44,928 nt of DNA from an uncultured Clostridia bacterium. Its GTDB lineage: Bacteria; Bacillota; Clostridia; Oscillospirales; CAG-272. Within the stretch, counting starts at the first letter, position 1. Every line of letters starts with the position of its first letter. Of the stretch, positions 1 through 44,928 are shown in pieces. The notes under the pieces are model-generated. The model was given only the letters and a program-made list of their open reading frames with translations, had not been told where the DNA came from and made no database searches. The stretch is from the NCBI GenBank assembly GCA_937892405.1, contig CALAFS010000242.1:1-44928 (forward strand), read 5' to 3'. A program made the translations under genes and the position numbers.

Positions 1-445
1 CTCCCGGTACTTCGGCGCGCCGAAGTACAAACACAAAGGAGGCTTTGGCATGAAGCTTTGCCGTAGTGTTTCGATTTTTGCGGTGTGAAATAATATGCGT
101 AAAAAGCGGAAATTCCCCGAAAAAGCGTGTGGCGAAAGGTATGGCGTAACGGGTCGCCCTTGGCGCCGACCCCAACAAAGGGAGGGAGCGTTTTCGCCTT
201 AATTGTTCGTTTATCGGAAGATGGCGTAAAAGGCGGGCGACCGATGGTCGCCCCTACGATGGAAGTGGACGGAAACGACTCGAAAAAGCGTGTGATAAAG
301 GCTCGGCGTAACGGGTCGCCCTTGGCGCCGACCCCCACAGTGTCACCTCACGGTGCCGCGGTGAAATCCGACCTGCGGTCGGGTGAAATGCGCTTCGCGC
401 GTGAAATCGCTACGCGGTGAAATTCGCCTGCGGCGAGAGAAAAAT
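1..445. repeat. Mosaic REP-like intergenic repeat block (left flank of the ATPase locus)
   Basis: There is a 22-nt perfect palindrome GTACTTCGGCGCGCCGAAGTAC at 7-28. GC-rich hairpin units GGGTCGCCCTTGGCGCCGACCC occur at 151-173 and 313-336, and GGGCGACCGATGGTCGCCC at 235-253. Whole modules recur in the same orientation at 43845-44045 and 44332-44690. Confidence 0.85.
361..440. repeat. Four tandem units of GTGAAAT followed by a short GC hairpin
   Basis: GTGAAAT starts at 361, 383, 401 and 417. Each is followed by a small hairpin (CCGACCTGCGGTCGG, GCGCTTCGCGC, CGCTACGCG, TCGCCTGCGGCGA). A degenerate copy lies at 44598-44680. Confidence 0.6.
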
Positions 446-506
446 CATTCTGAATTCTTCATTCTTCATTCTGAATTCAACAAGTTCTGAATTCGATCAC
501 TTTTCC

Positions 507-2249
507 CTACCTTCTCTTTCCCCCGCACAACTTCGAGAACACGCGGCGGAGGATATCGAAGGGCAGTACCGTCGCGGCAAGCGCGATCACGGTAAAAAGA
601 TCCTTCGCGGCGAGCGGCTCCGTGCGGAAGAGCGCGCCGCCGTAATAGATCATCAATACCTGTATCACGGCGATCAGGAGAAGGATCAGGACAAAGGGCT
701 TATTCTTCCCGATCCCGGCGAAGACGCGCAGGCGCTCACTCCGTGCGCAAAGGCAGTTCGCAAGTCCCGCGAAAATGAAGAGCGCATAGAACGCCGTCAA
801 AAAGTAAACCTCACCGCCCCCACCGGAAAACAGGCGGCGGAACATCGGGGCGCGCAGAAAGAGCATGCACAGCGTGAGCGTGTAGGCACCGGTCAGGGCG
901 ATCTGCCCGATCATCTGCCGCGAAAGGATCGGCTCTTCTCTCTTCTTCGGCTTTTCCTTCATATAATAAATATGCGGTGCTTCCCCGGCGAAAGCAAGCC
1001 CGCCGAGCGTATCCATGATAATATTCACCCACAGCATCTGAATGATGGTGATCGGATTGTCGATCCCGATAAACTGACCGATCAGGGAAACACCGCAGGC
1101 GACAAGGTTCATAATCAGCTGAAAGGTGATGAACTTACGGATCGACTTGAAGATCGTGCGCCCATAGAGCACGGTCTTGCCGATGGCGGCGAAGCCGTTA
1201 TGTAAGATCACGATGTCTCCCGCATTCTTCGCGATGTCGGTGCCCGATCCCATGGCAAAGCCGACATCGGCGAGCTTTAAGGACGGGGCGTCGTTGATCC
1301 CGTCGCCCGTCATGCCGACGACGGCACCTGCCGACTCCGCGATGCGGACGAGGCGGGTCTTATCCTGTGGGAGAGCGCGGGCGATCACACGGATTCTCGG
1401 CAAGAGGTCGACAACCTCGGCATCTGTCATGGCGCGAAGCTCGTCGCACCCGAGCACAAGCTCCGAGGTGTTCGGACGATAGATGCCACATTCGGCGGCG
1501 ATGGCGGCGGCTGTCTCTTTTCCATCTCCTGTCACCATGACGACCTGAATCCCCGCGCCGCGTACTTCTCTCACCGCGCCCCGCACGCCGTGGCGCAGTT
1601 TATCCTTCAGAAAGAACAGTGCGAGAAAGATCATCGGCGAACTCTCCGCGCCGAAGCGGCAGGTCGCGGCGAGTACCCGCTCGCCGCGGGCGGCAGCGTG
1701 ACGGTATTCTTCCATGATCCCTGCGGGATCAAAGGCAACCGTCTGCCCGTCCTCCCGCATGGCATAATGCACACCGGAGAGTAAAATCTCGGGAGCACCT
1801 TTATAGAGCGTCAGCTTCGGCGTGCCGTCGAGGGTCACCGAAGAATATTTTCTGTCACTGGAAAAGGGCGTCTTCGCCACCGCATCGGCGGGCAGGGCGC
1901 GCATGTCGCGGAAAAAGGACGCAATGGCGCGGTCGGTGCCGTTGCCGCCCATGACCTCGTTTCCCGAGACGACGGCATCGGTGTTATACTTTGCCGAGGC
2001 GGTCAGAAGCTCGGCGACCCGCCCTGCCTTTTTGAGCGCCGCAGGCGTGCGATAGCACGCCTCCCCGGTCAGAATCCGCTCGCACTCGAGCTTCCCCGTC
2101 GTCAGCGTCCCCGTCTTGTCGGTAAACAAAAGATTCATCGACCCCGCCGTCTCGATACCGACGAGCTTTTTCACAAGGACACCGTCCTTCTGCATACGGC
2201 GCATGTTCGCACTCAATACGACGGTAATCATCATTGGCAAACCTTCCGG
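507..2249 (-). CDS. P-type cation (Ca2+-type, P2) ATPase, C-terminal part of a prophage-split gene
   Basis: This is the ORF-track ORF 507..2240, whose first codon is TTG (Leu in the intact gene). The PEG codons continue to 2249. Hallmark motifs are DKTGTLT, KGAPE, MVTGD and TGDGINDAPSLKLADVGFAMG, followed by C-terminal TM helices. The fragment begins abruptly at the TM4 PEGLP motif. Confidence 0.9.
   Translation of the reverse strand, partial: PEGLPMMITVVLSANMRRMQKDGVLVKKLVGIETAGSMNLLFTDKTGTLTTGKLECERILTGEACYRTPAALKKAGRVAELLTASAKYNTDAVVSGNEVMGGNGTDRAIASFFRDMRALPADAVAKTPFSSDRKYSSVTLDGTPKLTLYKGAPEILLSGVHYAMREDGQTVAFDPAGIMEEYRHAAARGERVLAATCRFGAESSPMIFLALFFLKDKLRHGVRGAVREVRGAGIQVVMVTGDGKETAAAIAAECGIYRPNTSELVLGCDELRAMTDAEVVDLLPRIRVIARALPQDKTRLVRIAESAGAVVGMTGDGINDAPSLKLADVGFAMGSGTDIAKNAGDIVILHNGFAAIGKTVLYGRTIFKSIRKFITFQLIMNLVACGVSLIGQFIGIDNPITIIQMLWVNIIMDTLGGLAFAGEAPHIYYMKEKPKKREEPILSRQMIGQIALTGAYTLTLCMLFLRAPMFRRLFSGGGGEVYFLTAFYALFIFAGLANCLCARSERLRVFAGIGKNKPFVLILLLIAVIQVLMIYYGGALFRTEPLAAKDLFTVIALAATVLPFDILRRVFSKLCGGKRR
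2242..2249. other. attL core (CCTTCCGG)
   Basis: The 8-bp sequence is identical to 42825-42832. It sits exactly where ATPase homology stops. Confidence 0.75.
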
Positions 2250-2259
2250 ATATAATCAC

Positions 2260-2268
2260 TTAGTAGAA
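2260..2268. repeat. attP-arm inverted repeat, right arm (TTAGTAGAA)
   Basis: This is the perfect reverse complement of TTCTACTAA at 42806-42814. Each arm lies exactly 10 bp from the core once the phage ends are joined. Confidence 0.65.
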
Positions 2269-2272
2269 TATA

Positions 2273-2300
2273 GGGGCATCGAGATTTGATGCCCCTTTTC
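2273..2300 (+). terminator. Rho-independent terminator-like hairpin
   Basis: Stem GGGGCATC (2273-2280), loop GAGATTT, stem GATGCCCC (2288-2295), then TTTTCATTTTA on the plus strand. The minus-strand reading has only a weak U-tract. Confidence 0.55.
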
Positions 2301-2369
2301 ATTTTATGCGGCGGTGGGATTTTTACCACACCATTCTTGTACAGGCACAGGTGAACCGAAGGCGCGCTA

Positions 2370-3275
2370 TTATGCCGCTTTTTCGCTCGCGCGAATTGCT
2401 TCTTCGAGAAAGTCCGACTGCACACTTATATAACCGACGGTGTCAACCGTGATATTCTCATACCCGAATTTATAACCGAAAAAACCGCGGGACACCATGG
2501 GGAGGATCTGCAAAAGCACTTTTGCGAAAGTCGCCCATGTGGGAGTCGTGACAACATCGAGCGCGATTGATACGGTAATGCCGGTTGTAAGAAGGTTCCG
2601 GAGAGAGCGTCCAAAAAAATCAATGGTGCGCTTTGCCTCGGGGGACATGCCGAGAGGTGCATGGCGTGATGTCCCTCTCCCTCTCCGGAAGATCATCTCA
2701 AAGGTAAGACGAATCGGCTTCATACGGTTCGCCCGGCAGATTACCTTTTTCTTCGCCTCGGACAATTCCGACATAGCTTTGACAGCTTTTCTGTCCTTTG
2801 CGAGATATTTCTCCGCATACTCTTCATAAGAGATACCTGCCTCCATCAGAACGGAAGTTTTTGCGTCACGGAATTCCCTCTCCACATATTCTTTGCAAAA
2901 GGCAGACACCGCGGTCTGAAGACTCCGATCAAGGACAGTCCTTTTCAGCTTATCATAGGCGGCAACCGTTGTCTGATAGAGCGAGGTGTTCTTTCCTGCG
3001 CGCGTGCCACTATCCACACCGCAGAGATACAAAAGGCAAGAACCGATAAAGAGCACACTGAATTCCAGCCCGAGAGATGCGATATCGGCAAAAGAGGAAA
3101 GGTGCACCTCGGTCGTCAGAACAACGAAAACAACAAAAAGCACAAATGCGGCAAGAAAGAATCCGCCGTAGTTGATTAAACTCTTCGCGATCTTTTTCTT
3201 TCCCGACTGCTCAAAGGTCAAAAGACGGTCGAGCCGCCCTTCCGACTCTGTCGACGCCTGCGGAATCATTTCCAC
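2370..3275 (-). CDS. Membrane protein of unknown function (last gene of the late operon)
   Basis: The 301-aa ORF has hydrophobic helices FFLAAFVLFVVFVVLTT, FSVLFIGSCLLYLCGV and LLTTGITVSIALDVV. I recognised no family. Confidence 0.6.
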   Translation of the reverse strand: MEMIPQASTESEGRLDRLLTFEQSGKKKIAKSLINYGGFFLAAFVLFVVFVVLTTEVHLSSFADIASLGLEFSVLFIGSCLLYLCGVDSGTRAGKNTSLYQTTVAAYDKLKRTVLDRSLQTAVSAFCKEYVEREFRDAKTSVLMEAGISYEEYAEKYLAKDRKAVKAMSELSEAKKKVICRANRMKPIRLTFEMIFRRGRGTSRHAPLGMSPEAKRTIDFFGRSLRNLLTTGITVSIALDVVTTPTWATFAKVLLQILPMVSRGFFGYKFGYENITVDTVGYISVQSDFLEEAIRASEKAA

Positions 3276-3640
3276 TCTTCTTCACCCGCCTTTTCCGTCT
3301 CTGTACCGACCCGATAGATCGCGGCTCCGATCACATTCGAGAGGAGTCCCCAAAAGGCGATGACGAGCATTTCGTCAATGATGTTGCGCAGAGCGAAAAG
3401 AGAAACAAAAAGTATGCACCACAAACTCCAAACCGACGGCGATTTCATGTATTCGCGCAGCTGCTTCAAAAAAGGAAGACAGGACAGCATTGCAAACAGC
3501 AGAAACAATCCGGAAACGGTTGCGTCGGAGCTTCTCTCGATCCAAACAGGAAACTGCGTCAGAGTCGCCGCCATCGGCACACTGACATCAAGGAAGATCG
3601 CCGCACCTTTCCATATCCGTCCTTTCGTCTTACGCTTCAT
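3266..3640 (-). CDS. Small multi-pass membrane protein (holin candidate by size and topology only)
   Basis: The protein is 124 aa from ATG 3640, with RBS AGAGGGAG upstream. The ORF-track start at 3712 lies inside the upstream gene. There are about three hydrophobic segments. Confidence 0.5.
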   Translation of the reverse strand: MKRKTKGRIWKGAAIFLDVSVPMAATLTQFPVWIERSSDATVSGLFLLFAMLSCLPFLKQLREYMKSPSVWSLWCILFVSLFALRNIIDEMLVIAFWGLLSNVIGAAIYRVGTETEKAGEEEWK

Positions 3641-4238
3641 CTTCGACTCCCTCTTCGCTTTCGGGAACTGTCTGTGTCTTGTCGAAAATTTCAAGCAGAG
3701 CTTTGTTATCACCGGTCAGCTTCAGACAGTTTGCGTATTTGATACTGATGAGATCCTTAATCCCTTGCGGAAGATTTTTCGAGTTTGCATAGACGGTTTG
3801 CAAAATTTCGAGTATCGCGGCATTCTGCGCAGTCATAACCACCATAAAGCGATCCCGCTCTCTGTCGAACACACCGTACTCTTTGATTTTGGACTCCATC
3901 GTGTTGTAGCCTTCGATCAGACGATTGACGGCATCGATCACAGAAGTCTGCTGTCCGCCGATCGTCTGCGTGCCTGTGGCGATTGTCGTCACCTTACCGA
4001 GAATCATACCGTTCCGTTTCTTCCCGCGGACATAGGTCGTAATAGCGGCGGCAAACATGAGAACATTTCCGGCGGCGGAAATCACGGTGTCTTTGTTCTC
4101 TTTCAGATACTCAAACACTCTCGTGAATAGCGTCTCGTCGGCAGCTGCCTCCGTTCCCTCCTCAAGTGCGAAAACCGGAACGGACACACACAGAAAGATG
4201 AGAACGATACAAAGGAGAGAAATACAGATCTTTTTCAT
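3630..4238 (-). CDS. Secreted or membrane-anchored protein of unknown function
   Basis: The 202-aa protein has a signal/anchor MKKICISLLCIVLIFLCVSVPVFA, a second hydrophobic stretch AAGNVLMFAAAITTYV, and an acidic C-terminus. Confidence 0.6.
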   Translation of the reverse strand: MKKICISLLCIVLIFLCVSVPVFALEEGTEAAADETLFTRVFEYLKENKDTVISAAGNVLMFAAAITTYVRGKKRNGMILGKVTTIATGTQTIGGQQTSVIDAVNRLIEGYNTMESKIKEYGVFDRERDRFMVVMTAQNAAILEILQTVYANSKNLPQGIKDLISIKYANCLKLTGDNKALLEIFDKTQTVPESEEGVEDEA

Positions 4239-4495
4239 TCTGTTGCCTCCCCGAGGTCGAGTCCCTCAATCTCTGCGCGCACCTCCAAAATGTCAAGATA
4301 TGCCCGCATGACATTTTCCTGTCTCTTCAAAAGAGCCGGAGGGCAGGACGGTGTGAATGAGAGCGTTCCCGCTTCATACTTTACCAGCATGCAATGCAGT
4401 TTTTCGGTGCGGGTTTTCGTCTGCTCATATTCGGCACGAAAGCGTTCTTTGTAGTCTTCGCTCGTCATCATTTTTACAGTATCGGACAGTTCCAT
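4235..4495 (-). CDS. Small helical phage protein (resembles crAss001_48-related small proteins; low certainty)
   Basis: The 86-aa ORF has an AAGGAG RBS 8 nt upstream of its ATG. The family assignment rests on recollection of the pattern KERFRAEYEQ...KL..ML...LLKRQENVMRAYLDILEVR. Confidence 0.55.
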   Translation of the reverse strand: MELSDTVKMMTSEDYKERFRAEYEQTKTRTEKLHCMLVKYEAGTLSFTPSCPPALLKRQENVMRAYLDILEVRAEIEGLDLGEATE

Positions 4496-4507
4496 TTTTT
4501 GTACTCC

Positions 4508-4960
4508 TTATGTAATATCATAGCCTTCGAGCAATGCTTCGTATTGCTCTTTCATTTTTTGCATCTCGCCGACAGCGGCGCGAAGCTCGGTGCGAAGAGC
4601 CTCAAGCTCTACACGAACAGCGGCGACAAACTCGGGAAGTCGCTCGTCGTTCGGTAAGAAAAGAAGTATGCTCTCCTCGTCTTTCAGAATGAATTCTTCG
4701 CAAAGCCATCTTGCGGAATCCTTTTTTCCATCGGGCACGATGACGGACACTCTGACTGTTCCGGTCAGCGCACCCGGTGCCTCGCATACTCCGGCGGACA
4801 ACTTTCGATAGAAGGTGTGACCGACTCTGTCGGAAAAAACGGCGGTCGCCCGGATCGGCGCTCCGTCAAAGCACACGACACAAGGCGTACGGTACGGCTG
4901 CGGTTGTCTCGTCAGAAGGACTCCCGTTCCGTTGTCAAGCAGTTTATACCGTATCTCCAT
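4508..4960 (-). CDS. Hypothetical phage protein with C-terminal coiled coil (fibre-associated position)
   Basis: The protein is 150 aa from ATG 4960, with RBS GAGGGAGA upstream. The ORF-track N-terminal extension to 5077 overlaps the upstream gene. Confidence 0.55.
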   Translation of the reverse strand: MEIRYKLLDNGTGVLLTRQPQPYRTPCVVCFDGAPIRATAVFSDRVGHTFYRKLSAGVCEAPGALTGTVRVSVIVPDGKKDSARWLCEEFILKDEESILLFLPNDERLPEFVAAVRVELEALRTELRAAVGEMQKMKEQYEALLEGYDIT

Positions 4961-5159
4961 CGGCTTCTTCTCCCTCTTCCTCGAACCACTCATCGCGAAG
5001 GAAGTCATTGCCGGCGGCAAAGAGCTCTTCTCTCTCCTTGCCATCGAAATCGTTGACCCACGCTTCTTCGGCGTCATGGATCTCCTCTTCGGTCAGGATT
5101 CCCTGGTTCATTTCTTCCGTGGCGGAAATCAGCCACCGCTCTTTTCTGAATTTTTTCAT
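4944..5159 (-). CDS. Small acidic hypothetical protein
   Basis: This 71-aa ORF is very acidic (EEEGEEADGD tail) and has a GAGG RBS upstream. Confidence 0.5.
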   Translation of the reverse strand: MKKFRKERWLISATEEMNQGILTEEEIHDAEEAWVNDFDGKEREELFAAGNDFLRDEWFEEEGEEADGDTV

Positions 5160-5172
5160 TTTGTTTTCCTCT

Positions 5173-6236
5173 CTACACGGTTTTTAATCTGATGGGTTTA
5201 TAACAAAGGCGTGTACTGATATGCGGAGCTTGAAGATTCGATTTGTAATCGGCGCGACAGCCCCATAAGCCAACGCCTGAACCGCCCTCGCTTGCCGACC
5301 CTACACGGAGCACCGTTCCAACATCATCGTAAAAACAGCTATCCCCGTAATATTGTGTAGAATAGCCTCCGGAAGCTGCGTGGAATAAAAGCAATCGTCT
5401 ACTCCCGATCAATCCTTCCACACGAATAATTCCGGTTTCTGTCGCACGGTTTCCCGCATAGAAATACGGCGCTGCATAGGTATCGCACGCGTAACGATCG
5501 GGATCGAAGCATAGATATATCTTTTCTTTCTGAAAATTGATTCCGTCTGTCAAAGTCCATGCGTTTCCCCACGGATTTTCGATCCCGCGTGATACTTGCA
5601 CACATGCAAACCGTCGAAGTTACTTACTTCAGACCCCGATGCCGTTCGGACGGAATCGGCACGACCCGTAAAAACAAGCGCGGAGCCGGTCGAATATCCC
5701 CTCATAACACTTTGCGAATTCGTAGTAGCGAATTCCACGGTAAAAAGCTGTTTGATAATGGCGTCTATTAAAAAATCATAAACCTGATATCCCTCTCCGT
5801 GCCTTTTTGCGGCTTCCCGAAACCATGTAAGGTTTCTTGATACCGCAACGGAACTCTGCGATCGGGAAAAAATATCATCTCCCTCCATGGTTGCATGATA
5901 TTTTCCGATCAGCACATATTCAAGCTCGTTTCCCTCTCCGTCGATAAAAAGGGTTGAAAAACCCGAGTGTCGGGTTCCCGAAATCCGCATATTCAGAGTG
6001 CCGTCCGGATTCTCTGTAATACAAGAGTAAAACTTCGGAATTCTTATGAAGATATTGCCGAGCCGATCCTTTACCTCCGTAATATCCGACCACGGGTAGC
6101 AATGATCGAAATCGCTGATAATTTCCTCCGAAAATACCCGATAGGTCAATCCGAAGGCGTCGTCCGTTCGGGAGAGCGCCGGATCTATTCTTCCAAGTCC
6201 GGCGACCCCGTAGATTTTTTCAAGCTCCTGCTTCAT
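5173..6236 (-). pseudogene. Fibre/receptor-binding-type protein, paralogue of 6246..7337, interrupted by a frameshift
   Basis: ORFs 5550..6236 and 5173..5601 lie in different frames. Together they align along the full length of the neighbouring 363-aa protein through YPWSDITEV, IPKFYS, GFSTLF, IDAIIKQLFTVEFATT, RGIENPWGN and RLCYKP. Relative to the paralogue's CCGCGATACTTG, this copy reads CCGCGTGATACTTG, with 2 extra nt at about 5590-5591. Confidence 0.65.
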
Positions 6237-6245
6237 GCCGTTCTC

Positions 6246-7337
6246 CTATACCGGCTTGTAGCAAAGACGACAGGTGGCATTGGCACTTGCACTGATACCG
6301 CCGAGACAAAAATTCCAAAGACCGCCGATAGTACCTGTATGATCTTCGTCGATGCCGTCACCGAATCCGCCGCCAACATACAAATATTTGTTCCCGCCTG
6401 AATAATGATAGATCCCATCATAGAAGACGGACGGAAGCGATCCTGAAGAAACGACAGAAGGCAGCAAGAGCAACGGAAAGCGTGAGACACATATCAAGCG
6501 TTTGATCTCATGTTTTCTTCCCGTGGTAACGGGAGGCAGATTCCCAGCAAGGGAATAACGGATCGTCGCGCTCACATAATTTGCATACGGCAAAAATGTA
6601 ATACCGTCGCAAAATACACGGCAGTTTCCCCACGGATTTTCGATTCCGCGATACTTGATAGCGCCACCGTCGAGAATTCCGTGCTCGCCGTCCGCGACAT
6701 TTCCGCCGGTAGGCTGCTCGACAGTATCCGTATATCCTGTACGCTGAGCAGCACTTCCGCAAAGGTTTCCGAGCAAAACACTTTTGCAACTGGTTGTTGC
6801 AAACTCCACCGTGAAAAGCTGCTTGATGATAGCATCGATCCAAATGTCATAAGAGCAGTATCCGTCTCCGTACTGAGACTGGATGCACTTAAACATGGTG
6901 TCAATATCAAACCCCGTTACAACGGACTTTCCGCTTTTAGAGAAAATCTCGCCATAATAATTATCCGCACCGTATACCTGGATATCTCCGCTGGACTCAT
7001 ATTTTCCGACGAGAATATAATCGATCTCTTCGCCGAGATCGTTCACAAACAGCGTCGAAAAGCCATCATAGCGAAGCCCCGAAATCTGAAGTTTCAGAGT
7101 GCCGTCAGAATTCTCCATAATGCGGGAATAAAACTTCGGGATTTTCATGAACACATTGTCGTGTTTATCTATCACTTCCGTAATATCCGACCACGGGTAA
7201 CAACGATCAAAGTCGCTCTGAATCTTCCCGTCGACGACCCCCGCCGTCAGCTCCGCGGCATCGTCCGTACGAACGAGGGTGCCGTTCATCGTCCCCATGC
7301 CGTCTACGCCGTATATTTTTGTTTTTTCGAGAATCAT
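6246..7337 (-). CDS. Fibre/receptor-binding-type structural protein
   Basis: The 363-aa ORF lies distal in the structural operon. It is a paralogue of 5173..6236 and has a Gly-rich C-terminal region ending RLCYKPV. Confidence 0.6.
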   Translation of the reverse strand: MILEKTKIYGVDGMGTMNGTLVRTDDAAELTAGVVDGKIQSDFDRCYPWSDITEVIDKHDNVFMKIPKFYSRIMENSDGTLKLQISGLRYDGFSTLFVNDLGEEIDYILVGKYESSGDIQVYGADNYYGEIFSKSGKSVVTGFDIDTMFKCIQSQYGDGYCSYDIWIDAIIKQLFTVEFATTSCKSVLLGNLCGSAAQRTGYTDTVEQPTGGNVADGEHGILDGGAIKYRGIENPWGNCRVFCDGITFLPYANYVSATIRYSLAGNLPPVTTGRKHEIKRLICVSRFPLLLLPSVVSSGSLPSVFYDGIYHYSGGNKYLYVGGGFGDGIDEDHTGTIGGLWNFCLGGISASANATCRLCYKPV

Positions 7338-7349
7338 ATTCTCCTCCTG

Positions 7350-8039
7350 TCAAAGCGCCGCAAGACGCACATTGATGTTGTTGACAGCTTCCCACAGCCT
7401 GCGGATCGCGTCATCGATTGCCCCACCCTTGGTGTAACCTCTCGCTTTTTCTGCCTCTTCAGCCAAATACTGAATCGGGTAAAGTGCTCTCTCGATGACA
7501 TTGAGCTGCATCCCTTCCGTCGGAACCTTTGCCGCAGATTGAGAAAGAATTTCTCCGTCCTCATTCTTGAGTTCTACCCGTGCCGTCAGAGTCGCAGGGT
7601 CAATGCAAAGTGTCACCGAATACATAGCCAACGCAACCAAAGACTCACGGATAGATGAGATCATCTCCGCAAGGTAATCAAACGCTCCTTGCGGATCGGC
7701 ACTCACTCCCGGCTCTGTGGCAATGGAAAGATGCTTTATGATGTCTCCCGAAAAAATGTAGTCGATGACATCCTTCAGCGTCATCTTCCCCGTATAGTTC
7801 TCGGGAACCTTAATCATCTCTATCGCTTCGTCCGAAGAAAGAGATGTTCGTATTCTATTAACCTGCTTTGCGAGCAGGATCGCCAAGCCGTCAAACCATA
7901 ATTTCAGTTCCTCGGCGGAAAGCCCGGCGACGCCGTAAGTGCTTGCCTTATTCGGTCGATCGGCAAGCGCTCCGACGCCTTTCGCCCGCAGGTTTTCGTC
8001 TGTAATCTCATCACAGACATGCTTTATTTCTTCGCTCAT
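7350..8039 (-). CDS. Virion (tail/fibre-associated) structural protein
   Basis: The 229-aa ORF lies between the 872-aa structural protein and the fibres. Its N-terminal motif GVGALADRPNKASTYGVAGLSAEELKLWFD is typical of phage appendage proteins; this is a recollection, not a search result. Confidence 0.5.
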   Translation of the reverse strand: MSEEIKHVCDEITDENLRAKGVGALADRPNKASTYGVAGLSAEELKLWFDGLAILLAKQVNRIRTSLSSDEAIEMIKVPENYTGKMTLKDVIDYIFSGDIIKHLSIATEPGVSADPQGAFDYLAEMISSIRESLVALAMYSVTLCIDPATLTARVELKNEDGEILSQSAAKVPTEGMQLNVIERALYPIQYLAEEAEKARGYTKGGAIDDAIRRLWEAVNNINVRLAAL

Positions 8040-8048
8040 GACAATCTC

Positions 8049-10667
8049 CTATTCTTTGTACCGTCCGGCAACGGTATAACGAAAAGCAATATAATACAGG
8101 GCGAAAGGTTTCATGAATTCGTCACTGTAAATGTAATACTGCTTTTCCACCCATTTCTTGTCTTTGTCTCCGACAGAGAACAAACTTCGGTCGTCACCGA
8201 TGAAGGTGAAATCCGATAAGTTCATATCGTCAAAAGAAAAGACCTGTGAATTGATTCGCGATACCTGACGGAAAGGACTGTTGTTTGTCCGAACCTTGAT
8301 TTTTGCCGCAGAGGACAAAAGCGTTTTTGTTTTTACGACCGTGGATTTTTTTACCGTACTCTTTGTCAGATGCGGAATCCCGCAGCAGTCCATCTTTGTT
8401 GCAACACCGCACTCTATGGTTCTGTCGTCAAAGGTGTAGTACCGCGGTGCGATACTCCCGTCACTCCCTCTCTTGTCAAAATTGAAAGAGCACACAACAC
8501 CGTTTTTCGTTCCGAAAAAGAGGTTTTCGTCCATGGTTTTCAACGATGCCGCAGGAAAAAATGTACCGCCGATCGCATTCCCTTGCGTTTCGCAAAAATA
8601 TGCGTGATAGTTGACCTTTCCTTTGTCGTCTGTCAACTCTTGCACGAAAAAGCGCACATTGGGAAAATATCCGGCACCTTCGTTGTCTACAATATCCGTA
8701 TCAACAAGTGCAACGGTTTCTTTTCCCTCGCTGTTCGCCGGATTCGCGCTTTCTCCGACAGCATTCTTTGTTTCCCGTAAGGTGGCGTCATAAAAATGAT
8801 CGGCAATTTCGATGGGAAGCCAAATATGCGAGTCCGTATTTCCGCATGTGCACCGTTTTACTCCCTTATGGCAGGAAGTGCAGTACCCGATCCGTTTTCC
8901 CTCTCCGTGAAGATCGGAAGAAAAATGATATTCCGTATACTGTCCGTCATTTACTCCGATATCCTCAAGATAGTACCACTCGTACTGCATCGTGCCGATA
9001 GCATGCGTATATCTCTGTCGGCTGTCAGCAAGAAAAATCGCTCCGTCCACAAGAAGCACAAGGTACCCGTTCCATTCCTCGAGAACGGCATGCGAAAGAT
9101 TCAGATTCGTCAGTTTCGCATCGATAAGACTTGAACGATGTTCCACCGCACGCTCGTACCGGACAGAAAGCTGTCCGATCGCCTCTACACCGAGACGAGA
9201 GATGAAGATCGGATCGTCAAGAAAGTTCGCGCACGCGCCGAGGCAGCCAATGCCCGGCAGTCCACGCGAGGAAGGATATCGAACCGGCATAAGATCGTCA
9301 CCGGTTGTCTCCGCCGTGTGAAAATAAACCGCACCGTCCTGCTCCGTATCCGACTTGAATACCGCCAGCGTATCCGCAACGGGAATCATCCCGGTGATCG
9401 GAGACATACCGACACCGTCCGACATGTGATCGAGAACACCGAAATAAGTGGGATCGATATTTCCCGTCAGATTCGCGTGGCAGTAAAAAATCTCATTCGG
9501 ATAGTTCGGGTTTCCGGACATGAAAACACGGTTGTCAAAGACCGTCGCTATGGTGCATTTCAGGATGGGGTTTTCGATTTCGCGTGAAACCTCTATCTCT
9601 ATGCCGGCATACTGCTCGGGATATTTTACATCCAACGCGCCGTTCTCGCCTTTGATCTGCACGACATTTTCAGGCTTGCTCGGCGCATGAATGATCCGGA
9701 CATACCCGCTCTTTTTATAGACCTCATAGTCCGTTTCGGCAGCCATAACAACGCCGTAAACTTTCACCGAAACCACAGAATCAAACGGTTCGTTTATGTA
9801 AAACTCCGTCGTCTCTCCGTCCGCAATAAAGGTGTGACGAAACTTCGGCTGCAACATGTTTCTTTGCTCGTATTCCTTGCCCGTGTCCGCGTTTGTACCG
9901 CTCGGGGTGATATTGATATAGGTTGTCGGAATGTAGGCATTGTCACTGCATTTTTTCACCGTCTCGCCATCGTAAAAAAGATAATTCTTGCCGTCGATCA
10001 GGTACAGGCGGTTATTGAACATGAACGATGTACTTTGTCTTTCGTTCATATCCGCATAGAGAATGTCGTTTTCCTCGTCAATATCACCTTCGGTGTAATA
10101 TACGGTCAGAGCATCACCTGCAGCGAGCACACTGCTCGTTATCGTCAGCGTATGCGTTCCCGCCTGATACTCCGCATTTGCAAGCAGGCTTTCGTTATCG
10201 CGCGTCCTTACATCTGTCACACGGGAGACCGTTGCATCCAAAAGAAAAGTATAGGTTTTCAGCTTTGTATTCTGTGTGAAAACCTGTACACCTTCGGGGG
10301 CATTGCAGCTCACCGTGTGCACAACGCCCAAAGATAAGGGGTAGTTTTTCCAAAGATAAAGACGGTTCCCAGCATGAATAAGTATTTTTGCCTCGTCCTC
10401 GCCGCTATTGCGAAAGCGCATCCTATGGATACCGAAGACTTCTGCCTTTTTCGGCAGATTTACCCGTCTGCGGAATCCGGGGATCGTCTCGACTGCGGTT
10501 CCCTGCCCGGTCTGATAATCCTTGAACATGTTGACGAGATAGGCAAACCGTCGCTCGTCAATCTGTGTGTGATCGTTCGAGAAATCCACGCCGCGAAAAT
10601 CCCCGTAATACCGATTGTAGGTATTGTTTTCCGTCAGAAGATTTTTCGCCGTTTTGTAATTGCTCAA
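8049..10667 (-). CDS. Large virion/tail structural protein (872 aa)
   Basis: The assignment rests on size and position after the capsid genes. The protein contains a Cys cluster, CTSCHKGVKRCTCG. I recognised no enzymatic motif. Confidence 0.6.
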   Translation of the reverse strand: MSNYKTAKNLLTENNTYNRYYGDFRGVDFSNDHTQIDERRFAYLVNMFKDYQTGQGTAVETIPGFRRRVNLPKKAEVFGIHRMRFRNSGEDEAKILIHAGNRLYLWKNYPLSLGVVHTVSCNAPEGVQVFTQNTKLKTYTFLLDATVSRVTDVRTRDNESLLANAEYQAGTHTLTITSSVLAAGDALTVYYTEGDIDEENDILYADMNERQSTSFMFNNRLYLIDGKNYLFYDGETVKKCSDNAYIPTTYINITPSGTNADTGKEYEQRNMLQPKFRHTFIADGETTEFYINEPFDSVVSVKVYGVVMAAETDYEVYKKSGYVRIIHAPSKPENVVQIKGENGALDVKYPEQYAGIEIEVSREIENPILKCTIATVFDNRVFMSGNPNYPNEIFYCHANLTGNIDPTYFGVLDHMSDGVGMSPITGMIPVADTLAVFKSDTEQDGAVYFHTAETTGDDLMPVRYPSSRGLPGIGCLGACANFLDDPIFISRLGVEAIGQLSVRYERAVEHRSSLIDAKLTNLNLSHAVLEEWNGYLVLLVDGAIFLADSRQRYTHAIGTMQYEWYYLEDIGVNDGQYTEYHFSSDLHGEGKRIGYCTSCHKGVKRCTCGNTDSHIWLPIEIADHFYDATLRETKNAVGESANPANSEGKETVALVDTDIVDNEGAGYFPNVRFFVQELTDDKGKVNYHAYFCETQGNAIGGTFFPAASLKTMDENLFFGTKNGVVCSFNFDKRGSDGSIAPRYYTFDDRTIECGVATKMDCCGIPHLTKSTVKKSTVVKTKTLLSSAAKIKVRTNNSPFRQVSRINSQVFSFDDMNLSDFTFIGDDRSLFSVGDKDKKWVEKQYYIYSDEFMKPFALYYIAFRYTVAGRYKE

Positions 10668-10671
10668 AAAA

Positions 10672-11586
10672 TCACCACCCGTTCGTATCCAAATAGACCG
10701 CGGGCTTTACGGTGCGTTTTGCCGCGGTAAGTTCTGCCGCCCGTTCACGGTACAACTCCATATAATACTGCGCACGGCTCGGCTCATCTTCAAACCAAAG
10801 GTAGGAAGCGACAAGAAGCGGAAGAAGCGAGCAGATCTCCTCGTCGGCATCGAGTGTTTCCGTACTGTTGATCGGCTTATCGTTTGTGCTCACGCGCTTC
10901 GGCTTTGCACGATAGCAAACGCAATACATTCCACCTGCCTCATAAGGAAGAAGCAGAGTTGTTTCACCAACAATATCATACATCGCTGCCGTAATGTTTT
11001 TCCCGCCTTCGGAATACAGAGGAAATCGCTCAAAGGCAAGAAAATCCGCGCACAACACCGAAAAATCGTACGGAACATATCTCCGATACGCGGGAATATC
11101 CTTTTCCTCCCCGCTGTACAGAACGGAATACATCGCGACACTCTTCACGGAATACAGATAATCTCCCGAGAAACGAAGCCGTACCCGCTTCTCCGTCGGC
11201 TTCCCGTCCACAAGAACAAATCCGCGATAAGAACGGAATTCACCGCCGGAGGAAAGCATCACTTCTGCGGCAATCTCCCATTCCCCGTCAAGGGACTCGT
11301 ACTCAAGGTAAGCGTATCCGTTGCCGTCCGCCTCGAAATAATAAGAGCGGGCGGGAGCGGACGCATAATAGATAAGTTCCGAAATCTTGCAAACCGGAGC
11401 AAACGATGCTTCGGTGACAAGATTCTCCGGCGGATTGTGATAAAGCGGATATTTTATGATCTTCGGGCGCAGGAGAGACGCCTGAAGCAGTGCGCGATTC
11501 AAAGCGTCGTAGAAGCGCTCATCGCTTTCCAGCGTATCCTCGAAGCATAAACCTCTGGTATGTGTGTATACTTCGGAAACCGTCAT
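10672..11586 (-). CDS. Virion structural protein (head-tail connector/adaptor position)
   Basis: The protein is 304 aa from ATG 11586, which lies 2 nt after the capsid-gene stop codon. The ORF-track extension to 11679 overlaps the capsid gene. Confidence 0.5.
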   Translation of the reverse strand: MTVSEVYTHTRGLCFEDTLESDERFYDALNRALLQASLLRPKIIKYPLYHNPPENLVTEASFAPVCKISELIYYASAPARSYYFEADGNGYAYLEYESLDGEWEIAAEVMLSSGGEFRSYRGFVLVDGKPTEKRVRLRFSGDYLYSVKSVAMYSVLYSGEEKDIPAYRRYVPYDFSVLCADFLAFERFPLYSEGGKNITAAMYDIVGETTLLLPYEAGGMYCVCYRAKPKRVSTNDKPINSTETLDADEEICSLLPLLVASYLWFEDEPSRAQYYMELYRERAAELTAAKRTVKPAVYLDTNGW

Positions 11587-11588
11587 AA

Positions 11589-12629
11589 TCAGATAGAGGT
11601 TGCACCCGTCACGGCGCTGGAACTGTTTACGGCAAGCAGAATATGCTTCCAGCTGTTGAATCCGACACCGAAACGGCAATAACCGTTCCAGACGAAATTG
11701 CGCGTCGCATCGTCAATGTGGTTGCGGATATCCAGCTTCACGCGGTTGTAGAACATGTTGCCGAGGAGGTTGCGGTTTGCCGCGGAAGACATCATCATGA
11801 AACGGTCGTCGGTCGTCTCCCAACCGGGCAGAACAACAAGCGTATAGGCGCCGTACTGAATGTTGATGTCGTTGTAATCGGTGCCGGCAACGCGCTCGGA
11901 ACCGATCACCTTCTTCATCTTCAGCTCGAATTCGGGACGGTTGCACGGAAGAATGACCGTATCTGCGACATACTCCATCGTCTCGCCGCTTTCGTCCTTG
12001 AAATTGCGGAGCTTGTTCGACAGAACGACGAGTCCCTTCTCAAGCTTGCTCTCCGACGCGGTGATGTCTCCGTAGAAGAAGTTCGACTGCGTTTCTCCCG
12101 CAAACTTTTCGAGACTGTACGGGTGTTCGGAACAGAACAGGGGCTTCTTGTCACCGCAGGTCAGGTCAACCCGCTCGGAATTGATGCGCATTTCCGACGC
12201 CGTGCCGTGAATCAGTGCCTGTGCGCCGACCTTTGTGCGGGTCTTGTAATACGCACGGGTGAACGCTCGCGGGAGTGCTTTGATGTTCGCACCGATGCCG
12301 AACTGCGCGTCATCCGCCATTTCACGCGTAATAGTGAATTCCTTGCCGAAGGCAATGTGCTCGATCGTCTTGTGATAGGTTTTCTCGATGCTGTCGTTAT
12401 CCGCCTTTGCACCCTCGACCTTCGCATGGAAAGTCTCGAATTCCGACTGTGCCATGACAGTCTCGGAAGCGCGATTCGACTTCTCGACATTGTAAAGAAC
12501 ATCGAGAATATTTTTCTGCTTTTCGCAAACATCGGATTCATGCTCAATGAGAGCCTTGATGGCGTGCTCGAACTTCCCGTACATCGGGTCGTTCTTGCCA
12601 CTCATTTTTGAATAGATGAATGTGCTCAT
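11589..12629 (-). CDS. Major capsid protein
   Basis: The 346-aa ORF has an AAGGAG RBS. It follows the scaffold and the small decoration-like gene, and its size and composition are typical of HK97-fold capsid proteins. Confidence 0.7.
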   Translation of the reverse strand: MSTFIYSKMSGKNDPMYGKFEHAIKALIEHESDVCEKQKNILDVLYNVEKSNRASETVMAQSEFETFHAKVEGAKADNDSIEKTYHKTIEHIAFGKEFTITREMADDAQFGIGANIKALPRAFTRAYYKTRTKVGAQALIHGTASEMRINSERVDLTCGDKKPLFCSEHPYSLEKFAGETQSNFFYGDITASESKLEKGLVVLSNKLRNFKDESGETMEYVADTVILPCNRPEFELKMKKVIGSERVAGTDYNDINIQYGAYTLVVLPGWETTDDRFMMMSSAANRNLLGNMFYNRVKLDIRNHIDDATRNFVWNGYCRFGVGFNSWKHILLAVNSSSAVTGATSI

Positions 12630-12652
12630 GTTTCTTTTCTCCTTCTTTTCTT

Positions 12653-13075
12653 TCAGATTCTGACGAGGATCTTATCCCCTGCGGCAGCCGCATCGCAGAG
12701 ATCGACGATCGTCACAACGCCGATTTTTTCGGTGTTATTCGATCCGCCGAGGGTGGTCGCGGTAACTTTCAGACCGTCAGTATGCAGGGTTACTTTTGCG
12801 CCGACAACGAGTCCTGTCGGGGCAGCCGAAAGCTCGACCGCAAAGATCTGATTCGGTTCCACGCGAAAAACGGGACATCTACGGTCGGTATCTGCCGCGG
12901 CGACGGATTTCATGGCAATGTACTCGGGTGCGGTGGTCGCACCGCACTTCGTAAGCTTTCCCGCGGAAAGCACAAGGGCTTCTCCGATAGCAATCGCTTC
13001 GGATGCGGTCGCTTCATATACGATGGGTTCGGGAACATTCATGCGAGCGTTCTCGATTCTTACAAGATGAAACAT
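12653..13075 (-). CDS. Putative head decoration / DUF2190-like protein
   Basis: The 140-aa Ala/Gly/Val-rich ORF lies between the scaffold and capsid genes. An AAGGAG RBS sits 7 nt upstream of its ATG. Confidence 0.5.
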   Translation of the reverse strand: MFHLVRIENARMNVPEPIVYEATASEAIAIGEALVLSAGKLTKCGATTAPEYIAMKSVAAADTDRRCPVFRVEPNQIFAVELSAAPTGLVVGAKVTLHTDGLKVTATTLGGSNNTEKIGVVTIVDLCDAAAAGDKILVRI

Positions 13076-13080
13076 CTTCT

Positions 13081-13932
13081 TTACTCCTTTGTTTTTTTGT
13101 AGAGCTTTGCAAGCTCTCTGTCAGAGCAGTCAGGAAACAGATCGCGCCATTCTTCAAGTTCCTTCTTCGGAATGGTGACGGATGTATCCTTCGTGCCCTT
13201 GGGTACGGTGGAATGAATGTGATTTTTGGTTTCCGCAAGGTTCTGCTTCCGCACGGACTCGGCAACATTTCTTCTGACGGCATCGGGGTGCGAGGCAATA
13301 TATGCCTCTTTCGCGGAAAGTCCGAGGTCACGAAGCTCTGCGAAGCGCTTTGCGTGCGGGAACTCCGCAACGGAATTGTAAGATGCGGCATCGGGGTAAT
13401 TTCTTTTTACCTCCGCAAGATCAAGCTGCATCAGCGTTTCGTACTGAAGGGCGTCCGCTTCGCTCTTTGCTCTCTCGCTTTCGACAGCTGCCTCTACGGT
13501 CTTTCTGTACTCGTCGGGCGGAACATCTTCCATATCCGCACCGGCTTCGATAAGTCCGAGATACAGATCGTCAGTATCTTTGACGCCCAGCTTTTCGAGC
13601 ACCTTCTTGCCCGCATGCCGCAATCTCCTCTTTTCGTCCTCAAGCTCACGGATTCTTTGATCCCTGTCGTCGGAGGATTTTTCCTCCGATGCTTCAGACT
13701 GCTTGCTTTTTTCGGGAGGAGTTTCGGGTGCGGGATTTTCCTTTCCGGATTCTTCTTCGTCCGGCTGCGTCGGCGCAGGTTCGCCGCTTTCGTTTTCTTC
13801 TTCGTCGGCTTCCTCTTCGGTTCCGTCGGATTCTTCCGACGAGAACAAAGCGTCGATGTCCTCTTCTGTGGATTCTTCGGTCGGATTTTCCTCGCCTTCG
13901 AGGTCAATCTCAATCATTTCGTCTGTGCTCAT
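13081..13932 (-). CDS. Capsid scaffolding protein
   Basis: The N-terminal half is highly acidic (EE/DE runs) and the C-terminal half is helical. The gene lies immediately upstream of the capsid genes. ATG 13932 has an AAGGAG RBS, whereas the ORF-track start at 13953 has none. Confidence 0.65.
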   Translation of the reverse strand: MSTDEMIEIDLEGEENPTEESTEEDIDALFSSEESDGTEEEADEEENESGEPAPTQPDEEESGKENPAPETPPEKSKQSEASEEKSSDDRDQRIRELEDEKRRLRHAGKKVLEKLGVKDTDDLYLGLIEAGADMEDVPPDEYRKTVEAAVESERAKSEADALQYETLMQLDLAEVKRNYPDAASYNSVAEFPHAKRFAELRDLGLSAKEAYIASHPDAVRRNVAESVRKQNLAETKNHIHSTVPKGTKDTSVTIPKKELEEWRDLFPDCSDRELAKLYKKTKE

Positions 13933-13961
13933 TGTTTTCTCCTTTGCCGTCATGCGGCTTT

Positions 13962-14111
13962 TTATTTCTGATTCTTTCCGTTACGCAGATCCGTGCCTTT
14001 GGTAACAGTCGAGTTCGGCTGATCCTTCGCCGCGTTCGGTGCATGAATAACACCGCCCTTCAGCGTTGCATACGGATTCTTGTTGCGATCATGATCGTGC
14101 TGATTTTTCAT
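13962..14111 (-). CDS. Small basic hypothetical protein (49 aa)
   Basis: This ORF is below the ORF-track size cutoff. An AAGGAG RBS precedes ATG 14111. The sequence is MKNQHDHDRNKNPYATLKGGVIHAPNAAKDQPNSTVTKGTDLRNGKNQK. Confidence 0.4.
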   Translation of the reverse strand: MKNQHDHDRNKNPYATLKGGVIHAPNAAKDQPNSTVTKGTDLRNGKNQK

Positions 14112-14137
14112 GCTGCATTCTCCTTTCTGTTGTAAAG

Positions 14138-14202
14138 AAAAAGAGCCAAAGATCCCTCATTTCAGGACTTTAGCTCTGTCTCAACGGACTCCGGCTCTTT
14201 TT
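14138..14202 (-). terminator. Terminator-like structured element (H2) between the Zn-ribbon gene and the capsid operon
   Basis: On the minus strand, AAAAAGAGCC and GGCTCTTTTT enclose about 45 nt, followed by a U-rich tail TTTTTCTTT. The outer stem matches that of the element at 29140-29200. Confidence 0.45.
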
Positions 14203-14203
14203 C

Positions 14204-14398
14204 TTACATCTCGTTTTCGGTTTTTACGGAATTTGCGCTCACTTTCCAATACTGCCTGCATCTTGCGCAGCGGAAGGTCAGCCCTTCGATGTGACTGTCT
14301 TTCAAAAGACCGACCATCGGCACCCGTTCTTTGCAGTCGGGGCACTGGATTTTTGTGACTTTTGCGACTTCTGTTTTTTCGACCCGGTACATATTCAT
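14204..14398 (-). CDS. Zn-ribbon protein, Com-like (Mu Com-type zinc finger) candidate
   Basis: The CPDC...CARC pattern sits in the context IQCPDCKERVPMVGLLKDSHIEGLTFRCARCRQ. The GGGAGGA RBS directly abuts the first ATG, so ATG 14392 is the more likely start. Confidence 0.5.
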   Translation of the reverse strand: MNMYRVEKTEVAKVTKIQCPDCKERVPMVGLLKDSHIEGLTFRCARCRQYWKVSANSVKTENEM

Positions 14399-14412
14399 TC
14401 CTCCCGAGAAAA

Positions 14413-14452
14413 ATTATAACACAGATTTACATCGATTCTGTCCCACTCTTTC
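14413..14452 (-). promoter_or_regulatory. Late promoter-like element, copy A (extended -10 TGTTATAAT plus conserved upstream 16-mer)
   Basis: The minus strand reads GAAAGAGTGGGACAGAATCGATGTAAATCTGTGTTATAAT. It matches 29206-29245 at 32 of 40 positions, including an identical 16-mer GAAAGAGTGGGACAGA. Confidence 0.45.
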
Positions 14453-14460
14453 CCGTTTTT

Positions 14461-14494
14461 TCCCGAAATTCGCAATCGATTGTGAATTTCGGGA
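14461..14494. repeat. 34-nt near-perfect palindrome containing a 24-nt exact repeat
   Basis: The sequence is TCCCGAAATTCGCAATCGATTGTGAATTTCGGGA. Its inner 24 nt (14466-14489) are identical to 34733-34756. Confidence 0.85.
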
Positions 14495-14520
14495 GAACAT
14501 ATGATCGGAGGTGGATTCCG

Positions 14521-17500
14521 TCAGGAAGCGGACACAAGGACTTTCCCGCCTTTGACCGTAAATCCGCAGGCTTCGGCAGCAATTACGCGCTCTTCTGCCG
14601 AAAGCTCTGTCGAAGACTGTATGTAGCGAAGCAGTTTTTTCTTTGCCGCGGTTTCACTCATACCGCGAAGCTCACCGTCCTTCACACTGTAACCGTTCAG
14701 GTAAAGAAGAAACAGTGCCTCACCGACAGGGAGTCCGAGTGATGCAATGTAGCGCAACACCTTCTTTTTCTTCGTGCCGCTGACGACGGTTCCATTTTTA
14801 TTCTTGTCCGCCTCGAAGGAGGATATTTTGGCATTCACGAGCGCCAAAGTTCCGACATCTGTCATCTTCGCCGCTACCGTCCGAATATCCTTTTCCGTGT
14901 CAAGCACCGTCTCCGTTGCCTGTTGATAATAGGTGTCATAGACATAGCGGATCGCCTTTGTCTGCTCCGCAGCGTTAAGTGTGAGAAACGCCGGTTTGGT
15001 GACAAGCCGCTCAAGCACATCGGCAGACTGTCCGTATATCTTACGGAACAGCGCTTTGTTTTCACCGCTCAATTCATACTCGTCTCCGTCATACGATATC
15101 TTATTCCCGATGCTCTTCGGAAGCGGATTCTGCCCCGCTTTTAAGAGAGATTTCATCGTTTTTGATGTGCTGTTTCCGGGATTCTCCTCACCGTCTTCCG
15201 TCGTTTCGCGATTCCATGTTTTCAAAAGCGTGCCCGTCGTATTCTTCAATTCTGTGCCGGCATCCACACCGACGCTGTCACGGCTTATCATCGAAAGAAG
15301 AAGATCCGTCATATCATCGTCTTCGTTTTCGATCGCTTTGACAAGATCCTTGCGATAGTTCTGCTGATAGAACAGATCATCAAGCACATAACCGGCACGC
15401 GCGCTCACTTTTGATGTGACACCGTAAACGAGTTTGTATGCGTTCTTCAACGGGACACCGAGCATCTGCGACGCCGCATACAGGAAGTCACGGGTCGCCT
15501 TTGCCGCCTCCTGCTTTTCCGCCGTGCCGTCAATGATTTTCGGCATCACGACCGCCGCGGCTTTGGTGGCATTCATGGCATTATTTATCATATCATAGGT
15601 CGGCGCCGACATCTCGTAGCCGTCCATCATGAAAGACATGACATCCTTGATAAGCGGAAGTCCGCCGAACAGATTGCCGATCGTGCCGAGGATCAGGTTG
15701 GAAGCCAAATTTTCATCTTCATCTTTCTGCCCGAAGAACCACCGGAAGAACTCGGCAATAAGCGCCATATACACTGCACTGGAAGCGAGTGCAAAAGTTG
15801 CCTTTTTGAAAGATTTGCTCGCCTTTTTGATGCCCGCCTGCAATTCTGCACGCACCCGCGGATCGCTTTCTGCCTTGAGTTTTGCGGTCAAAACACGCCA
15901 TTCGCCCCAAGAATCCAAGATACGGTCAAACACCTTCATAGAGTCTGCGGAGAAAAGCGTCGTCAGACGGAGGAAGTCGTTTCCCGAGCGCATTGCCTCC
16001 GAGCGTTCGGTAGCGTACGCATTTTGCTGTGTCTCGAGAATGACGCGTTCGAGAAGTTTTCCTGCCGCCTGCTTGTTTTCCACCGTTCCGATCTTTGCTC
16101 CGCCCTCTTTTTGAATCTGCACCTGACATGCACCGAAGAGCTTCTTCACCACGAAACGGTCAACCTTTCCGATCGGCTCCATCAACACCTCGCCGATGCT
16201 TCCGATCTTGTCGGTGACTGCCTGTGCGCGATATGCAGTCTTGTCATAGTTTCTGACCTGCGCGAGCTTGCAATATACATCTACATCTTTACTGCTGATC
16301 GTAGCGCCGCGGATCAAGGAGGTAACATCAAGAATACTTGTCGAAGCAAGCAACGAAGAAAGCTGTGACGCAAGCACTTTAGGATTCAGTGCGAGAACGG
16401 CTGTTGCGTATTTTCCGATCAGTTTCTGCACGATCGGAAGTTTCCCGTCTCTCCCGATACCTTTGCAATCCTGCTTGAGCTTTGTGAGATACTTTTCTCC
16501 CCCGCGCCACGATTTCTCCGCGGTGGTACGCATTGATGTCGGGTTGTTCGGGTTCCCGCTGATGTCATAGTTCCAGATCATATCTATCGTATCAAGCACC
16601 GATCCGAACGCGGCATAGCGCGAGATACCTTCGATATGCCGCGACAGCACCTCATCAATAGGAGAAATCACAAGTTTCGCCTTCGCGCCTTTTACAGTGC
16701 TCTTATTGAAAGACTGTCGGTTGACGCTGACTCCCTCTCCGAAGAAATCACTGTCAAAGCTCTTTGCCGCACCGATACGCACGACGGGAACATAGTAGCC
16801 CTCGGTAACATTGCTGTACCCGTTGCGCAGCATATCCGTCGCACGCTTCAGTTCACGGCAGTCCTTGTAAATCTCCTCCGCGATAGATATGAATTCGAGA
16901 TCCGACGCCGAAAACTGTGATTTCAATTCCGCAATACACTTCTTCGTCAGAGTCTCCGCCTGCTCTGCCGTAAGGTTCGACTCCGCGATAGGTCTGACCG
17001 TAAGAGTCTCCGCGTCCCGGCGAATCTCAAAGCCCGAAAGCAAAAGTCCCGCTGTCGCAATATCGCGGTGGAAAGTCATGTAAAGCTGTGCGGCTTCGCG
17101 TTTGGTTAAGGTTTCGTTATTGTAAATAACGGTTTCTTTCTGCGCCCGCTTCAGCCACTTCCTGTTTTCTTTTTTCTTGTAGAAATCCTCTAGTCTTTGC
17201 CGAAGGTCATGCTCGATAAAGGATCGCTTTTCTTCCGCTTCCCGGAACGCCATTATGCTCGTGGTAAAAAATCCGTTCTGGTCGTACCCGTCAGCGAATT
17301 TTGCGACAGTCATCGGTTCGGAAAAGTTTTCACGATAGCTCGACAAAAGCTTTGACCGCATGGCACGATAAGAAATGCCGTAATTCGCGGTTTTTGCCTT
17401 TTCCGCAATGTGAATCATACTCTCGGCAAGAGGTGCAACATCCTGCCATTTGCCGTCGCGGAAGACACGGTTGAAATTCTCGACGAAGTGTTTGAAATAA

Positions 17501-20500
17501 TCGACGACATTCCCCAACCGGTTCAACTCTTCCGCAGAAAGCGTGGTATCCTTCGCCATGCGGGAAAGAAACTGTTTCGTTTCTGCCGAATACGCATCCC
17601 CGATGTTCTTTCTCGTATAGAAGTCCCGCAGGGTCGTCATGGCATCTTTCCTCGATAAACCTTCCAGGGAAAGTCCTGTCTTGTTGTAGAGAGAAATCAC
17701 CTCGTTCAGACTGCTCTCTTCCGCTTCGGTCATGATACGGGCATCTTCGGCAAGCGACGAGAGCATGCCGGCGATCTCACTGTTATATCTTCCGCTGCCT
17801 TCCAGCATGTTCTTTGTTCCCTCGGAAGAATACCAAAGGTAAAGATCCCGCATGACCTTGCGTACCGCACCGTCGCGAATGTTGCCGTTTGCCGCAATGG
17901 AAGAGAGTTTTCCAACGGTCTGCATAAGGATTTTCGGACGATACTGCGTGGCGTTCTGAAAGACACCGCTCTTCCAGTCTTTGATCCCCTGTACCTTTTT
18001 GAGCACACGGTTTTCGAGAGGAGGAATCCGACGCTCATCTCTTAACTCCTGCTTGAGCGTGCGGACTTTTTCGGCGTTCTCCTGTTTGAGCGAATGGATA
18101 GTATCCTCGTTCTTCTGCTTGAGCGTGCGGACTTTTTCGCTATACTCTTCGACAAGCTTTCCGTACTTTGTTTTCTTCCCCTCGAGTTCACGGATCGACA
18201 GAATTTTTTTCACGATCTCGTCACGCAGGGCAGCGATTTCCGCTTCCGATCCGAAAGCTTTGAGCTTTTCGGAATAGACTCTGTCACGCAGGATTTCCTT
18301 CGAGCGCTGATACAAATCAAGAATATTGAAAAAGCACTCGGCTTCCGAATCCGCCACCTCGATCTGAAGTCCCGATTCCTTTAATTCTATGGCAACCACA
18401 TCGGCGGTAAATCCACCTTCTTTTTTGCCCCAAGTCAGGAAAACTCCGTTTGCCTTGTCATCGTATGTGTACTTGATCTCGCCCTTCAGTGCTTTCAAAT
18501 TCATGTTGTGCATGAATCCACGAAGCACTGTCAGAGCCGCCTCAGCGTGTTCGATATCGTTGTCGGTATATCTCGCGTCGTTGTAGATTTCTTCCACCAT
18601 CGTATTCTCGATGATATAATCGGCAATATCGGTCGCAGACTTTTGGAGATCCGCCTCGCTTGCGCTCTTGTTGAACTTCTGCCACAGGTAATTGACAACG
18701 GCACTCTTTGTTTTTCCTTTGAGTTTTCCTTTCAGAGAGGAGTGCTCATCGTTAAACTGCATAACCTCGTCCACCATGCTGTTGACCGAGGCTTCAAGCT
18801 CTGTCTTGCTGTAATACTTTTCCCGGCTGATGTCCGTTGCCTGACGAACATGTGTGGGATCGTCCGCGTAGGACATGTAATTTCTCGTAACATGAAGCGA
18901 GCCGTCCTCCCCCTCCGAGAAGGTGAACTCGCCATCCTCGGGGAGAGCGAAACGGATCGAGTCGGAAAGAGTCCCGACAGAACGCTTGATTCCGAGTTTT
19001 TGCAATACATCTTGAGAAAAAATTTCATTTGCAAGCGGAAGAGTCTTGACTTTTTCGAGAAAATCGGATATACTAATAGCAGGAGACTCTGAGGAGATGA
19101 GAGAGCTTTGCTCTGTAACAGCCGTGCCGCCAAGAGCGGGTGTAGGAGTCTCTGTTTTTTTGCTTTTCACTGCTCCGAGTCGGTAGACATCAATCTCGGT
19201 TACATCATTTTCGATTCTCGAGACCACGGAACGCACTACATAGAGATTCTCCCCGTCACGGCAAGCACCGAGTAGCACATAGGACATCTCTGTTTTTCGT
19301 GTCGTGCTGCCGTTAAGCTCGTTTACTGCAATGCTACTTTTTAGTACATCACCGATTCTTGTGACTGCAAGCGCAGTTTCTTTACTTCTTGCGATACCGT
19401 GTTGCATCCCCTCCCTACTCAACAAAACATCTCGTCCGATATCATCAACATAAACATATACATTTGTGTCGGTGTTATGCGGATTTTTTTGACTTCTCGC
19501 GTTCATCCTGCCGAGAGCTACAATCGCCTTGCGGTCTATCTTACCGTCTTCGGTTGTCGGCACTGTCTTCGGAAGGGCTGTTACCTTCATGTCCTTTTTC
19601 GCGATCAGTGCATCGTAAGTGTAGCGTGAGGCGTTTTCGCTGTTCTCGGAAAGCGCAAAACGAATGTCGGGGTTTACTGTCGGGGTTTTGTTGCTTGTGC
19701 TTTTGAACTGTTCCGAAGTAAACGCAACATAAACCGTGGAATTTTCATATTTATTGTCGACAATGTATCCGTCGTATCCGAGAACCCGTTTTGTTGTGAG
19801 CAACACAGTCTCGGCTCCTGCACCGGAATTCGCGATATTTGCAAGGATTTCCGAATCACTGTCGCAATAATCCATACACGAATTTACAGTATCGGTAAGT
19901 GCACGATTATACCAAGCCTTTGACGGATACCCCATACCGCCCTCGGAATCAAAATTGGCAATCACATCATCGCCCGTAGGATCAATAGCTTGTACCAATT
20001 TCTTTACTTCAGCGCGAGTAAGAGTCACTTTACTGTCAGACAAAGGCTTCTTGATACTCAAATATCCGTCAAGCAGTTGCCCGCCTTCTTTTGAATATCC
20101 TTCCGCCATTTCCTTATTCTGCGTGAAATAAAACCCCTGTCCCTCCGCCGATCCGTTGGTACTCATAAACCGATACGAAAACTCCGTGAATATAGCCGGA
20201 GAGCCATGATATACACGCAACAAATTCCCGTTAGCGTCTACAACCTTTGTACCGTCAAAGTATTTCCTCTGCCCGTCAGAAAGCTTTTTCCCTTCACTGT
20301 CGGTGTCAGGAAGTGCCATGCGAGCATCTTTCGTTGTTTTGGGAGCACTTTCCGAATTTTTTTCGTCAAAGGGGTTGACTTTTTCGGAATTCTCGGATAT
20401 CCTATTAGCGGAAGATTCCGCGCGATCATAGGTCGGCACTGCTTTTTCAAGCGATTTCAGCCGAAGTATAAAGTGTGCGGGATCTTCTTCATTTTTGTTA

Positions 20501-23500
20501 AAAGCAATTTTTGCCGCATCTGTGCCAGTATTTTTTGCAGATGGGTTGACATCCGAGGCTTTTTCGGATATAATATCAGTAGTGGAGTTTCTGCCGTTCG
20601 TTTCGGGCGTTCCTGCAAAGGCATTTGCATTTGCTGACGGTGTATGACCTCCACTCTTTTCATTTATAATCCATGCACTCTTTAATGTAAGAGTGCCTTT
20701 TTTAGTAGAGGTAATAGCAATTGCGATGTTTTTTCCGTCAAGAGTCTTCTCAAAGCGTAGTGCAGTACCAGTCGAATCGCTTACAAGTTTGACATCAGCG
20801 GGAGAAATAACCGTCTCAAGTATATTTTTGATATTGACATCATTAACGGCTTTTTGCCCTCTCGGCGTTTCTATCGTCTCGTTACCATGTGAATTATATA
20901 TGTGATAGATGAAATTACTCGCCAGCACAAAATCATAGTTTTTGATATCTATGCCCGTACTCGCTTTTACAAGATCCGCGGTTTTGTCACTGATAATACC
21001 GATATGTAAGCGGGAAAAGGATGTTTTTTTCCTTGAGTTTTCTATAAACTCTACGATTTCCTCATAATTGCGTGAAACATGATCCTTTCCGCTACTTTCA
21101 ATGTGTCTCACCCGTGTAGCATCATATTCTCCAAGTTCTTTCAATGCATTCGATAGTGCAAACCTTGCCCCGCTGCCGTAGGTAGCGTTCTGCTCGGAGA
21201 GTGTGTCGAAGAGCTTCTTGAATTGTTTCAAGTACCGTTTCGCTTCGGCACTCATCTTTTCGTCAAACGAATAATCCCGTGCTGCTCTTCGGAAGAAGGA
21301 CAGCACTCTTTCTTTTGTTGTCGGCTTTTCGGAAAGAATGTAGTCCCATATCTTCGGGTCGGAGGCGATCTCTTCGGCATAGGCAGACGCAACCTCGTCC
21401 TCCAACGCGTTTTTCTTTTCTTTGGCAGGGAGCTGATCGTAAACGCCAGAGTCCTCATACTGCTTAATCACTTTTCTCCGCTTCTCCGGATCTATGTTTT
21501 CCATAGCCTCGGCAATCAGCCGATTTCCGTTTTTCTGTCGGACGAGGATATGATCGAGTTCATGTATGAGCAACTTTCCACGCAAGCGTGTCTCCGATGA
21601 CCGAGGATTCAGATATATGACATTTCCGAGATTCATGCCGTCGCCGGGAAGATAGGGATGAAACATGACAATCAACCCCGAATGTGCCGCAAATCTCGCG
21701 GTCAGTGTTACGCTTTCTTCCGAGAGATTCGCCTCCATTGCCTGCCGGATTGTCATTCTTACCGCCTGCCTGTCGGGTGCATTCAGCTTTGTATACTCCG
21801 GAACATTCTTTTTCGCGAAGTCCTCAATGCGCTCTCTCATCTCGACGCTCGGCGTCTTTTTATCTCCGGCAACCTCAAGTCCGGCTTCTTCTCTCCAAGC
21901 GGTCAGGACTTTCTGCGCCTCCGAATATTTCATCGGGCGGGAAAGTCCTTTTTCGTTGTAATCGTAAAAGCGGTATTCTTTTCCCATCTGAAGAATTCCG
22001 AGATCCGTGTCCCCGATTCTGTACCGTCTGACGCCGTCCTGTGCGCGGTGTACCGACTTCGGAAGCGTGTGGCGGATATTTGCCTCCCCTACCGCAGAAA
22101 ATGCCTGTGTAGCGTTTTCTGCCGCCTTGTAGTAGTCCTCCCCCACGCTCTCACGGTATTTTCTTACCCGCTCGCGAAGAACATCGGAGGTTTCGGAAAG
22201 AAGATCCTGCACGCCGAGCGCCTCGGTAACTCTCTTCAACTGGTGCGGTTTTGCATTTTCAATATAGGTATTGAGCTGTTCCTGCGAAAACGCGGCATCT
22301 TCTCCTGCGAGAAGCGCATCGGTATACGCCTCCGTGTTCATAGTAAGGCGTTCGGTCGCTCGAAGAACGGTAAGTGTTCGGAGCTTCTGATTGGTTTTCA
22401 GCGCTTTGACAATGCTCTTTCTGTATGCCTGCGGCGAGGACATATCAACGCCGTCGAGAAGTTCTTCCGCAGTGATATGTATCTTCTCTCCCGAAGTGCT
22501 GTCGGAATAAAAGCGATTGATCGCATCGGCGACCCCCTCGGGATTGCTTAAAATATTCGTCGCTTCCTTCCAAAAATACGGCTGAAACGCAGCGACCGTA
22601 TTCGCGCGATCGAGATAACCGAGAAGCATCTTTTGCTTGACGGTCAGTGTGTCGGAGGGATGTGTCTCTACCGACGCTTTGAATTCGCGCAGAGCGCTGT
22701 CTACCGCGCGGAAAGCGTCAGATTCCGTCTTTACACTTGTCTCGGTGTTCGCAATCTGCTCGGAACGGGTGAGAATACGCTGTGTTTCCCCTCTGTTTTC
22801 GATGTTTGCACCGTGCACCACATTGGTTGCGGCATTGACTCCGCCGGCAACCCCCGACATAATCATGCCCGAAAGACCGCCGACAAGGGCGGAATAAGCA
22901 ATCTCCTGAAGAGAGGCATTTTCCGCGTTCGGATCATAGGTTGCGCGCTTGATATACGGTTCAAAAATAGCCGAGATAATTTCCTCTCCCGCTTCTCCCG
23001 CAAAACCCTTTGCCATTGTCTTGAAGATCCCCTCGTGGGCGATCGTTTTTACCGTATCCTTTCCGAAAATCCCTCTCGCCGCTTTTTTCGCGGCGCCGAA
23101 TCCGAGTCCGAAGACGGTATCGCTGAAGGTCTCTACTGTGCCTTCGAGAGCACCCGCCCCCGTTCCGTATGCCCATTCCTCCGCGCCGAGTTTCCCCGTC
23201 TCTCGGTAAGCGTCTTTCACCGAATTTCCTGCCGCGGAAAGTCCCGAGGTAAGAAAGGTGGTCGTTCCTGCAAGCGCCGCCTGCGCGACGGTACTCATGC
23301 CTCCCGTGGCAATTCCCACACCGACGCTTGCGGCAAGCCCGGGGACACTGTTTCCGATTCCCGCGGCTACATCTCCCGCAAGTTTCCACCCGTCATCGGG
23401 TACAAACCACGAGTCCGCGTGCGAATAATCGAACCAGTCATTCGTCATCAAAGATTCGGCGTATTTATGATTGCCTGTAAGTTCCGCAATACCGCCGACG

Positions 23501-23661
23501 GTATAATCAACCAGTCCTTCGAGCGCACCGGCAAAGCCAAGCCCCGCTTTTTCAAGCAGATAGCTGAGACCTGCCCAAACGCCGCCCTTATTCTGCTCGT
23601 CGATCGGCTTTGCAAGGCTCGTCGTGGCACCGTTTCCGATTCCTTTTACCGTTCCTGTCAT
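14521..23661 (-). CDS. Giant (3046 aa) virion-module polyvalent protein
   Basis: This single uninterrupted ORF is translationally coupled to the upstream gene (ATGA overlap). Recognisable parts are: a Gly/Ala-rich hydrophobic N-terminus; HELDH at 21550-21564; paired-His HIYNSHGN at 20881-20904; the ART-like motifs RVYHGS...GQGFYFT...GYDGYIVDNKYENSTVYVAF; coiled coils; and C-terminal TM helices at about 15640-15815. Confidence 0.8.
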   Translation of the reverse strand: MTGTVKGIGNGATTSLAKPIDEQNKGGVWAGLSYLLEKAGLGFAGALEGLVDYTVGGIAELTGNHKYAESLMTNDWFDYSHADSWFVPDDGWKLAGDVAAGIGNSVPGLAASVGVGIATGGMSTVAQAALAGTTTFLTSGLSAAGNSVKDAYRETGKLGAEEWAYGTGAGALEGTVETFSDTVFGLGFGAAKKAARGIFGKDTVKTIAHEGIFKTMAKGFAGEAGEEIISAIFEPYIKRATYDPNAENASLQEIAYSALVGGLSGMIMSGVAGGVNAATNVVHGANIENRGETQRILTRSEQIANTETSVKTESDAFRAVDSALREFKASVETHPSDTLTVKQKMLLGYLDRANTVAAFQPYFWKEATNILSNPEGVADAINRFYSDSTSGEKIHITAEELLDGVDMSSPQAYRKSIVKALKTNQKLRTLTVLRATERLTMNTEAYTDALLAGEDAAFSQEQLNTYIENAKPHQLKRVTEALGVQDLLSETSDVLRERVRKYRESVGEDYYKAAENATQAFSAVGEANIRHTLPKSVHRAQDGVRRYRIGDTDLGILQMGKEYRFYDYNEKGLSRPMKYSEAQKVLTAWREEAGLEVAGDKKTPSVEMRERIEDFAKKNVPEYTKLNAPDRQAVRMTIRQAMEANLSEESVTLTARFAAHSGLIVMFHPYLPGDGMNLGNVIYLNPRSSETRLRGKLLIHELDHILVRQKNGNRLIAEAMENIDPEKRRKVIKQYEDSGVYDQLPAKEKKNALEDEVASAYAEEIASDPKIWDYILSEKPTTKERVLSFFRRAARDYSFDEKMSAEAKRYLKQFKKLFDTLSEQNATYGSGARFALSNALKELGEYDATRVRHIESSGKDHVSRNYEEIVEFIENSRKKTSFSRLHIGIISDKTADLVKASTGIDIKNYDFVLASNFIYHIYNSHGNETIETPRGQKAVNDVNIKNILETVISPADVKLVSDSTGTALRFEKTLDGKNIAIAITSTKKGTLTLKSAWIINEKSGGHTPSANANAFAGTPETNGRNSTTDIISEKASDVNPSAKNTGTDAAKIAFNKNEEDPAHFILRLKSLEKAVPTYDRAESSANRISENSEKVNPFDEKNSESAPKTTKDARMALPDTDSEGKKLSDGQRKYFDGTKVVDANGNLLRVYHGSPAIFTEFSYRFMSTNGSAEGQGFYFTQNKEMAEGYSKEGGQLLDGYLSIKKPLSDSKVTLTRAEVKKLVQAIDPTGDDVIANFDSEGGMGYPSKAWYNRALTDTVNSCMDYCDSDSEILANIANSGAGAETVLLTTKRVLGYDGYIVDNKYENSTVYVAFTSEQFKSTSNKTPTVNPDIRFALSENSENASRYTYDALIAKKDMKVTALPKTVPTTEDGKIDRKAIVALGRMNARSQKNPHNTDTNVYVYVDDIGRDVLLSREGMQHGIARSKETALAVTRIGDVLKSSIAVNELNGSTTRKTEMSYVLLGACRDGENLYVVRSVVSRIENDVTEIDVYRLGAVKSKKTETPTPALGGTAVTEQSSLISSESPAISISDFLEKVKTLPLANEIFSQDVLQKLGIKRSVGTLSDSIRFALPEDGEFTFSEGEDGSLHVTRNYMSYADDPTHVRQATDISREKYYSKTELEASVNSMVDEVMQFNDEHSSLKGKLKGKTKSAVVNYLWQKFNKSASEADLQKSATDIADYIIENTMVEEIYNDARYTDNDIEHAEAALTVLRGFMHNMNLKALKGEIKYTYDDKANGVFLTWGKKEGGFTADVVAIELKESGLQIEVADSEAECFFNILDLYQRSKEILRDRVYSEKLKAFGSEAEIAALRDEIVKKILSIRELEGKKTKYGKLVEEYSEKVRTLKQKNEDTIHSLKQENAEKVRTLKQELRDERRIPPLENRVLKKVQGIKDWKSGVFQNATQYRPKILMQTVGKLSSIAANGNIRDGAVRKVMRDLYLWYSSEGTKNMLEGSGRYNSEIAGMLSSLAEDARIMTEAEESSLNEVISLYNKTGLSLEGLSRKDAMTTLRDFYTRKNIGDAYSAETKQFLSRMAKDTTLSAEELNRLGNVVDYFKHFVENFNRVFRDGKWQDVAPLAESMIHIAEKAKTANYGISYRAMRSKLLSSYRENFSEPMTVAKFADGYDQNGFFTTSIMAFREAEEKRSFIEHDLRQRLEDFYKKKENRKWLKRAQKETVIYNNETLTKREAAQLYMTFHRDIATAGLLLSGFEIRRDAETLTVRPIAESNLTAEQAETLTKKCIAELKSQFSASDLEFISIAEEIYKDCRELKRATDMLRNGYSNVTEGYYVPVVRIGAAKSFDSDFFGEGVSVNRQSFNKSTVKGAKAKLVISPIDEVLSRHIEGISRYAAFGSVLDTIDMIWNYDISGNPNNPTSMRTTAEKSWRGGEKYLTKLKQDCKGIGRDGKLPIVQKLIGKYATAVLALNPKVLASQLSSLLASTSILDVTSLIRGATISSKDVDVYCKLAQVRNYDKTAYRAQAVTDKIGSIGEVLMEPIGKVDRFVVKKLFGACQVQIQKEGGAKIGTVENKQAAGKLLERVILETQQNAYATERSEAMRSGNDFLRLTTLFSADSMKVFDRILDSWGEWRVLTAKLKAESDPRVRAELQAGIKKASKSFKKATFALASSAVYMALIAEFFRWFFGQKDEDENLASNLILGTIGNLFGGLPLIKDVMSFMMDGYEMSAPTYDMINNAMNATKAAAVVMPKIIDGTAEKQEAAKATRDFLYAASQMLGVPLKNAYKLVYGVTSKVSARAGYVLDDLFYQQNYRKDLVKAIENEDDDMTDLLLSMISRDSVGVDAGTELKNTTGTLLKTWNRETTEDGEENPGNSTSKTMKSLLKAGQNPLPKSIGNKISYDGDEYELSGENKALFRKIYGQSADVLERLVTKPAFLTLNAAEQTKAIRYVYDTYYQQATETVLDTEKDIRTVAAKMTDVGTLALVNAKISSFEADKNKNGTVVSGTKKKKVLRYIASLGLPVGEALFLLYLNGYSVKDGELRGMSETAAKKKLLRYIQSSTELSAEERVIAAEACGFTVKGGKVLVSAS

Positions 23662-25382
23662 TGTAACATATCCTTCTTTGTACGATTTGTGTTACCCGAT
23701 GGAGCAAGAGCGGAAGATGTTTTTGCTTCCGAAGTTCCCGTTCCACTCCGCTCACTTGCTTTCAAAAATGTCGCAATAGCGTCATCGACTTTATCGCGTC
23801 GAGAAACAAGTTGACTCCAGCCATAAGTGGTGAATAGATACATTTTTCCCTGATAGACAACGAGTTTTCCGCCTTTTTTTTCGCTATCGACATATTTGTT
23901 GCCGAAGATACTTTCATGCGTAACAGACGGAGATTTGTTTGGGCTTCCGGTAGCCAATTCATTCAGTTTGGCGAACAAAGCTTTATCACTATTTTCTGTA
24001 ACCGGCTTTCCACAATCCAACTCAAATTTTGTCCCGCTGCCATCGTCTTTTTTTGCACCGATCACTACACCGATGCTATCTCCGGGAATACCGGTTCCGA
24101 GTCCTGTGATACACCATCCTCCTTCACATTTTGCGGAAGTATAGGATTGCATTTCCTCGTTGTATTTCTTTTCATCGATTTTTCCAGCCGCATACTGCTT
24201 TTGAATATCGGATATGCTGTCGGTAATTTTTTCTTCGTTTGTCTTCGGGTAAGTCGTCTGATAATAATTTGTCAGCCATTCGGCATCCGATTCCGTCAGG
24301 CTGCCGTTTTTCAAAGCACGATCAATCTCGGTGATATCATAGTCTTTTCCGAGCGCATCAATGGCAATTTTATATTCCTGCCGGTTTGCGTCGGATTCGC
24401 TCATCTGATACTTCTTCGCCGCCGAAGCAAGATTCTCCGTCTGTTCTGCGCTCAAACCGTTATCGGAGGCAAGCTGGCGCGCTTCTTCCTCGTTGATACT
24501 TCCGCTCTTCACCATGCCGAGGATCGTTGTATACATGGAATTTGCTTCTTTTCTTTTGGTTTCCTGCTTTTCCTCGTAAGCCGTCATCTCTTCCCGATAC
24601 TTGTCGTGAGCGGTATCCTGTTCCGTAATAAGTTTATCCTTCGCCGCCGCGACAGCATCCGCATAGGTATTCCCTGCGGCATCCTTTCGCGTTTCCGACA
24701 ACACATTCGCACCCTGAATGTCAGAACGCTTCTGTGCGTACGCTTTGGAATCAAGATATTCCGCATATCCGCTGCCCGAGAGTCCCATGCGACGAAGTGC
24801 CTCCGCATTTGCTCCGTAGGTAGACTTTTCCGTCTGATAGGAAGAATCGGCATCACGCACCGATCTCTGTCTCTCCGTCTCGGCATTTTCAATTGTCTGA
24901 TCGCGGTTCCTTTCCGCGACATCCACTGTATTGTTATATCTGTCGGTTGCGGCATTCAATTTCCGTTGCAACGCCTCGCTGTAAGACGGAACGGAAGCGT
25001 CGTCGTTACCTGTAACGGGCACCGTTTCATACGGCATACGGTCAGACGCGGGTGTCTGCTCTTCCTGTGCAGGTGTCTGCGCCGACTGTGCAGGTGCTTC
25101 ACCGGGCGTGGTCGAGTCCCGGAGGTTTTGAGAGTTTAAGCGACTCTGAAGGAATTTCTGATACGCTCCCCCGGTGACCCCACCGGTACCGCGATTGATC
25201 TCCTCCACCAGTTTATCGTTTGCGCTCGGCTCGGGAATTCTGTTCTTCAGAAAGTCGCCATAGGTCATAAGTCCCGGCTTGCTGCTTGCGGAAATCCGGT
25301 TATTGATAAGCGCCGTGTCTCCGCTCGCTTTTTGCGAAAGGCTCTCCGCAAGTTCTTTGTAATTTTTCGGTCTCATGTTCAC
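23658..25382 (-). CDS. Virion-associated (internal/minor head) protein of unknown function
   Basis: The 574-aa ORF is translationally coupled between the portal gene and the giant gene. Its centre is Gln/Glu/Ala-rich and coiled-coil, and its C-terminal domain is Cys-containing. Confidence 0.6.
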   Translation of the reverse strand: MNMRPKNYKELAESLSQKASGDTALINNRISASSKPGLMTYGDFLKNRIPEPSANDKLVEEINRGTGGVTGGAYQKFLQSRLNSQNLRDSTTPGEAPAQSAQTPAQEEQTPASDRMPYETVPVTGNDDASVPSYSEALQRKLNAATDRYNNTVDVAERNRDQTIENAETERQRSVRDADSSYQTEKSTYGANAEALRRMGLSGSGYAEYLDSKAYAQKRSDIQGANVLSETRKDAAGNTYADAVAAAKDKLITEQDTAHDKYREEMTAYEEKQETKRKEANSMYTTILGMVKSGSINEEEARQLASDNGLSAEQTENLASAAKKYQMSESDANRQEYKIAIDALGKDYDITEIDRALKNGSLTESDAEWLTNYYQTTYPKTNEEKITDSISDIQKQYAAGKIDEKKYNEEMQSYTSAKCEGGWCITGLGTGIPGDSIGVVIGAKKDDGSGTKFELDCGKPVTENSDKALFAKLNELATGSPNKSPSVTHESIFGNKYVDSEKKGGKLVVYQGKMYLFTTYGWSQLVSRRDKVDDAIATFLKASERSGTGTSEAKTSSALAPSGNTNRTKKDMLQ

Positions 25383-27325
25383 TTTTCAAGTCCCCTTTCC
25401 TGAATCTTTTTCAAAAGATAGGTTTCATAATTTTCGTGATTTGCGAGCTCTTCTCCCATATCCGCGATCTGCTGTTGTGCCGCAGCCTCCTGCTCACGCC
25501 GTGCTACAATCTCTTTGAAGTACTCCACATTCTCGCGGGCAAAGGGATAATGCGTACGCTCGAGAATCTGCCAGTACCGAAGCAAAGTCAGCGGATCGGA
25601 AGGATCTCCGTAGGTGCCGCTTTTCAGGTTGGCGAGATTTTCCTGCCACAAAGTTTCCCGGGAGCGCTCAATGTCGATCGTGGAATCCGTAGAAAAGAGA
25701 TATTCGTCATTGTAATACCACTCTCCCGACTCGTCCCGTTCGATGAAGTCGTAACGGTTGAACATGATATTCTGACGGTTTCCGAGAGCATCGATCACCA
25801 TCGCGGGACGCGGCTCGTCGGCGTAAGCAAGGTAATACTGAAAAATGATCTTGTCTATGCGAGCATAGGCGGAATTTTTCATCTGTCTCTTGCTGTCAAG
25901 CCGTCCCGCCGCCTGCTGAATCTGAAGCTGCTTTGCTTTTCCGCTCTGTGCCGAGCCGTCATACTGTCCCTGAAAGCTGTCCGTGATACCGAGAATCCGC
26001 TTTGCGTGATCGTAAAGGCGCTCCGCCTCTGCAATATCCTGCGAGATATTCGACTGAAGGTCAAGGATACCGTAGAGACCTTGCTGTCCCTGTTTCAGAC
26101 GGATCACCTGTCCGAACACCGAATTGTCCAAAGTAATATCGGAATCCTCGGGAATGGTCGGAAATACGCTCGATTTCATCAATTTCTCAAGAATACGGCT
26201 TTCCACCTTGTTGATTGCCTGCTGAAGCGGACGAATAAATTCGCAGTCCGACTGACCGAGAAGGCTATTCTCCTGCGAGGTATTCTTTCGGATCACGATC
26301 GGTAAAGCGTCCGGAAGATAGAACGGCAGCCGTGTCGGCTCTGTTTTCGGGATCTGCACATCTTCGAGGATCGGCAACAGCATACCGCTCTCGTCATCGG
26401 GTGCAAATCCGAGACTTCCATCTTCAAGAACCGCCTGACGCCGTGTCGTTTCGTATACGATTTGTCCGTCGCGAATCATCTCGGAGCGCGCGGGAATCAT
26501 ACCGTGTGAGGTAACGATATCACGGTCGAGCTCTTCGTATTCTTCACTTTGCAGAATAAGTTTCGGCTTCTCGCAAGAGCAGAGTTCTTTTCTCTTTCCG
26601 CATGTTGCGCAAACATAACGCTTTCTCGCGAAATAGTCATCAATGTCAAGAAGTTCGGTCTCTCCCGACCATACATACTCGCACACCTTATTCTCTTCGT
26701 TTTTGTAGTAGCAACAATAAAGAGTTGCCGTCTTATCGTCCGCGCCTTCGTCCGACTGCGTCGCATCGAGCAATTCGGGAGAAATATTGTACTGCCTGAC
26801 AATATCTTCTTTCGTTGTCTCAAAAGAGATGAAACAATACTCCATGTCATCGATGGAGTAGATGTTCGGTTGCCCGACGAAATGCTTCGGAGAGATACAC
26901 TTGATCCGGACATCTCCCACGGCGTTATGTGTAATGACAGAGTTGTCCCACTCCACAAGCCATACAGAACCTCCGTAAATCGGATTGTAGCGCTCGTCCA
27001 TATCGTTCTCTTCCTCGAAAGGAAGCTCGTCCCGTTTGTTGCGTAACAGCGTCTCAATGCTCTTCGCATTCCGCTCGTTCTTCTCGTTGTACATTTTCGG
27101 AGTTACGATAGGTGTCGGCAGATAGCTCGTGATCTGCGATTCAATGAGCTCGTATGTAATATTCCGGACATGCTTTGCAGGGGTATCGGAACCGTCGATC
27201 TCCTCCGATCCTTTGTACTGTCTGTAATACTTATCGAGAAGCTCGTTGTTCGTGTCACAGTAGCCTCTTGCCTCTTCATAAAGCTCCTTGAAAAAGGTGA
27301 GCTTATCGTTTGTATTGATAATCAT
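25379..27325 (-). CDS. Portal protein
   Basis: The 648-aa ORF lies immediately downstream of TerL with an ATGA overlap. Size and the region ITDSFQGQYDGSAQSGKAKQLQIQQAAGR fit portal proteins. Confidence 0.75.
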   Translation of the reverse strand: MIINTNDKLTFFKELYEEARGYCDTNNELLDKYYRQYKGSEEIDGSDTPAKHVRNITYELIESQITSYLPTPIVTPKMYNEKNERNAKSIETLLRNKRDELPFEEENDMDERYNPIYGGSVWLVEWDNSVITHNAVGDVRIKCISPKHFVGQPNIYSIDDMEYCFISFETTKEDIVRQYNISPELLDATQSDEGADDKTATLYCCYYKNEENKVCEYVWSGETELLDIDDYFARKRYVCATCGKRKELCSCEKPKLILQSEEYEELDRDIVTSHGMIPARSEMIRDGQIVYETTRRQAVLEDGSLGFAPDDESGMLLPILEDVQIPKTEPTRLPFYLPDALPIVIRKNTSQENSLLGQSDCEFIRPLQQAINKVESRILEKLMKSSVFPTIPEDSDITLDNSVFGQVIRLKQGQQGLYGILDLQSNISQDIAEAERLYDHAKRILGITDSFQGQYDGSAQSGKAKQLQIQQAAGRLDSKRQMKNSAYARIDKIIFQYYLAYADEPRPAMVIDALGNRQNIMFNRYDFIERDESGEWYYNDEYLFSTDSTIDIERSRETLWQENLANLKSGTYGDPSDPLTLLRYWQILERTHYPFARENVEYFKEIVARREQEAAAQQQIADMGEELANHENYETYLLKKIQERGLEK

Positions 27326-28734
27326 AAGGGATATCCTCCGTATTTTTTCACAAGTTTTTTTCTTTCCTCCGGGGTTGCGTTGTTGTAATCTTCGAGCCAG
27401 TCCTTGCGGTACGGCACGCGTTTTATCGTCTCGTCACGGTTCGGGTGCGTCCACGCGATGGCGAAATACCGCAGGGCGTCGGGACTGTGCGTGATCTCGT
27501 GCGGCTCGTTCAGCGTGTCCGTCGGGTGCCGCGGATCTCGCTGAAGCTCGGGAATGTTCTTGATAAGGATCGGGCAGGTTGTGAAAATGTGAAGCCTTGC
27601 TTCTCCGTTCGCCCCGGGAGTAAGCAGTTCCTTGATGGCGAGCCACCCTGCCTCCCTGTCGTTATTTGATTTCGTCAGTGTTAAGCCGTTTTCCTCAAAA
27701 ATTAATGCCCGGCTTCGTCCTGTCTCCTGTGAACGACTCCACAGATCGGGCGGTGCGAGTACCAAATGGATTTTTTCTCCTTCGGGGGTGTATGAAAGGA
27801 TTTCTTTCGCTGCAACGCCGATCGGTAGATTGCTTTTGCAAAGCTCTCGGTAGACATACACATTGCGCAGACTGTCAACGGCGAACCAATAGCAGGCAAG
27901 CATATCGAGTCCGTAGTCGAACGCGATATAGCGCCGCCATTCGCGCGGAATATCAAAAGGCTTACAGGTATGTAACTCTCGGCGGAATTCATCGAAATAC
28001 TGTCCGTCGAAGTAATCCCATTCCCCGTTGAGAAGTCCCTCGCGCTCTCCTTTCGGAAGGTTTTCAAGGCGAGTGATATATTCGGGGTCTTTCTCCATCA
28101 GGAAGCGATTGTCATACACCTTTGACGGAATGAAAATACGAGTCGCCGTGACAGGCTTTCCGTCCCGTCCGGTAGCAACGGTTACCCGGTGCAAGGTATT
28201 CCATGACCCGAGATCGACAAAGCGTTCCTTCACCCACACACGCCCTGCGCCTGTCGGGTTCGTCGATGATTTCATATACTTCGGATATCCGTTCGCACCG
28301 CGAAGACGGGAAAGCATATACACATACTGAAATTCGGAAAAGTGCGTCAACTCGTCAAAGCGGATGACATCGTATTCGGCGCTCTGATACTTGCGCACAT
28401 CGTCTTCAAGCTGTAAATACCCGCAGTCGATCAGGCTCCCGTTGAAGAAACGAAAGGTATGGTCTTTTTTGTTGTAGACATACTTCTTTGCCGGATAGAT
28501 CTCAAGCATCGTCCGCAGAATGGAACGCTCAAGTTCCGGGTAGGTTTTTCGGAAAATGATCTGCTTTGATCCCGGGTAGCGCAAAGCAAACAGAAACGCA
28601 TCGATCACCTGCGCGTAGCTCTTCCCTCCGCCCGCGGCACCGCCGAAAAGCGTCTCCGTCGCCTCGGACTCGATGAATTCGCACTGTTTTTCCGTAATAC
28701 TGAGTTCAATAGTCTCACGCTTACTTGATGACAT
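27322..28734 (-). CDS. terL: Terminase large subunit
   Basis: The Walker A motif is GGAAGGGKS and the Walker B-like motif is YDVIRFDELTHF. A C-terminal nuclease-type region follows. The gene sits after the small subunit. Confidence 0.92.
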   Translation of the reverse strand: MSSSKRETIELSITEKQCEFIESEATETLFGGAAGGGKSYAQVIDAFLFALRYPGSKQIIFRKTYPELERSILRTMLEIYPAKKYVYNKKDHTFRFFNGSLIDCGYLQLEDDVRKYQSAEYDVIRFDELTHFSEFQYVYMLSRLRGANGYPKYMKSSTNPTGAGRVWVKERFVDLGSWNTLHRVTVATGRDGKPVTATRIFIPSKVYDNRFLMEKDPEYITRLENLPKGEREGLLNGEWDYFDGQYFDEFRRELHTCKPFDIPREWRRYIAFDYGLDMLACYWFAVDSLRNVYVYRELCKSNLPIGVAAKEILSYTPEGEKIHLVLAPPDLWSRSQETGRSRALIFEENGLTLTKSNNDREAGWLAIKELLTPGANGEARLHIFTTCPILIKNIPELQRDPRHPTDTLNEPHEITHSPDALRYFAIAWTHPNRDETIKRVPYRKDWLEDYNNATPEERKKLVKKYGGYPL

Positions 28735-29119
28735 GAATATTGACCTCGTAGCCGTTCTCTTTATTGATGTCCGCCTCGACCTTATCCTTCATGTCGTGAT
28801 TGTTGATGGCTATGAATTTCGCAAAGGTCGGATTGTACTTCTCTGCCATAGCCCCCTCGATCAGATTTCCCTTTTGGATATTCTTACAGCGCGCGTAGCA
28901 GTTCCGAAAACGGGGATATTTATCACGCCAGTTGAGCAGCGTGTCATTTGTAACACCGATGTTTTCGGCAAAAAGCTCGAAAGTCGGAAATCCTTCGTAA
29001 GTTTTGAAGTACGAAATCATCTGCTCCCCGTATTCGGGGCAGTATTTCACGGCTTTTGTATTGCCGTTTTGAAAGCGGGTTTCTTCCCCCACCGTATTTC
29101 CTTTTTTGAATTTGCTCAT
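28721..29119 (-). CDS. terS: Terminase small subunit
   Basis: The protein is 132 aa from ATG 29119 with a GGGAGA RBS. The pattern FAENIGVTNDTLLNWRDKYPRFRNCYARCKNIQKGNLIEGAMAEKYNPTFAKFIAINN is typical of HTH-type TerS. Confidence 0.75.
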   Translation of the reverse strand: MSKFKKGNTVGEETRFQNGNTKAVKYCPEYGEQMISYFKTYEGFPTFELFAENIGVTNDTLLNWRDKYPRFRNCYARCKNIQKGNLIEGAMAEKYNPTFAKFIAINNHDMKDKVEADINKENGYEVNIHVIK

Positions 29120-29139
29120 TTTGTTCTCCCGAAAAAACA

Positions 29140-29200
29140 AAAAGAGCCATGTTCCCCTTTTCCGGGTTCCTTGGCTCTCGCTCTTGGCATTGGCTCTTTT
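29140..29200 (-). terminator. Terminator-like structured leader (H1) between late promoter copy B and terS
   Basis: On the minus strand, AAAAGAGCCAATG pairs with CATGGCTCTTTT. An alternative AGAGCCA partner exists at 29172-29178. The element is followed by TTTTGTTTTTT. Confidence 0.5.
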
Positions 29201-29205
29201 GTTTT

Positions 29206-29245
29206 ATTATAGCATAAGTTTACTTGCAATCTGTCCCACTCTTTC
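29206..29245 (-). promoter_or_regulatory. Late promoter-like element, copy B (extended -10 TGCTATAAT plus conserved upstream 16-mer)
   Basis: The minus strand reads GAAAGAGTGGGACAGATTGCAAGTAAACTTATGCTATAAT. It starts at the stop codon of 29244..29567 and lies about 90 nt upstream of terS. Confidence 0.5.
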
Positions 29246-29567
29246 AGAAAAAGAGCAATCTTCTTGCGATGTCGGCAATCAAGCGGTTTTTACGCTTATA
29301 ATACGCGTCTTTGGATAAAAGTTCCCGCGCGTCGGAATACCGATACCCGCGCCGCCTTACGATGTCGGCAATCATGCAAGGACGGAGAGCGGGTTCGAGA
29401 TTCTCGAGCGCTCTGTCTATCTCTGCATTCACGCGGCGATATTCTTCAAGGACGGCTTCCTCTCTTGTCCCGAGTCGGATGTCAAGGCTGCGGCGCCCGC
29501 GTTCGGCGATCACAGCAGTCACAAGATTCAACACGCCGGCGGGTACTTCTGACCGATAATATTTCAT
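29244..29567 (-). CDS. Putative late-gene regulator (ArpU/RinA-like activator or Q-like antiterminator)
   Basis: The 107-aa protein has a C-terminal HTH-like segment IADIVRRRGYRYSDARELLSKDAYYKRKNRLIADIARRL. It is the last gene before the terS promoter-like element. Confidence 0.45.
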   Translation of the reverse strand: MKYYRSEVPAGVLNLVTAVIAERGRRSLDIRLGTREEAVLEEYRRVNAEIDRALENLEPALRPCMIADIVRRRGYRYSDARELLSKDAYYKRKNRLIADIARRLLFF

Positions 29568-29884
29568 CCCTCTCTATCCTCCATGTTAATCGGTGTCCCG
29601 ACCGTCCCTACGCTTCCGCTCGCGTCCGTTCCGTCAAAAAATTCGCCGGGGTACGGATACATGAAACGGAACATCAGGTAATTTGCCGCATCGACGAGGT
29701 GCTCGGTGTTATGATCTTTTCGGAACGCATCGAGGCATCTCTCTGCAGTGGCAAGTGCGTCGACTCTTCCCCCGCCGAAATTGTCGCGTGCCGAACCGTA
29801 TTTGAAAAAAGAAACGGCGACGCGGTTTTGTCGCAGGATATCAAATCGTTCACTATACTCCCTCTCCGGCAACTTTTCCATCAT
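29564..29884 (-). CDS. Hypothetical phage protein
   Basis: The protein is 106 aa from ATG 29884 with an AAGGAG RBS. The motif KYGSARDNF...NTEHLVDAANYLMFRF vaguely recalls MazG-like pyrophosphatases, but I make no confident assignment. Confidence 0.5.
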   Translation of the reverse strand: MMEKLPEREYSERFDILRQNRVAVSFFKYGSARDNFGGGRVDALATAERCLDAFRKDHNTEHLVDAANYLMFRFMYPYPGEFFDGTDASGSVGTVGTPINMEDREG

Positions 29885-30242
29885 GAAGTCTCCTTTCTGC
29901 CTCCGCCCGCGTGGGCAAAGCCATATCCGAGCCAACAAGATCAATGTCAAGATCCCGGTTGACAATGTACCAGTGCCCGTCACGGAAAAAGACTCCGAAA
30001 ACACCGTTCGGCTCGCATTCCACTCTTCCCTCTGTCCGGTTGACCCACCAAACCGGATCGCCTATCCGAAAAGGCGCACTTTCTCTCTCCTCGGTGGAAA
30101 GTCCATCGGGAGAAAGAATTCTTTCAAGTGTATCGATTTGTTTTTGCAGAGCGTCCATGCGCTTCACCATCATACAGGAGATCGACTTCAATCGCTTTTC
30201 AAGCAAACCGACATATTTTTTCATCTGATTCTTTTTCGTCAT
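29853..30242 (-). CDS. Hypothetical phage protein
   Basis: The 129-aa ORF has an N-terminal coiled coil. I recognised no family. Confidence 0.55.
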   Translation of the reverse strand: MTKKNQMKKYVGLLEKRLKSISCMMVKRMDALQKQIDTLERILSPDGLSTEERESAPFRIGDPVWWVNRTEGRVECEPNGVFGVFFRDGHWYIVNRDLDIDLVGSDMALPTRAEAERRLHDGKVAGEGV

Positions 30243-30379
30243 TTTTTGTTTTCCTTCTTCCCTCTCATTTTATGTTTTATGATTCGTACGACGAAATAAA
30301 CGGCAAGGATTCCCGCCAATACCGTAAATGTAATCTGACTCACAGTGAAGAATATTCCCAACCGTCCGAAGGCATCCAC
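30239..30379 (-). CDS. Small single-pass membrane protein (46 aa)
   Basis: This ORF is below the ORF-track cutoff. It starts at a GTG 7 nt after GGAGGA. The sequence is (M)DAFGRLGIFFTVSQITFTVLAGILAVYFVVRIIKHKMRGKKENKK. Its stop overlaps the next ATG (ATGA). Confidence 0.35.
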   Translation of the reverse strand: MDAFGRLGIFFTVSQITFTVLAGILAVYFVVRIIKHKMRGKKENKK

Positions 30380-30538
30380 TCATTTATCCTCCGTGGCGGA
30401 AATTACATACTTCCATGCACGCCCGTCTTTTTCTCTTTTGGACTGCACAATGTATCCCATTTTCACAAGCAGTGCGCTTAAAGTTTTACGCTCTTCATCT
30501 GACAGAGGCGTCCCTCTCGACTGTGTTTCTATCTTCAT
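30380..30538 (-). CDS. Small hypothetical protein
   Basis: The protein is 52 aa from ATG 30538, which overlaps the upstream stop codon (ATGA). Confidence 0.45.
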   Translation of the reverse strand: MKIETQSRGTPLSDEERKTLSALLVKMGYIVQSKREKDGRAWKYVISATEDK

Positions 30539-31149
30539 GACAGCTCCTCCACATAGCACCAAGACTGCGGGGGACGGGTAAGTGCTTTCCTTTTACATTC
30601 ACCAAAGCACCAATCATCTTTTTTCTTGCAATAAAAGCCGTTTTTTATATACCCCGTGTCAGTGAAAGCGTAATAGCTTTGCTCGCGGTATTCGCATTGC
30701 TGAATTGCTTCTTTGTCTGCTACCGCAAACTCGCCAAGCTCCCGCGGCTTGTCGTAGATTTTGAGGTCTGAGATGTGCCAAGCAAAACAATACCGCCCGC
30801 TCGCGTATTCGTGCAATTCCCCTTCCGTCAAGCACGCCATCCCGACAAGTTGTTTTTCGATCTCATGGAGTCCCCCACGCAATAGACGCCAATCGTCTGT
30901 GCAAACATTGTAAAGCGGCGTTATGCAATCACACACAAACTCGCCGATGACCTTGCCGCGTCCCGTGTAAAGCACATGACCGTCCTCGTCGACGAATGTC
31001 GGCATATCCGACCGCGCTTTTGTCTCGTATATGTAGCACTTGAACGGTGTCTCGATCTTCGGTCGCGTCTTGCGCACCTCTATCGTCTTCTTGCCGCTCG
31101 CTATGAGGTCACACCACTTCGGGTGTATGCTGATAAGTACGGATTTCAT
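30535..31149 (-). CDS. ASCH domain protein with Cys-rich C-terminal extension
   Basis: The N-terminus MKSVLISIHPKWCDLIASGKKTIEVRK matches the ASCH/PUA-like signature (SI.P.W...I..G.KT.E.R). Confidence 0.6.
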   Translation of the reverse strand: MKSVLISIHPKWCDLIASGKKTIEVRKTRPKIETPFKCYIYETKARSDMPTFVDEDGHVLYTGRGKVIGEFVCDCITPLYNVCTDDWRLLRGGLHEIEKQLVGMACLTEGELHEYASGRYCFAWHISDLKIYDKPRELGEFAVADKEAIQQCEYREQSYYAFTDTGYIKNGFYCKKKDDWCFGECKRKALTRPPQSWCYVEELS

Positions 31150-31327
31150 TCTCTTCTCCTTTCAATACGCTATCGTCAACAATCATTTCGATTCGGTCAA
31201 GCCGTATTCTTAATTCGGCTCCGTTTTTCAGAGTGATTATGGCGGGGGTATTTCCGTCGATAATCTGAATACTGAGAATGTCCTTAATCAGTTTTTCTTT
31301 TTCGCCGTTGTTGTAATGCAAAAACAT
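31109..31327 (-). CDS. Small hypothetical protein
   Basis: The protein is 72 aa from ATG 31327. It has an AAGGAG RBS and a TAATG overlap with the upstream ORF. Confidence 0.5.
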   Translation of the reverse strand: MFLHYNNGEKEKLIKDILSIQIIDGNTPAIITLKNGAELRIRLDRIEMIVDDSVLKGEENEIRTYQHTPEVV

Positions 31328-31473
31328 TAACTGGTGCTCCTTTTCTCGGACGACTTGTCCGCTTCTTTCCACACATGGTAGAGCGCGTATGCAACCGGAT
31401 CGTTGACATACTGCTTCATGCGTACTTTTTCGTATTCCTCGCGCAATCGTTCGATTGCCTCTTCGATTGTCAT
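31327..31473 (-). CDS. Small hypothetical protein (48 aa)
   Basis: This ORF is below the ORF-track cutoff. The sequence is MTIEEAIERLREEYEKVRMKQYVNDPVAYALYHVWKEADKSSEKRSTS. It is tightly packed between its neighbours. Confidence 0.4.
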   Translation of the reverse strand: MTIEEAIERLREEYEKVRMKQYVNDPVAYALYHVWKEADKSSEKRSTS

Positions 31474-31480
31474 GTCTTAA

Positions 31481-31981
31481 TCACCACACGAAATCGGGGT
31501 GCTCTTCCATGAAGGGCTCAACGACTTCTTTAATCGCACGCTCGGCGGCTTCTTTTGTTGAAAAGTAAACATCGGTTGCTTTAAGGGTAAAATACCCGTC
31601 CACAACAAAAATACCTCTGGTGGAATCATATAGAATTACATAGTGAATTGCATCGCCATCCCACTCCGCCGTATCTTCGCACTCATTGTCATACGCGAAC
31701 TTTAACAGCTTGCGATAGAGCAACTGGTGAAGAGCGACTTGGTTTGCAAATGCTTCGTCGTTGAAATAATTCACGCTTGCAAATAATTTGTCGTCATTAA
31801 AGTCCCCCTGTTCGCAGAAGACTTGTGCTGTTTCGACGGCTGCCGCAAAATATATCTCGTCTGCGGGCACTCTATCAAATGGATTCTTTCTCTTTTTCTC
31901 GGGCTCAATCCCCAACTGCTTCAGCTGTTCCTCTGTCAGCTCTGTTTTCTTTCCGTTGATTACGATATAGTTTTCATTCAT
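31481..31981 (-). CDS. Hypothetical phage protein
   Basis: The protein is 166 aa from ATG 31981 (MNENYIVINGKK...). Confidence 0.55.
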   Translation of the reverse strand: MNENYIVINGKKTELTEEQLKQLGIEPEKKRKNPFDRVPADEIYFAAAVETAQVFCEQGDFNDDKLFASVNYFNDEAFANQVALHQLLYRKLLKFAYDNECEDTAEWDGDAIHYVILYDSTRGIFVVDGYFTLKATDVYFSTKEAAERAIKEVVEPFMEEHPDFVW

Positions 31982-32321
31982 GATTTTTCTTCCTTTCTTC
32001 AAGCGCCTTTTCGGCTTCTTCCTGCGTCGGAAATGTGTTATATCCCCATGTTACACCGTCTAAATACCAGTTTGTTATAACATTGACTGTGTCTCCTACA
32101 ATTATAAAGCCGGATACGCGATCGGCGACAATCGTAGTCTCTCCACCGATCACTACAACAGAGAAAACCCGATCCCCATATTTGCACGGCAGATGCATCC
32201 ACTCGGATTTATCGGAAAATTGTTTGCATATCCGGGCTTTAACCTGCGCAATACCGTTTCCGAAATAAGTGTCCGCAAGGCGGTCGCACGCTTCATAGTG
32301 CAAACAGTCTTTACATGTCAT
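31974..32321 (-). CDS. Cys-containing small phage protein
   Basis: The protein is 115 aa from ATG 32321, which overlaps the upstream stop (ATGA). The N-terminus reads MTCKDCLHYEACD. Confidence 0.55.
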   Translation of the reverse strand: MTCKDCLHYEACDRLADTYFGNGIAQVKARICKQFSDKSEWMHLPCKYGDRVFSVVVIGGETTIVADRVSGFIIVGDTVNVITNWYLDGVTWGYNTFPTQEEAEKALEERKKNHE

Positions 32322-32575
32322 TCGCTCTCGCCTCCGTCCATCTTTGCGCCGCACCATGGACAGAATTTATAGTGACTATGTCCTGCACCACCGCAGAAAG
32401 AACACGCGCGAAAAACTTTCGGCATGGCATCATACCATTGCGCGTGCCTGACTTCCTGCACATCGGCGATCGGCGCCCAATCCAATTCCGCAATAGGTAT
32501 AATATATTCGTGCCGTTCTTCGCTATATATCTTCTTTTCTTTTAACTTATCAGAGTCAATGTACCTGCTCATCAC
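32318..32575 (-). CDS. Zn-ribbon small phage protein
   Basis: The 85-aa protein carries a C-terminal CSFCGG...CPWCGAKM motif. Confidence 0.55.
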   Translation of the reverse strand: MMSRYIDSDKLKEKKIYSEERHEYIIPIAELDWAPIADVQEVRHAQWYDAMPKVFRACSFCGGAGHSHYKFCPWCGAKMDGGESE

Positions 32576-32849
32576 TCGCCCTCCTGTTCCATGCTTCGAT
32601 TGCTTTTTCTTTCAAAGAATCTCTTGATGATGCCCAGTTAGGCAGTTCACTTTCGCGCAGTCTTAACCGAGTCAAAATAACCTTTCCACCGACAGCTCCG
32701 CCGCGCGCATGACAGACATTACATCGTACTGAAAATGTTTCTCGTGCCACAGGTTCATCGGTTCCGGTTCTTCCGATTCTTCTATGTGTACCTTGAATTT
32801 TAAGTTTCTTGCTTCCGCAGAACGGGCAGGTCTTCAATTCTTCATTCAT
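32556..32849 (-). CDS. Lar-family restriction-alleviation-like protein
   Basis: The protein shows the N-terminal CPFCG, a central CNVCHARG and the C-terminal AIEAWNRRA signature of Lar-type proteins. Confidence 0.55.
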   Translation of the reverse strand: MNEELKTCPFCGSKKLKIQGTHRRIGRTGTDEPVARETFSVRCNVCHARGGAVGGKVILTRLRLRESELPNWASSRDSLKEKAIEAWNRRASDEQVH

Positions 32850-33082
32850 TGCCTATCCTCTCTCCCGTAACCGACGACCTTCAGTTCGCACCGCACCGGG
32901 AAAACGACGGTTTCGGTGTCCGTGGTAATCGGTGCGCCGGTGGAAAGACTGACGGCGTTATAGCCGCCGAGTTTCGTTTTCATTCGGACATCGGAGGCGT
33001 CGTCCTCGTAGAGGAGGAATGTCTCCCCCTCCCTCAGATCGCGGAATTCGCACGACCGTTTCATCTCCGTGGTGATTTTCAT
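32846..33082 (-). CDS. Small hypothetical protein
   Basis: The protein is 78 aa from ATG 33082 with an AAGGAG RBS. The ORF-track extension to 33253 overlaps the upstream gene. Confidence 0.5.
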   Translation of the reverse strand: MKITTEMKRSCEFRDLREGETFLLYEDDASDVRMKTKLGGYNAVSLSTGAPITTDTETVVFPVRCELKVVGYGREDRQ

Positions 33083-33096
33083 CTCTTTCGCTCCTT

Positions 33097-33507
33097 TCAC
33101 TCCATTTTCGCACCGCATCTCGAACAAAAGACGGGGTGCATCGATCTGTGAATCTTCGCGCCGACAGGAATGTGCAATGCCTTTGCAATATCCGTATCGG
33201 CAGAAATGATATCGCCAAGAATTTCGTCCGTAAAATGACCGCACACAGAGCACATGAGACTACCCGTAGTTTCATCTTCTTTCCAATGTCCCGTATGTCG
33301 TATTTGAGTCTCTTCCCTCTCTATACAGATATCAGCGGGACGGGTATGTACGCACTCGATCAGGGAGAAAGCGTCTTTTATTGTATCCAAGATATAAGTG
33401 CGTTCGTAAGTAAAGTAGCTCACGGTAACGGCAAATTTTCCGTGTCTTTTCACAAGGCATGTCCGCACGCCGAGAGTACCCCGTGCCTGGATATTATTTT
33501 TATTCAT
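33097..33507 (-). CDS. Zn-ribbon-containing hypothetical protein
   Basis: The 136-aa protein contains CSVCGH...CSRCGAKM. Confidence 0.55.
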   Translation of the reverse strand: MNKNNIQARGTLGVRTCLVKRHGKFAVTVSYFTYERTYILDTIKDAFSLIECVHTRPADICIEREETQIRHTGHWKEDETTGSLMCSVCGHFTDEILGDIISADTDIAKALHIPVGAKIHRSMHPVFCSRCGAKME

Positions 33508-33719
33508 TTTGAAAATCTCCTTTTTTTGATAATCTTTTCTCTCATGCTACGAATATTTCCCTGCATGCAGCATCCATCAATCCTATACGGACAGGGGCGT
33601 ACGCGGCGCCCCTCTCCAGACAAAGGAAGTCCGAAGCAGGTGTGTTGACTCCGGGGACAGTATTTTTCCACTGCCGCCCGATAATTTGTCAGCTCTTTGA
33701 TAGACCATTTCTCAATCAT
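33504..33719 (-). CDS. Cys-rich small hypothetical protein
   Basis: The 71-aa protein has seven Cys residues and a basic C-terminus. Confidence 0.45.
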   Translation of the reverse strand: MIEKWSIKELTNYRAAVEKYCPRSQHTCFGLPLSGEGRRVRPCPYRIDGCCMQGNIRSMREKIIKKRRFSK

Positions 33720-33734
33720 CGCCGATGCTCCCGT

Positions 33735-34034
33735 CTATATGTAATTTTTTCCGAAAAGACGACGAAATTCTTCGATACTCCAGCGGTAACATGACATTGC
33801 TACAACCTGTGCCCTCTTCTTGAGATCTCGATCTATCGCGGCATTTTTGTGCACTGCCTTCTCCCCGAATTCATGGCAGGAGAAATGGTGCAAGTACACG
33901 GTCAGACCGAATTTCTCCGATTTTTTTCGATACGCCCCGCCGAAAACATGATGCTTGTCCCTCGGATCGCCGAAGAAATTCCGCCCGCAAAGAAAGCACT
34001 TCTCTTTATCTTCCTGTAATATCGATTTAGCCAT
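33735..34034 (-). CDS. HNH-like (beta-beta-alpha-Me finger-like) small protein
   Basis: The protein is 99 aa from ATG 34034. Its pattern is CFLCG-x11-HHVFGG...LHHFSCH-x7-VH. Confidence 0.35.
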   Translation of the reverse strand: MAKSILQEDKEKCFLCGRNFFGDPRDKHHVFGGAYRKKSEKFGLTVYLHHFSCHEFGEKAVHKNAAIDRDLKKRAQVVAMSCYRWSIEEFRRLFGKNYI

Positions 34035-35040
34035 GCTTGCCTCCGAATTCCGCTTTGATGTTCTCTGCGAGAGCACAAAGTGCCGAATCGAGTTTTGCCG
34101 CCGTCTCCGTATCCCTCTCCCTGATCTCGCACAAAGATGTTTTCATCTTCCGCAAGATCTCCTGTACCGTATCAAAATATGTTTTGAAGGTCGTGATTGC
34201 CGGGTTCGCGGTTTTCAGAAGTTTCGTGCTTTCATTCAGTTTTTCTCTCGCCTCTTTTGCCTCATTCTCCGCAAGCACCCGGCGCAGTTCTGCCTCTTCT
34301 GCCGCCTTTTTTGCCGCCTCTGCTTCTTTTTGCGTATTCATAATCATGTTGGCGAGTTCTTTTTTGATCCGCGCTTCGGCTTCTCTCTCCGTCTTTTCCC
34401 GAAGTTCTTTCGCCGCCCCCGATGAAAGCTTTGCCGGCTTCTTTTTCTCTTCGGCAAGCCTTGCCTCGAGATCTTTGACTTTTGCTTCCAGGGAGACCGC
34501 TTCATTCGCACGCTTCTCCGCTTCTTTTGCCGCAGCCTCGGCGCGTTCTGCTGCGTCCTCTGCATCTGCTCTGCGCTTCCGCTCCTGTTCCGCCGCGGCT
34601 ATGGCATCGTTTCTTTCCTTAATTGCCGCCTTCAATTCCGATACCGAAAGATTTTCCGCGTCAACCGATTCCGCAAACGCTTCCCTCTCCTCGCTCGGGA
34701 CAGCGAGAAGTTGCAAAGCCTTTGTATACGGCAAATTCGCAATCGATTGTGAATTTGTTGTTGCTCCGAAAATGGTAATCTGTGCCGCACCGTATTCATC
34801 AAAGAGTCTCATAAAGTTGTTTGCCGTTGACTGCGAAAACTCCACTTCATTCTTCAGCCAATTTCCCCACTCACCGTGCGGCAATACTTCTTTTGCTTCC
34901 ACCAGTCTGCGCCCGATCTCTATCGCATACATGAGCGCCATCGTCTGTGCCTGTCGGCAAAGCTCCCTGACCTCCGCGGTAATTACGCCAATTTCACGCG
35001 CCGGCACGCCCGATCTCATTTCCTGTACTTTGTTTTCCAT
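34027..35040 (-). CDS. DUF3102-like protein with long Ala/Glu/Lys coiled coil
   Basis: The N-terminal motif YAIEIGRRLVEAKEVLPHGEWGNWLKNEVEFSQSTANNFMRL supports the call. The start is uncertain (35040 or 35019). The gene contains the 24-nt palindromic repeat. Confidence 0.6.
   Translation of the reverse strand: MENKVQEMRSGVPAREIGVITAEVRELCRQAQTMALMYAIEIGRRLVEAKEVLPHGEWGNWLKNEVEFSQSTANNFMRLFDEYGAAQITIFGATTNSQSIANLPYTKALQLLAVPSEEREAFAESVDAENLSVSELKAAIKERNDAIAAAEQERKRRADAEDAAERAEAAAKEAEKRANEAVSLEAKVKDLEARLAEEKKKPAKLSSGAAKELREKTEREAEARIKKELANMIMNTQKEAEAAKKAAEEAELRRVLAENEAKEAREKLNESTKLLKTANPAITTFKTYFDTVQEILRKMKTSLCEIRERDTETAAKLDSALCALAENIKAEFGGKHG
34733..34756. repeat. 24-nt exact copy of the palindromic element AAATTCGCAATCGATTGTGAATTT
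   Basis: The sequence is identical to 14466-14489. It lies inside the DUF3102-like coding sequence and encodes TNSQSIANL. Confidence 0.85.
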
Positions 35041-36703
35041 TTTCTTTCCCTTTCTTTGCCTGAATATATGCAAGCCATTTTTCTTCAAACTGAATCACAT
35101 CGTCACTGCGAGCACAATTGCGCAAGCCCCTGTTCTGCACTACACAACCATTCTTGTATTCCAAAGTAAAATACGGAGTATCCCGTGCCGAAATTTTCCG
35201 AATGAAAAGAATACAGGTGTTCCCTCTCGCACAATCATCTCCGTAGGAAGCCACGCAATGATGCAGTGTCGCTCCTTCTTTCGTCAACTCCTCTTGTGAA
35301 GTACACGGGCGGATACAAAGCCCGAGCTCTGCGTCTTCATAGGTGAGATATTCGTTCTTTTCTGCGTTGGCAAGAATCTTTTTCGCTTTTTCTTCACTTT
35401 CTTTCGCTTTATAGATCTTCACCGCGCGATCATGCGCCACGGTCAGATCATTCGGGTACACCACATCAGACGGCAGGGCGTCCCCGTGGATTTCTTTCGC
35501 CATATTCAGATAGTCGCGGAAAGTAAGATAAGAAATATTTCTATTTCTCTTTTCCTGCCTCAAAAGGTAGTTTATTGTCCTGACCGCCGGAAGCGAAATT
35601 CCCTCTCCGTCTGCCCACTTGAAAAGGTCAAGCACGCCGGAATACGATCGTTTGAGCAATTCTCTCGTGAGCTTTACCTTTCGGGTGCTGTAAATATATC
35701 GGTACAGACTCACCTTTTTTAACGGCAACGCCCGAATGAGCGCAAGATCACACTTTTCGACCGACAGCATCTCATGCGGTTTTGCCTTTTTCGGGTTGAA
35801 ATACTCTTTGAAATTGCTGATGTAGAATTTGCTGTATGAAAAATAGTAAGATCCACTCGTATGGACGCTCGCTTCGATTGCGTCTTTAATATACACCGAA
35901 AATCCGTTCCTTACAAGGTTTTCGATATTCGGGTACTTACACCACGCGTCCATATATGAGAAGATATCTACCGGCGTCCCTGCGTTATCTACAAAAACAT
36001 CGAGAGCGCTATGCCCGGTACCCGTCTCTTCAAGGATATTCCATTCTTTTCCTTGACACAAAATGTGTTCCCGCTTCCATCTGCCATATCCGTAAAATCT
36101 CTTCACCTCTTTCCATTGATTGAAAAAAGATTTATGATAATAACAATTCGACCACCCTCCGACAAATTTCCGAACGCCGTCAATGTATATGGCACCGAGA
36201 CCCCGTGTTGTCCGATAAGCAATCTCCCCCTCTTTGTTTACGATCTTTTGTGTATCCCATGTAAGAATGGCAAGATGTGATCTGACATTGTGAAAGGTGA
36301 CATAATTGCAACTGTCAATCCCTGCCCCTTCAGAAGAGATTTCGGAACAGTGCAAAGCGGTTACAGGTTTTCCGCAACTCGGGCATTGAACAGCGTCTCT
36401 TGTATATACGGGGGTGCCGAGCAACGGATCTATGTAGCCGACGAGACTTGCTCGACGATAGCAACCTTTTTCACAGTCCGCTGCCCGCTCAAAGACGGTT
36501 TCTATACCGCAAGCGGTGCATCTTCCAATCACCTTGTCTGCTTGTCTTTTCGTTCCGTTTGTGATTGCAGTGCCGCAGCGGAAAATCATGCAATTCTCTT
36601 GCTTCATTTTTCGGACAGCGAATTCTACGGCAGTTTTTGGCGGTTCTTGCGGCAGTTCGTCAATCGTCCGTGCGAATTCTTCCTTGTCTTTTCTCTTCGC
36701 CAT
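34994..36703 (-). CDS. PcfJ-like protein
   Basis: The protein is 569 aa from ATG 36703. It has an N-terminal Zn-ribbon-like pair of Cys motifs. The C-terminal motif EGATLHHCVASYGDDCARGNTCILFIRK...PYFTLEY is typical of the PcfJ domain. Confidence 0.6.
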   Translation of the reverse strand: MAKRKDKEEFARTIDELPQEPPKTAVEFAVRKMKQENCMIFRCGTAITNGTKRQADKVIGRCTACGIETVFERAADCEKGCYRRASLVGYIDPLLGTPVYTRDAVQCPSCGKPVTALHCSEISSEGAGIDSCNYVTFHNVRSHLAILTWDTQKIVNKEGEIAYRTTRGLGAIYIDGVRKFVGGWSNCYYHKSFFNQWKEVKRFYGYGRWKREHILCQGKEWNILEETGTGHSALDVFVDNAGTPVDIFSYMDAWCKYPNIENLVRNGFSVYIKDAIEASVHTSGSYYFSYSKFYISNFKEYFNPKKAKPHEMLSVEKCDLALIRALPLKKVSLYRYIYSTRKVKLTRELLKRSYSGVLDLFKWADGEGISLPAVRTINYLLRQEKRNRNISYLTFRDYLNMAKEIHGDALPSDVVYPNDLTVAHDRAVKIYKAKESEEKAKKILANAEKNEYLTYEDAELGLCIRPCTSQEELTKEGATLHHCVASYGDDCARGNTCILFIRKISARDTPYFTLEYKNGCVVQNRGLRNCARSDDVIQFEEKWLAYIQAKKGKENGKQSTGNEIGRAGA

Positions 36704-36713
36704 GGCTTCCGCC

Positions 36714-37073
36714 TCAAAGGAAAGAGGAAAGATCGAGGTAGTCGGATTTTGTTTCGGTCGTTGTCTCCCGCATCTCACTCGGCTCGGGTAATCCATAAAA
36801 TTCACACAGAATCTTCTCGGCAATCTTTGATGAAACACAAGCGTAATTTTTACCGTTGCGATGCGCGTCCGCATAGTCGCGGATTTTCTTCTCCGCTTCC
36901 CTGATGTGCATTTCCGGCACCGCAAGATCGGTCACGAGAAGTTCGGCGGATCTCGGGTCTCTTTCGGCAATTTCCTTGAGTTGTTCTCCGACAAAAAAAG
37001 CGGGCGAAGTCTCGGAAAGCTCTTTTTGTTGTTCTTCGATGATCTTCGCCGCGCGAATTGCTATTTCATTCAT
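36714..37073 (-). CDS. PcfK-like protein (family that includes AcrIIA9-type Cas9 inhibitors)
   Basis: The 119-aa ORF has a GAGGGAG RBS. It lies directly upstream of the PcfJ-like gene, as in pcfK-pcfJ pairs. The motif is KKIRDYADAHRNGKNYACVSSKIAEKILCEFYGL. Confidence 0.5.
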   Translation of the reverse strand: MNEIAIRAAKIIEEQQKELSETSPAFFVGEQLKEIAERDPRSAELLVTDLAVPEMHIREAEKKIRDYADAHRNGKNYACVSSKIAEKILCEFYGLPEPSEMRETTTETKSDYLDLSSFL

Positions 37074-37089
37074 AGTTCACTCCCTCATT

Positions 37090-37260
37090 TCAATCAATGA
37101 TTTCCACTTCGTTGTGGATGGTGATTTTTACTTTTTTCTTGTAACCGATGTGACTCGGCTGAAAAATGATTTCGGGAGAAAGGATCTCCCTCTCTTCGGA
37201 TGCCATTTCTGCGGCTCTTTTCTCTCGTGCCGCTTCCGGAATTCTGAAATTCAATCCCAT
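37090..37260 (-). CDS. Small hypothetical protein (56 aa)
   Basis: This ORF is below the ORF-track cutoff. A strong RBS GAGGAGG precedes ATG 37260. The sequence begins MGLNFRIPEAAREKRAAEMASEEREILSPEIIFQPSHIGYKKK... Confidence 0.45.
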   Translation of the reverse strand: MGLNFRIPEAAREKRAAEMASEEREILSPEIIFQPSHIGYKKKVKITIHNEVEIID

Positions 37261-37475
37261 TTCCTCCTCATTTTGATGTCTGACACGCTTTGCCTCTTCC
37301 CCCGGTGTCCGGGGATCGGAGAGTATTTCGGATAAAGAGCAAACGAATACTTTCGCGGACGATAGTATGCGTCGTAGATCGCGACGATGTTTCCTTGCTC
37401 GTCCCTCTCGATCACCTTAAGCTTCTTGCCTTCTATCGGTCTGTCATAAAGCTCAAAAATACTTGTATCACCCAT
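37251..37475 (-). CDS. Small hypothetical protein
   Basis: The protein is 74 aa from ATG 37475. The ORF-track extension to 37658 lies inside the replication gene. Confidence 0.45.
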   Translation of the reverse strand: MGDTSIFELYDRPIEGKKLKVIERDEQGNIVAIYDAYYRPRKYSFALYPKYSPIPGHRGKRQSVSDIKMRRKWD

Positions 37476-38313
37476 GATCCTTCTCCTCTCCGTATGTTCG
37501 GCGCAACGCAGCCTTGAAAGCGTCCTCCGCATCGAAGGTTCCGTAGCGCTCTTTTTGTGCCTCAAGTGTATTCGGGATACCGTTGGTCTCCCAGTCCCGC
37601 ATACGCTCCCGCCAGTCAAAAGCGGTGCCCGTCGCGTCCCGCCACTTTCTCCGCTCATAATAGCGGAAGAAACGATGCGGATTGACGCGGTTCCCTCGCT
37701 CCGCGGCGTAGGCGATCACCTCGTCCAAGGAGGGCGACGAAGAAGCCGTGCTCTCTTCTGCTTTAAGCGTAGCTTCTGCTTTCTTTTTCTCTTTCTCTTT
37801 GCTTTGTGTGTTTTCTGTACTTTTATCGGCGTTTTCTGTAATTTTATCGGGGTTTTCGGTACTTTTATCTATCAGAACGAGCTTCGACAGAATACTTTCG
37901 GGAAGATCTTCCCGATCCTGCAAATCCAGCAGAAAGTATTCTCGTCGCATTTTGATTTGACTTCGGCTGTTGAACATGCGCACATAGCGCCGTTGGATAC
38001 CTGCGGAGGTCAGAACTCCGAACGACATCGCCACCCGTTCATCGAAGAACGAACAACGAATACACCCGGTCACGAATTCCTCTACAAAGGCAGGACTGAT
38101 GCCGCACCGCACGCTGTCCGCGATCAAAGTGCGCTTCACCTTGTCCCATGTTATGTAATATCCGTTTTTGCCGTAGCACTCGCATAACAGATAATCCAAA
38201 AGATACATGCCCTTCGCACCGTACTCGGCGCGTAAGAGCTTTACTTTGTCATCGTCGTAAAATGCCGTATCCTTTGGAAAATACGATACCCCGTCCTTGA
38301 TCGGACGAGCCAT
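37468..38313 (-). CDS. Replication initiator, DUF4373 (Lin1244/Lin1753-type) N-terminal domain
   Basis: The N-terminus MARPIKDGVSYFPKDTAFYDDDKVKLLRAEYGAKGMYLLDYLL...GYYITW is the characteristic signature. The central part contains a 7-aa x3 repeat. Confidence 0.75.
   Translation of the reverse strand: MARPIKDGVSYFPKDTAFYDDDKVKLLRAEYGAKGMYLLDYLLCECYGKNGYYITWDKVKRTLIADSVRCGISPAFVEEFVTGCIRCSFFDERVAMSFGVLTSAGIQRRYVRMFNSRSQIKMRREYFLLDLQDREDLPESILSKLVLIDKSTENPDKITENADKSTENTQSKEKEKKKAEATLKAEESTASSSPSLDEVIAYAAERGNRVNPHRFFRYYERRKWRDATGTAFDWRERMRDWETNGIPNTLEAQKERYGTFDAEDAFKAALRRTYGEEKDHG
37811..37873. repeat. Three tandem 21-bp repeats inside the replication gene (iteron/origin candidate)
   Basis: The units are TTTTCTGTACTTTTATCGGCG, TTTTCTGTAATTTTATCGGGG and TTTTCGGTACTTTTATCTATC. 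They encode DKSTENP/DKITENA/DKSTENT. Confidence 0.55.
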
Positions 38314-38331
38314 CCTTTTCCTCCTGACTTT

Positions 38332-38520
38332 TTAAGCCTCTTTCACTTGCGGTTCCTGTACATCTTCCTTCTTTTTCTCCTCTAAAGTAAAGGTGACAAG
38401 AATCCCTCTCGCCTCATAGATGCGCGCGAGCGTGTCAAACAGTTTGTTAAGGTCGAGCTTGTTTTCCCGCTTCTCTGTGTTCTCTTCCGCAGGTAACGCT
38501 TCCCTCTGTCGTGATGTCAT
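38332..38520 (-). CDS. Small early protein; its C-terminus is paralogous to the ORF at 41211..41333
   Basis: This 62-aa ORF is the second gene of the early operon. LDLNKLFDTLARIYEARGILVTFTLEEKKKED aligns with MDIIKLLKALIQIYDKRGIELIFQVKKKGEDD. Confidence 0.55.
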   Translation of the reverse strand: MTSRQREALPAEENTEKRENKLDLNKLFDTLARIYEARGILVTFTLEEKKKEDVQEPQVKEA

Positions 38521-38569
38521 TGTGGATTCCTTTCTTTTTGTTGTGACTTTGTAATCAGCACTTGAAATG

Positions 38570-38583
38570 TCTTTTTAAGACAC
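38570..38583. promoter_or_regulatory. Operator-like site TCTTTTTAAGACAC (copy 1, at the 3' end of the cro-like gene)
   Basis: The 14-nt sequence is identical to 38817-38830. It contains the inverted repeat GTCTT-N3-AAGAC. Confidence 0.5.
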
Positions 38584-38793
38584 TTCACGATAAAAAAAGA
38601 TTTCATCAATTTCATAAGCCGAAAGTGAGTATCGCTGTTTGATCTTTTCAATTTCGCTTTGCTTGAACTCTTTTCCGTTAGTTTCGTTCTTTTTTGCGGA
38701 AAAAGTCTGTGGAGAAATGCCAAGTGCTTTTGCAAGTGAATTGTTAGTATCGCCGAAAGCCTTCATTTTGCTCTCCAATAATCTTTTGTTCAT
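38575..38793 (-). CDS. Cro-like HTH regulator
   Basis: The 72-aa protein has the HTH segment NNSLAKALGISPQTFSAKK. It is divergent from the CI-like gene and is the first gene of the minus-strand early operon. Confidence 0.7.
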   Translation of the reverse strand: MNKRLLESKMKAFGDTNNSLAKALGISPQTFSAKKNETNGKEFKQSEIEKIKQRYSLSAYEIDEIFFYREVS

Positions 38794-38816
38794 TTTAGTC
38801 TCCTTTCAATTGAGTA

Positions 38817-38830
38817 TCTTTTTAAGACAC
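38817..38830. promoter_or_regulatory. Operator-like site TCTTTTTAAGACAC (copy 2, immediately downstream of the early promoter -10)
   Basis: This is an exact copy of 38570-38583. It lies between the TATAGT -10 and the cro-like RBS. Confidence 0.55.
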
Positions 38831-38834
38831 ATTA

Positions 38835-38863
38835 ACTATAACATTGTTTTTGCTTCTTGTCAA
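38835..38863 (-). promoter_or_regulatory. Early (PR-like) promoter
   Basis: The minus strand reads TTGACA (38858-38863), a 17-nt spacer, then TATAGT (38835-38840). An AAAGGAGA RBS and the cro-like ATG follow. Confidence 0.7.
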
Positions 38864-38902
38864 GGCACTTTTCAAAAAAAGTTTCTTTTTTTTCAAAAAA
38901 AC

Positions 38903-38931
38903 TTGCTTTTTAGGAAACATTATGCTATCAT
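38903..38931 (+). promoter_or_regulatory. Repressor (PRM-like) promoter
   Basis: TTGCTT (38903-38908), a 17-nt spacer ending in TGC, then TATCAT (38926-38931). The RBS TAGGAGGT is at 38941-38948. Two TTTTCAAAAAAA repeats at 38870-38901 lie just upstream. Confidence 0.6.
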
Positions 38932-38954
38932 TAAATTAAATAGGAGGTAACACT

Positions 38955-39344
38955 ATGAATGATATGGGCGCAATTATCAAACGCTTAAGACTCCAAAAGG
39001 GTCTTACACAAGAAGAGCTCGGAGAAATTATCGGCGTTCAAAAGTCTGCTATCCGTAAGTATGAGAGCGGCATGGTTCAAAACATGAAAAGAAGCTCCAT
39101 AAAAAAACTGGCAGACTTCTTTGAAGTTACTCCTTCTTATCTTTTGGGATATGAAGTAGGAGATGACGCCGAATTAACACTCACCCCACACGAAAAGTCC
39201 GTTATCATCGCCTACCGCAACAATCCGAGTATGCAAGGCGCCGTAGACAAGCTCCTCGGCGTAGAAGAGGACGGTATCGACTTGGGGGAAGACATGGCAA
39301 ACACCCTCAGAGGGGCATTGAGAAAAAAGTCCGTCTCAAAATAA
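38955..39344 (+). CDS. CI-like XRE-family HTH repressor (no S24 peptidase domain)
   Basis: The motif LRLQKGLTQEELGEIIGVQKSAIRKYESG supports the call. The protein is 129 aa and is divergent from the cro-like gene. Confidence 0.8.
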   Translation: MNDMGAIIKRLRLQKGLTQEELGEIIGVQKSAIRKYESGMVQNMKRSSIKKLADFFEVTPSYLLGYEVGDDAELTLTPHEKSVIIAYRNNPSMQGAVDKLLGVEEDGIDLGEDMANTLRGALRKKSVSK

Positions 39345-39373
39345 CGATTCTCCTCCCTCTCAACAGAATCGTT
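39343..39373 (+). terminator. Possible terminator hairpin after the repressor gene
   Basis: AACGATTCT, a 13-nt loop, then AGAATCGTT. Only a weak T-tract (TTACATCTT) follows. Confidence 0.3.
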
Positions 39374-39407
39374 TACATCTTCACGATCTATTACATAAAG
39401 AGTTAAA

Positions 39408-39758
39408 ATGCCTTTAGAACACGCGGTAATAAAAATGAACGAATTAGCAATGAGAATTAAATCTGCGATTGAAAATTCGGGGCTTTCACAAAGAGAAATT
39501 GAAATAAAAACCGGAATTCCTCACTCTGCCATTCAGCGCTACGCTTCTGGCAATACCGAAAAAGTTCCAATCAAGCGAGTGGAGGCTATTGCAAAAGCAA
39601 CTGGGACAACAGCGGAATACTTGCTCGGTTGGGACGATCAAAAAAGAAACTCTGCGGATCATTCGGCGGAATTCCTTAATTTGTTTCAACAATTGTCGGA
39701 AGAACAGCAATTTTTGATCATCTCACAAATTAAAGGAATTCTATCAAATTATAAGTAA
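39408..39758 (+). CDS. Second XRE-family HTH protein
   Basis: The motif is SGLSQREIEIKTGIPHSAIQRYASG. The protein is 116 aa and lies 32 nt upstream of the nuclease gene. Confidence 0.75.
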   Translation: MPLEHAVIKMNELAMRIKSAIENSGLSQREIEIKTGIPHSAIQRYASGNTEKVPIKRVEAIAKATGTTAEYLLGWDDQKRNSADHSAEFLNLFQQLSEEQQFLIISQIKGILSNYK

Positions 39759-39790
39759 GTATAATCAAGACACTAAAAGGATGGTGTTCC

Positions 39791-41119
39791 ATGGATTCAA
39801 GCGTATTATGTATAGTCATTTTTGTTGGCATCCTATTTTTATTAGGTTTCATTGCGTGGCTTTTGGATTCTTTTGCAAACCTCACCGAGAGCAAGAAAAA
39901 ATTCCGTCAATTATTGGAAAACGAAAACAAGACAAAAGAATTAAGTGAACGCCTAAACAAGAGAGAACAAGAATTCGAGACAGAATCCACGCAAAAATCT
40001 AATGAATTAACTCGCAGATCTAAAGAATTAGCCCAAAAATCCGATAAACTTGATAAAGAAATTGCACATTATAATGCACTTATCAGCGGGAACGACAAGG
40101 TAATTGAAGAAAAGTGCGCGTCCTATAAAAACAAGCTGGAGAATGATATTGCATACTATAACTCTCTTATCACAGGATTCGATAAAGTGATCGAGCAAAA
40201 ATGCGCATATTACCCGCAGCTCGCGGCTATTGTGGCAGATATCGAAACTGTTTTTTATGAGCGTTCCGCTCAATACTTGGAAACAAAAAAGACCCCCGCA
40301 AAAGTCGAGGCATCACGAATCCGAGAACTCCGCCGACAAACACGAAGAATTTTAGCCGAAAAGAAAGCGTCCGACTACCGACTCGAATATATCAAAACCA
40401 TGTTTCCTAATATTGAAGACATCTTCGATAATGACTTCGCCGCACCCGAAGATTTCGAATTGGAAACGGACGAAACGACCGACAGAACACGCAATTTTCT
40501 TTCTCACGAAGAATACGCTTCCCTCTCCACTACGGAACGCAATCAGCTTGCTCTCGACCGATACCTTGAATCAAGAAAATCGAAATGGCAAGTCGGGCGC
40601 GACTATGAGCTGTATATCGGTTATCAATACGAGTGCCACGGCTACACTGTCAAATACACAGGAATCATAGAAAACTTTGAGGATATGGGAAGAGACCTGA
40701 TCGCGCAAAAAGGAAATAAGGTTCTCATTATACAGTGTAAAAACTGGTCGCAGGAAAAGACCATTCATGAAAAACATATCTTTCAGTTATTCGGCACTCT
40801 CATTCTTTATCAGCTTGAAAACCCGACCCTAAAATCTTCTGCTCTGTTCGTGACTACGACAAGCCTTTCGGAGAAAGCGAAAGGAATCGCGAAGCATTTG
40901 AATATATCCGTAAGAGAAAATATCGCCCTATGCGATTTTCCGAGGATCAAGTGCAATATCAATCGTCAAAGCGGAGAAAAAATCTATCACTTGCCCTTCG
41001 ACCAACAATACGACACCGTAGTGATTGAAAAAGACAAAGGCGAGTTTATGGCATTCACTGTCGCAGAAGCGGAAAATGCCGGGTTCCGCCGTGCCTTCAA
41101 GCACTTCGCGTCGCAGTAA
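39791..41119 (+). CDS. Membrane-anchored coiled-coil protein with a Mrr-type PD-(D/E)xK nuclease domain
   Basis: The N-terminal TM helix is VLCIVIFVGILFLLGFIAWLL. About 200 aa of coiled coil follow, with an internal duplication. The nuclease core is GRDYELYIG...EDMGRDLIAQKGNKVLIIQCKNW. The C-terminal module is SGEKIYHLPFDQQY...FTVAEAENAGFRRA. Confidence 0.7.
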   Translation: MDSSVLCIVIFVGILFLLGFIAWLLDSFANLTESKKKFRQLLENENKTKELSERLNKREQEFETESTQKSNELTRRSKELAQKSDKLDKEIAHYNALISGNDKVIEEKCASYKNKLENDIAYYNSLITGFDKVIEQKCAYYPQLAAIVADIETVFYERSAQYLETKKTPAKVEASRIRELRRQTRRILAEKKASDYRLEYIKTMFPNIEDIFDNDFAAPEDFELETDETTDRTRNFLSHEEYASLSTTERNQLALDRYLESRKSKWQVGRDYELYIGYQYECHGYTVKYTGIIENFEDMGRDLIAQKGNKVLIIQCKNWSQEKTIHEKHIFQLFGTLILYQLENPTLKSSALFVTTTSLSEKAKGIAKHLNISVRENIALCDFPRIKCNINRQSGEKIYHLPFDQQYDTVVIEKDKGEFMAFTVAEAENAGFRRAFKHFASQ

Positions 41120-41140
41120 AGCAACCGCAATCCTAAGCAA

Positions 41141-41169
41141 AATAAAAAAGCGCCTTCCAAAGAAGGCGC
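41141..41169 (-). terminator. Rho-independent terminator for the minus-strand small ORF (possibly bidirectional)
   Basis: GCGCCTTC (41150-41157), loop CAAA, GAAGGCGC (41162-41169). On the minus strand the hairpin is followed by TTTTTTATTTT. Confidence 0.6.
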
Positions 41170-41210
41170 AGAGAGCGATAGGGTTGTCCGTGGGGAAAGC
41201 GGATGCTACA

Positions 41211-41333
41211 CTACCCGCGAACCACGACGAAAGCATCGTCGTCTTCCCCCTTCTTTTTTACTTGAAAGATGAGTTCTATCCCTCTCTTATCGTAAATTTG
41301 AATCAGCGCTTTCAACAGTTTGATAATATCCAT
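41211..41333 (-). CDS. 40-aa ORF next to and divergent from the integrase gene
   Basis: This ORF is below the ORF-track cutoff. A strong RBS GGGAGGAAAT precedes ATG 41333, and a terminator lies downstream. The sequence is MDIIKLLKALIQIYDKRGIELIFQVKKKGEDDDAFVVVRG. It is paralogous to the C-terminus of 38332..38520. Confidence 0.45.
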   Translation of the reverse strand: MDIIKLLKALIQIYDKRGIELIFQVKKKGEDDDAFVVVRG

Positions 41334-41348
41334 ATTTCCTCCCTGTCA

Positions 41349-41373
41349 ATATGTATTTCTATGTCATACATAT
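41349..41373. promoter_or_regulatory. Inverted repeat between the small ORF and the integrase gene
   Basis: ATATGTAT (41349-41356), a 9-nt spacer, then ATACATAT (41366-41373). Confidence 0.4.
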
Positions 41374-41416
41374 GAGGCAAAGCGAATAAAATATACCGTA
41401 AGACAAAAGAAAGGAA

Positions 41417-42799
41417 GTGGTTTGCATAAAAAACGCAAACGAAGCAAGACAAGTCCGAGAGATACCGAAGATTGTCGGCGGATACATTCGTGTATCGACC
41501 GAAGAGCAATCGCGCAACGGACTCTCCCTTGAATCTCAAAGAGCGGATATTGAAGACTACTGCCGCCGCATGGGATACCGACTCGAAAAATACTACATAG
41601 ACGCCGGTATCACCGCACGGAAATCTCTTTACAAACGCTTCGCCTTCATGAATATGATGCGCGATGTGCAGGAAAAGAAAATCAACCATATCGTTGTGCT
41701 TCGTCTCGACCGTTTCTTCCGCAATGTGTATGACTATCACCGAATGATGCATGAGCACCTCGATCCTGCCGGGTGCGGTTGGTCTGCCGTCAAGGAAGAG
41801 TACGACACCACGACGACAAACGGACGCCTGATGATCAACCTCCGTCTCTCCATCGCGGAGCAGGAGTGCGATCAGGACTCCGACAGAATCAAGGATGTTT
41901 TCGCGAACCGGATCAAAGAAGGCTATGTCGTGACCGGTCACCCGCCCCTCGGATATAAGATAGAGAACAAGCGTCTCGTCCCGGACGAGAACGCCGACCT
42001 CGTGCGGGAGATCTTCGACTCCTTCCTCCGTTTGAATTCCATTCGCCTCGTTCTTCTCGATCTGCGTGAGAGGTTGCATGTGGACATGAAGTACGACCGC
42101 ATCAACGGTACGCTTCGGAAAGAAATCTACATCGGTCATAACAGAGACAACAAGAATTATTGTGAGCCGCTCGTCTCGGAGGAAACATTCAACGCCGTGC
42201 AGCGCGGACTTGACAACAACATCCGAGCAAGGGGCACAAGAAAGGTCTATATCTTCTCGAGACTGATAAAGTGCGCCTGTTGCGGGCACTCCATGGCGGG
42301 CAGCTCCCCGAACGCGTATAAGAATTGCAACCCGTTTATGTACTACCGGTGCAATTTCGCCTACCAAAACCTGACTTGCAATAACCGCCACAACACCAAC
42401 GAAGCCGTCGTCGAAAAGTTTCTTCTTGAAAATGTCGAGACTCTGCTTGAAGAACGAATTGTGAAAGTAGCGGCAAAAGAAAAATCTGCTCCTGCTCCTC
42501 GCAAAGGAAACAGAAAGCAGATCGAGGCGAAAATCGAGCGACTCATGGAATTGTATATCAATAAAGTCATCGAGCTCGACGAGTTCAAAAAAAGGAGAGA
42601 AGAGCTTGAAGCGAAGATTATTGACGATGAGGTAGAACCAAAGAAGACCGATCTGACCGCCGTGAAAGCCTTCCTCGACAGCGGATTCAAAGAAATATAC
42701 GGCGGTCTTTCTCCACTTGAAAAGCGTGCCCTTTGGCGAGGCATCATCAAAGAGATCATCTGTGAAGGAAGCGAAGTCAAGCAGGTTGTTTTTTTGTAG
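41417..42799 (+). CDS. int: Large serine recombinase (phage integrase)
   Basis: The N-terminal resolvase-type catalytic region is GGYIRVSTEEQSRNGLSLESQ...VVLRLDRFFRN. A recombinase domain, a Cys-rich Zn-ribbon (CACCGH...YYRCN...C) and a coiled coil follow. The only in-frame canonical start is GTG 41417. Confidence 0.9.
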   Translation: MVCIKNANEARQVREIPKIVGGYIRVSTEEQSRNGLSLESQRADIEDYCRRMGYRLEKYYIDAGITARKSLYKRFAFMNMMRDVQEKKINHIVVLRLDRFFRNVYDYHRMMHEHLDPAGCGWSAVKEEYDTTTTNGRLMINLRLSIAEQECDQDSDRIKDVFANRIKEGYVVTGHPPLGYKIENKRLVPDENADLVREIFDSFLRLNSIRLVLLDLRERLHVDMKYDRINGTLRKEIYIGHNRDNKNYCEPLVSEETFNAVQRGLDNNIRARGTRKVYIFSRLIKCACCGHSMAGSSPNAYKNCNPFMYYRCNFAYQNLTCNNRHNTNEAVVEKFLLENVETLLEERIVKVAAKEKSAPAPRKGNRKQIEAKIERLMELYINKVIELDEFKKRREELEAKIIDDEVEPKKTDLTAVKAFLDSGFKEIYGGLSPLEKRALWRGIIKEIICEGSEVKQVVFL

Positions 42800-42805
42800 C
42801 ACGAT

Positions 42806-42814
42806 TTCTACTAA
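42806..42814. repeat. attP-arm inverted repeat, left arm (TTCTACTAA)
   Basis: This is the reverse complement of 2260-2268. It lies 10 bp from the core. Confidence 0.65.
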
Positions 42815-42824
42815 CTCGTGTATG

Positions 42825-42832
42825 CCTTCCGG
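42825..42832. other. attR core (CCTTCCGG)
   Basis: The sequence is identical to 2242-2249. It encodes the PEG of the ATPase PEGLP motif on the minus strand. Confidence 0.75.
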
Positions 42833-43705
42833 GACGGCGACTACGACCACGGTAATCATCAGGGTAAGGGCGTGAATCAGGGTGGAAAAGACAAGGGTCG
42901 GGTCGCGGAAGGAGGCGAGGATCTTCGCACCGACGAAACCGTTGTCGGCGACGAAACGGTTGAAAAGATAGGTCAGCGCGACGAACGCCGCCATGACATA
43001 CCCGATCTTACTGATCTGTCCGGCGAGGCGGGCAAGGCGGAGCTTCAGCGGGCTTTCCCGCGTTTCGCTCTGGACATCTTTTGCCACCATGCCGTAATAG
43101 GTGCTGCCGCCGACGCGTCCGACCTTCATCTCCCCTTCGCCGGAGGTGACGACCGCGCCGCGGTAGACCTTCGTCGGCTCGTGAAGATCCCAGCGCTCGG
43201 TCGGCGCGCCCGGGTGTTTCTCCGCGTCGGCGCTCTCGCCGTTCAGCGCGGAGAGGTCGAGGCGCACGCTCCCCGAGAGCATCGTGCCGTCCGCCGGCAC
43301 CTGCTCTCCGGCGGAGAGCAGGACAATGTCCCCGACGACAAGCTCAGAAATCGGGAGGCGGGTCACTTCCCCGTCCCGCACGGCGAGACAAAAAGCGCCT
43401 TCCCCTGCCGCCTGCATATCGGCGAAGGCGCGCTCGCTCCCATACTCCGACGCGGTGGAAACCGTCGTCGCGATCAGGACGGCGAGCAGAATCCCCCCGA
43501 CCTCGAACCAGTTACACCGCCCGAGAGTGAATACCACTTCGGCGAGCAGTGCGAACATCAATACCTTGATGATCGGGTCGCCGAGATTTTCAAAGAATTT
43601 ATGAAGAAAGCCCTTGGTTTTCTCTCTTGCCAGTGTGTTGTCCCCGTGCGCCTCGCGCGACAGACGCACTTCTTCTTCCGTCAGACCGCGTCTTGTTTTT
43701 TTCAT
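42825..43705 (-). CDS. P-type cation ATPase, N-terminal part of the prophage-split gene
   Basis: ATG 43705 has an AAGGAG RBS. The protein begins MKKTRRGLTEEEVRLSREAHGDNTL (cation-ATPase N-terminal domain). It continues through TM1-2, an actuator-type region (LSALNGESADAEK) and TM3-4, ending ...MITVVVVAVPEG at the core. The ORF-track ORF runs on to 41312 only through the antisense of int. Confidence 0.88.
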
Positions 43706-43844
43706 CGGATTCTCCTTTTGGTAGCTGTCGAAGAAAGACAGCCTCTTTTCCTTCTGAAAAACTATATGAGAGCGCGTCCCGAAAAATGCGTACAAGCGTC
43801 CGCAAATGTTTGCCGCGGTGTCTTGATTGTTGCGGTTTGAAAAG

Positions 43845-44690
43845 AATATGCGTAAAGAGCGGAAATTCCCCGAAAAAGCGTGTGGCGGAAGGTATGGCGT
43901 AACGGGTCGTCGAGGGCGCCGACCCCTACAAAGGAAGAGAGCGTTTTCACCTTAATTGTTCGTTTATCGAAAGGTGGCGTAAAGGGCGGGCGACCGATGG
44001 TCACCCCTACGACGGAAGCGGACGAAAGTGGCTCGAAAAAGCGTTCGCGAAGGCATGACATATTGCCTTGCCGAGAAAGAGATGATCGCGTCATGTAGGG
44101 GTCGGCGCCCTCGACGACCCGCCGCGCAAAGGTATCATTATACGCCATCGGGAGGGTGTTTCGCCGTCATTTTGCCCGTAGGGGCGACCATCGGTCGCCC
44201 GCTTTGGTGAGTCTATATGAACGGTATCGGCTTTTTGCCGGGGTGCCTCATGGATAAGGAGAGTGAAAGTTGCGTTGCATGGAAGATGATAGTGCAAAGT
44301 ACAATCCCTCCGTCTCGCTTCGCGAGCCATCCTCCCGGTACTTCGGCGCGCCGAAGTACAAACACAAAGGAGGCTTTGGCATGAAGGTTTGCCGTTGTGT
44401 CTCGATTTTTGCCGTGTAGTAAAATATGCGTTCGCAGGCGGGCGACCGATGGTCGCCCCTACGAATGAGCGGACAAAAACGGCTCGAAAAAGCGTGTGAT
44501 AAAGGCTTGGCACAACGGGTCGTCGAGGGCGCCGACCCCTACAAGGGGAGCGGGCGGAAATGCCTCAAAAAAGCGCGTGGTGAAAGGTACCCCCGCAGTG
44601 AAATCCGCCTGCGGCGGGGGAAAAGCGCTACGCGCGTGAAAGGAGACAAAGGCATGTGAAATTCGCCTGCGGCGAGAGAAAGAGTTGCTA
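43845..44690. repeat. Mosaic REP-like intergenic repeat block (right flank of the ATPase locus)
   Basis: 43845-44045 parallels 95-295. 44332-44690 parallels 1-445 with an internal deletion. Hairpin units lie at 43904-43925, 43988-44006, 44098-44120, 44182-44200, 44440-44458 and 44517-44539. The palindrome lies at 44338-44359. Confidence 0.85.
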
Positions 44691-44928
44691 CAAAGGGAGG
44701 AAGCACGAGAGTCTTTTTTGCATTTTGCGGCGCTTTACTTATAGAATATCGCTGAATATGCAAAAATCGTCAAAATGTTGACTGGAATTGCCTATTTTTT
44801 TAGATAGCAATTATGCTATAATAGGAAGCGTAAGAGAGGGTTCGGTTTGTCTCATTTCACAAAATGTTGTCGGGAAAGGTATAAATTTCCTGACACGGGG
44901 ACAAAGAAAAAAAGAGCCGCAAAAATCC

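Follow-up and report, generated by a model that had tools for sequence, protein, structure and literature searches.

A Temperate Phage at the PEGL Codons of a Clostridial Ca2+ P-Type ATPase Gene, Probably Inserted by a Large Serine Integrase

Introduction

Phages of Firmicutes whose large serine integrases insert them into genes carry an attP in which inverted repeats surround a short core, recombine it with an attB located in coding sequence, and share only a very short identity between the two sites. The attB of A118 lies in comK and that of Bxb1 in groEL1, phiC31 being a further example, and phi10403S (comK) and SPbeta, with its recombinase SprA (spsM), are listed in the same class. Loss of gene function upon integration is also known from negative lysogenic conversion, in which Staphylococcus aureus phages in hlb or geh abolish a non-essential function while the prophage is present; these phages use tyrosine integrases. 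The elements skin (sigK), SPbeta (spsM), gin (gerE), yin (yabG), and phi10403S (comK) carry a serine recombinase and lie within coding sequences, which are rebuilt by precise excision (PMC5499854, PMC5595907, PMC10747680). Durrant et al. (2022) found that many distantly related recombinases target the same gene cluster, as exemplified by a Mg-chelatase/comM-like gene and by one conserved site within a prolyl isomerase (PMC10083194).

Here, we describe a 44,928-nt stretch of DNA from an uncultured Clostridia bacterium (the window) in which a prophage splits a gene for a Ca2+ P-type ATPase. The integrase has the same domain set as the gene-targeting enzymes of Firmicutes phages and shares with them the type of attP, the attB in coding sequence, and the very short identity, and the attP of Enterococcus phage phiFL2A follows the same arm-10-CCNNNNGG-10-arm plan; however, target gene and core sequence differ, and the integrase is at most 37% identical to that of any isolated phage. 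The pattern reported by Durrant et al. is repeated here for integrases of 56–91% identity, with the differences that the site is the PEGL ion-site motif and that both orientations are used. A P-type ATPase target is not mentioned in the main text or text supplements of that survey (PMC10083194), and literature searches returned no report of a P-type ATPase gene serving as attB for a prophage or serine integrase; one apparent match concerned copB carried as cargo in an SCCmec element. Unlike the gene-intervening elements, the insertion is polymorphic among related species with no sign of conditional excision found, and it is not kept at the site across the lineage, the nearest relatives (88–91% aa identity) being empty. 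The gene is linked to sporulation only by analogy with the Ca2+ pump YloB, and the pump described here scores as a different ATPase subtype. In the loss of a gene function while the prophage is present, the locus resembles negative lysogenic conversion.

Results

Junctions and Reconstructed attP

The elements of the two junctions are as follows.

2242..2249: left-junction copy of the core, CCTTCCGG; read in the ATPase sense, as CCGGAAGG, it encodes Pro-Glu-Gl(y)
42825..42832: right-junction copy of the core, CCTTCCGG
2260..2268: attP arm P', TTAGTAGAA, 10 bp from the core
42806..42814: attP arm P, TTCTACTAA, 10 bp from the core
2250..42824: prophage body, with a G+C content of about 49% against 56–60% in the flanks
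2272..2296, plus strand: G+C-rich hairpin followed by a T run, across attP from the integrase gene (int)

The original prediction had placed an 8-bp core at both break points of the ATPase gene, and these coordinates hold: CCTTCCGG occurs at the two positions given and nowhere else in the window, and identity between the left and right junctions ends at exactly 8 bp on both sides. With one core copy counted, the phage genome amounts to 40,583 bp. The number of core copies by itself is not beyond chance, as two copies compare with 1.56 expected and at least two were found in 44 of 100 shuffled sequences; the core owes its significance to its position, as both copies coincide exactly with the break points of a gene whose alignment with uninterrupted homologues runs from one end to the other. 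Joining the inner flanks yields an attP in which a 9-bp inverted arm, 10 bp, the 8-bp core, another 10 bp, and the second arm follow each other (9-10-8-10-9), with the dyad centre at TC/GA, whereas the attB flanks lack the arms. The predicted architecture of 9-bp inverted arms, each 10 bp from the core, is correct, and the same plan is intact in related phages. Arm P' recurs in the lysogen CAVEOF010000003 (L036) and in the intact attPs of relatives, and with one mismatch in the lysogen from SRR22974106 (L113).

In the prophage, the hairpin at 2272..2296 is located between the late operon and the C-terminal fragment of the ATPase. In the circular phage it would be a terminator following int, and it may be bidirectional, a run of A being present on its opposite side. 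Equivalent hairpins adjoin the attP or a junction in L036, L113, L054, L068, L069, and L106.

The Split ATPase Gene

Two fragments of the ATPase gene flank the prophage.

507..2249, minus strand: C-terminal fragment, extending from the shared PEG core as far as the stop codon, with DKTGT, the Hydrolase domain, and Cation_ATPase_C
42825..43705, minus strand: N-terminal fragment, encoding residues 1–293 and including two bases of the Gly294 codon, preceded by an AGGAG ribosome-binding site

The called product of the C-terminal fragment (P0124) is 575 aa long and 100% identical to it. This fragment aligns with residues 292–870 of uninterrupted homologues and the N-terminal fragment with residues 1–306. 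Joining positions 1–2249 to 42833 and onward produced an 871-aa ORF on the minus strand that reads ...VAVPEGLPMMITVV...DKTGT, with PEGLP at residue 292 and DKTGT at residue 335, as anticipated from the proposal that the bacterial sides together restore an in-frame TM4 motif with the DKTGT site downstream. Each fragment alone is incomplete, and the full set of motifs and of the four domains that Pfam defines for P-type ATPases (N, E1-E2, Hydrolase, and C) is present in the joined sequence only. The joined protein aligns end to end (residues 1–869 and 1–871) with two uninterrupted homologues (L001 and L002); the two fragments thus correspond to one contiguous homologue across the junction. The joined ATPase passes the PMCA-type equivalog TIGR01517 (537.7 bits, cut-off 507.05). 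With the SERCA-type model, on which YloB is expected to score best, it stays well short of the cut-off (303.9 vs. 703.4 bits). Its best solved relatives are ACA8, PMCA, SPCA, and LMCA1. Pfam domains, TIGR01517, and solved relatives agree with the earlier assignment to the P2-ATPases and identify the joined gene as one for a PMCA-type Ca2+ pump of this class; in the lysogen, where it is split after residue 293, the gene would be non-functional.

Integrase and Phage Gene Content

The following phage genes were assigned.

5173..7337, minus strand: tail protein paralogues (phrog_5302), with internal repeats D3 and D12
11589..12629, minus strand: major head protein (phrog_371)
14521..23661, minus strand: 3046-aa polyvalent protein with ART-PolyVal and PBECR3 domains
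25379..27325, minus strand: portal protein (phrog_156, 1.7e-38)
27322..28734, minus strand: terminase large subunit (PF03237; phrog_979, 1.7e-52)
28721..29140, minus strand: terminase small subunit (phrog_3064)
37468..38313, minus strand: replication initiation protein (Lin1244_N)
38955..39758, plus strand: two XRE-type HTH regulators (38955–39344 and 39408–39758), divergent from the early and late genes
39791..41119, plus strand: protein of 442 aa that contains an Mrr_cat nuclease domain, encoded between int and the regulators
41417..42799, plus strand: large serine integrase, 460 aa from a GTG start, ending 25 nt before the core

The product of int is, by its domains, a large serine recombinase of the phage integrase type with predicted activity. 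Resolvase (PF00239, E = 1.9e-27, residues 22–169), Recombinase (PF07508, 28.8 bits vs. a cut-off of 21.1), and Zn_ribbon_recom (PF13408, 41.3 bits vs. a cut-off of 25.3) were all matched, in agreement with the initial call, and the distance of 25 nt between the end of the gene and the core was likewise confirmed. In an alignment with 29 homologues, G22, Y23, R25, V26, and S27 of the YIRVST motif are invariant, as are the zinc-ribbon cysteines C286, C289, C312, and C321, whereas I24 and T28 are nearly so. Homologues of the integrase are 439–451 aa long and start with MNEPK; the corresponding ATG is absent here, and the start that remains is a GTG with a badly spaced ribosome-binding site. The closest integrases of isolated phages are those of Enterococcus phages phiFL1-3 (37%) and Clostridioides phage phiCD27 (35%). 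No recombination directionality factor was recognised among the small ORFs of the prophage; these factors are not known to share a common family. An 827-aa ORF on the minus strand (41312–43795), in which the N-terminal ATPase fragment is fused to the antisense of int, was rejected as a chance product: it exists because int lacks TTA, CTA, and TCA codons (about 5.4 expected), and in the closest relatives its counterpart does not stay open over this length, measuring 366 aa (CAVEOF) and 296 aa (L052).

The terminase, portal, major head, tail, and replication initiator genes confirm that the insert is a prophage, and by its gene content it is a complete-looking temperate tailed phage (Caudoviricetes). 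The pair of XRE-type regulators is the lysogeny module, and the Mrr_cat protein is probably a moron or defence gene. One of the tail protein copies (5173–6236) is broken by a frameshift into two overlapping ORFs. The four ORFs closest to the left end did not match any PHROGs or Pfam family, and no endolysin or holin was recognised by the scans of the left-end genes against these collections. In the phage collection, the terminase is closest to that of a contig from an uncultured fecal phage (48%), and among isolated phages to that of Bacillus phage PK1 (42%).

Empty Alleles and Related Phages

An uninterrupted allele with the predicted attB was found in related genomes. Three empty alleles (L001, L002, and L116), which are 88–91% identical to the joined ATPase at the aa level and about 83% at the nt level, are collinear and in frame with it and read ...GCGGTC CC(G/T)GAAGG TCTTCC(A/G)ATGATG..., so that CC(G/T)GAAGG stands at the expected place; L001 and L002 carry GTCCCGGAAGGTCTTCC there. 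A search for an empty allele of the same species was negative: its best full-length proteins are 91% and 88% identical, with a DNA identity of about 83%. The polymorphism between occupied and empty sites is therefore shown between related species only. Among about 46 species representatives that carry the gene, it is split in one. Genes adjacent to the empty alleles encode housekeeping proteins (KsgA, a HemN-like protein, and an FGGY kinase), none of them related to sporulation.

The same PEG codons are occupied by a phage in at least six further lysogens, whose integrases are 59–91% identical to that of the window. These are CAVEOF010000003 (91%, both junctions, insert of about 37.8 kb), L117 (88%), SRR22974106 (80%, both junctions, on L052 and L113), L053 (72%, opposite orientation), L105 (65%), and L107-110 (59%, nine contigs). 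Their host ATPases are only 43–90% identical to that of the window, the phages are inserted in either orientation relative to the gene, and the inserts are full-size phages that differ in cargo.

A search of viral contigs with the exact reconstructed attP produced no match, and a search with the integrase alone recovered just relatives of 36% identity whose core differs. Integrase homologues led to attPs that are intact and follow the same plan (L054, L111, L063-69, L096, L106, and phiFL2A). That of L054 reads GGTATACTAA-10-CCCGAAGG-10-TTAGTATAAC with a PEG-coding core (integrase identity 60%), L111 has the PEG-coding core CCCGAAGG as well (56%), and relatives of no more than 51% identity together with phiFL2A (37%) combine the plan with other CCNNNNGG cores. 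Positions 4–5 are non-palindromic in every core seen (GA, TT, GT, or AC), which would match the polarity that a serine integrase requires. Because integrases of 56–91% identity address the same PEG codons, we regard the attB as inherited within a clade rather than an accident of one genome; these phages of gut Clostridia form a clade that uses a serine integrase and has its attB in the PEG(L) codons of Ca2+-ATPases.

Discussion

We assign a probability of roughly 0.85 to the reading that a 40,583-bp temperate tailed phage integrated by means of a large serine integrase at the TM4 PEGL codons of the pump gene, with no evolved switch. In the proposed mechanism, the integrase would bind an attP of about 46 bp (TTCTACTAA, 10 bp, CCTTCCGG, 10 bp, and TTAGTAGAA) and pair it with the attB inside the ATPase gene. 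Both sites would be cut at the central non-palindromic dinucleotide, TC on the plus strand and GA in the gene sense, the exact position being inferred from dyad symmetry, and conservative strand exchange would leave two junctions that share only the 8-bp core. Integration splits the ATPase after residue 293 and knocks out the gene, and precise excision by the integrase and a directionality factor would restore the ORF base for base. As the PEGL motif is considered unchangeable at the protein level, it would offer a stable landing site across divergent hosts. The restoration of the gene is most likely a by-product of conservative recombination.

The best surviving alternative, which we nonetheless regard as unlikely, is that the phage integrated as described but has decayed, so that it can neither excise nor form particles and the ATPase is permanently inactive. 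The element could be partly defective, given the GTG-only integrase that has lost the ATG of its homologues, the split tail gene, and the lysis genes that escaped recognition; moreover, the assembly runs through both junctions, which suggests that the integrated form was dominant in the sample. However, all other large genes are open, including the ORF of 3046 aa, and the att junctions and arms on either side are preserved intact, in agreement with those of relatives. The frameshift could be an error of metagenomic assembly, and the unrecognised genes at the left end may be novel.

We consider it very improbable that the prophage acts as a conditional switch, being excised under a host programme, for example in the sporulating mother cell, so that the Ca2+ pump is rebuilt when needed. 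Precise excision would give back the ORF, one site is common to the whole integrase clade, and in the mother cell an irreversible excision would be no loss to the germ line. Serine recombinases drive known sporulation rearrangements (PMC5499854, PMC4191935, PMC5595907, PMC10747680), and the Ca2+ P-type ATPase YloB of Solibacillus silvestris acts in the mother cell, where it is specifically expressed, and is needed for heat-resistant spores (PMC12999246). Against this, the ATPase of the window passes the PMCA-type and not the SERCA-type model, the neighbours of its empty alleles are housekeeping genes, and the element is not fixed, related species having empty sites and a single representative a split gene. 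The inserts are full-size phages with differing cargo and lie in either orientation, and the use of both orientations makes a conserved coupling between a host promoter and int unlikely. A reversible switch, which had been raised as pure inference, thus finds no support here and looks weaker than first proposed. The broader version, in which the clade consists of excisable interrupters of Ca2+ pumps in spore-forming gut Clostridia with excision tied to mother-cell sporulation or another host state, appears more doubtful still; if true, it would add a new member to the SPbeta/skin class, one acting on ion transport instead of an envelope enzyme or a regulator. An assembly error that fused a phage contig with two parts of a host gene is effectively refuted: although the window is an entire metagenomic contig with repeated intergenic sequence at its end, a phage occupies the same codons in six other assemblies, made from different samples and in two cases covering both junctions, and the junctions have exactly the attL/attR structure predicted from the intact attPs of relatives.

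We conclude that phage integration by a large serine integrase at the PEGL codons of the pump gene is here clean but ordinary, nothing in the data showing the function of a genetic switch. The locus offers a clean and fully reconstructible set of attP, attB, attL, and attR for an uncharacterised serine integrase, and the relatives constitute a natural series, with cores that differ at single positions and with both orientations represented, a useful resource for the study of integrase specificity and the development of tools. Phages thus use the invariant PEGL motif of Ca2+ P-type ATPases as a landing site in a range of gut Clostridia, even though the pumps of these hosts are only 43–90% identical. 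Should the pump be needed in sporulation, the switch hypothesis would be directly testable. Because integration takes place inside the pump gene, lysogeny by members of this clade would remove a calcium pump from the host, a simple and testable phenotype.

Att Sites and the Split ATPase Gene

The original prediction placed the two ends of the prophage at an 8-bp core shared by the halves of a P-type ATPase gene, and all of its coordinates were correct on checking. Within the window, the core CCTTCCGG is present at both junctions and nowhere else; the two junctions are identical over exactly these 8 bp and no further. Because this 8-mer is expected 1.56 times in 45 kb (two observed) and occurred at least twice in 44 of 100 shuffles, the core repeat by itself is no evidence; the evidential weight lies in both copies being located exactly at the break points of one gene. 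The inverted arms of attP are each 10 bp from a core copy, as had been claimed, and the integrase gene (int) ends 25 nt ahead of the right-hand core. Joining the bacterial sides gives an attB containing ...GTCGCCGTCCCGGAAGGTTTGCCAATG..., and joining the phage sides gives an attP containing ...CTCGTGTATGCCTTCCGGATATAATCAC....

Features at the junctions
2242–2249, left-hand core copy
2260–2268, arm TTAGTAGAA
42806–42814, arm TTCTACTAA
42825–42832, right-hand core copy

When positions 1–2249 are joined to 42833–44928, the minus strand contains a single reading frame of 871 aa that starts at an ATG at 43705 with AGGAG upstream and stops at 507. The joined protein reads ...LMITVVVVAVPEGLPMMITVVLS...LFTDKTGTLT..., with PEGLP at residue 292 and DKTGT at residue 335, and thus, by sequence joining, excision would restore the gene with both motifs in frame as proposed. 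It contains the Cation_ATPase_N, E1-E2_ATPase, Hydrolase, and Cation_ATPase_C domains, scores 537.7 bits against TIGR01517, the NCBI equivalog model of PMCA-type Ca2+ P-type ATPases (cut-off 507.05), and only 303.9 bits against the SERCA-type model, far under the cut-off of 703.4. Among proteins of known structure, its best relatives are plant ACA8, human PMCA1 and PMCA2, SPCA1, and Listeria LMCA1. The assignment as a P2-type Ca2+-ATPase is therefore right; YloB of Bacillus subtilis is SERCA-type, and the tie of the window pump to YloB is one of analogy, not orthology.

Uninterrupted Alleles

In a scan of one genome per species, which gave 48 loci with this ATPase, we found two close relatives with an uninterrupted allele, L001 from a Hadza gut MAG (90% aa identity) and L002 (88%), and a protein search added L116 (91%), also full-length. 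Each of the three aligns straight across the junction, reading GCGGTC-CCGGAAGG-TCTTCC in L001 and L002 and GCGGTC-CCTGAAGG-TCTTCC in L116, compared with GCCGTC-CCGGAAGG-TTTGCC when the window flanks are joined, so the predicted attB is real. At the DNA level the three alleles share about 83% identity with the window and thus come from related species; neither the species-representative scan nor the protein search revealed an empty allele from the same species.

Prophage Content

The insert between the cores is 40,583 bp with about 49% G+C versus 56–60% in the flanks, and is gene-dense with nearly every gene on the minus strand, apart from a plus-strand lysogeny module at the right end that comprises the XRE regulators, the Mrr_cat protein, and the integrase. 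The Resolvase, Recombinase, and Zn_ribbon_recom domains of the latter identify it as a large serine recombinase, in agreement with the original prediction.

Prophage features
5173–7337, minus, tail proteins
11589–12629, minus, major head protein
14521–23661, minus, polyvalent protein of 3046 aa (ART-PolyVal, PBECR3)
25379–27325, minus, portal
27322–28734, minus, large terminase
28721–29140, minus, small terminase
32556–32849, Lar-like protein
34027–35088, DUF3102 protein
34994–36925, PcfJ-like protein
37468–38313, minus, replication initiator
38955–39758, plus, two XRE regulators
39791–41119, plus, Mrr_cat nuclease-domain protein
41417–42799, plus, integrase

Searched against the phage collection, the terminase is closest to that of an uncultured fecal phage contig (48% identity) and, among isolated phages, to that of Bacillus phage PK1 (42%); no isolated phage has an integrase more than 37% identical to that of the window. 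No lysis genes were recognized in the prophage.

The polyvalent protein gene, which sits between a portal-proximal 574-aa gene and the head genes, makes up 22% of the phage genome; its product is mostly without a family match apart from the ADP-ribosyltransferase and PBECR3 nuclease-like domains. The Mrr_cat protein (442 aa) has its restriction-endonuclease domain at the C-terminus and a weak RNase_Y_N-type match at the N-terminus (19.5 bits, under the 32-bit cut-off), and its gene lies between the repressor-like genes and int, the usual spot for a prophage defence or moron gene. Tail protein phrog_5302 is represented by two tandem paralogues, the downstream of which consists of two overlapping reading frames, 5550–6236 (profile positions 234–405) and 5173–5601 (406–545); a frameshift, a pseudogene, or faulty assembly could account for the split. 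A 40-nt minus-strand element, GAAAGAGTGGGACAGA...TG(T/C)TATAAT, ends in an extended −10 box and occurs upstream of the small-terminase gene (29206–29245) and of the head-gene block (14413–14452); the copies are probably late promoters with a common upstream operator.

Integrase Start and Overlapping Features

Homologous integrases start with MNEPK(T/I)VGGYIRVST, and the window reads ...VREIPKIVGGYIRVST without an ATG, leaving as the sole canonical start a GTG at 41417 that lies directly 3′ of AAAGGAA, a poorly spaced ribosome-binding site. Translation of int may be weak or impaired. Together, the missing ATG, the split tail paralogue, and the lack of recognized lysis genes could reflect decay, or else assembly error or novelty.

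An 827-aa reading frame (41312–43795, minus) combines the ATPase N-fragment with the antisense of the entire int (797 aa when counted from the ATPase ATG at 43705), and is open because int has no TTA, CTA, or TCA codon (about 5.4 expected). It is closed in the closest relatives and is therefore probably due to chance; transcription from the ATPase promoter would still cross int in antisense. Just across attP from int, a strong hairpin with a T run (2272–2296, plus) would end the int transcript in the circular phage and is separated from int in the prophage. Many relatives have equivalent hairpins after attP. The layout resembles that of phage lambda, where sib lies in a similar place with respect to int.

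Related Phages at the Same Codons

Other lysogens carry a phage at this very codon triplet, although the pumps of their hosts share just 43–90% identity with that of the window.

Lysogens at the same codons (integrase identity; arrangement; core in gene sense)
CAVEOF010000003.1 (L043 and L036); 91%; both junctions, insert about 37.8 kb, ATPase 89–90%; CCTGAAGG at both
L117; 88%; int abuts N-fragment; CCGGAAGG
SRR22974106 (L052 and L113); 80%; both junctions, spread over two contigs, lysogeny cargo differs; CCCGAAGGACT shared
L053; 72%; int abuts C-fragment, opposite orientation, ATPase 49%; CCTGAAGG
L105; 65%; int abuts N-fragment, ATPase 45%; CCCGAGGG
L107–110; 59%; int abuts N-fragment, nine contigs, ATPase 43%; CCAGAAGG

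Because its int abuts the C-fragment, the L053 phage is reversed. The opposite orientation is explained by a core that is flipped relative to int, with CCNGAAGG and not CCTTCNGG on the int strand; such a core is present in L053 (2302–2340) and in two phage-only contigs, L054 (5321–5400) and L111 (1495–1560).

Such phage-only contigs have an unbroken attP directly after int. In L054 (40,972 nt, int 60%) it reads GGTATACTAA-10-CCCGAAGG-10-TTAGTATAAC, and in L111 (int 56%) the arms flank CCCGAAGG. L112 (ERZ27247192 k141_531280, 39,872 nt, int 56%) has its 3′ end precisely where the CCCGAAGG core finishes; its sister contig L111, from another sample, runs on through the intact attP. A sample holding both integrated and free forms would be expected to give a break at the core.

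Among the ten integrases at least 56% identical to that of the window with readable downstream sequence, nine are followed by a core encoding Pro-Glu-Gly, the exception being L106 (CCCGTGGG). In relatives at 51% or less the plan is preserved, with an arm (...ACTAA) on each side separated by about 10 bp from CCNNNNGG, but the inner core bases vary (CCATTTGG, CCTGTAGG, CCGGTAGG, CCAACAGG, and others), and Enterococcus phage phiFL2A (int 37%) has the same plan with core CCAGATGG. Since the plan is kept and the inner bases differ, CC....GG looks like a family-wide recognition feature, with the inner four bases appearing to set the target. The dyad lies between core positions 4 and 5, where the dinucleotide is non-palindromic in all members (GA, TT, GT, AC). 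A non-palindromic central dinucleotide fixes polarity in serine integrases, and we infer that positions 4–5 have this role here.

Both junctions are known for three lysogens, and in each of these the core copies agree at the Pro wobble base too (G in the window, T in CAVEOF010000003.1, C in SRR22974106), so each phage attP matched the synonymous codon of its host; in SRR22974106 the identity extends to 11 bp. The serine-integrase mechanism needs identity at the central dinucleotide only.

Intergenic Repeats

The sole Rfam match in the window is a Gut-1 RNA (RF01706; 359–428, plus; 60.8 bits, gathering score 50) just downstream of the ATPase gene. Related copies of its 26-nt unit GTGAAAT.CGCCTGCGGCG.G.GAAA lie at 417–442 and, across the gene, at 44598–44623 and 44656–44681; here the motif looks like one component of a dispersed intergenic repeat. 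Mosaic intergenic repeats in direct orientation flank the ATPase gene and prophage (1–340 versus 43841–44543), with inverted copies at 44094–44205.

Direct repeat pairs
1–100 and 44332–44431, 92%
88–291 and 43841–44044, 90%
264–339 and 44468–44543, 84%

The window, a complete contig of 44,928 nt, ends within these repeats, which is probably why assembly went no further. If the repeats recombined, the whole gene and the prophage could be lost together.

Mechanism and the Question of a Switch

Direct observations are the sequences of all four att sites, the type of integrase, the alleles with and without an insert, and the use of this site throughout the clade. Cleavage would occur at the central GA, followed by conservative strand exchange; lysogens would lose pump function, the protein being cut in TM4 ahead of the phosphorylation site, and excision would restore the gene exactly.

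That conditional excision serves as a reversible switch rebuilding the pump, as was also suggested, is very improbable. Sporulation- and infection-linked rearrangements share this logic (PMC5499854, PMC4191935, PMC5595907, PMC10747680), and the Ca2+-ATPase YloB of Solibacillus is a mother-cell product required for spore maturation (PMC12999246, 2026), so the idea is not absurd. Nothing in the analysis supports it, and several points speak against it: the pump scores as PMCA-type, another subtype than the YloB analogy implies; its neighbors in the empty alleles encode KsgA, a HemN-like enzyme, and an FGGY kinase; the element is missing in the nearest relatives and, of about 46 species representatives, present in just one; each insert is a phage of full size, and the cargo varies between them; and both orientations occur, so there is no fixed relation between a host promoter and int.

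Phages with serine integrases are well known to integrate within conserved genes, and the window case is alike. A large survey found that distant recombinases often share one conserved coding-sequence target site (PMC10083194); a P-type ATPase target is mentioned neither there nor in its text supplements, and our literature search returned no report of one. The case is well documented and its natural series of att variants is useful, but the mechanism is ordinary.

Follow-up and report, generated by a model that had tools for sequence, protein, structure and literature searches.

A predicted polyvalent protein of 3046 residues in a Clostridia prophage combines two conserved cores with a variable effector cassette

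The giant gene and its head-gene neighbourhood

The window, the whole 44,928-nt stretch of DNA analysed here, contains a prophage of ~40.6 kb that encodes a serine integrase and interrupts a P-type ATPase gene of the host. Its head genes follow the order TerS, TerL, portal, 574-aa gene, giant gene, scaffold-like gene, major capsid protein (MCP) and adaptor (Table 1). The single 9.1-kb open reading frame (ORF) that a first-pass annotation of this DNA had placed between the 574-aa gene and the scaffold and capsid genes is real: it has an ATG start, lies on the minus strand and encodes 3046 aa; it takes up 22.5% of the phage genome. The ATG shares bases with the stop codon that ends the 574-aa gene upstream (ATGA); a Shine-Dalgarno-like AGAAGGA precedes the start by 9 nt. 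Two small ORFs sit between the giant ORF and the scaffold-like gene, and a 140-aa protein is encoded between the latter and the MCP gene. The head-block order is identical in both relatives examined (2/2), where the scaffold-like gene matches in position and the counterparts of the 574-aa gene differ in length (822 and 977 aa). The 574-aa protein, which matched no family in profile searches, is possibly a second internal virion protein. No ORF scanned matched a tape-measure, sheath or tube family, which is absence of evidence only, and database searches found no cultured phage relatives of the giant protein.

This setting bears on where the protein acts. A function in the lysogen or the late-infected cell, such as superinfection exclusion, or as a host-captured toxin reservoir, would suit the integrated state of the element and the 5'-truncated copy of the giant gene retained in the Anaerocaecibacter muris isolate genome, and host-captured polyvalent proteins are noted by Iyer et al. 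(PMC5512222). We regard such a function as very improbable, because the gene is co-oriented with the late head operon and start/stop-coupled to it, lies far from the lysogeny module (38.9–42.8 kb), keeps its head-block synteny in both relatives examined, and occupies a share of the genome that an accessory gene without a role in the virion would hardly be expected to take.

Table 1. Features of the giant gene and the surrounding head block (positions in the window; amino-acid numbering of the giant protein)
Feature	Position (nt)	Strand	Residues	Remarks
TerS-like	28721-29140			head block
TerL	27322-28734			head block
Portal	25379..27325	-		PHROG 156, E 1.7e-38; weak SU10_portal match
Gene for the 574-aa protein	23658..25382	-		start/stop-coupled to giant gene
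Whole polyvalent protein gene	14521..23661	-	3046 aa	stop codon 14521-14523
Gly/Ala-rich helical N-terminal region	22792..23661	-	1-290	G+A; invariant columns
N-core helical region	21790..22791	-	291-624	conserved; three-strand element aa 543-567 at end; pLDDT about 70-85
Zincin-like metallopeptidase domain	21262..21789	-	625-800	HELDH aa 700-704, nt 21550-21564
Junction motif 1	21154..21165	-	R833-F-A-L836	N-core / PBECR3 module
PBECR3 (BECR-fold RNase)	20656..20997	-	889-1002	PF18812, E 2.8e-10, 40.6 bits vs 30-bit cut-off
Junction motif 2	20311..20322	-	R1114-M-A-L1117	PBECR3 module and low-complexity linker / ART
ART-PolyVal ADP-ribosyltransferase	19678..20238	-	1142-1328	PF18760, E 8.8e-22, 78.8 bits vs 31.2-bit cut-off
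Junction motif 3	19651..19662	-	R1334-F-A-L1337	ART / module X
Rare module X	18955..19650	-	1338-1569	coverage in relatives; weak LPD3-like match
Junction motif 4	18943..18954	-	R1570-F-A-L1573	module X / C-core
Conserved C-core	14524..18942	-	1574-3046	PHROG 22978; homologue coverage
Conserved hydrophobic helix pair in C-core	15646..15801	-	2621-2672	candidate membrane hairpin
Small ORF, CxxC...CxxC ribbon	14204-14398			one of two small ORFs beside giant gene
Scaffold-like protein	13081..13953	-		290 aa, acidic; assigned by composition and position
Major capsid protein	11589..12629	-		PHROG 371, E 6e-8; tblastn to annotated capsid genes
SU10-adaptor-like protein	10672-11679			Pfam E 0.0013, under curated cut-off

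Two constant cores flank a variable effector cassette

Comparison with 119 relatives divides the chain into three parts. An N-core (aa ~20–830) and a C-core (aa ~1600–3046) are conserved in 119/119, with all relatives aligning over aa ~50–800 and aa ~2050–3000; variability is confined to a cassette at aa 835–1570, and aa 850–1600 are aligned by just 5–105 of the 119. The cores, the sole universally conserved parts, amount to ~75% of the chain and are without a match in Pfam, LPD families included. Some relatives have nearly no cassette.

Two of the cassette modules exceed curated Pfam cut-offs, and correspond to the paired-His nuclease-like module (PBECR3) and the ADP-ribosyltransferase-like module (ART-PolyVal) recognised in the first-pass annotation. 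In PBECR3, 'FIYHIYNSHG' holds the candidate helix histidine and 'TLTLKSAW' the candidate C-terminal T/S, whereas the candidate H-Y-D residues of the ART are H1152, Y1178 and D1297, following the site definitions in PMC5512222. The third module, X, had been described as a further conserved module; it is real, yet no other part of the protein is less conserved, and only about 5–10 of the 119 relatives have it. It is 50% identical to aa 1322–1552 of the protein P0100, where the same junction motif flanks it, and its match to LPD3 is sub-threshold (E 0.026). Further domains typical of the class are found in relatives (PBECR5, LPD3, LPD-type families, MuF_C and GNAT); profile searches found no MuF domain in the window protein.

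Given the Pfam matches to ART-PolyVal and PBECR3, the conserved HELDH domain and the head-gene context, the giant protein is almost certainly a member of the known phage-type polyvalent class, as had been proposed from the first pass. According to Iyer, Burroughs, Anand, de Souza and Aravind (2017, J Bacteriol, PMC5512222), such proteins likewise join ART-PolyVal, a PBECR RNase and a zincin HExxH domain in one chain, and a late or head gene neighbourhood is given as their genomic context. Unlike the proteins described there, the giant protein consists mostly of two large conserved cores without a Pfam family, and its effectors form one central cassette between them, with modules bounded by R-[FY]-A-L.

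A zincin-like peptidase in the N-core

The N-terminus is rich in Gly and Ala (G+A 31% over aa 1–300), as claimed earlier; aa 1–290, a region conserved in all relatives, include many invariant G, W, Y, P and E residues, and AF2 predicts helices at low pLDDT there. The peptidase domain further downstream contains the HELDH motif that the first pass had recognised. An alignment of 31 diverse relatives shows no variation at H700, E701, H704, E756 or E763, either E756 or E763 being a candidate third zinc ligand. The AF2 model places a helix and three strands before the HExxH helix, the layout described for the zincin core in PMC5512222. Among 11 family members, metallopeptidase matches were obtained to DUF6782 in eight (best E 2e-6), to Peptidase_M78 in seven (best 1e-4) and to eCIS_core in six, and a PDB search with the family profile found IrrE (E 0.04). 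The window protein's own peptidase matches are sub-threshold (E 0.006–0.014), and the Pfam MPTase-PolyVal model did not match it. Foldseek returned no solved ejection-protein relative for the N-core.

Processing of polyvalent proteins by their own metallopeptidase was predicted by Iyer et al. (PMC5512222). According to the same paper, such peptidases also occur in N4 vRNAP and plasmid ArdC/TraC1, which are transferred uncleaved. Relatives that have hardly any cassette and lack the motif discussed below still conserve the peptidase; cargo release therefore cannot be its only role.

A tetrapeptide motif marks the module junctions

The motif R-[F/Y/M]-A-L occurs four times in the protein, against 0.12 expected by chance and with at least four copies in 0 of 20,000 shuffles, and all four copies fall on boundaries set independently by homologue coverage. 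Across 77 length-distinct relatives, it was counted 241 times in cassettes, once in N-cores and once in C-cores, and motif number correlates positively with cassette length (r = 0.66). Polar and small residues are over-represented on either side of it (0.66–0.73 vs 0.53 background). The four sites encode it with differing codons, and selection thus acts on the peptide. In relatives with 88–97% identical flanks, homology is lost or regained 2–4 residues from the motif at three of four breakpoints. Among long-middle proteins, the motif is present in 74 of 76 carrying this peptidase type and in 0 of 3 in which no peptidase of the usual form was detected at the usual position, a comparison in which the three proteins may be related and P0105 still has a same-type HExxH at a shifted position. 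P0188, which has the peptidase and a long cassette, lacks the strict motif, as do some other such relatives. Judged from sequence, the motif is a putative site at which the conserved peptidase would cut.

Pseudomonas phage F116 gp60 (1649 aa) offers a comparison, as another large protein of a phage in which HExxH peptidase and ART domains occur together. It has two HExxH domains, and its ART aligns to aa 1122–1206 of the giant protein with 42% identity; the match in the N-half is confined to this domain and none was found in the C-half. Its gene lies just upstream of lysis genes, whereas the giant gene lies in the head block, and it contains no R-[FYM]-[AS]-[LIM] motif, which, its HExxH domains being different, fits a peptidase-specific site. 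This counts against cleavage by another enzyme, a prohead or host protease, with the HExxH domain acting as an effector on host proteins. Such an arrangement would accord with the 'MPTase as effector' option that Iyer et al. list (PMC5512222), with the retention of the peptidase in relatives lacking cassette and motif, and with nearest profile matches that include the effector-type peptidases IrrE/M78 and M91. It appears distinctly improbable to us, as no prohead protease family was matched among the head-module ORFs scanned and the motif tracks this peptidase type, albeit in small numbers.

The C-core and comparison with ejection proteins

The C-core contains many invariant polar motifs (e.g. 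TQQN..ATERS..MRSG), and its family comprises 1171 clusters at 50% identity. The part modelled, aa 1850–3046, is predicted to be nearly all alpha-helical, in agreement with the earlier description of ~1450 helical C-terminal residues. The hydrophobic pair begins with the strongest hydrophobic segment (aa 2621–2639, Kyte-Doolittle 1.59), and its second helix was read by eye from the sequence and the consensus 'FRWLY...GNLxGGLP'; hydrophobicity is modest (about 1.5–1.6) and AF2 confidence low in the regions, N-terminal ones included, for which a membrane role is proposed. Other large proteins of uncultured phages, with names such as PolyVal ART, LPD or MuF_C, end in the same fold (59 BFVD matches, E <= 1e-3), and Foldseek found no match to any solved structure, ejection proteins included.

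The first-pass annotation had suggested that the C-half may also act in ejection, or as a channel, in a virion with a short tail. Such a role would be functionally analogous to that of T7 gp14/gp15/gp16 and P22 gp7/gp20/gp16, which short-tailed phages carry inside the virion and eject so that they span the envelope; in these phages of Gram-negative hosts the role is divided among several smaller proteins instead of one giant chain, and no sequence or fold similarity to them was detected. T7 gp16 carries an enzymatic domain. Coliphage N4 vRNAP (gp50, ~3500 aa), which this short-tailed phage packages in its capsid and ejects, resembles the giant protein in its length of ~3000+ aa and its zincin peptidase region, and some N4-like ART-vRNAP fusions carry ART-PolyVal. 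No RNA-polymerase domain was detected in the giant protein, by sequence or by the fold of aa 1–835 and 1850–3046. The host here is of a Gram-positive Clostridia lineage and the phage temperate, unlike N4, whose vRNAP is packaged uncleaved according to PMC5512222.

The prominence of the cores could indicate a mainly structural protein, which would belong to the internal core or ejectosome of a virion with a short tail or stand in for a tape measure. The two cores would then carry out the essential functions, the enzymes would be dispensable passengers, and the motif would be an uncut flexible linker or inter-domain docking strand. Near-cassette-free relatives, a long helical C-core with a hydrophobic pair, the lack of a recognised tape-measure, tube or sheath gene, the weak SU10 (podovirus) matches of portal and adaptor, and one BFVD match annotated 'Structural protein' (Tenacibaculum phage Gundel_1) are all in keeping with it. 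That match is weak (TM 0.21), however, and the giant gene lies in the head block, not in a tail block. Profile searches returned no tape-measure or tail family, the identity that the first pass had named as contrary to its proposal, and did return effector domains; ejection-protein families and solved structures were equally without match. The invariant HExxH...E signature argues for an active protease, and a four-residue motif held at the peptide level is more specific than a plain linker would require. We consider a mainly structural role unlikely, and it overlaps with our preferred explanation rather than excluding it.

Proposed mechanism

Our preferred explanation, which we hold to be somewhat probable as a whole, is a polyvalent protein with a constant chassis and exchangeable effectors, expressed late as a polyprotein. 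The polyvalent class is known already; R-[FY]-A-L was found neither in the sections and term searches of PMC5512222 covered nor in the searchable literature.

Gene position suggests that the giant protein is likely synthesised with the portal and the 574-aa protein, through overlapping start and stop codons, and then enters the procapsid. Upon infection, it may exit the capsid with the DNA, and its Gly/Ala-rich N-terminal helices and C-core hydrophobic pair might, tentatively, help to pass or open the Gram-positive Clostridia membrane. With similar reserve, we propose that the zincin peptidase could cut at the junctions at aa 833, 1114, 1334 and 1570, which would yield five products: the N-core (~92 kDa), the PBECR3 RNase fragment, the H-Y-D ADP-ribosyltransferase, module X and the ~167-kDa C-core. 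Following published predictions for these families, the freed RNase and ART would act early on host RNA and host proteins, blunting defence or redirecting the cell.

Two constant cores flank a variable cassette

A large protein search recovered 233 relatives of the giant protein (the product of the 3046-aa ORF), mostly 2500–3800 aa long, and the best 119 of the 233 were mapped onto it. Residues ~50–800 and ~2050–3000 were covered in 119/119 of the mapped relatives and residues 1600–2050 in about 100–116, whereas residues 850–1100 were covered in about 60 and residues 1100–1350, which hold the ADP-ribosyltransferase (ART), in about 100. This pattern points to a constant N-core (aa ~20–830) and a constant C-core (aa ~1600–3046) flanking a variable central cassette (aa 835–1570), whose contents in relatives include PBECR5, PBECR3, one to several ARTs, DUF3990, LPD3, GNAT and others, with PF18819, which we take to be MuF_C, present as a cassette module in a few. 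A phmmer query with aa 2030–3046 of the C-core against 1.84 billion cluster representatives returned 1171 proteins at E ≤ 1e-3, counted as clusters at 50% identity, including 417 at E ≤ 1e-30.

The Gly/Ala-rich N-terminus of about 290 residues described in the first-pass annotation was recovered, with 31% Gly+Ala over aa 1–290 and many invariant G/W/Y/P residues. The AF2 model of aa 1850–3046 (pLDDT 69, pTM 0.57) is almost wholly helical and the C-core contains a hydrophobic helix at aa 2621–2639, in agreement with the earlier call of about 1450 helical C-terminal residues with transmembrane helices near aa 2615–2675; we read a second, weaker hydrophobic helix at about aa 2655–2672. The coiled-coil part of the C-core carries a short in-frame tandem duplication ('EKVRTLKQK.../...EKVRTLKQE') at aa ~1843–1869 (18046–18139), visible in the DNA as a 28-nt repeat whose copies are spaced by 66 nt.

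For the N-core and C-core models, whose whole-chain pLDDT of 67 and 69 limits sensitivity, Foldseek recovered no PDB entry at E ≤ 1e-3, and phmmer against PDB sequences returned nothing. Against BFVD, the C-core model gave 59 Foldseek matches at E ≤ 1e-3; nearly every one of those listed is the second or third chunk of a very long uncultured-phage protein, presumably its C-terminal part, under names such as 'PolyVal ADP-ribosyltransferase', 'Large polyvalent protein-associated domain', 'MuF C-terminal domain' and 'Nuclease'. A weak match (TM 0.21) is a 'Structural protein' of Tenacibaculum phage Gundel_1. UniProt already names C-core-fold relatives polyvalent.

The gene is embedded in the head block

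As first annotated, the gene is one uninterrupted 9.1-kb reading frame, a single ATG ORF of 3046 codons. Its ATG shares bases with the stop codon of the 574-aa gene that precedes it (…TTACAATGACAGGA…), and AGAAGGA lies 9 nt upstream of the start. Beyond the adaptor-like gene lie an 872-aa protein and small 'tail protein' ORFs. The gene order is the same in both relatives examined (n = 2), in which the post-portal gene encodes 822 or 977 aa. The 574-aa post-portal protein is rich in Q/E/A/S, and a weak Hint match was recorded in the 822- and 977-aa relatives; start/stop-coupled to the giant gene, the 574-aa protein is a candidate for a second internal protein of the virion. The comparison of this slot with MuF/gp7-type minor head proteins did not hold beyond gene position, as neither the giant protein nor its 574-aa neighbor has a MuF match.

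Features of the prophage and of the giant protein (positions in nt of the window, or in aa of the giant protein for junction motifs)
Feature	Position	Strand	Remarks
TerS-like	28721-29140		PHROG terminase matches
TerL	27322-28734		PHROG 979, E 2e-52; Terminase_6N
Portal	25379-27325		PHROG 156, E 2e-38; weak SU10_portal
574-aa protein	23658-25382	-	without family match
Giant ORF	14521-23661	-	3046 aa
Two small ORFs	e.g. 14204-14398		CxxC...CxxC ribbon
Scaffold-like protein, 290 aa	13081-13953		acidic; call rests on composition and position
140-aa protein	12653-13075		PHROG, unknown function
Major capsid protein	11589-12629		PHROG 371, E 6e-8
SU10-adaptor-like protein	10672-11679		Pfam E 0.0013, under cut-off
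Tail-gene repeats	5977-6116/7078-7217 and 5563-5589/6624-6650		
Two HTH regulators	38955-39344, 39408-39758	+	HTH_3
Mrr-like nuclease, 442 aa	39791-41119	+	Mrr_cat restriction-endonuclease domain
Large serine recombinase	41417-42799	+	right end
Junction motif 1	R833-FAL		N-core / PBECR3 module
Junction motif 2	R1114-MAL		PBECR3 module / ART
Junction motif 3	R1334-FAL		ART / module X
Junction motif 4	R1570-FAL		module X / C-core

The identity that the first-pass annotation had set against its own reading, a conventional tape-measure or tail protein, was rejected: profile searches gave the giant protein no such Pfam or PHROG family match, its gene lies in the head block, and tape-measure, sheath and tube families had zero matches among the ORFs scanned. 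A virion RNA polymerase of N4 or crAss type was rejected as well, with no sequence match and no fold match for the two modeled cores.

Two further observations concern the tail genes. The adjacent tail-protein genes at 5550–6236 and 6246–7337 (PHROG 5302) share DNA segments 79–96% identical, a pattern indicating that a tail or receptor-binding gene was partly duplicated, apparently recently. In four related loci (L001–L004), an RVT_1 reverse transcriptase lies directly past the tail-fibre genes, which suggests a putative diversity-generating retroelement in these relatives; no reverse transcriptase was found among the window ORFs scanned.

A zincin-like peptidase and two cassette enzymes

The sole HExxH of the giant protein is HELDH at aa 700, and an alignment of 31 sequences, from relatives 33–46% identical to it, shows no variation at H700, E701, H704, E756 or E763. 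The AF2 model of aa 1–835 (mean pLDDT 67, about 70–90 over aa 290–830) places a helix at 648–661, three strands at 664–684 and the HExxH helix at 690–707, which corresponds to the zincin core layout (N-terminal helix, three-stranded sheet, HExxH helix, downstream Glu helix) described by Iyer et al. 2017 (PMC5512222). The predicted metallopeptidase-like module thus stands, on invariant residues and on a zincin-like fold order. Among 11 family members, Pfam scans recovered DUF6782 in eight (best E 2e-6), Peptidase_M78/IrrE in seven (best E 1e-4), eCIS_core in six and M91 in three, and a family profile searched against the PDB reached IrrE at E 0.04. The MPTase-PolyVal model (presumably PF18818) was absent from all Pfam scans, even at E ≤ 10, and the domain is therefore labeled a zincin-like peptidase, outside that Pfam family.

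The Pfam profile search proposed by the first-pass annotation placed two cassette domains above their curated cut-offs. ART-PolyVal (PF18760) spans aa 1142–1328 (E 8.8e-22, 78.8 bits vs a 31.2-bit cut-off, profile positions 1–139 of 140), confirming the ADP-ribosyltransferase-like module, and the RNase-type PBECR3 (PF18812) spans aa 889–1002 (E 2.8e-10, 40.6 bits vs a 30-bit cut-off). By motif position, the candidate H-Y-D residues of the ART are H1152 (YHG), Y1178 (GFYF) and D1297 (GYDG), and the family consensus shows the same YHG/GFYF/GYDG motifs; candidate catalytic residues of PBECR3 are a His in 'FIYHIYNSHG' (H920/H925) and a T/S in 'TLTLKSAW'. The expected ART triad and the PBECR His and T/S are those defined in the 2017 paper (PMC5512222). 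The last cassette segment, module X (aa 1338–1569), scores weakly against LPD3 (PF18798; E 0.026, 15.2 bits vs a 27-bit cut-off), and a relative (P0100) has a module 50% identical to module X but its LPD3 score falls elsewhere, at aa 1644–1740. The 'further conserved module' of about 160 aa is thus real as a module (aa ~1338–1569) but not conserved, aa 1350–1550 being covered in only 5–10 of 119 relatives.

One chain therefore combines at least two disparate activities (PBECR3, ART-PolyVal and the zincin HExxH), and its gene lies in a late, virion-gene context, between portal and capsid and coupled upstream, so that the assignment to the polyvalent proteins is borne out. The best-supported reading is a phage-type polyvalent protein in the sense of Iyer et al. 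A purely structural role is a less likely rival.

A recurrent motif marks the module junctions

Each module boundary of the giant protein carries the motif R-[F/Y/M]-A-L, as in the junction-spanning peptide TVNPDIRFALSENSE. Four copies are present vs 0.12 expected, and 0/20,000 composition-matched shuffles reach four. Across 77 length-distinct relatives, the 106 k residues of the variable regions hold 241 copies of R[FYM]AL, compared with a single copy in 67 k residues of N-core and another in 74 k residues of C-core; the extended consensus is N-x-x-P-T-x-x-x-D-I-R-[YF]-A-L-[PS]-[ED]-x-D. The motif count rises with cassette length (r = 0.66), near-cassette-less relatives have zero motifs, and the flanks are rich in small or polar residues (0.66 upstream and 0.73 downstream vs 0.53 overall).

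The four sites differ in their codons, which argues for a constraint on the peptide rather than on the DNA, and a DNA-level recombination signal is for that reason not supported. Nor is the motif a part of the ART domain, since copies also stand behind the N-core, behind the PBECR3 linker and behind module X, and none precedes the ART of Pseudomonas phage F116. The F116 protein, gp60, combines two different HExxH domains with ART-PolyVal but is without the junction motif; by this comparison of sequences, the motif would be specific to the family of the giant protein. In three relatives with 88–97% identical flanks (P0009, P0047 and P0069), homology stops two residues past a motif in both comparisons and resumes four residues before a motif in one and about 60 before in the other; these breaks near the motif indicate that it marks boundaries of cassette exchange.

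A second linker element, approximately '[ST]-I-S-[EQ]-N-x-E-K-V-N', occurs at aa ~1028–1040, 1082–1096 and 1525–1539, and sits 15–45 residues upstream of junction motifs in the giant protein and its relatives. Two of its copies form a 44-nt, 77%-identical DNA repeat (about 20375–20418 and 19046–19089). This linker may belong to a longer recognition element, or may be the tail of a module.

An integrated prophage with relatives in gut and rumen Clostridia

The genes at the window ends are two halves of one host P-type cation ATPase, split exactly at its PEGLP motif: the N-terminal part runs from 43795 down to about 42830, ending '...AVPEG', and the C-terminal part picks up at about 2249 with 'PEGLPMMIT...' and extends to 507. 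The 8-bp core CCGGAAGG has only two copies in the window, both at these junctions (2242–2249 and 42825–42832), and GC content is 0.54–0.58 in the flanks and 0.41–0.52 inside. The split ATPase, the paired core and the integrase identify an integrated prophage of ~40.6 kb rather than a free phage genome, 22.5% of which is the giant gene. On the opposite strand, 38955–41119 (+) forms a low-GC island (about 0.41) that is probably a lysogeny switch with a prophage-borne defence gene. The early or replication-side genes at 34027–36925 and 37468–38313 (-) carry PcfJ-like, DUF3102 and Lin1244_N domains, families found on Firmicutes mobile elements.

Several direct repeats lie in the host flanks outside the ATPase: 1–100 vs 44332–44431 (55 nt exact, ~100 nt at 92%), 88–291 vs 43841–44044 (204 nt, 90%) and short ones at 231–259, 417–442 and 44436–44681, one flank repeat holding the palindrome GTACTTCGGCGCGCCGAAGTAC. 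None of them is a terminal repeat of the phage; they may stem from intergenic repeats of the host or from the assembly. The exact 55-nt repeat (1–55, 44332–44386) was rejected as a terminal repeat or circularization signal, as its similarity ends at ~100 nt and it lies within the host flank.

A scan of species-representative genomes yielded 71 loci, several on contigs of 100–800 kb and nearly all in gut or rumen Clostridia MAGs (Christensenellaceae, Christensenella, Catabacter, Oscillospiraceae, 'Eubacteriales'). To our knowledge, the phages of gut and rumen Clostridia such as Christensenellaceae and Oscillospiraceae are almost unstudied. Among GenBank phages, megablast and tblastn recovered only unannotated human-faecal fragments, besides ART-only matches in Brevibacillus, Dickeya, Pseudomonas and Tunturiibacter phages. 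The sole isolate among the 71 loci, Anaerocaecibacter muris CLA-AA-M11 (L049, NZ_CALPCE010000003.1), holds a 5'-truncated remnant that extends from the middle of the giant gene's cassette across the scaffold, capsid, adaptor and 872-aa homologues, with a capsid protein 66% identical to that of the window. From their N-termini, we read the abutting genes as malQ- and mnmG-like. A free-standing C-core gene, split naturally at the last junction, was rejected for this strain because the copy is a truncated remnant abutting host genes, and for the same reason the strain is not a ready experimental system; no cultured strain carrying a complete copy was identified.

Proposed delivery and processing of the giant protein

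The giant protein would be a late product that is packaged into the virion and enters the host along with the DNA, where its enzymes would act at the start of infection. Packaging is probable, and a role outside the virion is an unlikely rival. A membrane or ejection role for the two cores is conceivable but put at somewhat below even, and the RNase and the ART would act on host RNA and host proteins.

Self-cleavage by the zincin at R-[FY]-A-L is proposed tentatively. Injection of polyvalent proteins, followed by processing by their own metallopeptidase, was predicted by Iyer et al. (PMC5512222), and no cleavage site was found in the portions of that paper examined. Among long-middle proteins, the motif occurs in 74/76 with this peptidase type and in 0/3 without the peptidase in its usual form or place; the group of three is small and possibly non-independent, and one member (P0105) keeps an HExxH of the same type at a shifted position. 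This comparison draws on 264 sequences, vs 1171 clusters in the family. Counted against self-cleavage are the retention of the peptidase in cassette-less relatives, the existence of cassette-rich relatives without the strict motif, and the N4 virion RNA polymerase, which is peptidase-bearing yet packaged uncleaved (PMC5512222). A rather unlikely rival that shares the junctions as cut sites assigns the cutting to another protease and makes the zincin itself an effector.

Taken as a whole, the fullest version of the self-cleavage reading holds that a large, uncultured group of temperate Clostridia phages uses N-core and C-core together as a general chassis for delivering effectors, that R-[F/Y]-A-L is the recognition site of the zincin of this chassis, and that the modules between sites are packaged, injected and cut free, as a plug-and-play cargo polyprotein; we hold this to be a speculative proposal, with the odds against it. 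If true, it would give polyvalent proteins their first explicit cleavage code, and would explain why modules are exchanged at junction sites. We found nothing relevant to the motif in the literature, and no prior description of the Pfam-less cores as a constant chassis, of the junction motif, or of the host range and prophage biology. The class is known; the motif makes the 2017 processing hypothesis a specific experiment, directly testable with four precise predicted cut sites here, hundreds across relatives, and an invariant catalytic Glu. Should the chassis reading be wrong, the giant protein still gives a known class one more well-annotated member. With 1171 clusters the family is large, and it resides in prophages of gut and rumen Clostridia, with more than one fifth of each phage genome spent on one gene; if the chassis-plus-cassette organization is true, the cassettes amount to a catalogue of effectors for early infection, and engineered cargo could be mounted on the chassis.

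Follow-up and report, generated by a model that had tools for sequence, protein, structure and literature searches.

A nuclease gene in the lysogeny module of a Clostridia prophage

The window analyzed here is the whole 44,928-nucleotide stretch of contig CALAFS010000242.1, from an uncultured Clostridia bacterium, and it contains a complete prophage of approximately 40 kb that splits a P-type ATPase gene. Two plus-strand open reading frames that an earlier note on this DNA had singled out were both present inside the prophage, one encoding an XRE-family HTH protein of 116 amino acids (here called XRE116) and the other a 442-amino-acid Mrr-type nuclease (Table 1). On one side the pair is bordered by a second XRE-family gene and a small Cro-like gene on the opposite strand, and on the other by the serine integrase that marks the right end of the prophage. 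The placement of the nuclease gene between repressor-type genes and the integrase, in the slot that the earlier note had recognized as a lysogeny module, was thereby confirmed.

The same note had described these genes and the adjacent switch as richer in A+T than the integrase, and base composition agreed: the GC fraction was 0.356 for the Cro-like gene, 0.387 for XRE116, and 0.417 for the nuclease gene, versus 0.496 for the integrase and 0.493 for the remaining prophage. The drop in GC, together with mosaic breakpoints relative to a sister prophage (L001), makes it plausible that the nuclease region was separately acquired. A scan for promoters and terminators, from which operon structure cannot be established, returned sites no more often than in shuffled sequences; within that scan, one near-consensus promoter-like site lay next to the Cro-like gene at 38863-38835 (11 of 12 matches plus a TG motif). 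An Rfam search of the region from 38.3 to 44.9 kb detected no RNA family.

Table 1. Features of the nuclease locus, in positions of the window
Feature	Position	Strand	Evidence
Cro-like small HTH gene, 72 aa	38575..38793	-	Weak DUF739 and HTH_26 matches
Second XRE-family HTH gene, 129 aa	38955..39344	+	HTH_3, E 5.5e-14
XRE116, XRE-family HTH gene, 116 aa, phage repressor type	39408..39758	+	HTH_3; RstR-like and phrog_8 matches
Membrane-anchored coiled-coil Mrr-type nuclease gene, 442 aa	39791..41119	+	ORF, Pfam Mrr_cat, AlphaFold2, Foldseek, large family
Single N-terminal TM helix, residues ~4-25	39800..39865	+	Hydropathy 2.99
Variable coiled-coil stalk, residues ~26-133	39866..40189	+	AlphaFold2 helix, hydrophobic periodicity
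Tandem 25-aa duplication, copies 40052-40126 and 40139-40213	40052..40213	+	Protein-level alignment
Conserved helical domain, residues ~134-265	40190..40585	+	Conservation, AlphaFold2 helices over residues 154-282
Mrr-type PD-(D/E)xK catalytic core, residues ~266-375	40586..40915	+	Pfam, conservation, Foldseek
Catalytic residues E273, D302, Q315, K317	40607-40609, 40694-40696, 40733-40735, 40739-40741	+	Family alignment
C-terminal tail (PRIKCNI...GEKIYHLPFDQQY...EAENAGFRRA)	40916..41116	+	Conservation, weak sunset-like match
Large serine recombinase (integrase), prophage right end	41417..42799	+	Pfam Resolvase E 1.9e-27, Recombinase, Zn_ribbon_recom

The nuclease combines a membrane anchor, a variable stalk, and a conserved C-terminal module

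Four parts had been proposed for the 442-amino-acid protein, a transmembrane (TM) helix, a coiled coil, an Mrr-type core, and a C-terminal module, and each of them proved to be real. The N-terminal TM helix was kept in 112 of 120 homologues. The segment ahead of the helix averaged 2.3 amino acids and was free of lysine and arginine in 96% of homologues, and the segment behind it carried 3.7 such residues per 15 amino acids. By the positive-inside rule, the N terminus is predicted to lie outside and the C terminus inside, a topology that would place the nuclease in the cytoplasm.

An AlphaFold2 model of the protein (overall pLDDT, 87.7) contained one unbroken helix from residue 3 to residue 152, and the stalk showed a hydrophobic periodicity of 3.55, as in a heptad-like coiled coil, which was reached by none of 500 shuffled sequences. 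Across the family, the N-terminal region ranged from 56 to 415 amino acids with a mean pairwise identity of 19%, and in long forms a SWIM finger was inserted in the stalk region. The coil is thus genuine, but the length of about 200 amino acids first given for it merged a variable coil of approximately 110 to 125 amino acids with the separate conserved helical domain that follows. The internal duplication of about 25 amino acids also held up, as residues 88 to 112 and 117 to 141 were identical at 16 of 25 amino acids and 51 of 75 nucleotides and aligned with a score of 93 versus a shuffle mean of 21.7 +/- 3.9. Repeat finding at the DNA level missed the duplication, whose copies have diverged to 68% nucleotide identity, and alignment at the protein level recovered it. 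Most homologues have gaps in the alignment columns that hold the first copy, which indicates that the duplication is lineage specific.

The remainder of the protein, comprising the helical domain, the core, and the tail, was 298 to 305 amino acids long and 55 to 70% identical across the family. The helical domain (55% mean pairwise identity) includes K166, R176, R234, R257, and K263 among its conserved basic residues and matched no database family, with no Pfam match to residues 134 to 270 even at an E value of ≤10. We regard it as a candidate DNA-binding or sensor domain. The core, 65% identical across the family, was recognized by Pfam Mrr_cat over residues 269 to 372 (E 1.1e-9, above the gathering score) and by Mrr_cat_2 (E 2.1e-6). 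Moreover, E273, D302, and Q315 were invariant and K317 was near-invariant (at least 90%) in an alignment of 66 diverse family sequences. Searches of PDB sequences with the single protein and with a family profile returned nothing significant; Foldseek comparison of the model to the PDB returned MspJI (4e-5), AF1548 (2e-4), and EndoMS (1e-3), with further PD-(D/E)xK matches to AspBHI, Cdn1, Card1, Can2, and Hjc. We conclude that the core is of the PD-(D/E)xK Mrr-like type that had been read from its motifs.

The tail, residues 376 to 442, was invariant or nearly so across the family (70% mean pairwise identity). Residues 386 to 435 matched the NCBIfam "sunset" domain (NF051437) with an E value of 2.7e-5 at 24.1 bits, under the 27-bit cutoff, and the same stretch was matched by phrog_21287 (2.5e-5). 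The tail was found in 1,234 representative clusters, nearly all of them at the C terminus of the same nuclease family. A distant relative, P0121, gave a marginal Pfam Ada_Zn_binding match (E 9e-4), and a Foldseek search with the tail modeled alone found nothing significant, the top TM-score being that of N-Ada/DNA 1u8b (TMq 0.43, E 5.5). These matches hint that the tail resembles the sunset domain and that it may also be akin to the Ada zinc-binding fold. No relevant literature on the sunset domain was found. Distant relatives of the tail also occur in apparently surface-exposed proteins, of which P0121 is an example.

The nuclease belongs to a large family that recurs between repressor and integrase

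The nuclease is a member of a large, unnamed family of about 1,200 clusters at 50% identity, with 467 loci among 185,579 species-representative genomes and members on 148 viral contigs. A protein search with the nuclease gave more than 5,800 matches, though Mrr_cat proteins of other kinds may be among them. Members from many phyla are 40 to 50% identical, and the family's patchy distribution combined with high similarity across distant phyla points to horizontal transfer. DNA and protein searches of 50,697 GenBank phage records found no match to the nuclease, and a plasmid search yielded only four Hymenobacter matches annotated as "restriction endonuclease," which is at best the annotation that family relatives carry in source databases. 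In keeping with the earlier view of an undescribed system, no family of PADLOC-DB v2.0.0 matched the 442-amino-acid protein at an E value of ≤0.1, and literature searches for a described Mrr-type membrane defense nuclease found none. Readings of the protein as Shedu or NERD were rejected, as the nuclease had neither PADLOC nor Pfam support for them.

The genomic slot seen in the window recurred across many unrelated prophages. Six of seven sampled metagenomic contexts had the order repressor (with or without ImmA), nuclease, and integrase; serine and tyrosine integrases both occurred, and the repressors were small XRE or LexA-like proteins. Similarly, a repressor or ImmA gene upstream of the nuclease, an integrase downstream, or both were found at 57 of 80 IMG/VR loci. 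In phage loci, the nuclease gene was on the strand of the repressor and integrase, opposite the early lytic genes. We conclude that the lysogeny-module slot is a recurrent home of the family, as the earlier note had supposed for this one locus. Among species-representative loci, 39 of 78 were prophage-like. About half were not, and many of the neighbors there were housekeeping genes. Nonprophage copies were also found among scattered defense genes (AbiH twice, PDC-S05/S13, PbeA, and restriction-modification parts), one long form (L009) was plainly chromosomal, and in CPR and other phyla one recurrent upstream neighbor was a small TM protein bearing a zinc ribbon of the topoisomerase type. A search for relatives of the window's integrase, meant to show whether the slot is a cargo hotspot, yielded only three distant relatives.

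The nuclease gene stands alone

The earlier note had proposed a two-gene cassette in which XRE116 is a dedicated regulator or antitoxin-like partner of the nuclease. In favor of that model, the two genes lie 32 nucleotides apart on the same strand, the pair is kept together in L001 at 92% DNA identity while the region upstream is swapped (homology to L001 is broken over 38543-39402), and XRE116 matches the PADLOC capH model (E 3.9e-12). Against it, XRE116 occupies the repressor position in L001. The protein, which matches Pfam HTH_3 (E 1.7e-7), has its probable true start at M10 (position 39435), and from M10 onward it is 100% identical to the product of the only plus-strand HTH gene of L001, which directly faces a Cro-like gene. 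Because the gene is the sole candidate of its kind there and faces the Cro-like gene, XRE116 is the repressor of that phage. In the window, the 129-amino-acid XRE protein, encoded divergently from the Cro-like gene, is likely the resident CI-type repressor of a swapped-in immunity region. That protein matches the capH model equally well (E 9.4e-11), and the capH match of XRE116 thus reflects generic HTH similarity.

Across the family, moreover, the gene upstream of the nuclease varied and could be a small XRE gene, a LexA-like S24 fusion, an ImmA/IrrE partner, a small unknown ORF, or an unrelated gene, and XRE116-like genes preceded the nuclease at only 2 of 78 loci. We conclude that the comparative data largely refute the cassette model and that the nuclease is encoded by a stand-alone gene with no conserved partner. 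Toxin-antitoxin and CBASS-CapH readings were also rejected, as the nuclease had no PADLOC or Pfam support for either and the capH match of XRE116 was generic.

A proposed role in cutting DNA at the membrane

One characterized defense protein shares the layout of the nuclease. In SNIPE (PD-lambda-1; Saxton et al., Nature 2026), a TM helix whose N terminus lies outside and an N-terminal region that varies are followed by a DUF4041 domain in the middle, which binds both DNA and the tape measure protein, and by a nuclease at the C terminus (PMC13190303). SNIPE cleaves the DNA of lambda as it is injected, and a form without the TM helix attacks the nucleoid and is toxic (PMC13190303). Defense by SNIPE is direct rather than abortive and leaves prophage induction unimpaired (PMC13190303), as a prophage-borne gene would need. 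The earlier statement that no named system is known to have this architecture is therefore outdated, in that SNIPE has the same layout built from nonhomologous domains. The mechanism suggested at the same time, the cutting of incoming DNA by a nuclease held at the membrane's inner face, has since been demonstrated for SNIPE (PMC13190303).

We tentatively favor, with confidence a little short of even, the reading that the protein is a stand-alone prophage nuclease that is expressed by the lysogen and protects it against superinfecting phages, whose DNA it would cut at the membrane during injection. The starting points are the architecture, fold, conservation of catalytic residues, predicted topology, recurrent slot, and pattern of evolution described above. 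The N-out/C-in TM helix would anchor the nuclease in the cytoplasmic membrane, and the stalk, variable in length and sequence, would probably dimerize the nuclease and act as an adaptor. The fixed module of approximately 300 amino acids, made up of the helical domain, the E273/D302/Q315-x-K317 core, and the small tail, would hang into the cytoplasm, where the helical domain or the tail would bind DNA. Tethering would keep the nuclease off the nucleoid and the resident prophage and put it where DNA crosses the membrane. We infer from gene order and strand that the protein is made in the lysogen, since its gene lies downstream of the repressor in the same direction, and it would be made there without a dedicated partner. 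We further infer that it is an active nuclease, that injected DNA is its target, and that protection is the resulting phenotype.

The alignments carry the same evolutionary signature as SNIPE, a variable N-terminal region versus a fixed C-terminal module, and the spread of the family over many phyla is as expected for a mobile defense gene. The scattered defense genes around nonprophage copies also speak for the favored reading. Counted against it are the lack of homology to SNIPE and of a PADLOC match, a promoter scan no better than chance, the nonprophage half of the loci with their housekeeping neighbors, the chromosomal L009, the apparently surface-exposed tail relatives of the P0121 type, and a topology that is predicted from the positive-inside rule.

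An unlikely alternative is abortive infection, in which an inactive, membrane-held nuclease would be released or activated by infection, through envelope perturbation or a phage protein, and would degrade host and phage DNA together, killing the lysogen before progeny are made. Abi systems are common in lysogeny modules and at prophage ends, and AbiH was adjacent in two loci. Moreover, the closest structural relatives include the signal-activated indiscriminate effectors Cdn1, Card1, and Can2, and the toxicity of SNIPE without its TM helix, via nucleoid cleavage, shows a tethered nuclease to be a latent toxin. The gene stands alone, however, with no sensor or signaling partner and no ligand-binding domain, and the sole characterized protein of the same layout, SNIPE, defends directly.

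We also think it improbable that the protein is in essence a solitary, type IV-like, modification-dependent enzyme of the Mrr/MspJI kind, with a tail or helical domain that reads modified or foreign DNA and an anchor of secondary importance, for example, for dosage or localization. Such an enzyme would fit the best PDB fold matches, which were to the nuclease domains of two modification-dependent enzymes, MspJI and AspBHI, as well as the Mrr_cat and Mrr_cat_2 matches, the "restriction endonuclease" annotation of relatives, and the weak connection of the tail to the zinc-binding domain of Ada, which contacts the DNA backbone. No cognate methyltransferase was found nearby in the sampled contexts, as expected for type IV. 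Such a role would leave the near-universal TM anchor and the hypervariable stalk unexplained, and neither Mrr_N, SRA, nor another known modification reader was detected. A tethered enzyme could have a substrate preference, in which case the type IV-like and favored readings would coexist.

Still less support can be given to a role in the phage life cycle or host physiology, such as chromosome degradation or DNA processing at induction or membrane DNA handling. The loci that are not prophage-like, the recurrent zinc-ribbon TM protein, and the chromosomal L009 would fit such a role, but phage copies lie opposite the early lytic genes, the patchy and horizontally transferred family does not follow a housekeeping pattern, and its absence from the GenBank phage records indicates that phages in general can grow without it. 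Finally, with the upstream gene so variable, it is very hard to credit that XRE116 and the nuclease function as a dedicated cassette.

If cutting of injected DNA at the membrane is correct, a bolder proposal, which we hold with less confidence, is that membrane tethering of a nuclease as a means to discriminate incoming from self DNA evolved at least twice. The family would then be a nonhomologous PD-(D/E)xK counterpart of SNIPE, carried in the repressor-integrase slot as a single-gene superinfection-exclusion weapon by temperate phages of gut Clostridia and by mobile elements in many other phyla; the stalk, with its SWIM insertions and recurrent duplications, would tune which injection machinery is recognized, and entering DNA would be held by the helical domain and the sunset-like tail. 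Convergence on the SNIPE principle, in which location and not sequence or modification tells self from nonself, would make it a general strategy instead of a one-off, with a reach that takes in Gram-positive anaerobes of the gut and the competition of prophages with phages. A function would be given to a large family whose best annotation at present is "restriction endonuclease," and the repressor-integrase slot of Clostridia prophages would become a place to mine defense genes. The gene would also be a compact, one-gene means of engineering resistance to phages, and the novel helical domain and zinc-less Ada-like tail of its fixed 300-amino-acid module would present new DNA-handling domains to study.

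Comparison with known systems

Ltp of TP-J34 and Sie2009-type proteins are superinfection-exclusion proteins encoded in the lysogeny modules of Gram-positive prophages and are small, nonenzymatic, and outward facing (PMC3952083). Like them, the nuclease is encoded in the lysogeny module on the strand of the repressor and integrase, is membrane tethered, and is proposed to act at DNA entry. Unlike them, it is a 442-amino-acid predicted nuclease predicted to face the cytoplasm, and PHROG and Pfam searches found no similarity to Sie/Ltp families. Zorya and Kiwa, which pair sensors embedded in the membrane with effectors that target DNA (reviewed in PMC12904381), resemble the present protein in the concept of spatial self/nonself discrimination at the membrane and in long intracellular helical structures. 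They are multigene motor or sensor complexes without homology to the nuclease, whereas the present family has all parts in one polypeptide.

The core fold, the D...QxK motif, and the solitary gene without a methyltransferase are shared with the type IV enzymes of the Mrr/MspJI kind (Mrr_cat, PF04471). In place of the N-terminal reader domain of those enzymes, the present family combines a TM-anchored coiled coil with a novel helical domain and a tail like the sunset domain, and no Mrr_N winged helix, SRA, or other modified-DNA reader was matched in the nuclease by Pfam or NCBIfam.

The most extensive resemblance in layout is to SNIPE. Both are single proteins with an N-terminal single-pass TM helix, predicted N-out here, and a cytoplasmic body; both have an elongated helical N-terminal region whose sequence and length are hypervariable, then a middle domain, and then a conserved C-terminal nuclease; and both are encoded by stand-alone genes widespread across phyla. 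Moreover, a gene carried by a prophage is well matched to a mechanism that cuts at the site of injection while sparing the nucleoid and any resident prophage. By Pfam and fold, however, the nuclease is of the Mrr-type PD-(D/E)xK class rather than GIY-YIG, it has an extra, near-invariant C-terminal tail, and its gene typically sits between repressor and integrase in Clostridia prophages. Neither sequences nor profiles revealed similarity to SNIPE, and DUF4041 had no Pfam match in the whole protein at an E value of ≤0.1 or in residues 134 to 270 at an E value of ≤10. We conclude that the family is best regarded as an analogue of SNIPE rather than a homologue, with a likeness that comes from architecture alone.

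Features of the prophage and its flanks

The DNA surrounding the nuclease gene is a complete prophage of ~40 kb, the minus strand of which carries genes for the large terminase, portal, tail protein and replication initiator. The prophage interrupts a P-type cation ATPase gene, both halves of which flank it within the window, and the serine integrase therefore targets that gene. L001, a metagenomic sister prophage, is integrated in the same ATPase gene. The two adjacent plus-strand ORFs for XRE116 and the nuclease lie exactly where the earlier note had placed them. Moreover, GC content was 0.36 to 0.42 over cro, the XRE116 gene and the nuclease gene versus 0.49 to 0.50 in the integrase gene and the remaining prophage, in agreement with the A+T richness that had been remarked on.

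Positions of features in the window
Feature	Position	Strand	Remarks
P-type cation ATPase, C-terminal half	507-2240	-	Hydrolase + Cation_ATPase_C
Giant ORF	14521-23661	-	3,046 aa
PcfJ-like protein	34994-36925	-	643 aa; early region
Small ORF	38332-38520	-	62 aa
XRE116 gene	39408-39758	+	116 aa; XRE-family HTH protein; Pfam HTH_3, E 1.7e-7
Nuclease gene	39791-41119	+	442 aa; adjoins XRE116 gene
Small ORF	41211-41333	-	40 aa
Large serine recombinase (integrase)	41417-42799		Pfam search
Long ORF	41312-43795	-	partly artefact, reading through the opposite integrase gene
P-type cation ATPase, N-terminal half	42806-43795	-	Cation_ATPase_N + E1-E2_ATPase
Palindromic repeats	43850-44700	both	host flank

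Several other features were observed. The giant ORF, immediately preceded by the portal gene and an ORF of 574 aa, matched Pfam ART-PolyVal at residues 1142 to 1328 (E 8.8e-22) and PBECR3 at residues 889 to 1002 (E 2.8e-10), and its product is, judged by domain content, a polyvalent protein. Polyvalent proteins are thought to be packaged and injected against host defences. The 643-aa protein (phrog_8470) has a C-terminal PcfJ-like domain (E 1.7e-31). The two small minus-strand ORFs are paralogous (12 of 32 residues identical, E 4e-7); the 40-aa ORF is situated between the nuclease gene and the integrase gene, has an equivalently placed 40-aa counterpart in L001 and, on its own strand, precedes a G+C-rich hairpin and T-run at 41169-41150. 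Among the G+C-rich palindromic repeats of the host flank, CGGGTCGTCGAGGGCGCCGACCCCTACA (43903-43930) recurs as a perfect inverted copy (44094-44121) and GCGGGCGACCGATGGTCGCCCCTACG is present three times; the repeats matched no Rfam family and look like REP- or MITE-type elements.

The 442-aa protein is a putative membrane-anchored Mrr-type nuclease

Pfam Mrr_cat matched residues 269 to 372 above the gathering score (E 1.1e-9). A Foldseek search of the PDB with an AlphaFold2 model of the protein (input alignment of 66 sequences; mean pLDDT 87.7) returned exclusively PD-(D/E)xK nucleases as top matches, including the MspJI nuclease domain (E 4e-5), AF1548 (E 2e-4) and EndoMS/NucS (E 1e-3), with Cdn1, AspBHI, Card1, Can2 and Hjc ranked lower; sequence searches of the PDB found no solved relative. 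Alignment of 66 diverse homologues showed E273, D302 and Q315 to be invariant and K317 to be present in at least 90%, a pattern that reads as the Mrr-type D...QxK signature. We conclude that, so far as can be judged from its sequence and predicted structure, the protein is a nuclease, and that the earlier note had recognized its core correctly.

The strongly hydrophobic segment at residues ~4 to 25 agrees with the N-terminal TM helix that had been noted, and such a helix was found in 112 of 120 homologues. The stretch ahead of the helix averaged 2.3 residues and was free of Lys and Arg in 96% of cases, and the first 15 residues past it contained 3.7 Lys/Arg on average. By the positive-inside rule, flanks of this kind point to an N-out/C-in anchor, which would put the nuclease module on the cytoplasmic side. 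We predict that the nuclease has N-out/C-in topology, with its catalytic module in the cytoplasm.

Residues 3 to 152 of the model formed a single continuous helix, the hydrophobicity of which had a period of 3.55 residues with a power reached by none of 500 shuffles. The coiled coil that the earlier note had put at about 200 aa was thereby upheld in kind but not in extent, as it is really a variable stalk of ~110 to 125 aa plus a separate helical domain (residues ~134 to 265) that is highly conserved and distinct from the stalk. The internal duplication was recovered at residues 88 to 112 and 117 to 141 (16 of 25 aa identical; alignment score of 93 versus 21.7 +/- 3.9 for shuffles), and a C-terminal module was likewise present after the nuclease core.

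The nuclease family is large and its stalk is variable

A word-indexed search with the nuclease gave more than 5,800 matches, the best of which were 50 to 70% identical over the C-terminal 70 to 100% of the query and were named "restriction endonuclease" at most. Two family-specific peptide motifs located 467 family loci among 185,579 species-representative genomes, in Bacillota (mainly Oscillospiraceae and relatives), Melainabacteria, Patescibacteria, Chloroflexota, Planctomycetota, Verrucomicrobiota, Bacteroidota, Pseudomonadota and one archaeal MAG, with 40 to 50% identity across phyla. Family members were present on 148 IMG/VR viral contigs and in 0 of 50,697 GenBank phage records, and literature searches found no paper describing the family. 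We conclude that the 442-aa protein is no orphan and belongs to a large family without a name.

The distance from the first Met to the conserved module ranged from 56 to 415 aa across the family (median, 142; mean pairwise identity, 19%), and the module itself was 298 to 305 aa in every sequence, with identity rising from 55% for the helical domain to 65% for the nuclease and 70% for the tail. The stalk readily gains and loses material: besides the 25-aa duplication in the window protein, the L001 nuclease (P0002; L001 8001-9710) has 127 additional stalk residues from internal duplication, the long forms P0019, P0025 and P0028 contain a SWIM zinc finger (CxCxnCxH; e.g., CPCKDFELHHKPCKH) within the coiled coil, and in P0017 the opening portion of the conserved helical domain recurs close to the N terminus.

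The tail was the best-conserved part of the nuclease. Used alone as a query, the 67-aa tail found 1,234 representatives of 50%-identity clusters (708 at E<=1e-10), and in nearly all it was the C terminus of proteins from the nuclease family itself. No Pfam family was found for the tail, its score against the NCBIfam "sunset" domain fell slightly below the cut-off, and a fold search with the tail modelled alone gave no significant match, the highest TM-score being that of N-Ada bound to DNA (E 5.5). P0121, a distant tail relative with four tandem copies, matched Pfam Ada_Zn_binding weakly (E 9e-4). The tail motif [FY]-x-x-x-x-EA-x-x-AG[FW]R, which is found in the Ada N-terminal domain too, offers by analogy a lead toward possible DNA-backbone binding.

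BFVD entries A0A8S5PK52, A0A8S5QLE7, A0A8S5URS9 and others aligned to the nuclease model over 250 to 300 columns (E 3e-7 to 1e-4). These uncultured "Siphoviridae sp. ct..." proteins of 228 to 330 aa, annotated "restriction endonuclease," look like shorter viral proteins with a long helix and an Mrr core and may be tail-less relatives.

Family genes recurrently occupy a lysogeny slot in prophages

In six of seven metagenomic contexts, a Cro-like gene on the opposite strand was followed by a repressor (in some cases joined by ImmA or a small ORF), the nuclease and an integrase. The six prophages were otherwise unlike: integrases were of the serine or tyrosine type, repressors were either small XRE or LexA-like, and replication modules differed. 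The seventh context, L009, was chromosomal; genes for another, unrelated Mrr_cat protein (330 aa) and for a DUF6472 protein adjoin its long-form homologue (region L009 5697-6902), and the group may form a small nuclease cluster that belongs to no prophage. Among 80 viral loci, a repressor or ImmA was encoded within three genes upstream in 50 and an integrase within three genes downstream in 25 (10 more loci end too soon to tell), such that 57 had one or the other. Prophage-like surroundings were found for 39 of 78 species-representative loci, and the remaining 39 had housekeeping genes mixed with scattered defence genes (AbiH twice, PDC-S05, PDC-S13, PbeA, a DpnI-type enzyme and type I/II R-M parts), a modest rather than strong defence signal. 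Consistent with the setting described in the earlier note, we conclude that the family is consistently in the slot where prophages keep lysogen-expressed exclusion genes. The slot has a precedent of its own, as superinfection-exclusion proteins of the Ltp (TP-J34) and Sie2009 type are encoded in the lysogeny module of Gram-positive prophages (PMC3952083).

XRE116 is a probable phage repressor

In L001, the nuclease of which is 91% identical to that of the window, a single plus-strand HTH gene precedes the nuclease and directly faces a Cro-like gene, and its 107-aa product is 100% identical to XRE116 residues 10 to 116. DNA homology between the two prophages was interrupted at window positions 38543-39402 (L001 7217-7613), with 88 to 96% identity on both sides. 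The interrupted segment of the window contains a cro gene unrelated to that of L001 and an additional 129-aa XRE, which with XRE116 makes two tandem repressor-type genes. Because the L001 counterpart is the sole HTH gene facing the Cro-like gene, and because of the homology break, we infer that XRE116 is a phage repressor that was kept, or doubled, when the immunity region was exchanged.

At 70 species-representative loci, the upstream neighbour was an HTH protein in 21 cases (with a fused LexA-like S24 peptidase in 10), a small zinc-ribbon protein in 8 and an ImmA/IrrE peptidase in 5; the others were unrelated. The only recurrent classes in neighbour clustering around family genes were repressor-type HTH genes, integrases and ImmA. 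XRE116-like proteins were upstream of a nuclease homologue in 2 of 78 loci. PADLOC capH matched XRE116 (E 3.9e-12), a match that is generic because the 129-aa XRE matched capH too (E 9.4e-11). We conclude from these sequence comparisons that XRE116 is not a partner of the nuclease: the finding of the earlier note is real and its core idea reasonable, and its pairing of the XRE and nuclease genes as a two-gene cassette is wrong.

A protein of ~100 to 155 aa is encoded immediately upstream of the homologue in L063, L077, L088, L089 and L090, loci of Patescibacteria and some other phyla. This type of protein, the upstream neighbour in 8 of the 70 loci, combines a TM helix at its N terminus with a topoisomerase-type C4 zinc ribbon (Pfam Zn_ribbon_Top1) at its C terminus and may be a lineage-specific membrane-anchored DNA-binding partner.

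A possible exclusion mechanism and its relation to SNIPE

The reading we favor, with somewhat less than even confidence, is that a membrane-tethered nuclease cuts the DNA of superinfecting phage. The analysis shows how the protein is built and conserved, its predicted topology and its genomic pattern; activity and phenotype are inferred. The nuclease, probably a coiled-coil dimer, would be produced in the lysogen along with the repressor and be membrane-anchored, its nuclease module reaching into the cytoplasm. Tethered in this way, it would reach the chromosome and resident prophage only to a limited extent, and the injected DNA of a superinfecting phage would come within reach and be cut. 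Recognition of particular entry machineries would be determined by the variable stalk and the domains inserted in it, and the conserved basic helical domain and tail would hold the DNA.

Two alternatives are unlikely and about equally so: an abortive-infection nuclease that is released upon infection, and a type IV-like modification-dependent enzyme for which the anchor is secondary, the latter being compatible with tethered exclusion. A role in the phage life cycle or in cellular DNA handling is less probable still, and the two-gene cassette, largely refuted by the comparative data, is very improbable. Tethered exclusion offers a testable function for a widespread family in gut Clostridia prophages.

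SNIPE (PD-lambda-1), characterised in 2026, is a single polypeptide in which an N-out single-pass TM helix and a hypervariable N-region precede a DUF4041 domain that binds DNA and tape measure and a conserved C-terminal GIY-YIG nuclease (PMC13190303). SNIPE is constitutively membrane-located and cuts lambda DNA during injection, becomes a toxin attacking the nucleoid when the TM helix is absent, and leaves resident-prophage induction unaffected (PMC13190303); the SNIPE paper makes no mention of PD-(D/E)xK or Mrr versions (PMC13190303). The earlier note knew of no named system with the architecture of the nuclease, which holds insofar as no PADLOC model matched the protein but not with regard to SNIPE, which has the same layout built from non-homologous domains. 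The two share layout, predicted topology and a variable N-region with a conserved nuclease, but the window protein has neither DUF4041 nor GIY-YIG. Lacking both domains and a PADLOC match, it is thus an architectural analogue of SNIPE and not a member. The principle of location-based immunity was already established by SNIPE, and the nuclease adds a variant, one which suggests that location-based immunity evolved convergently.
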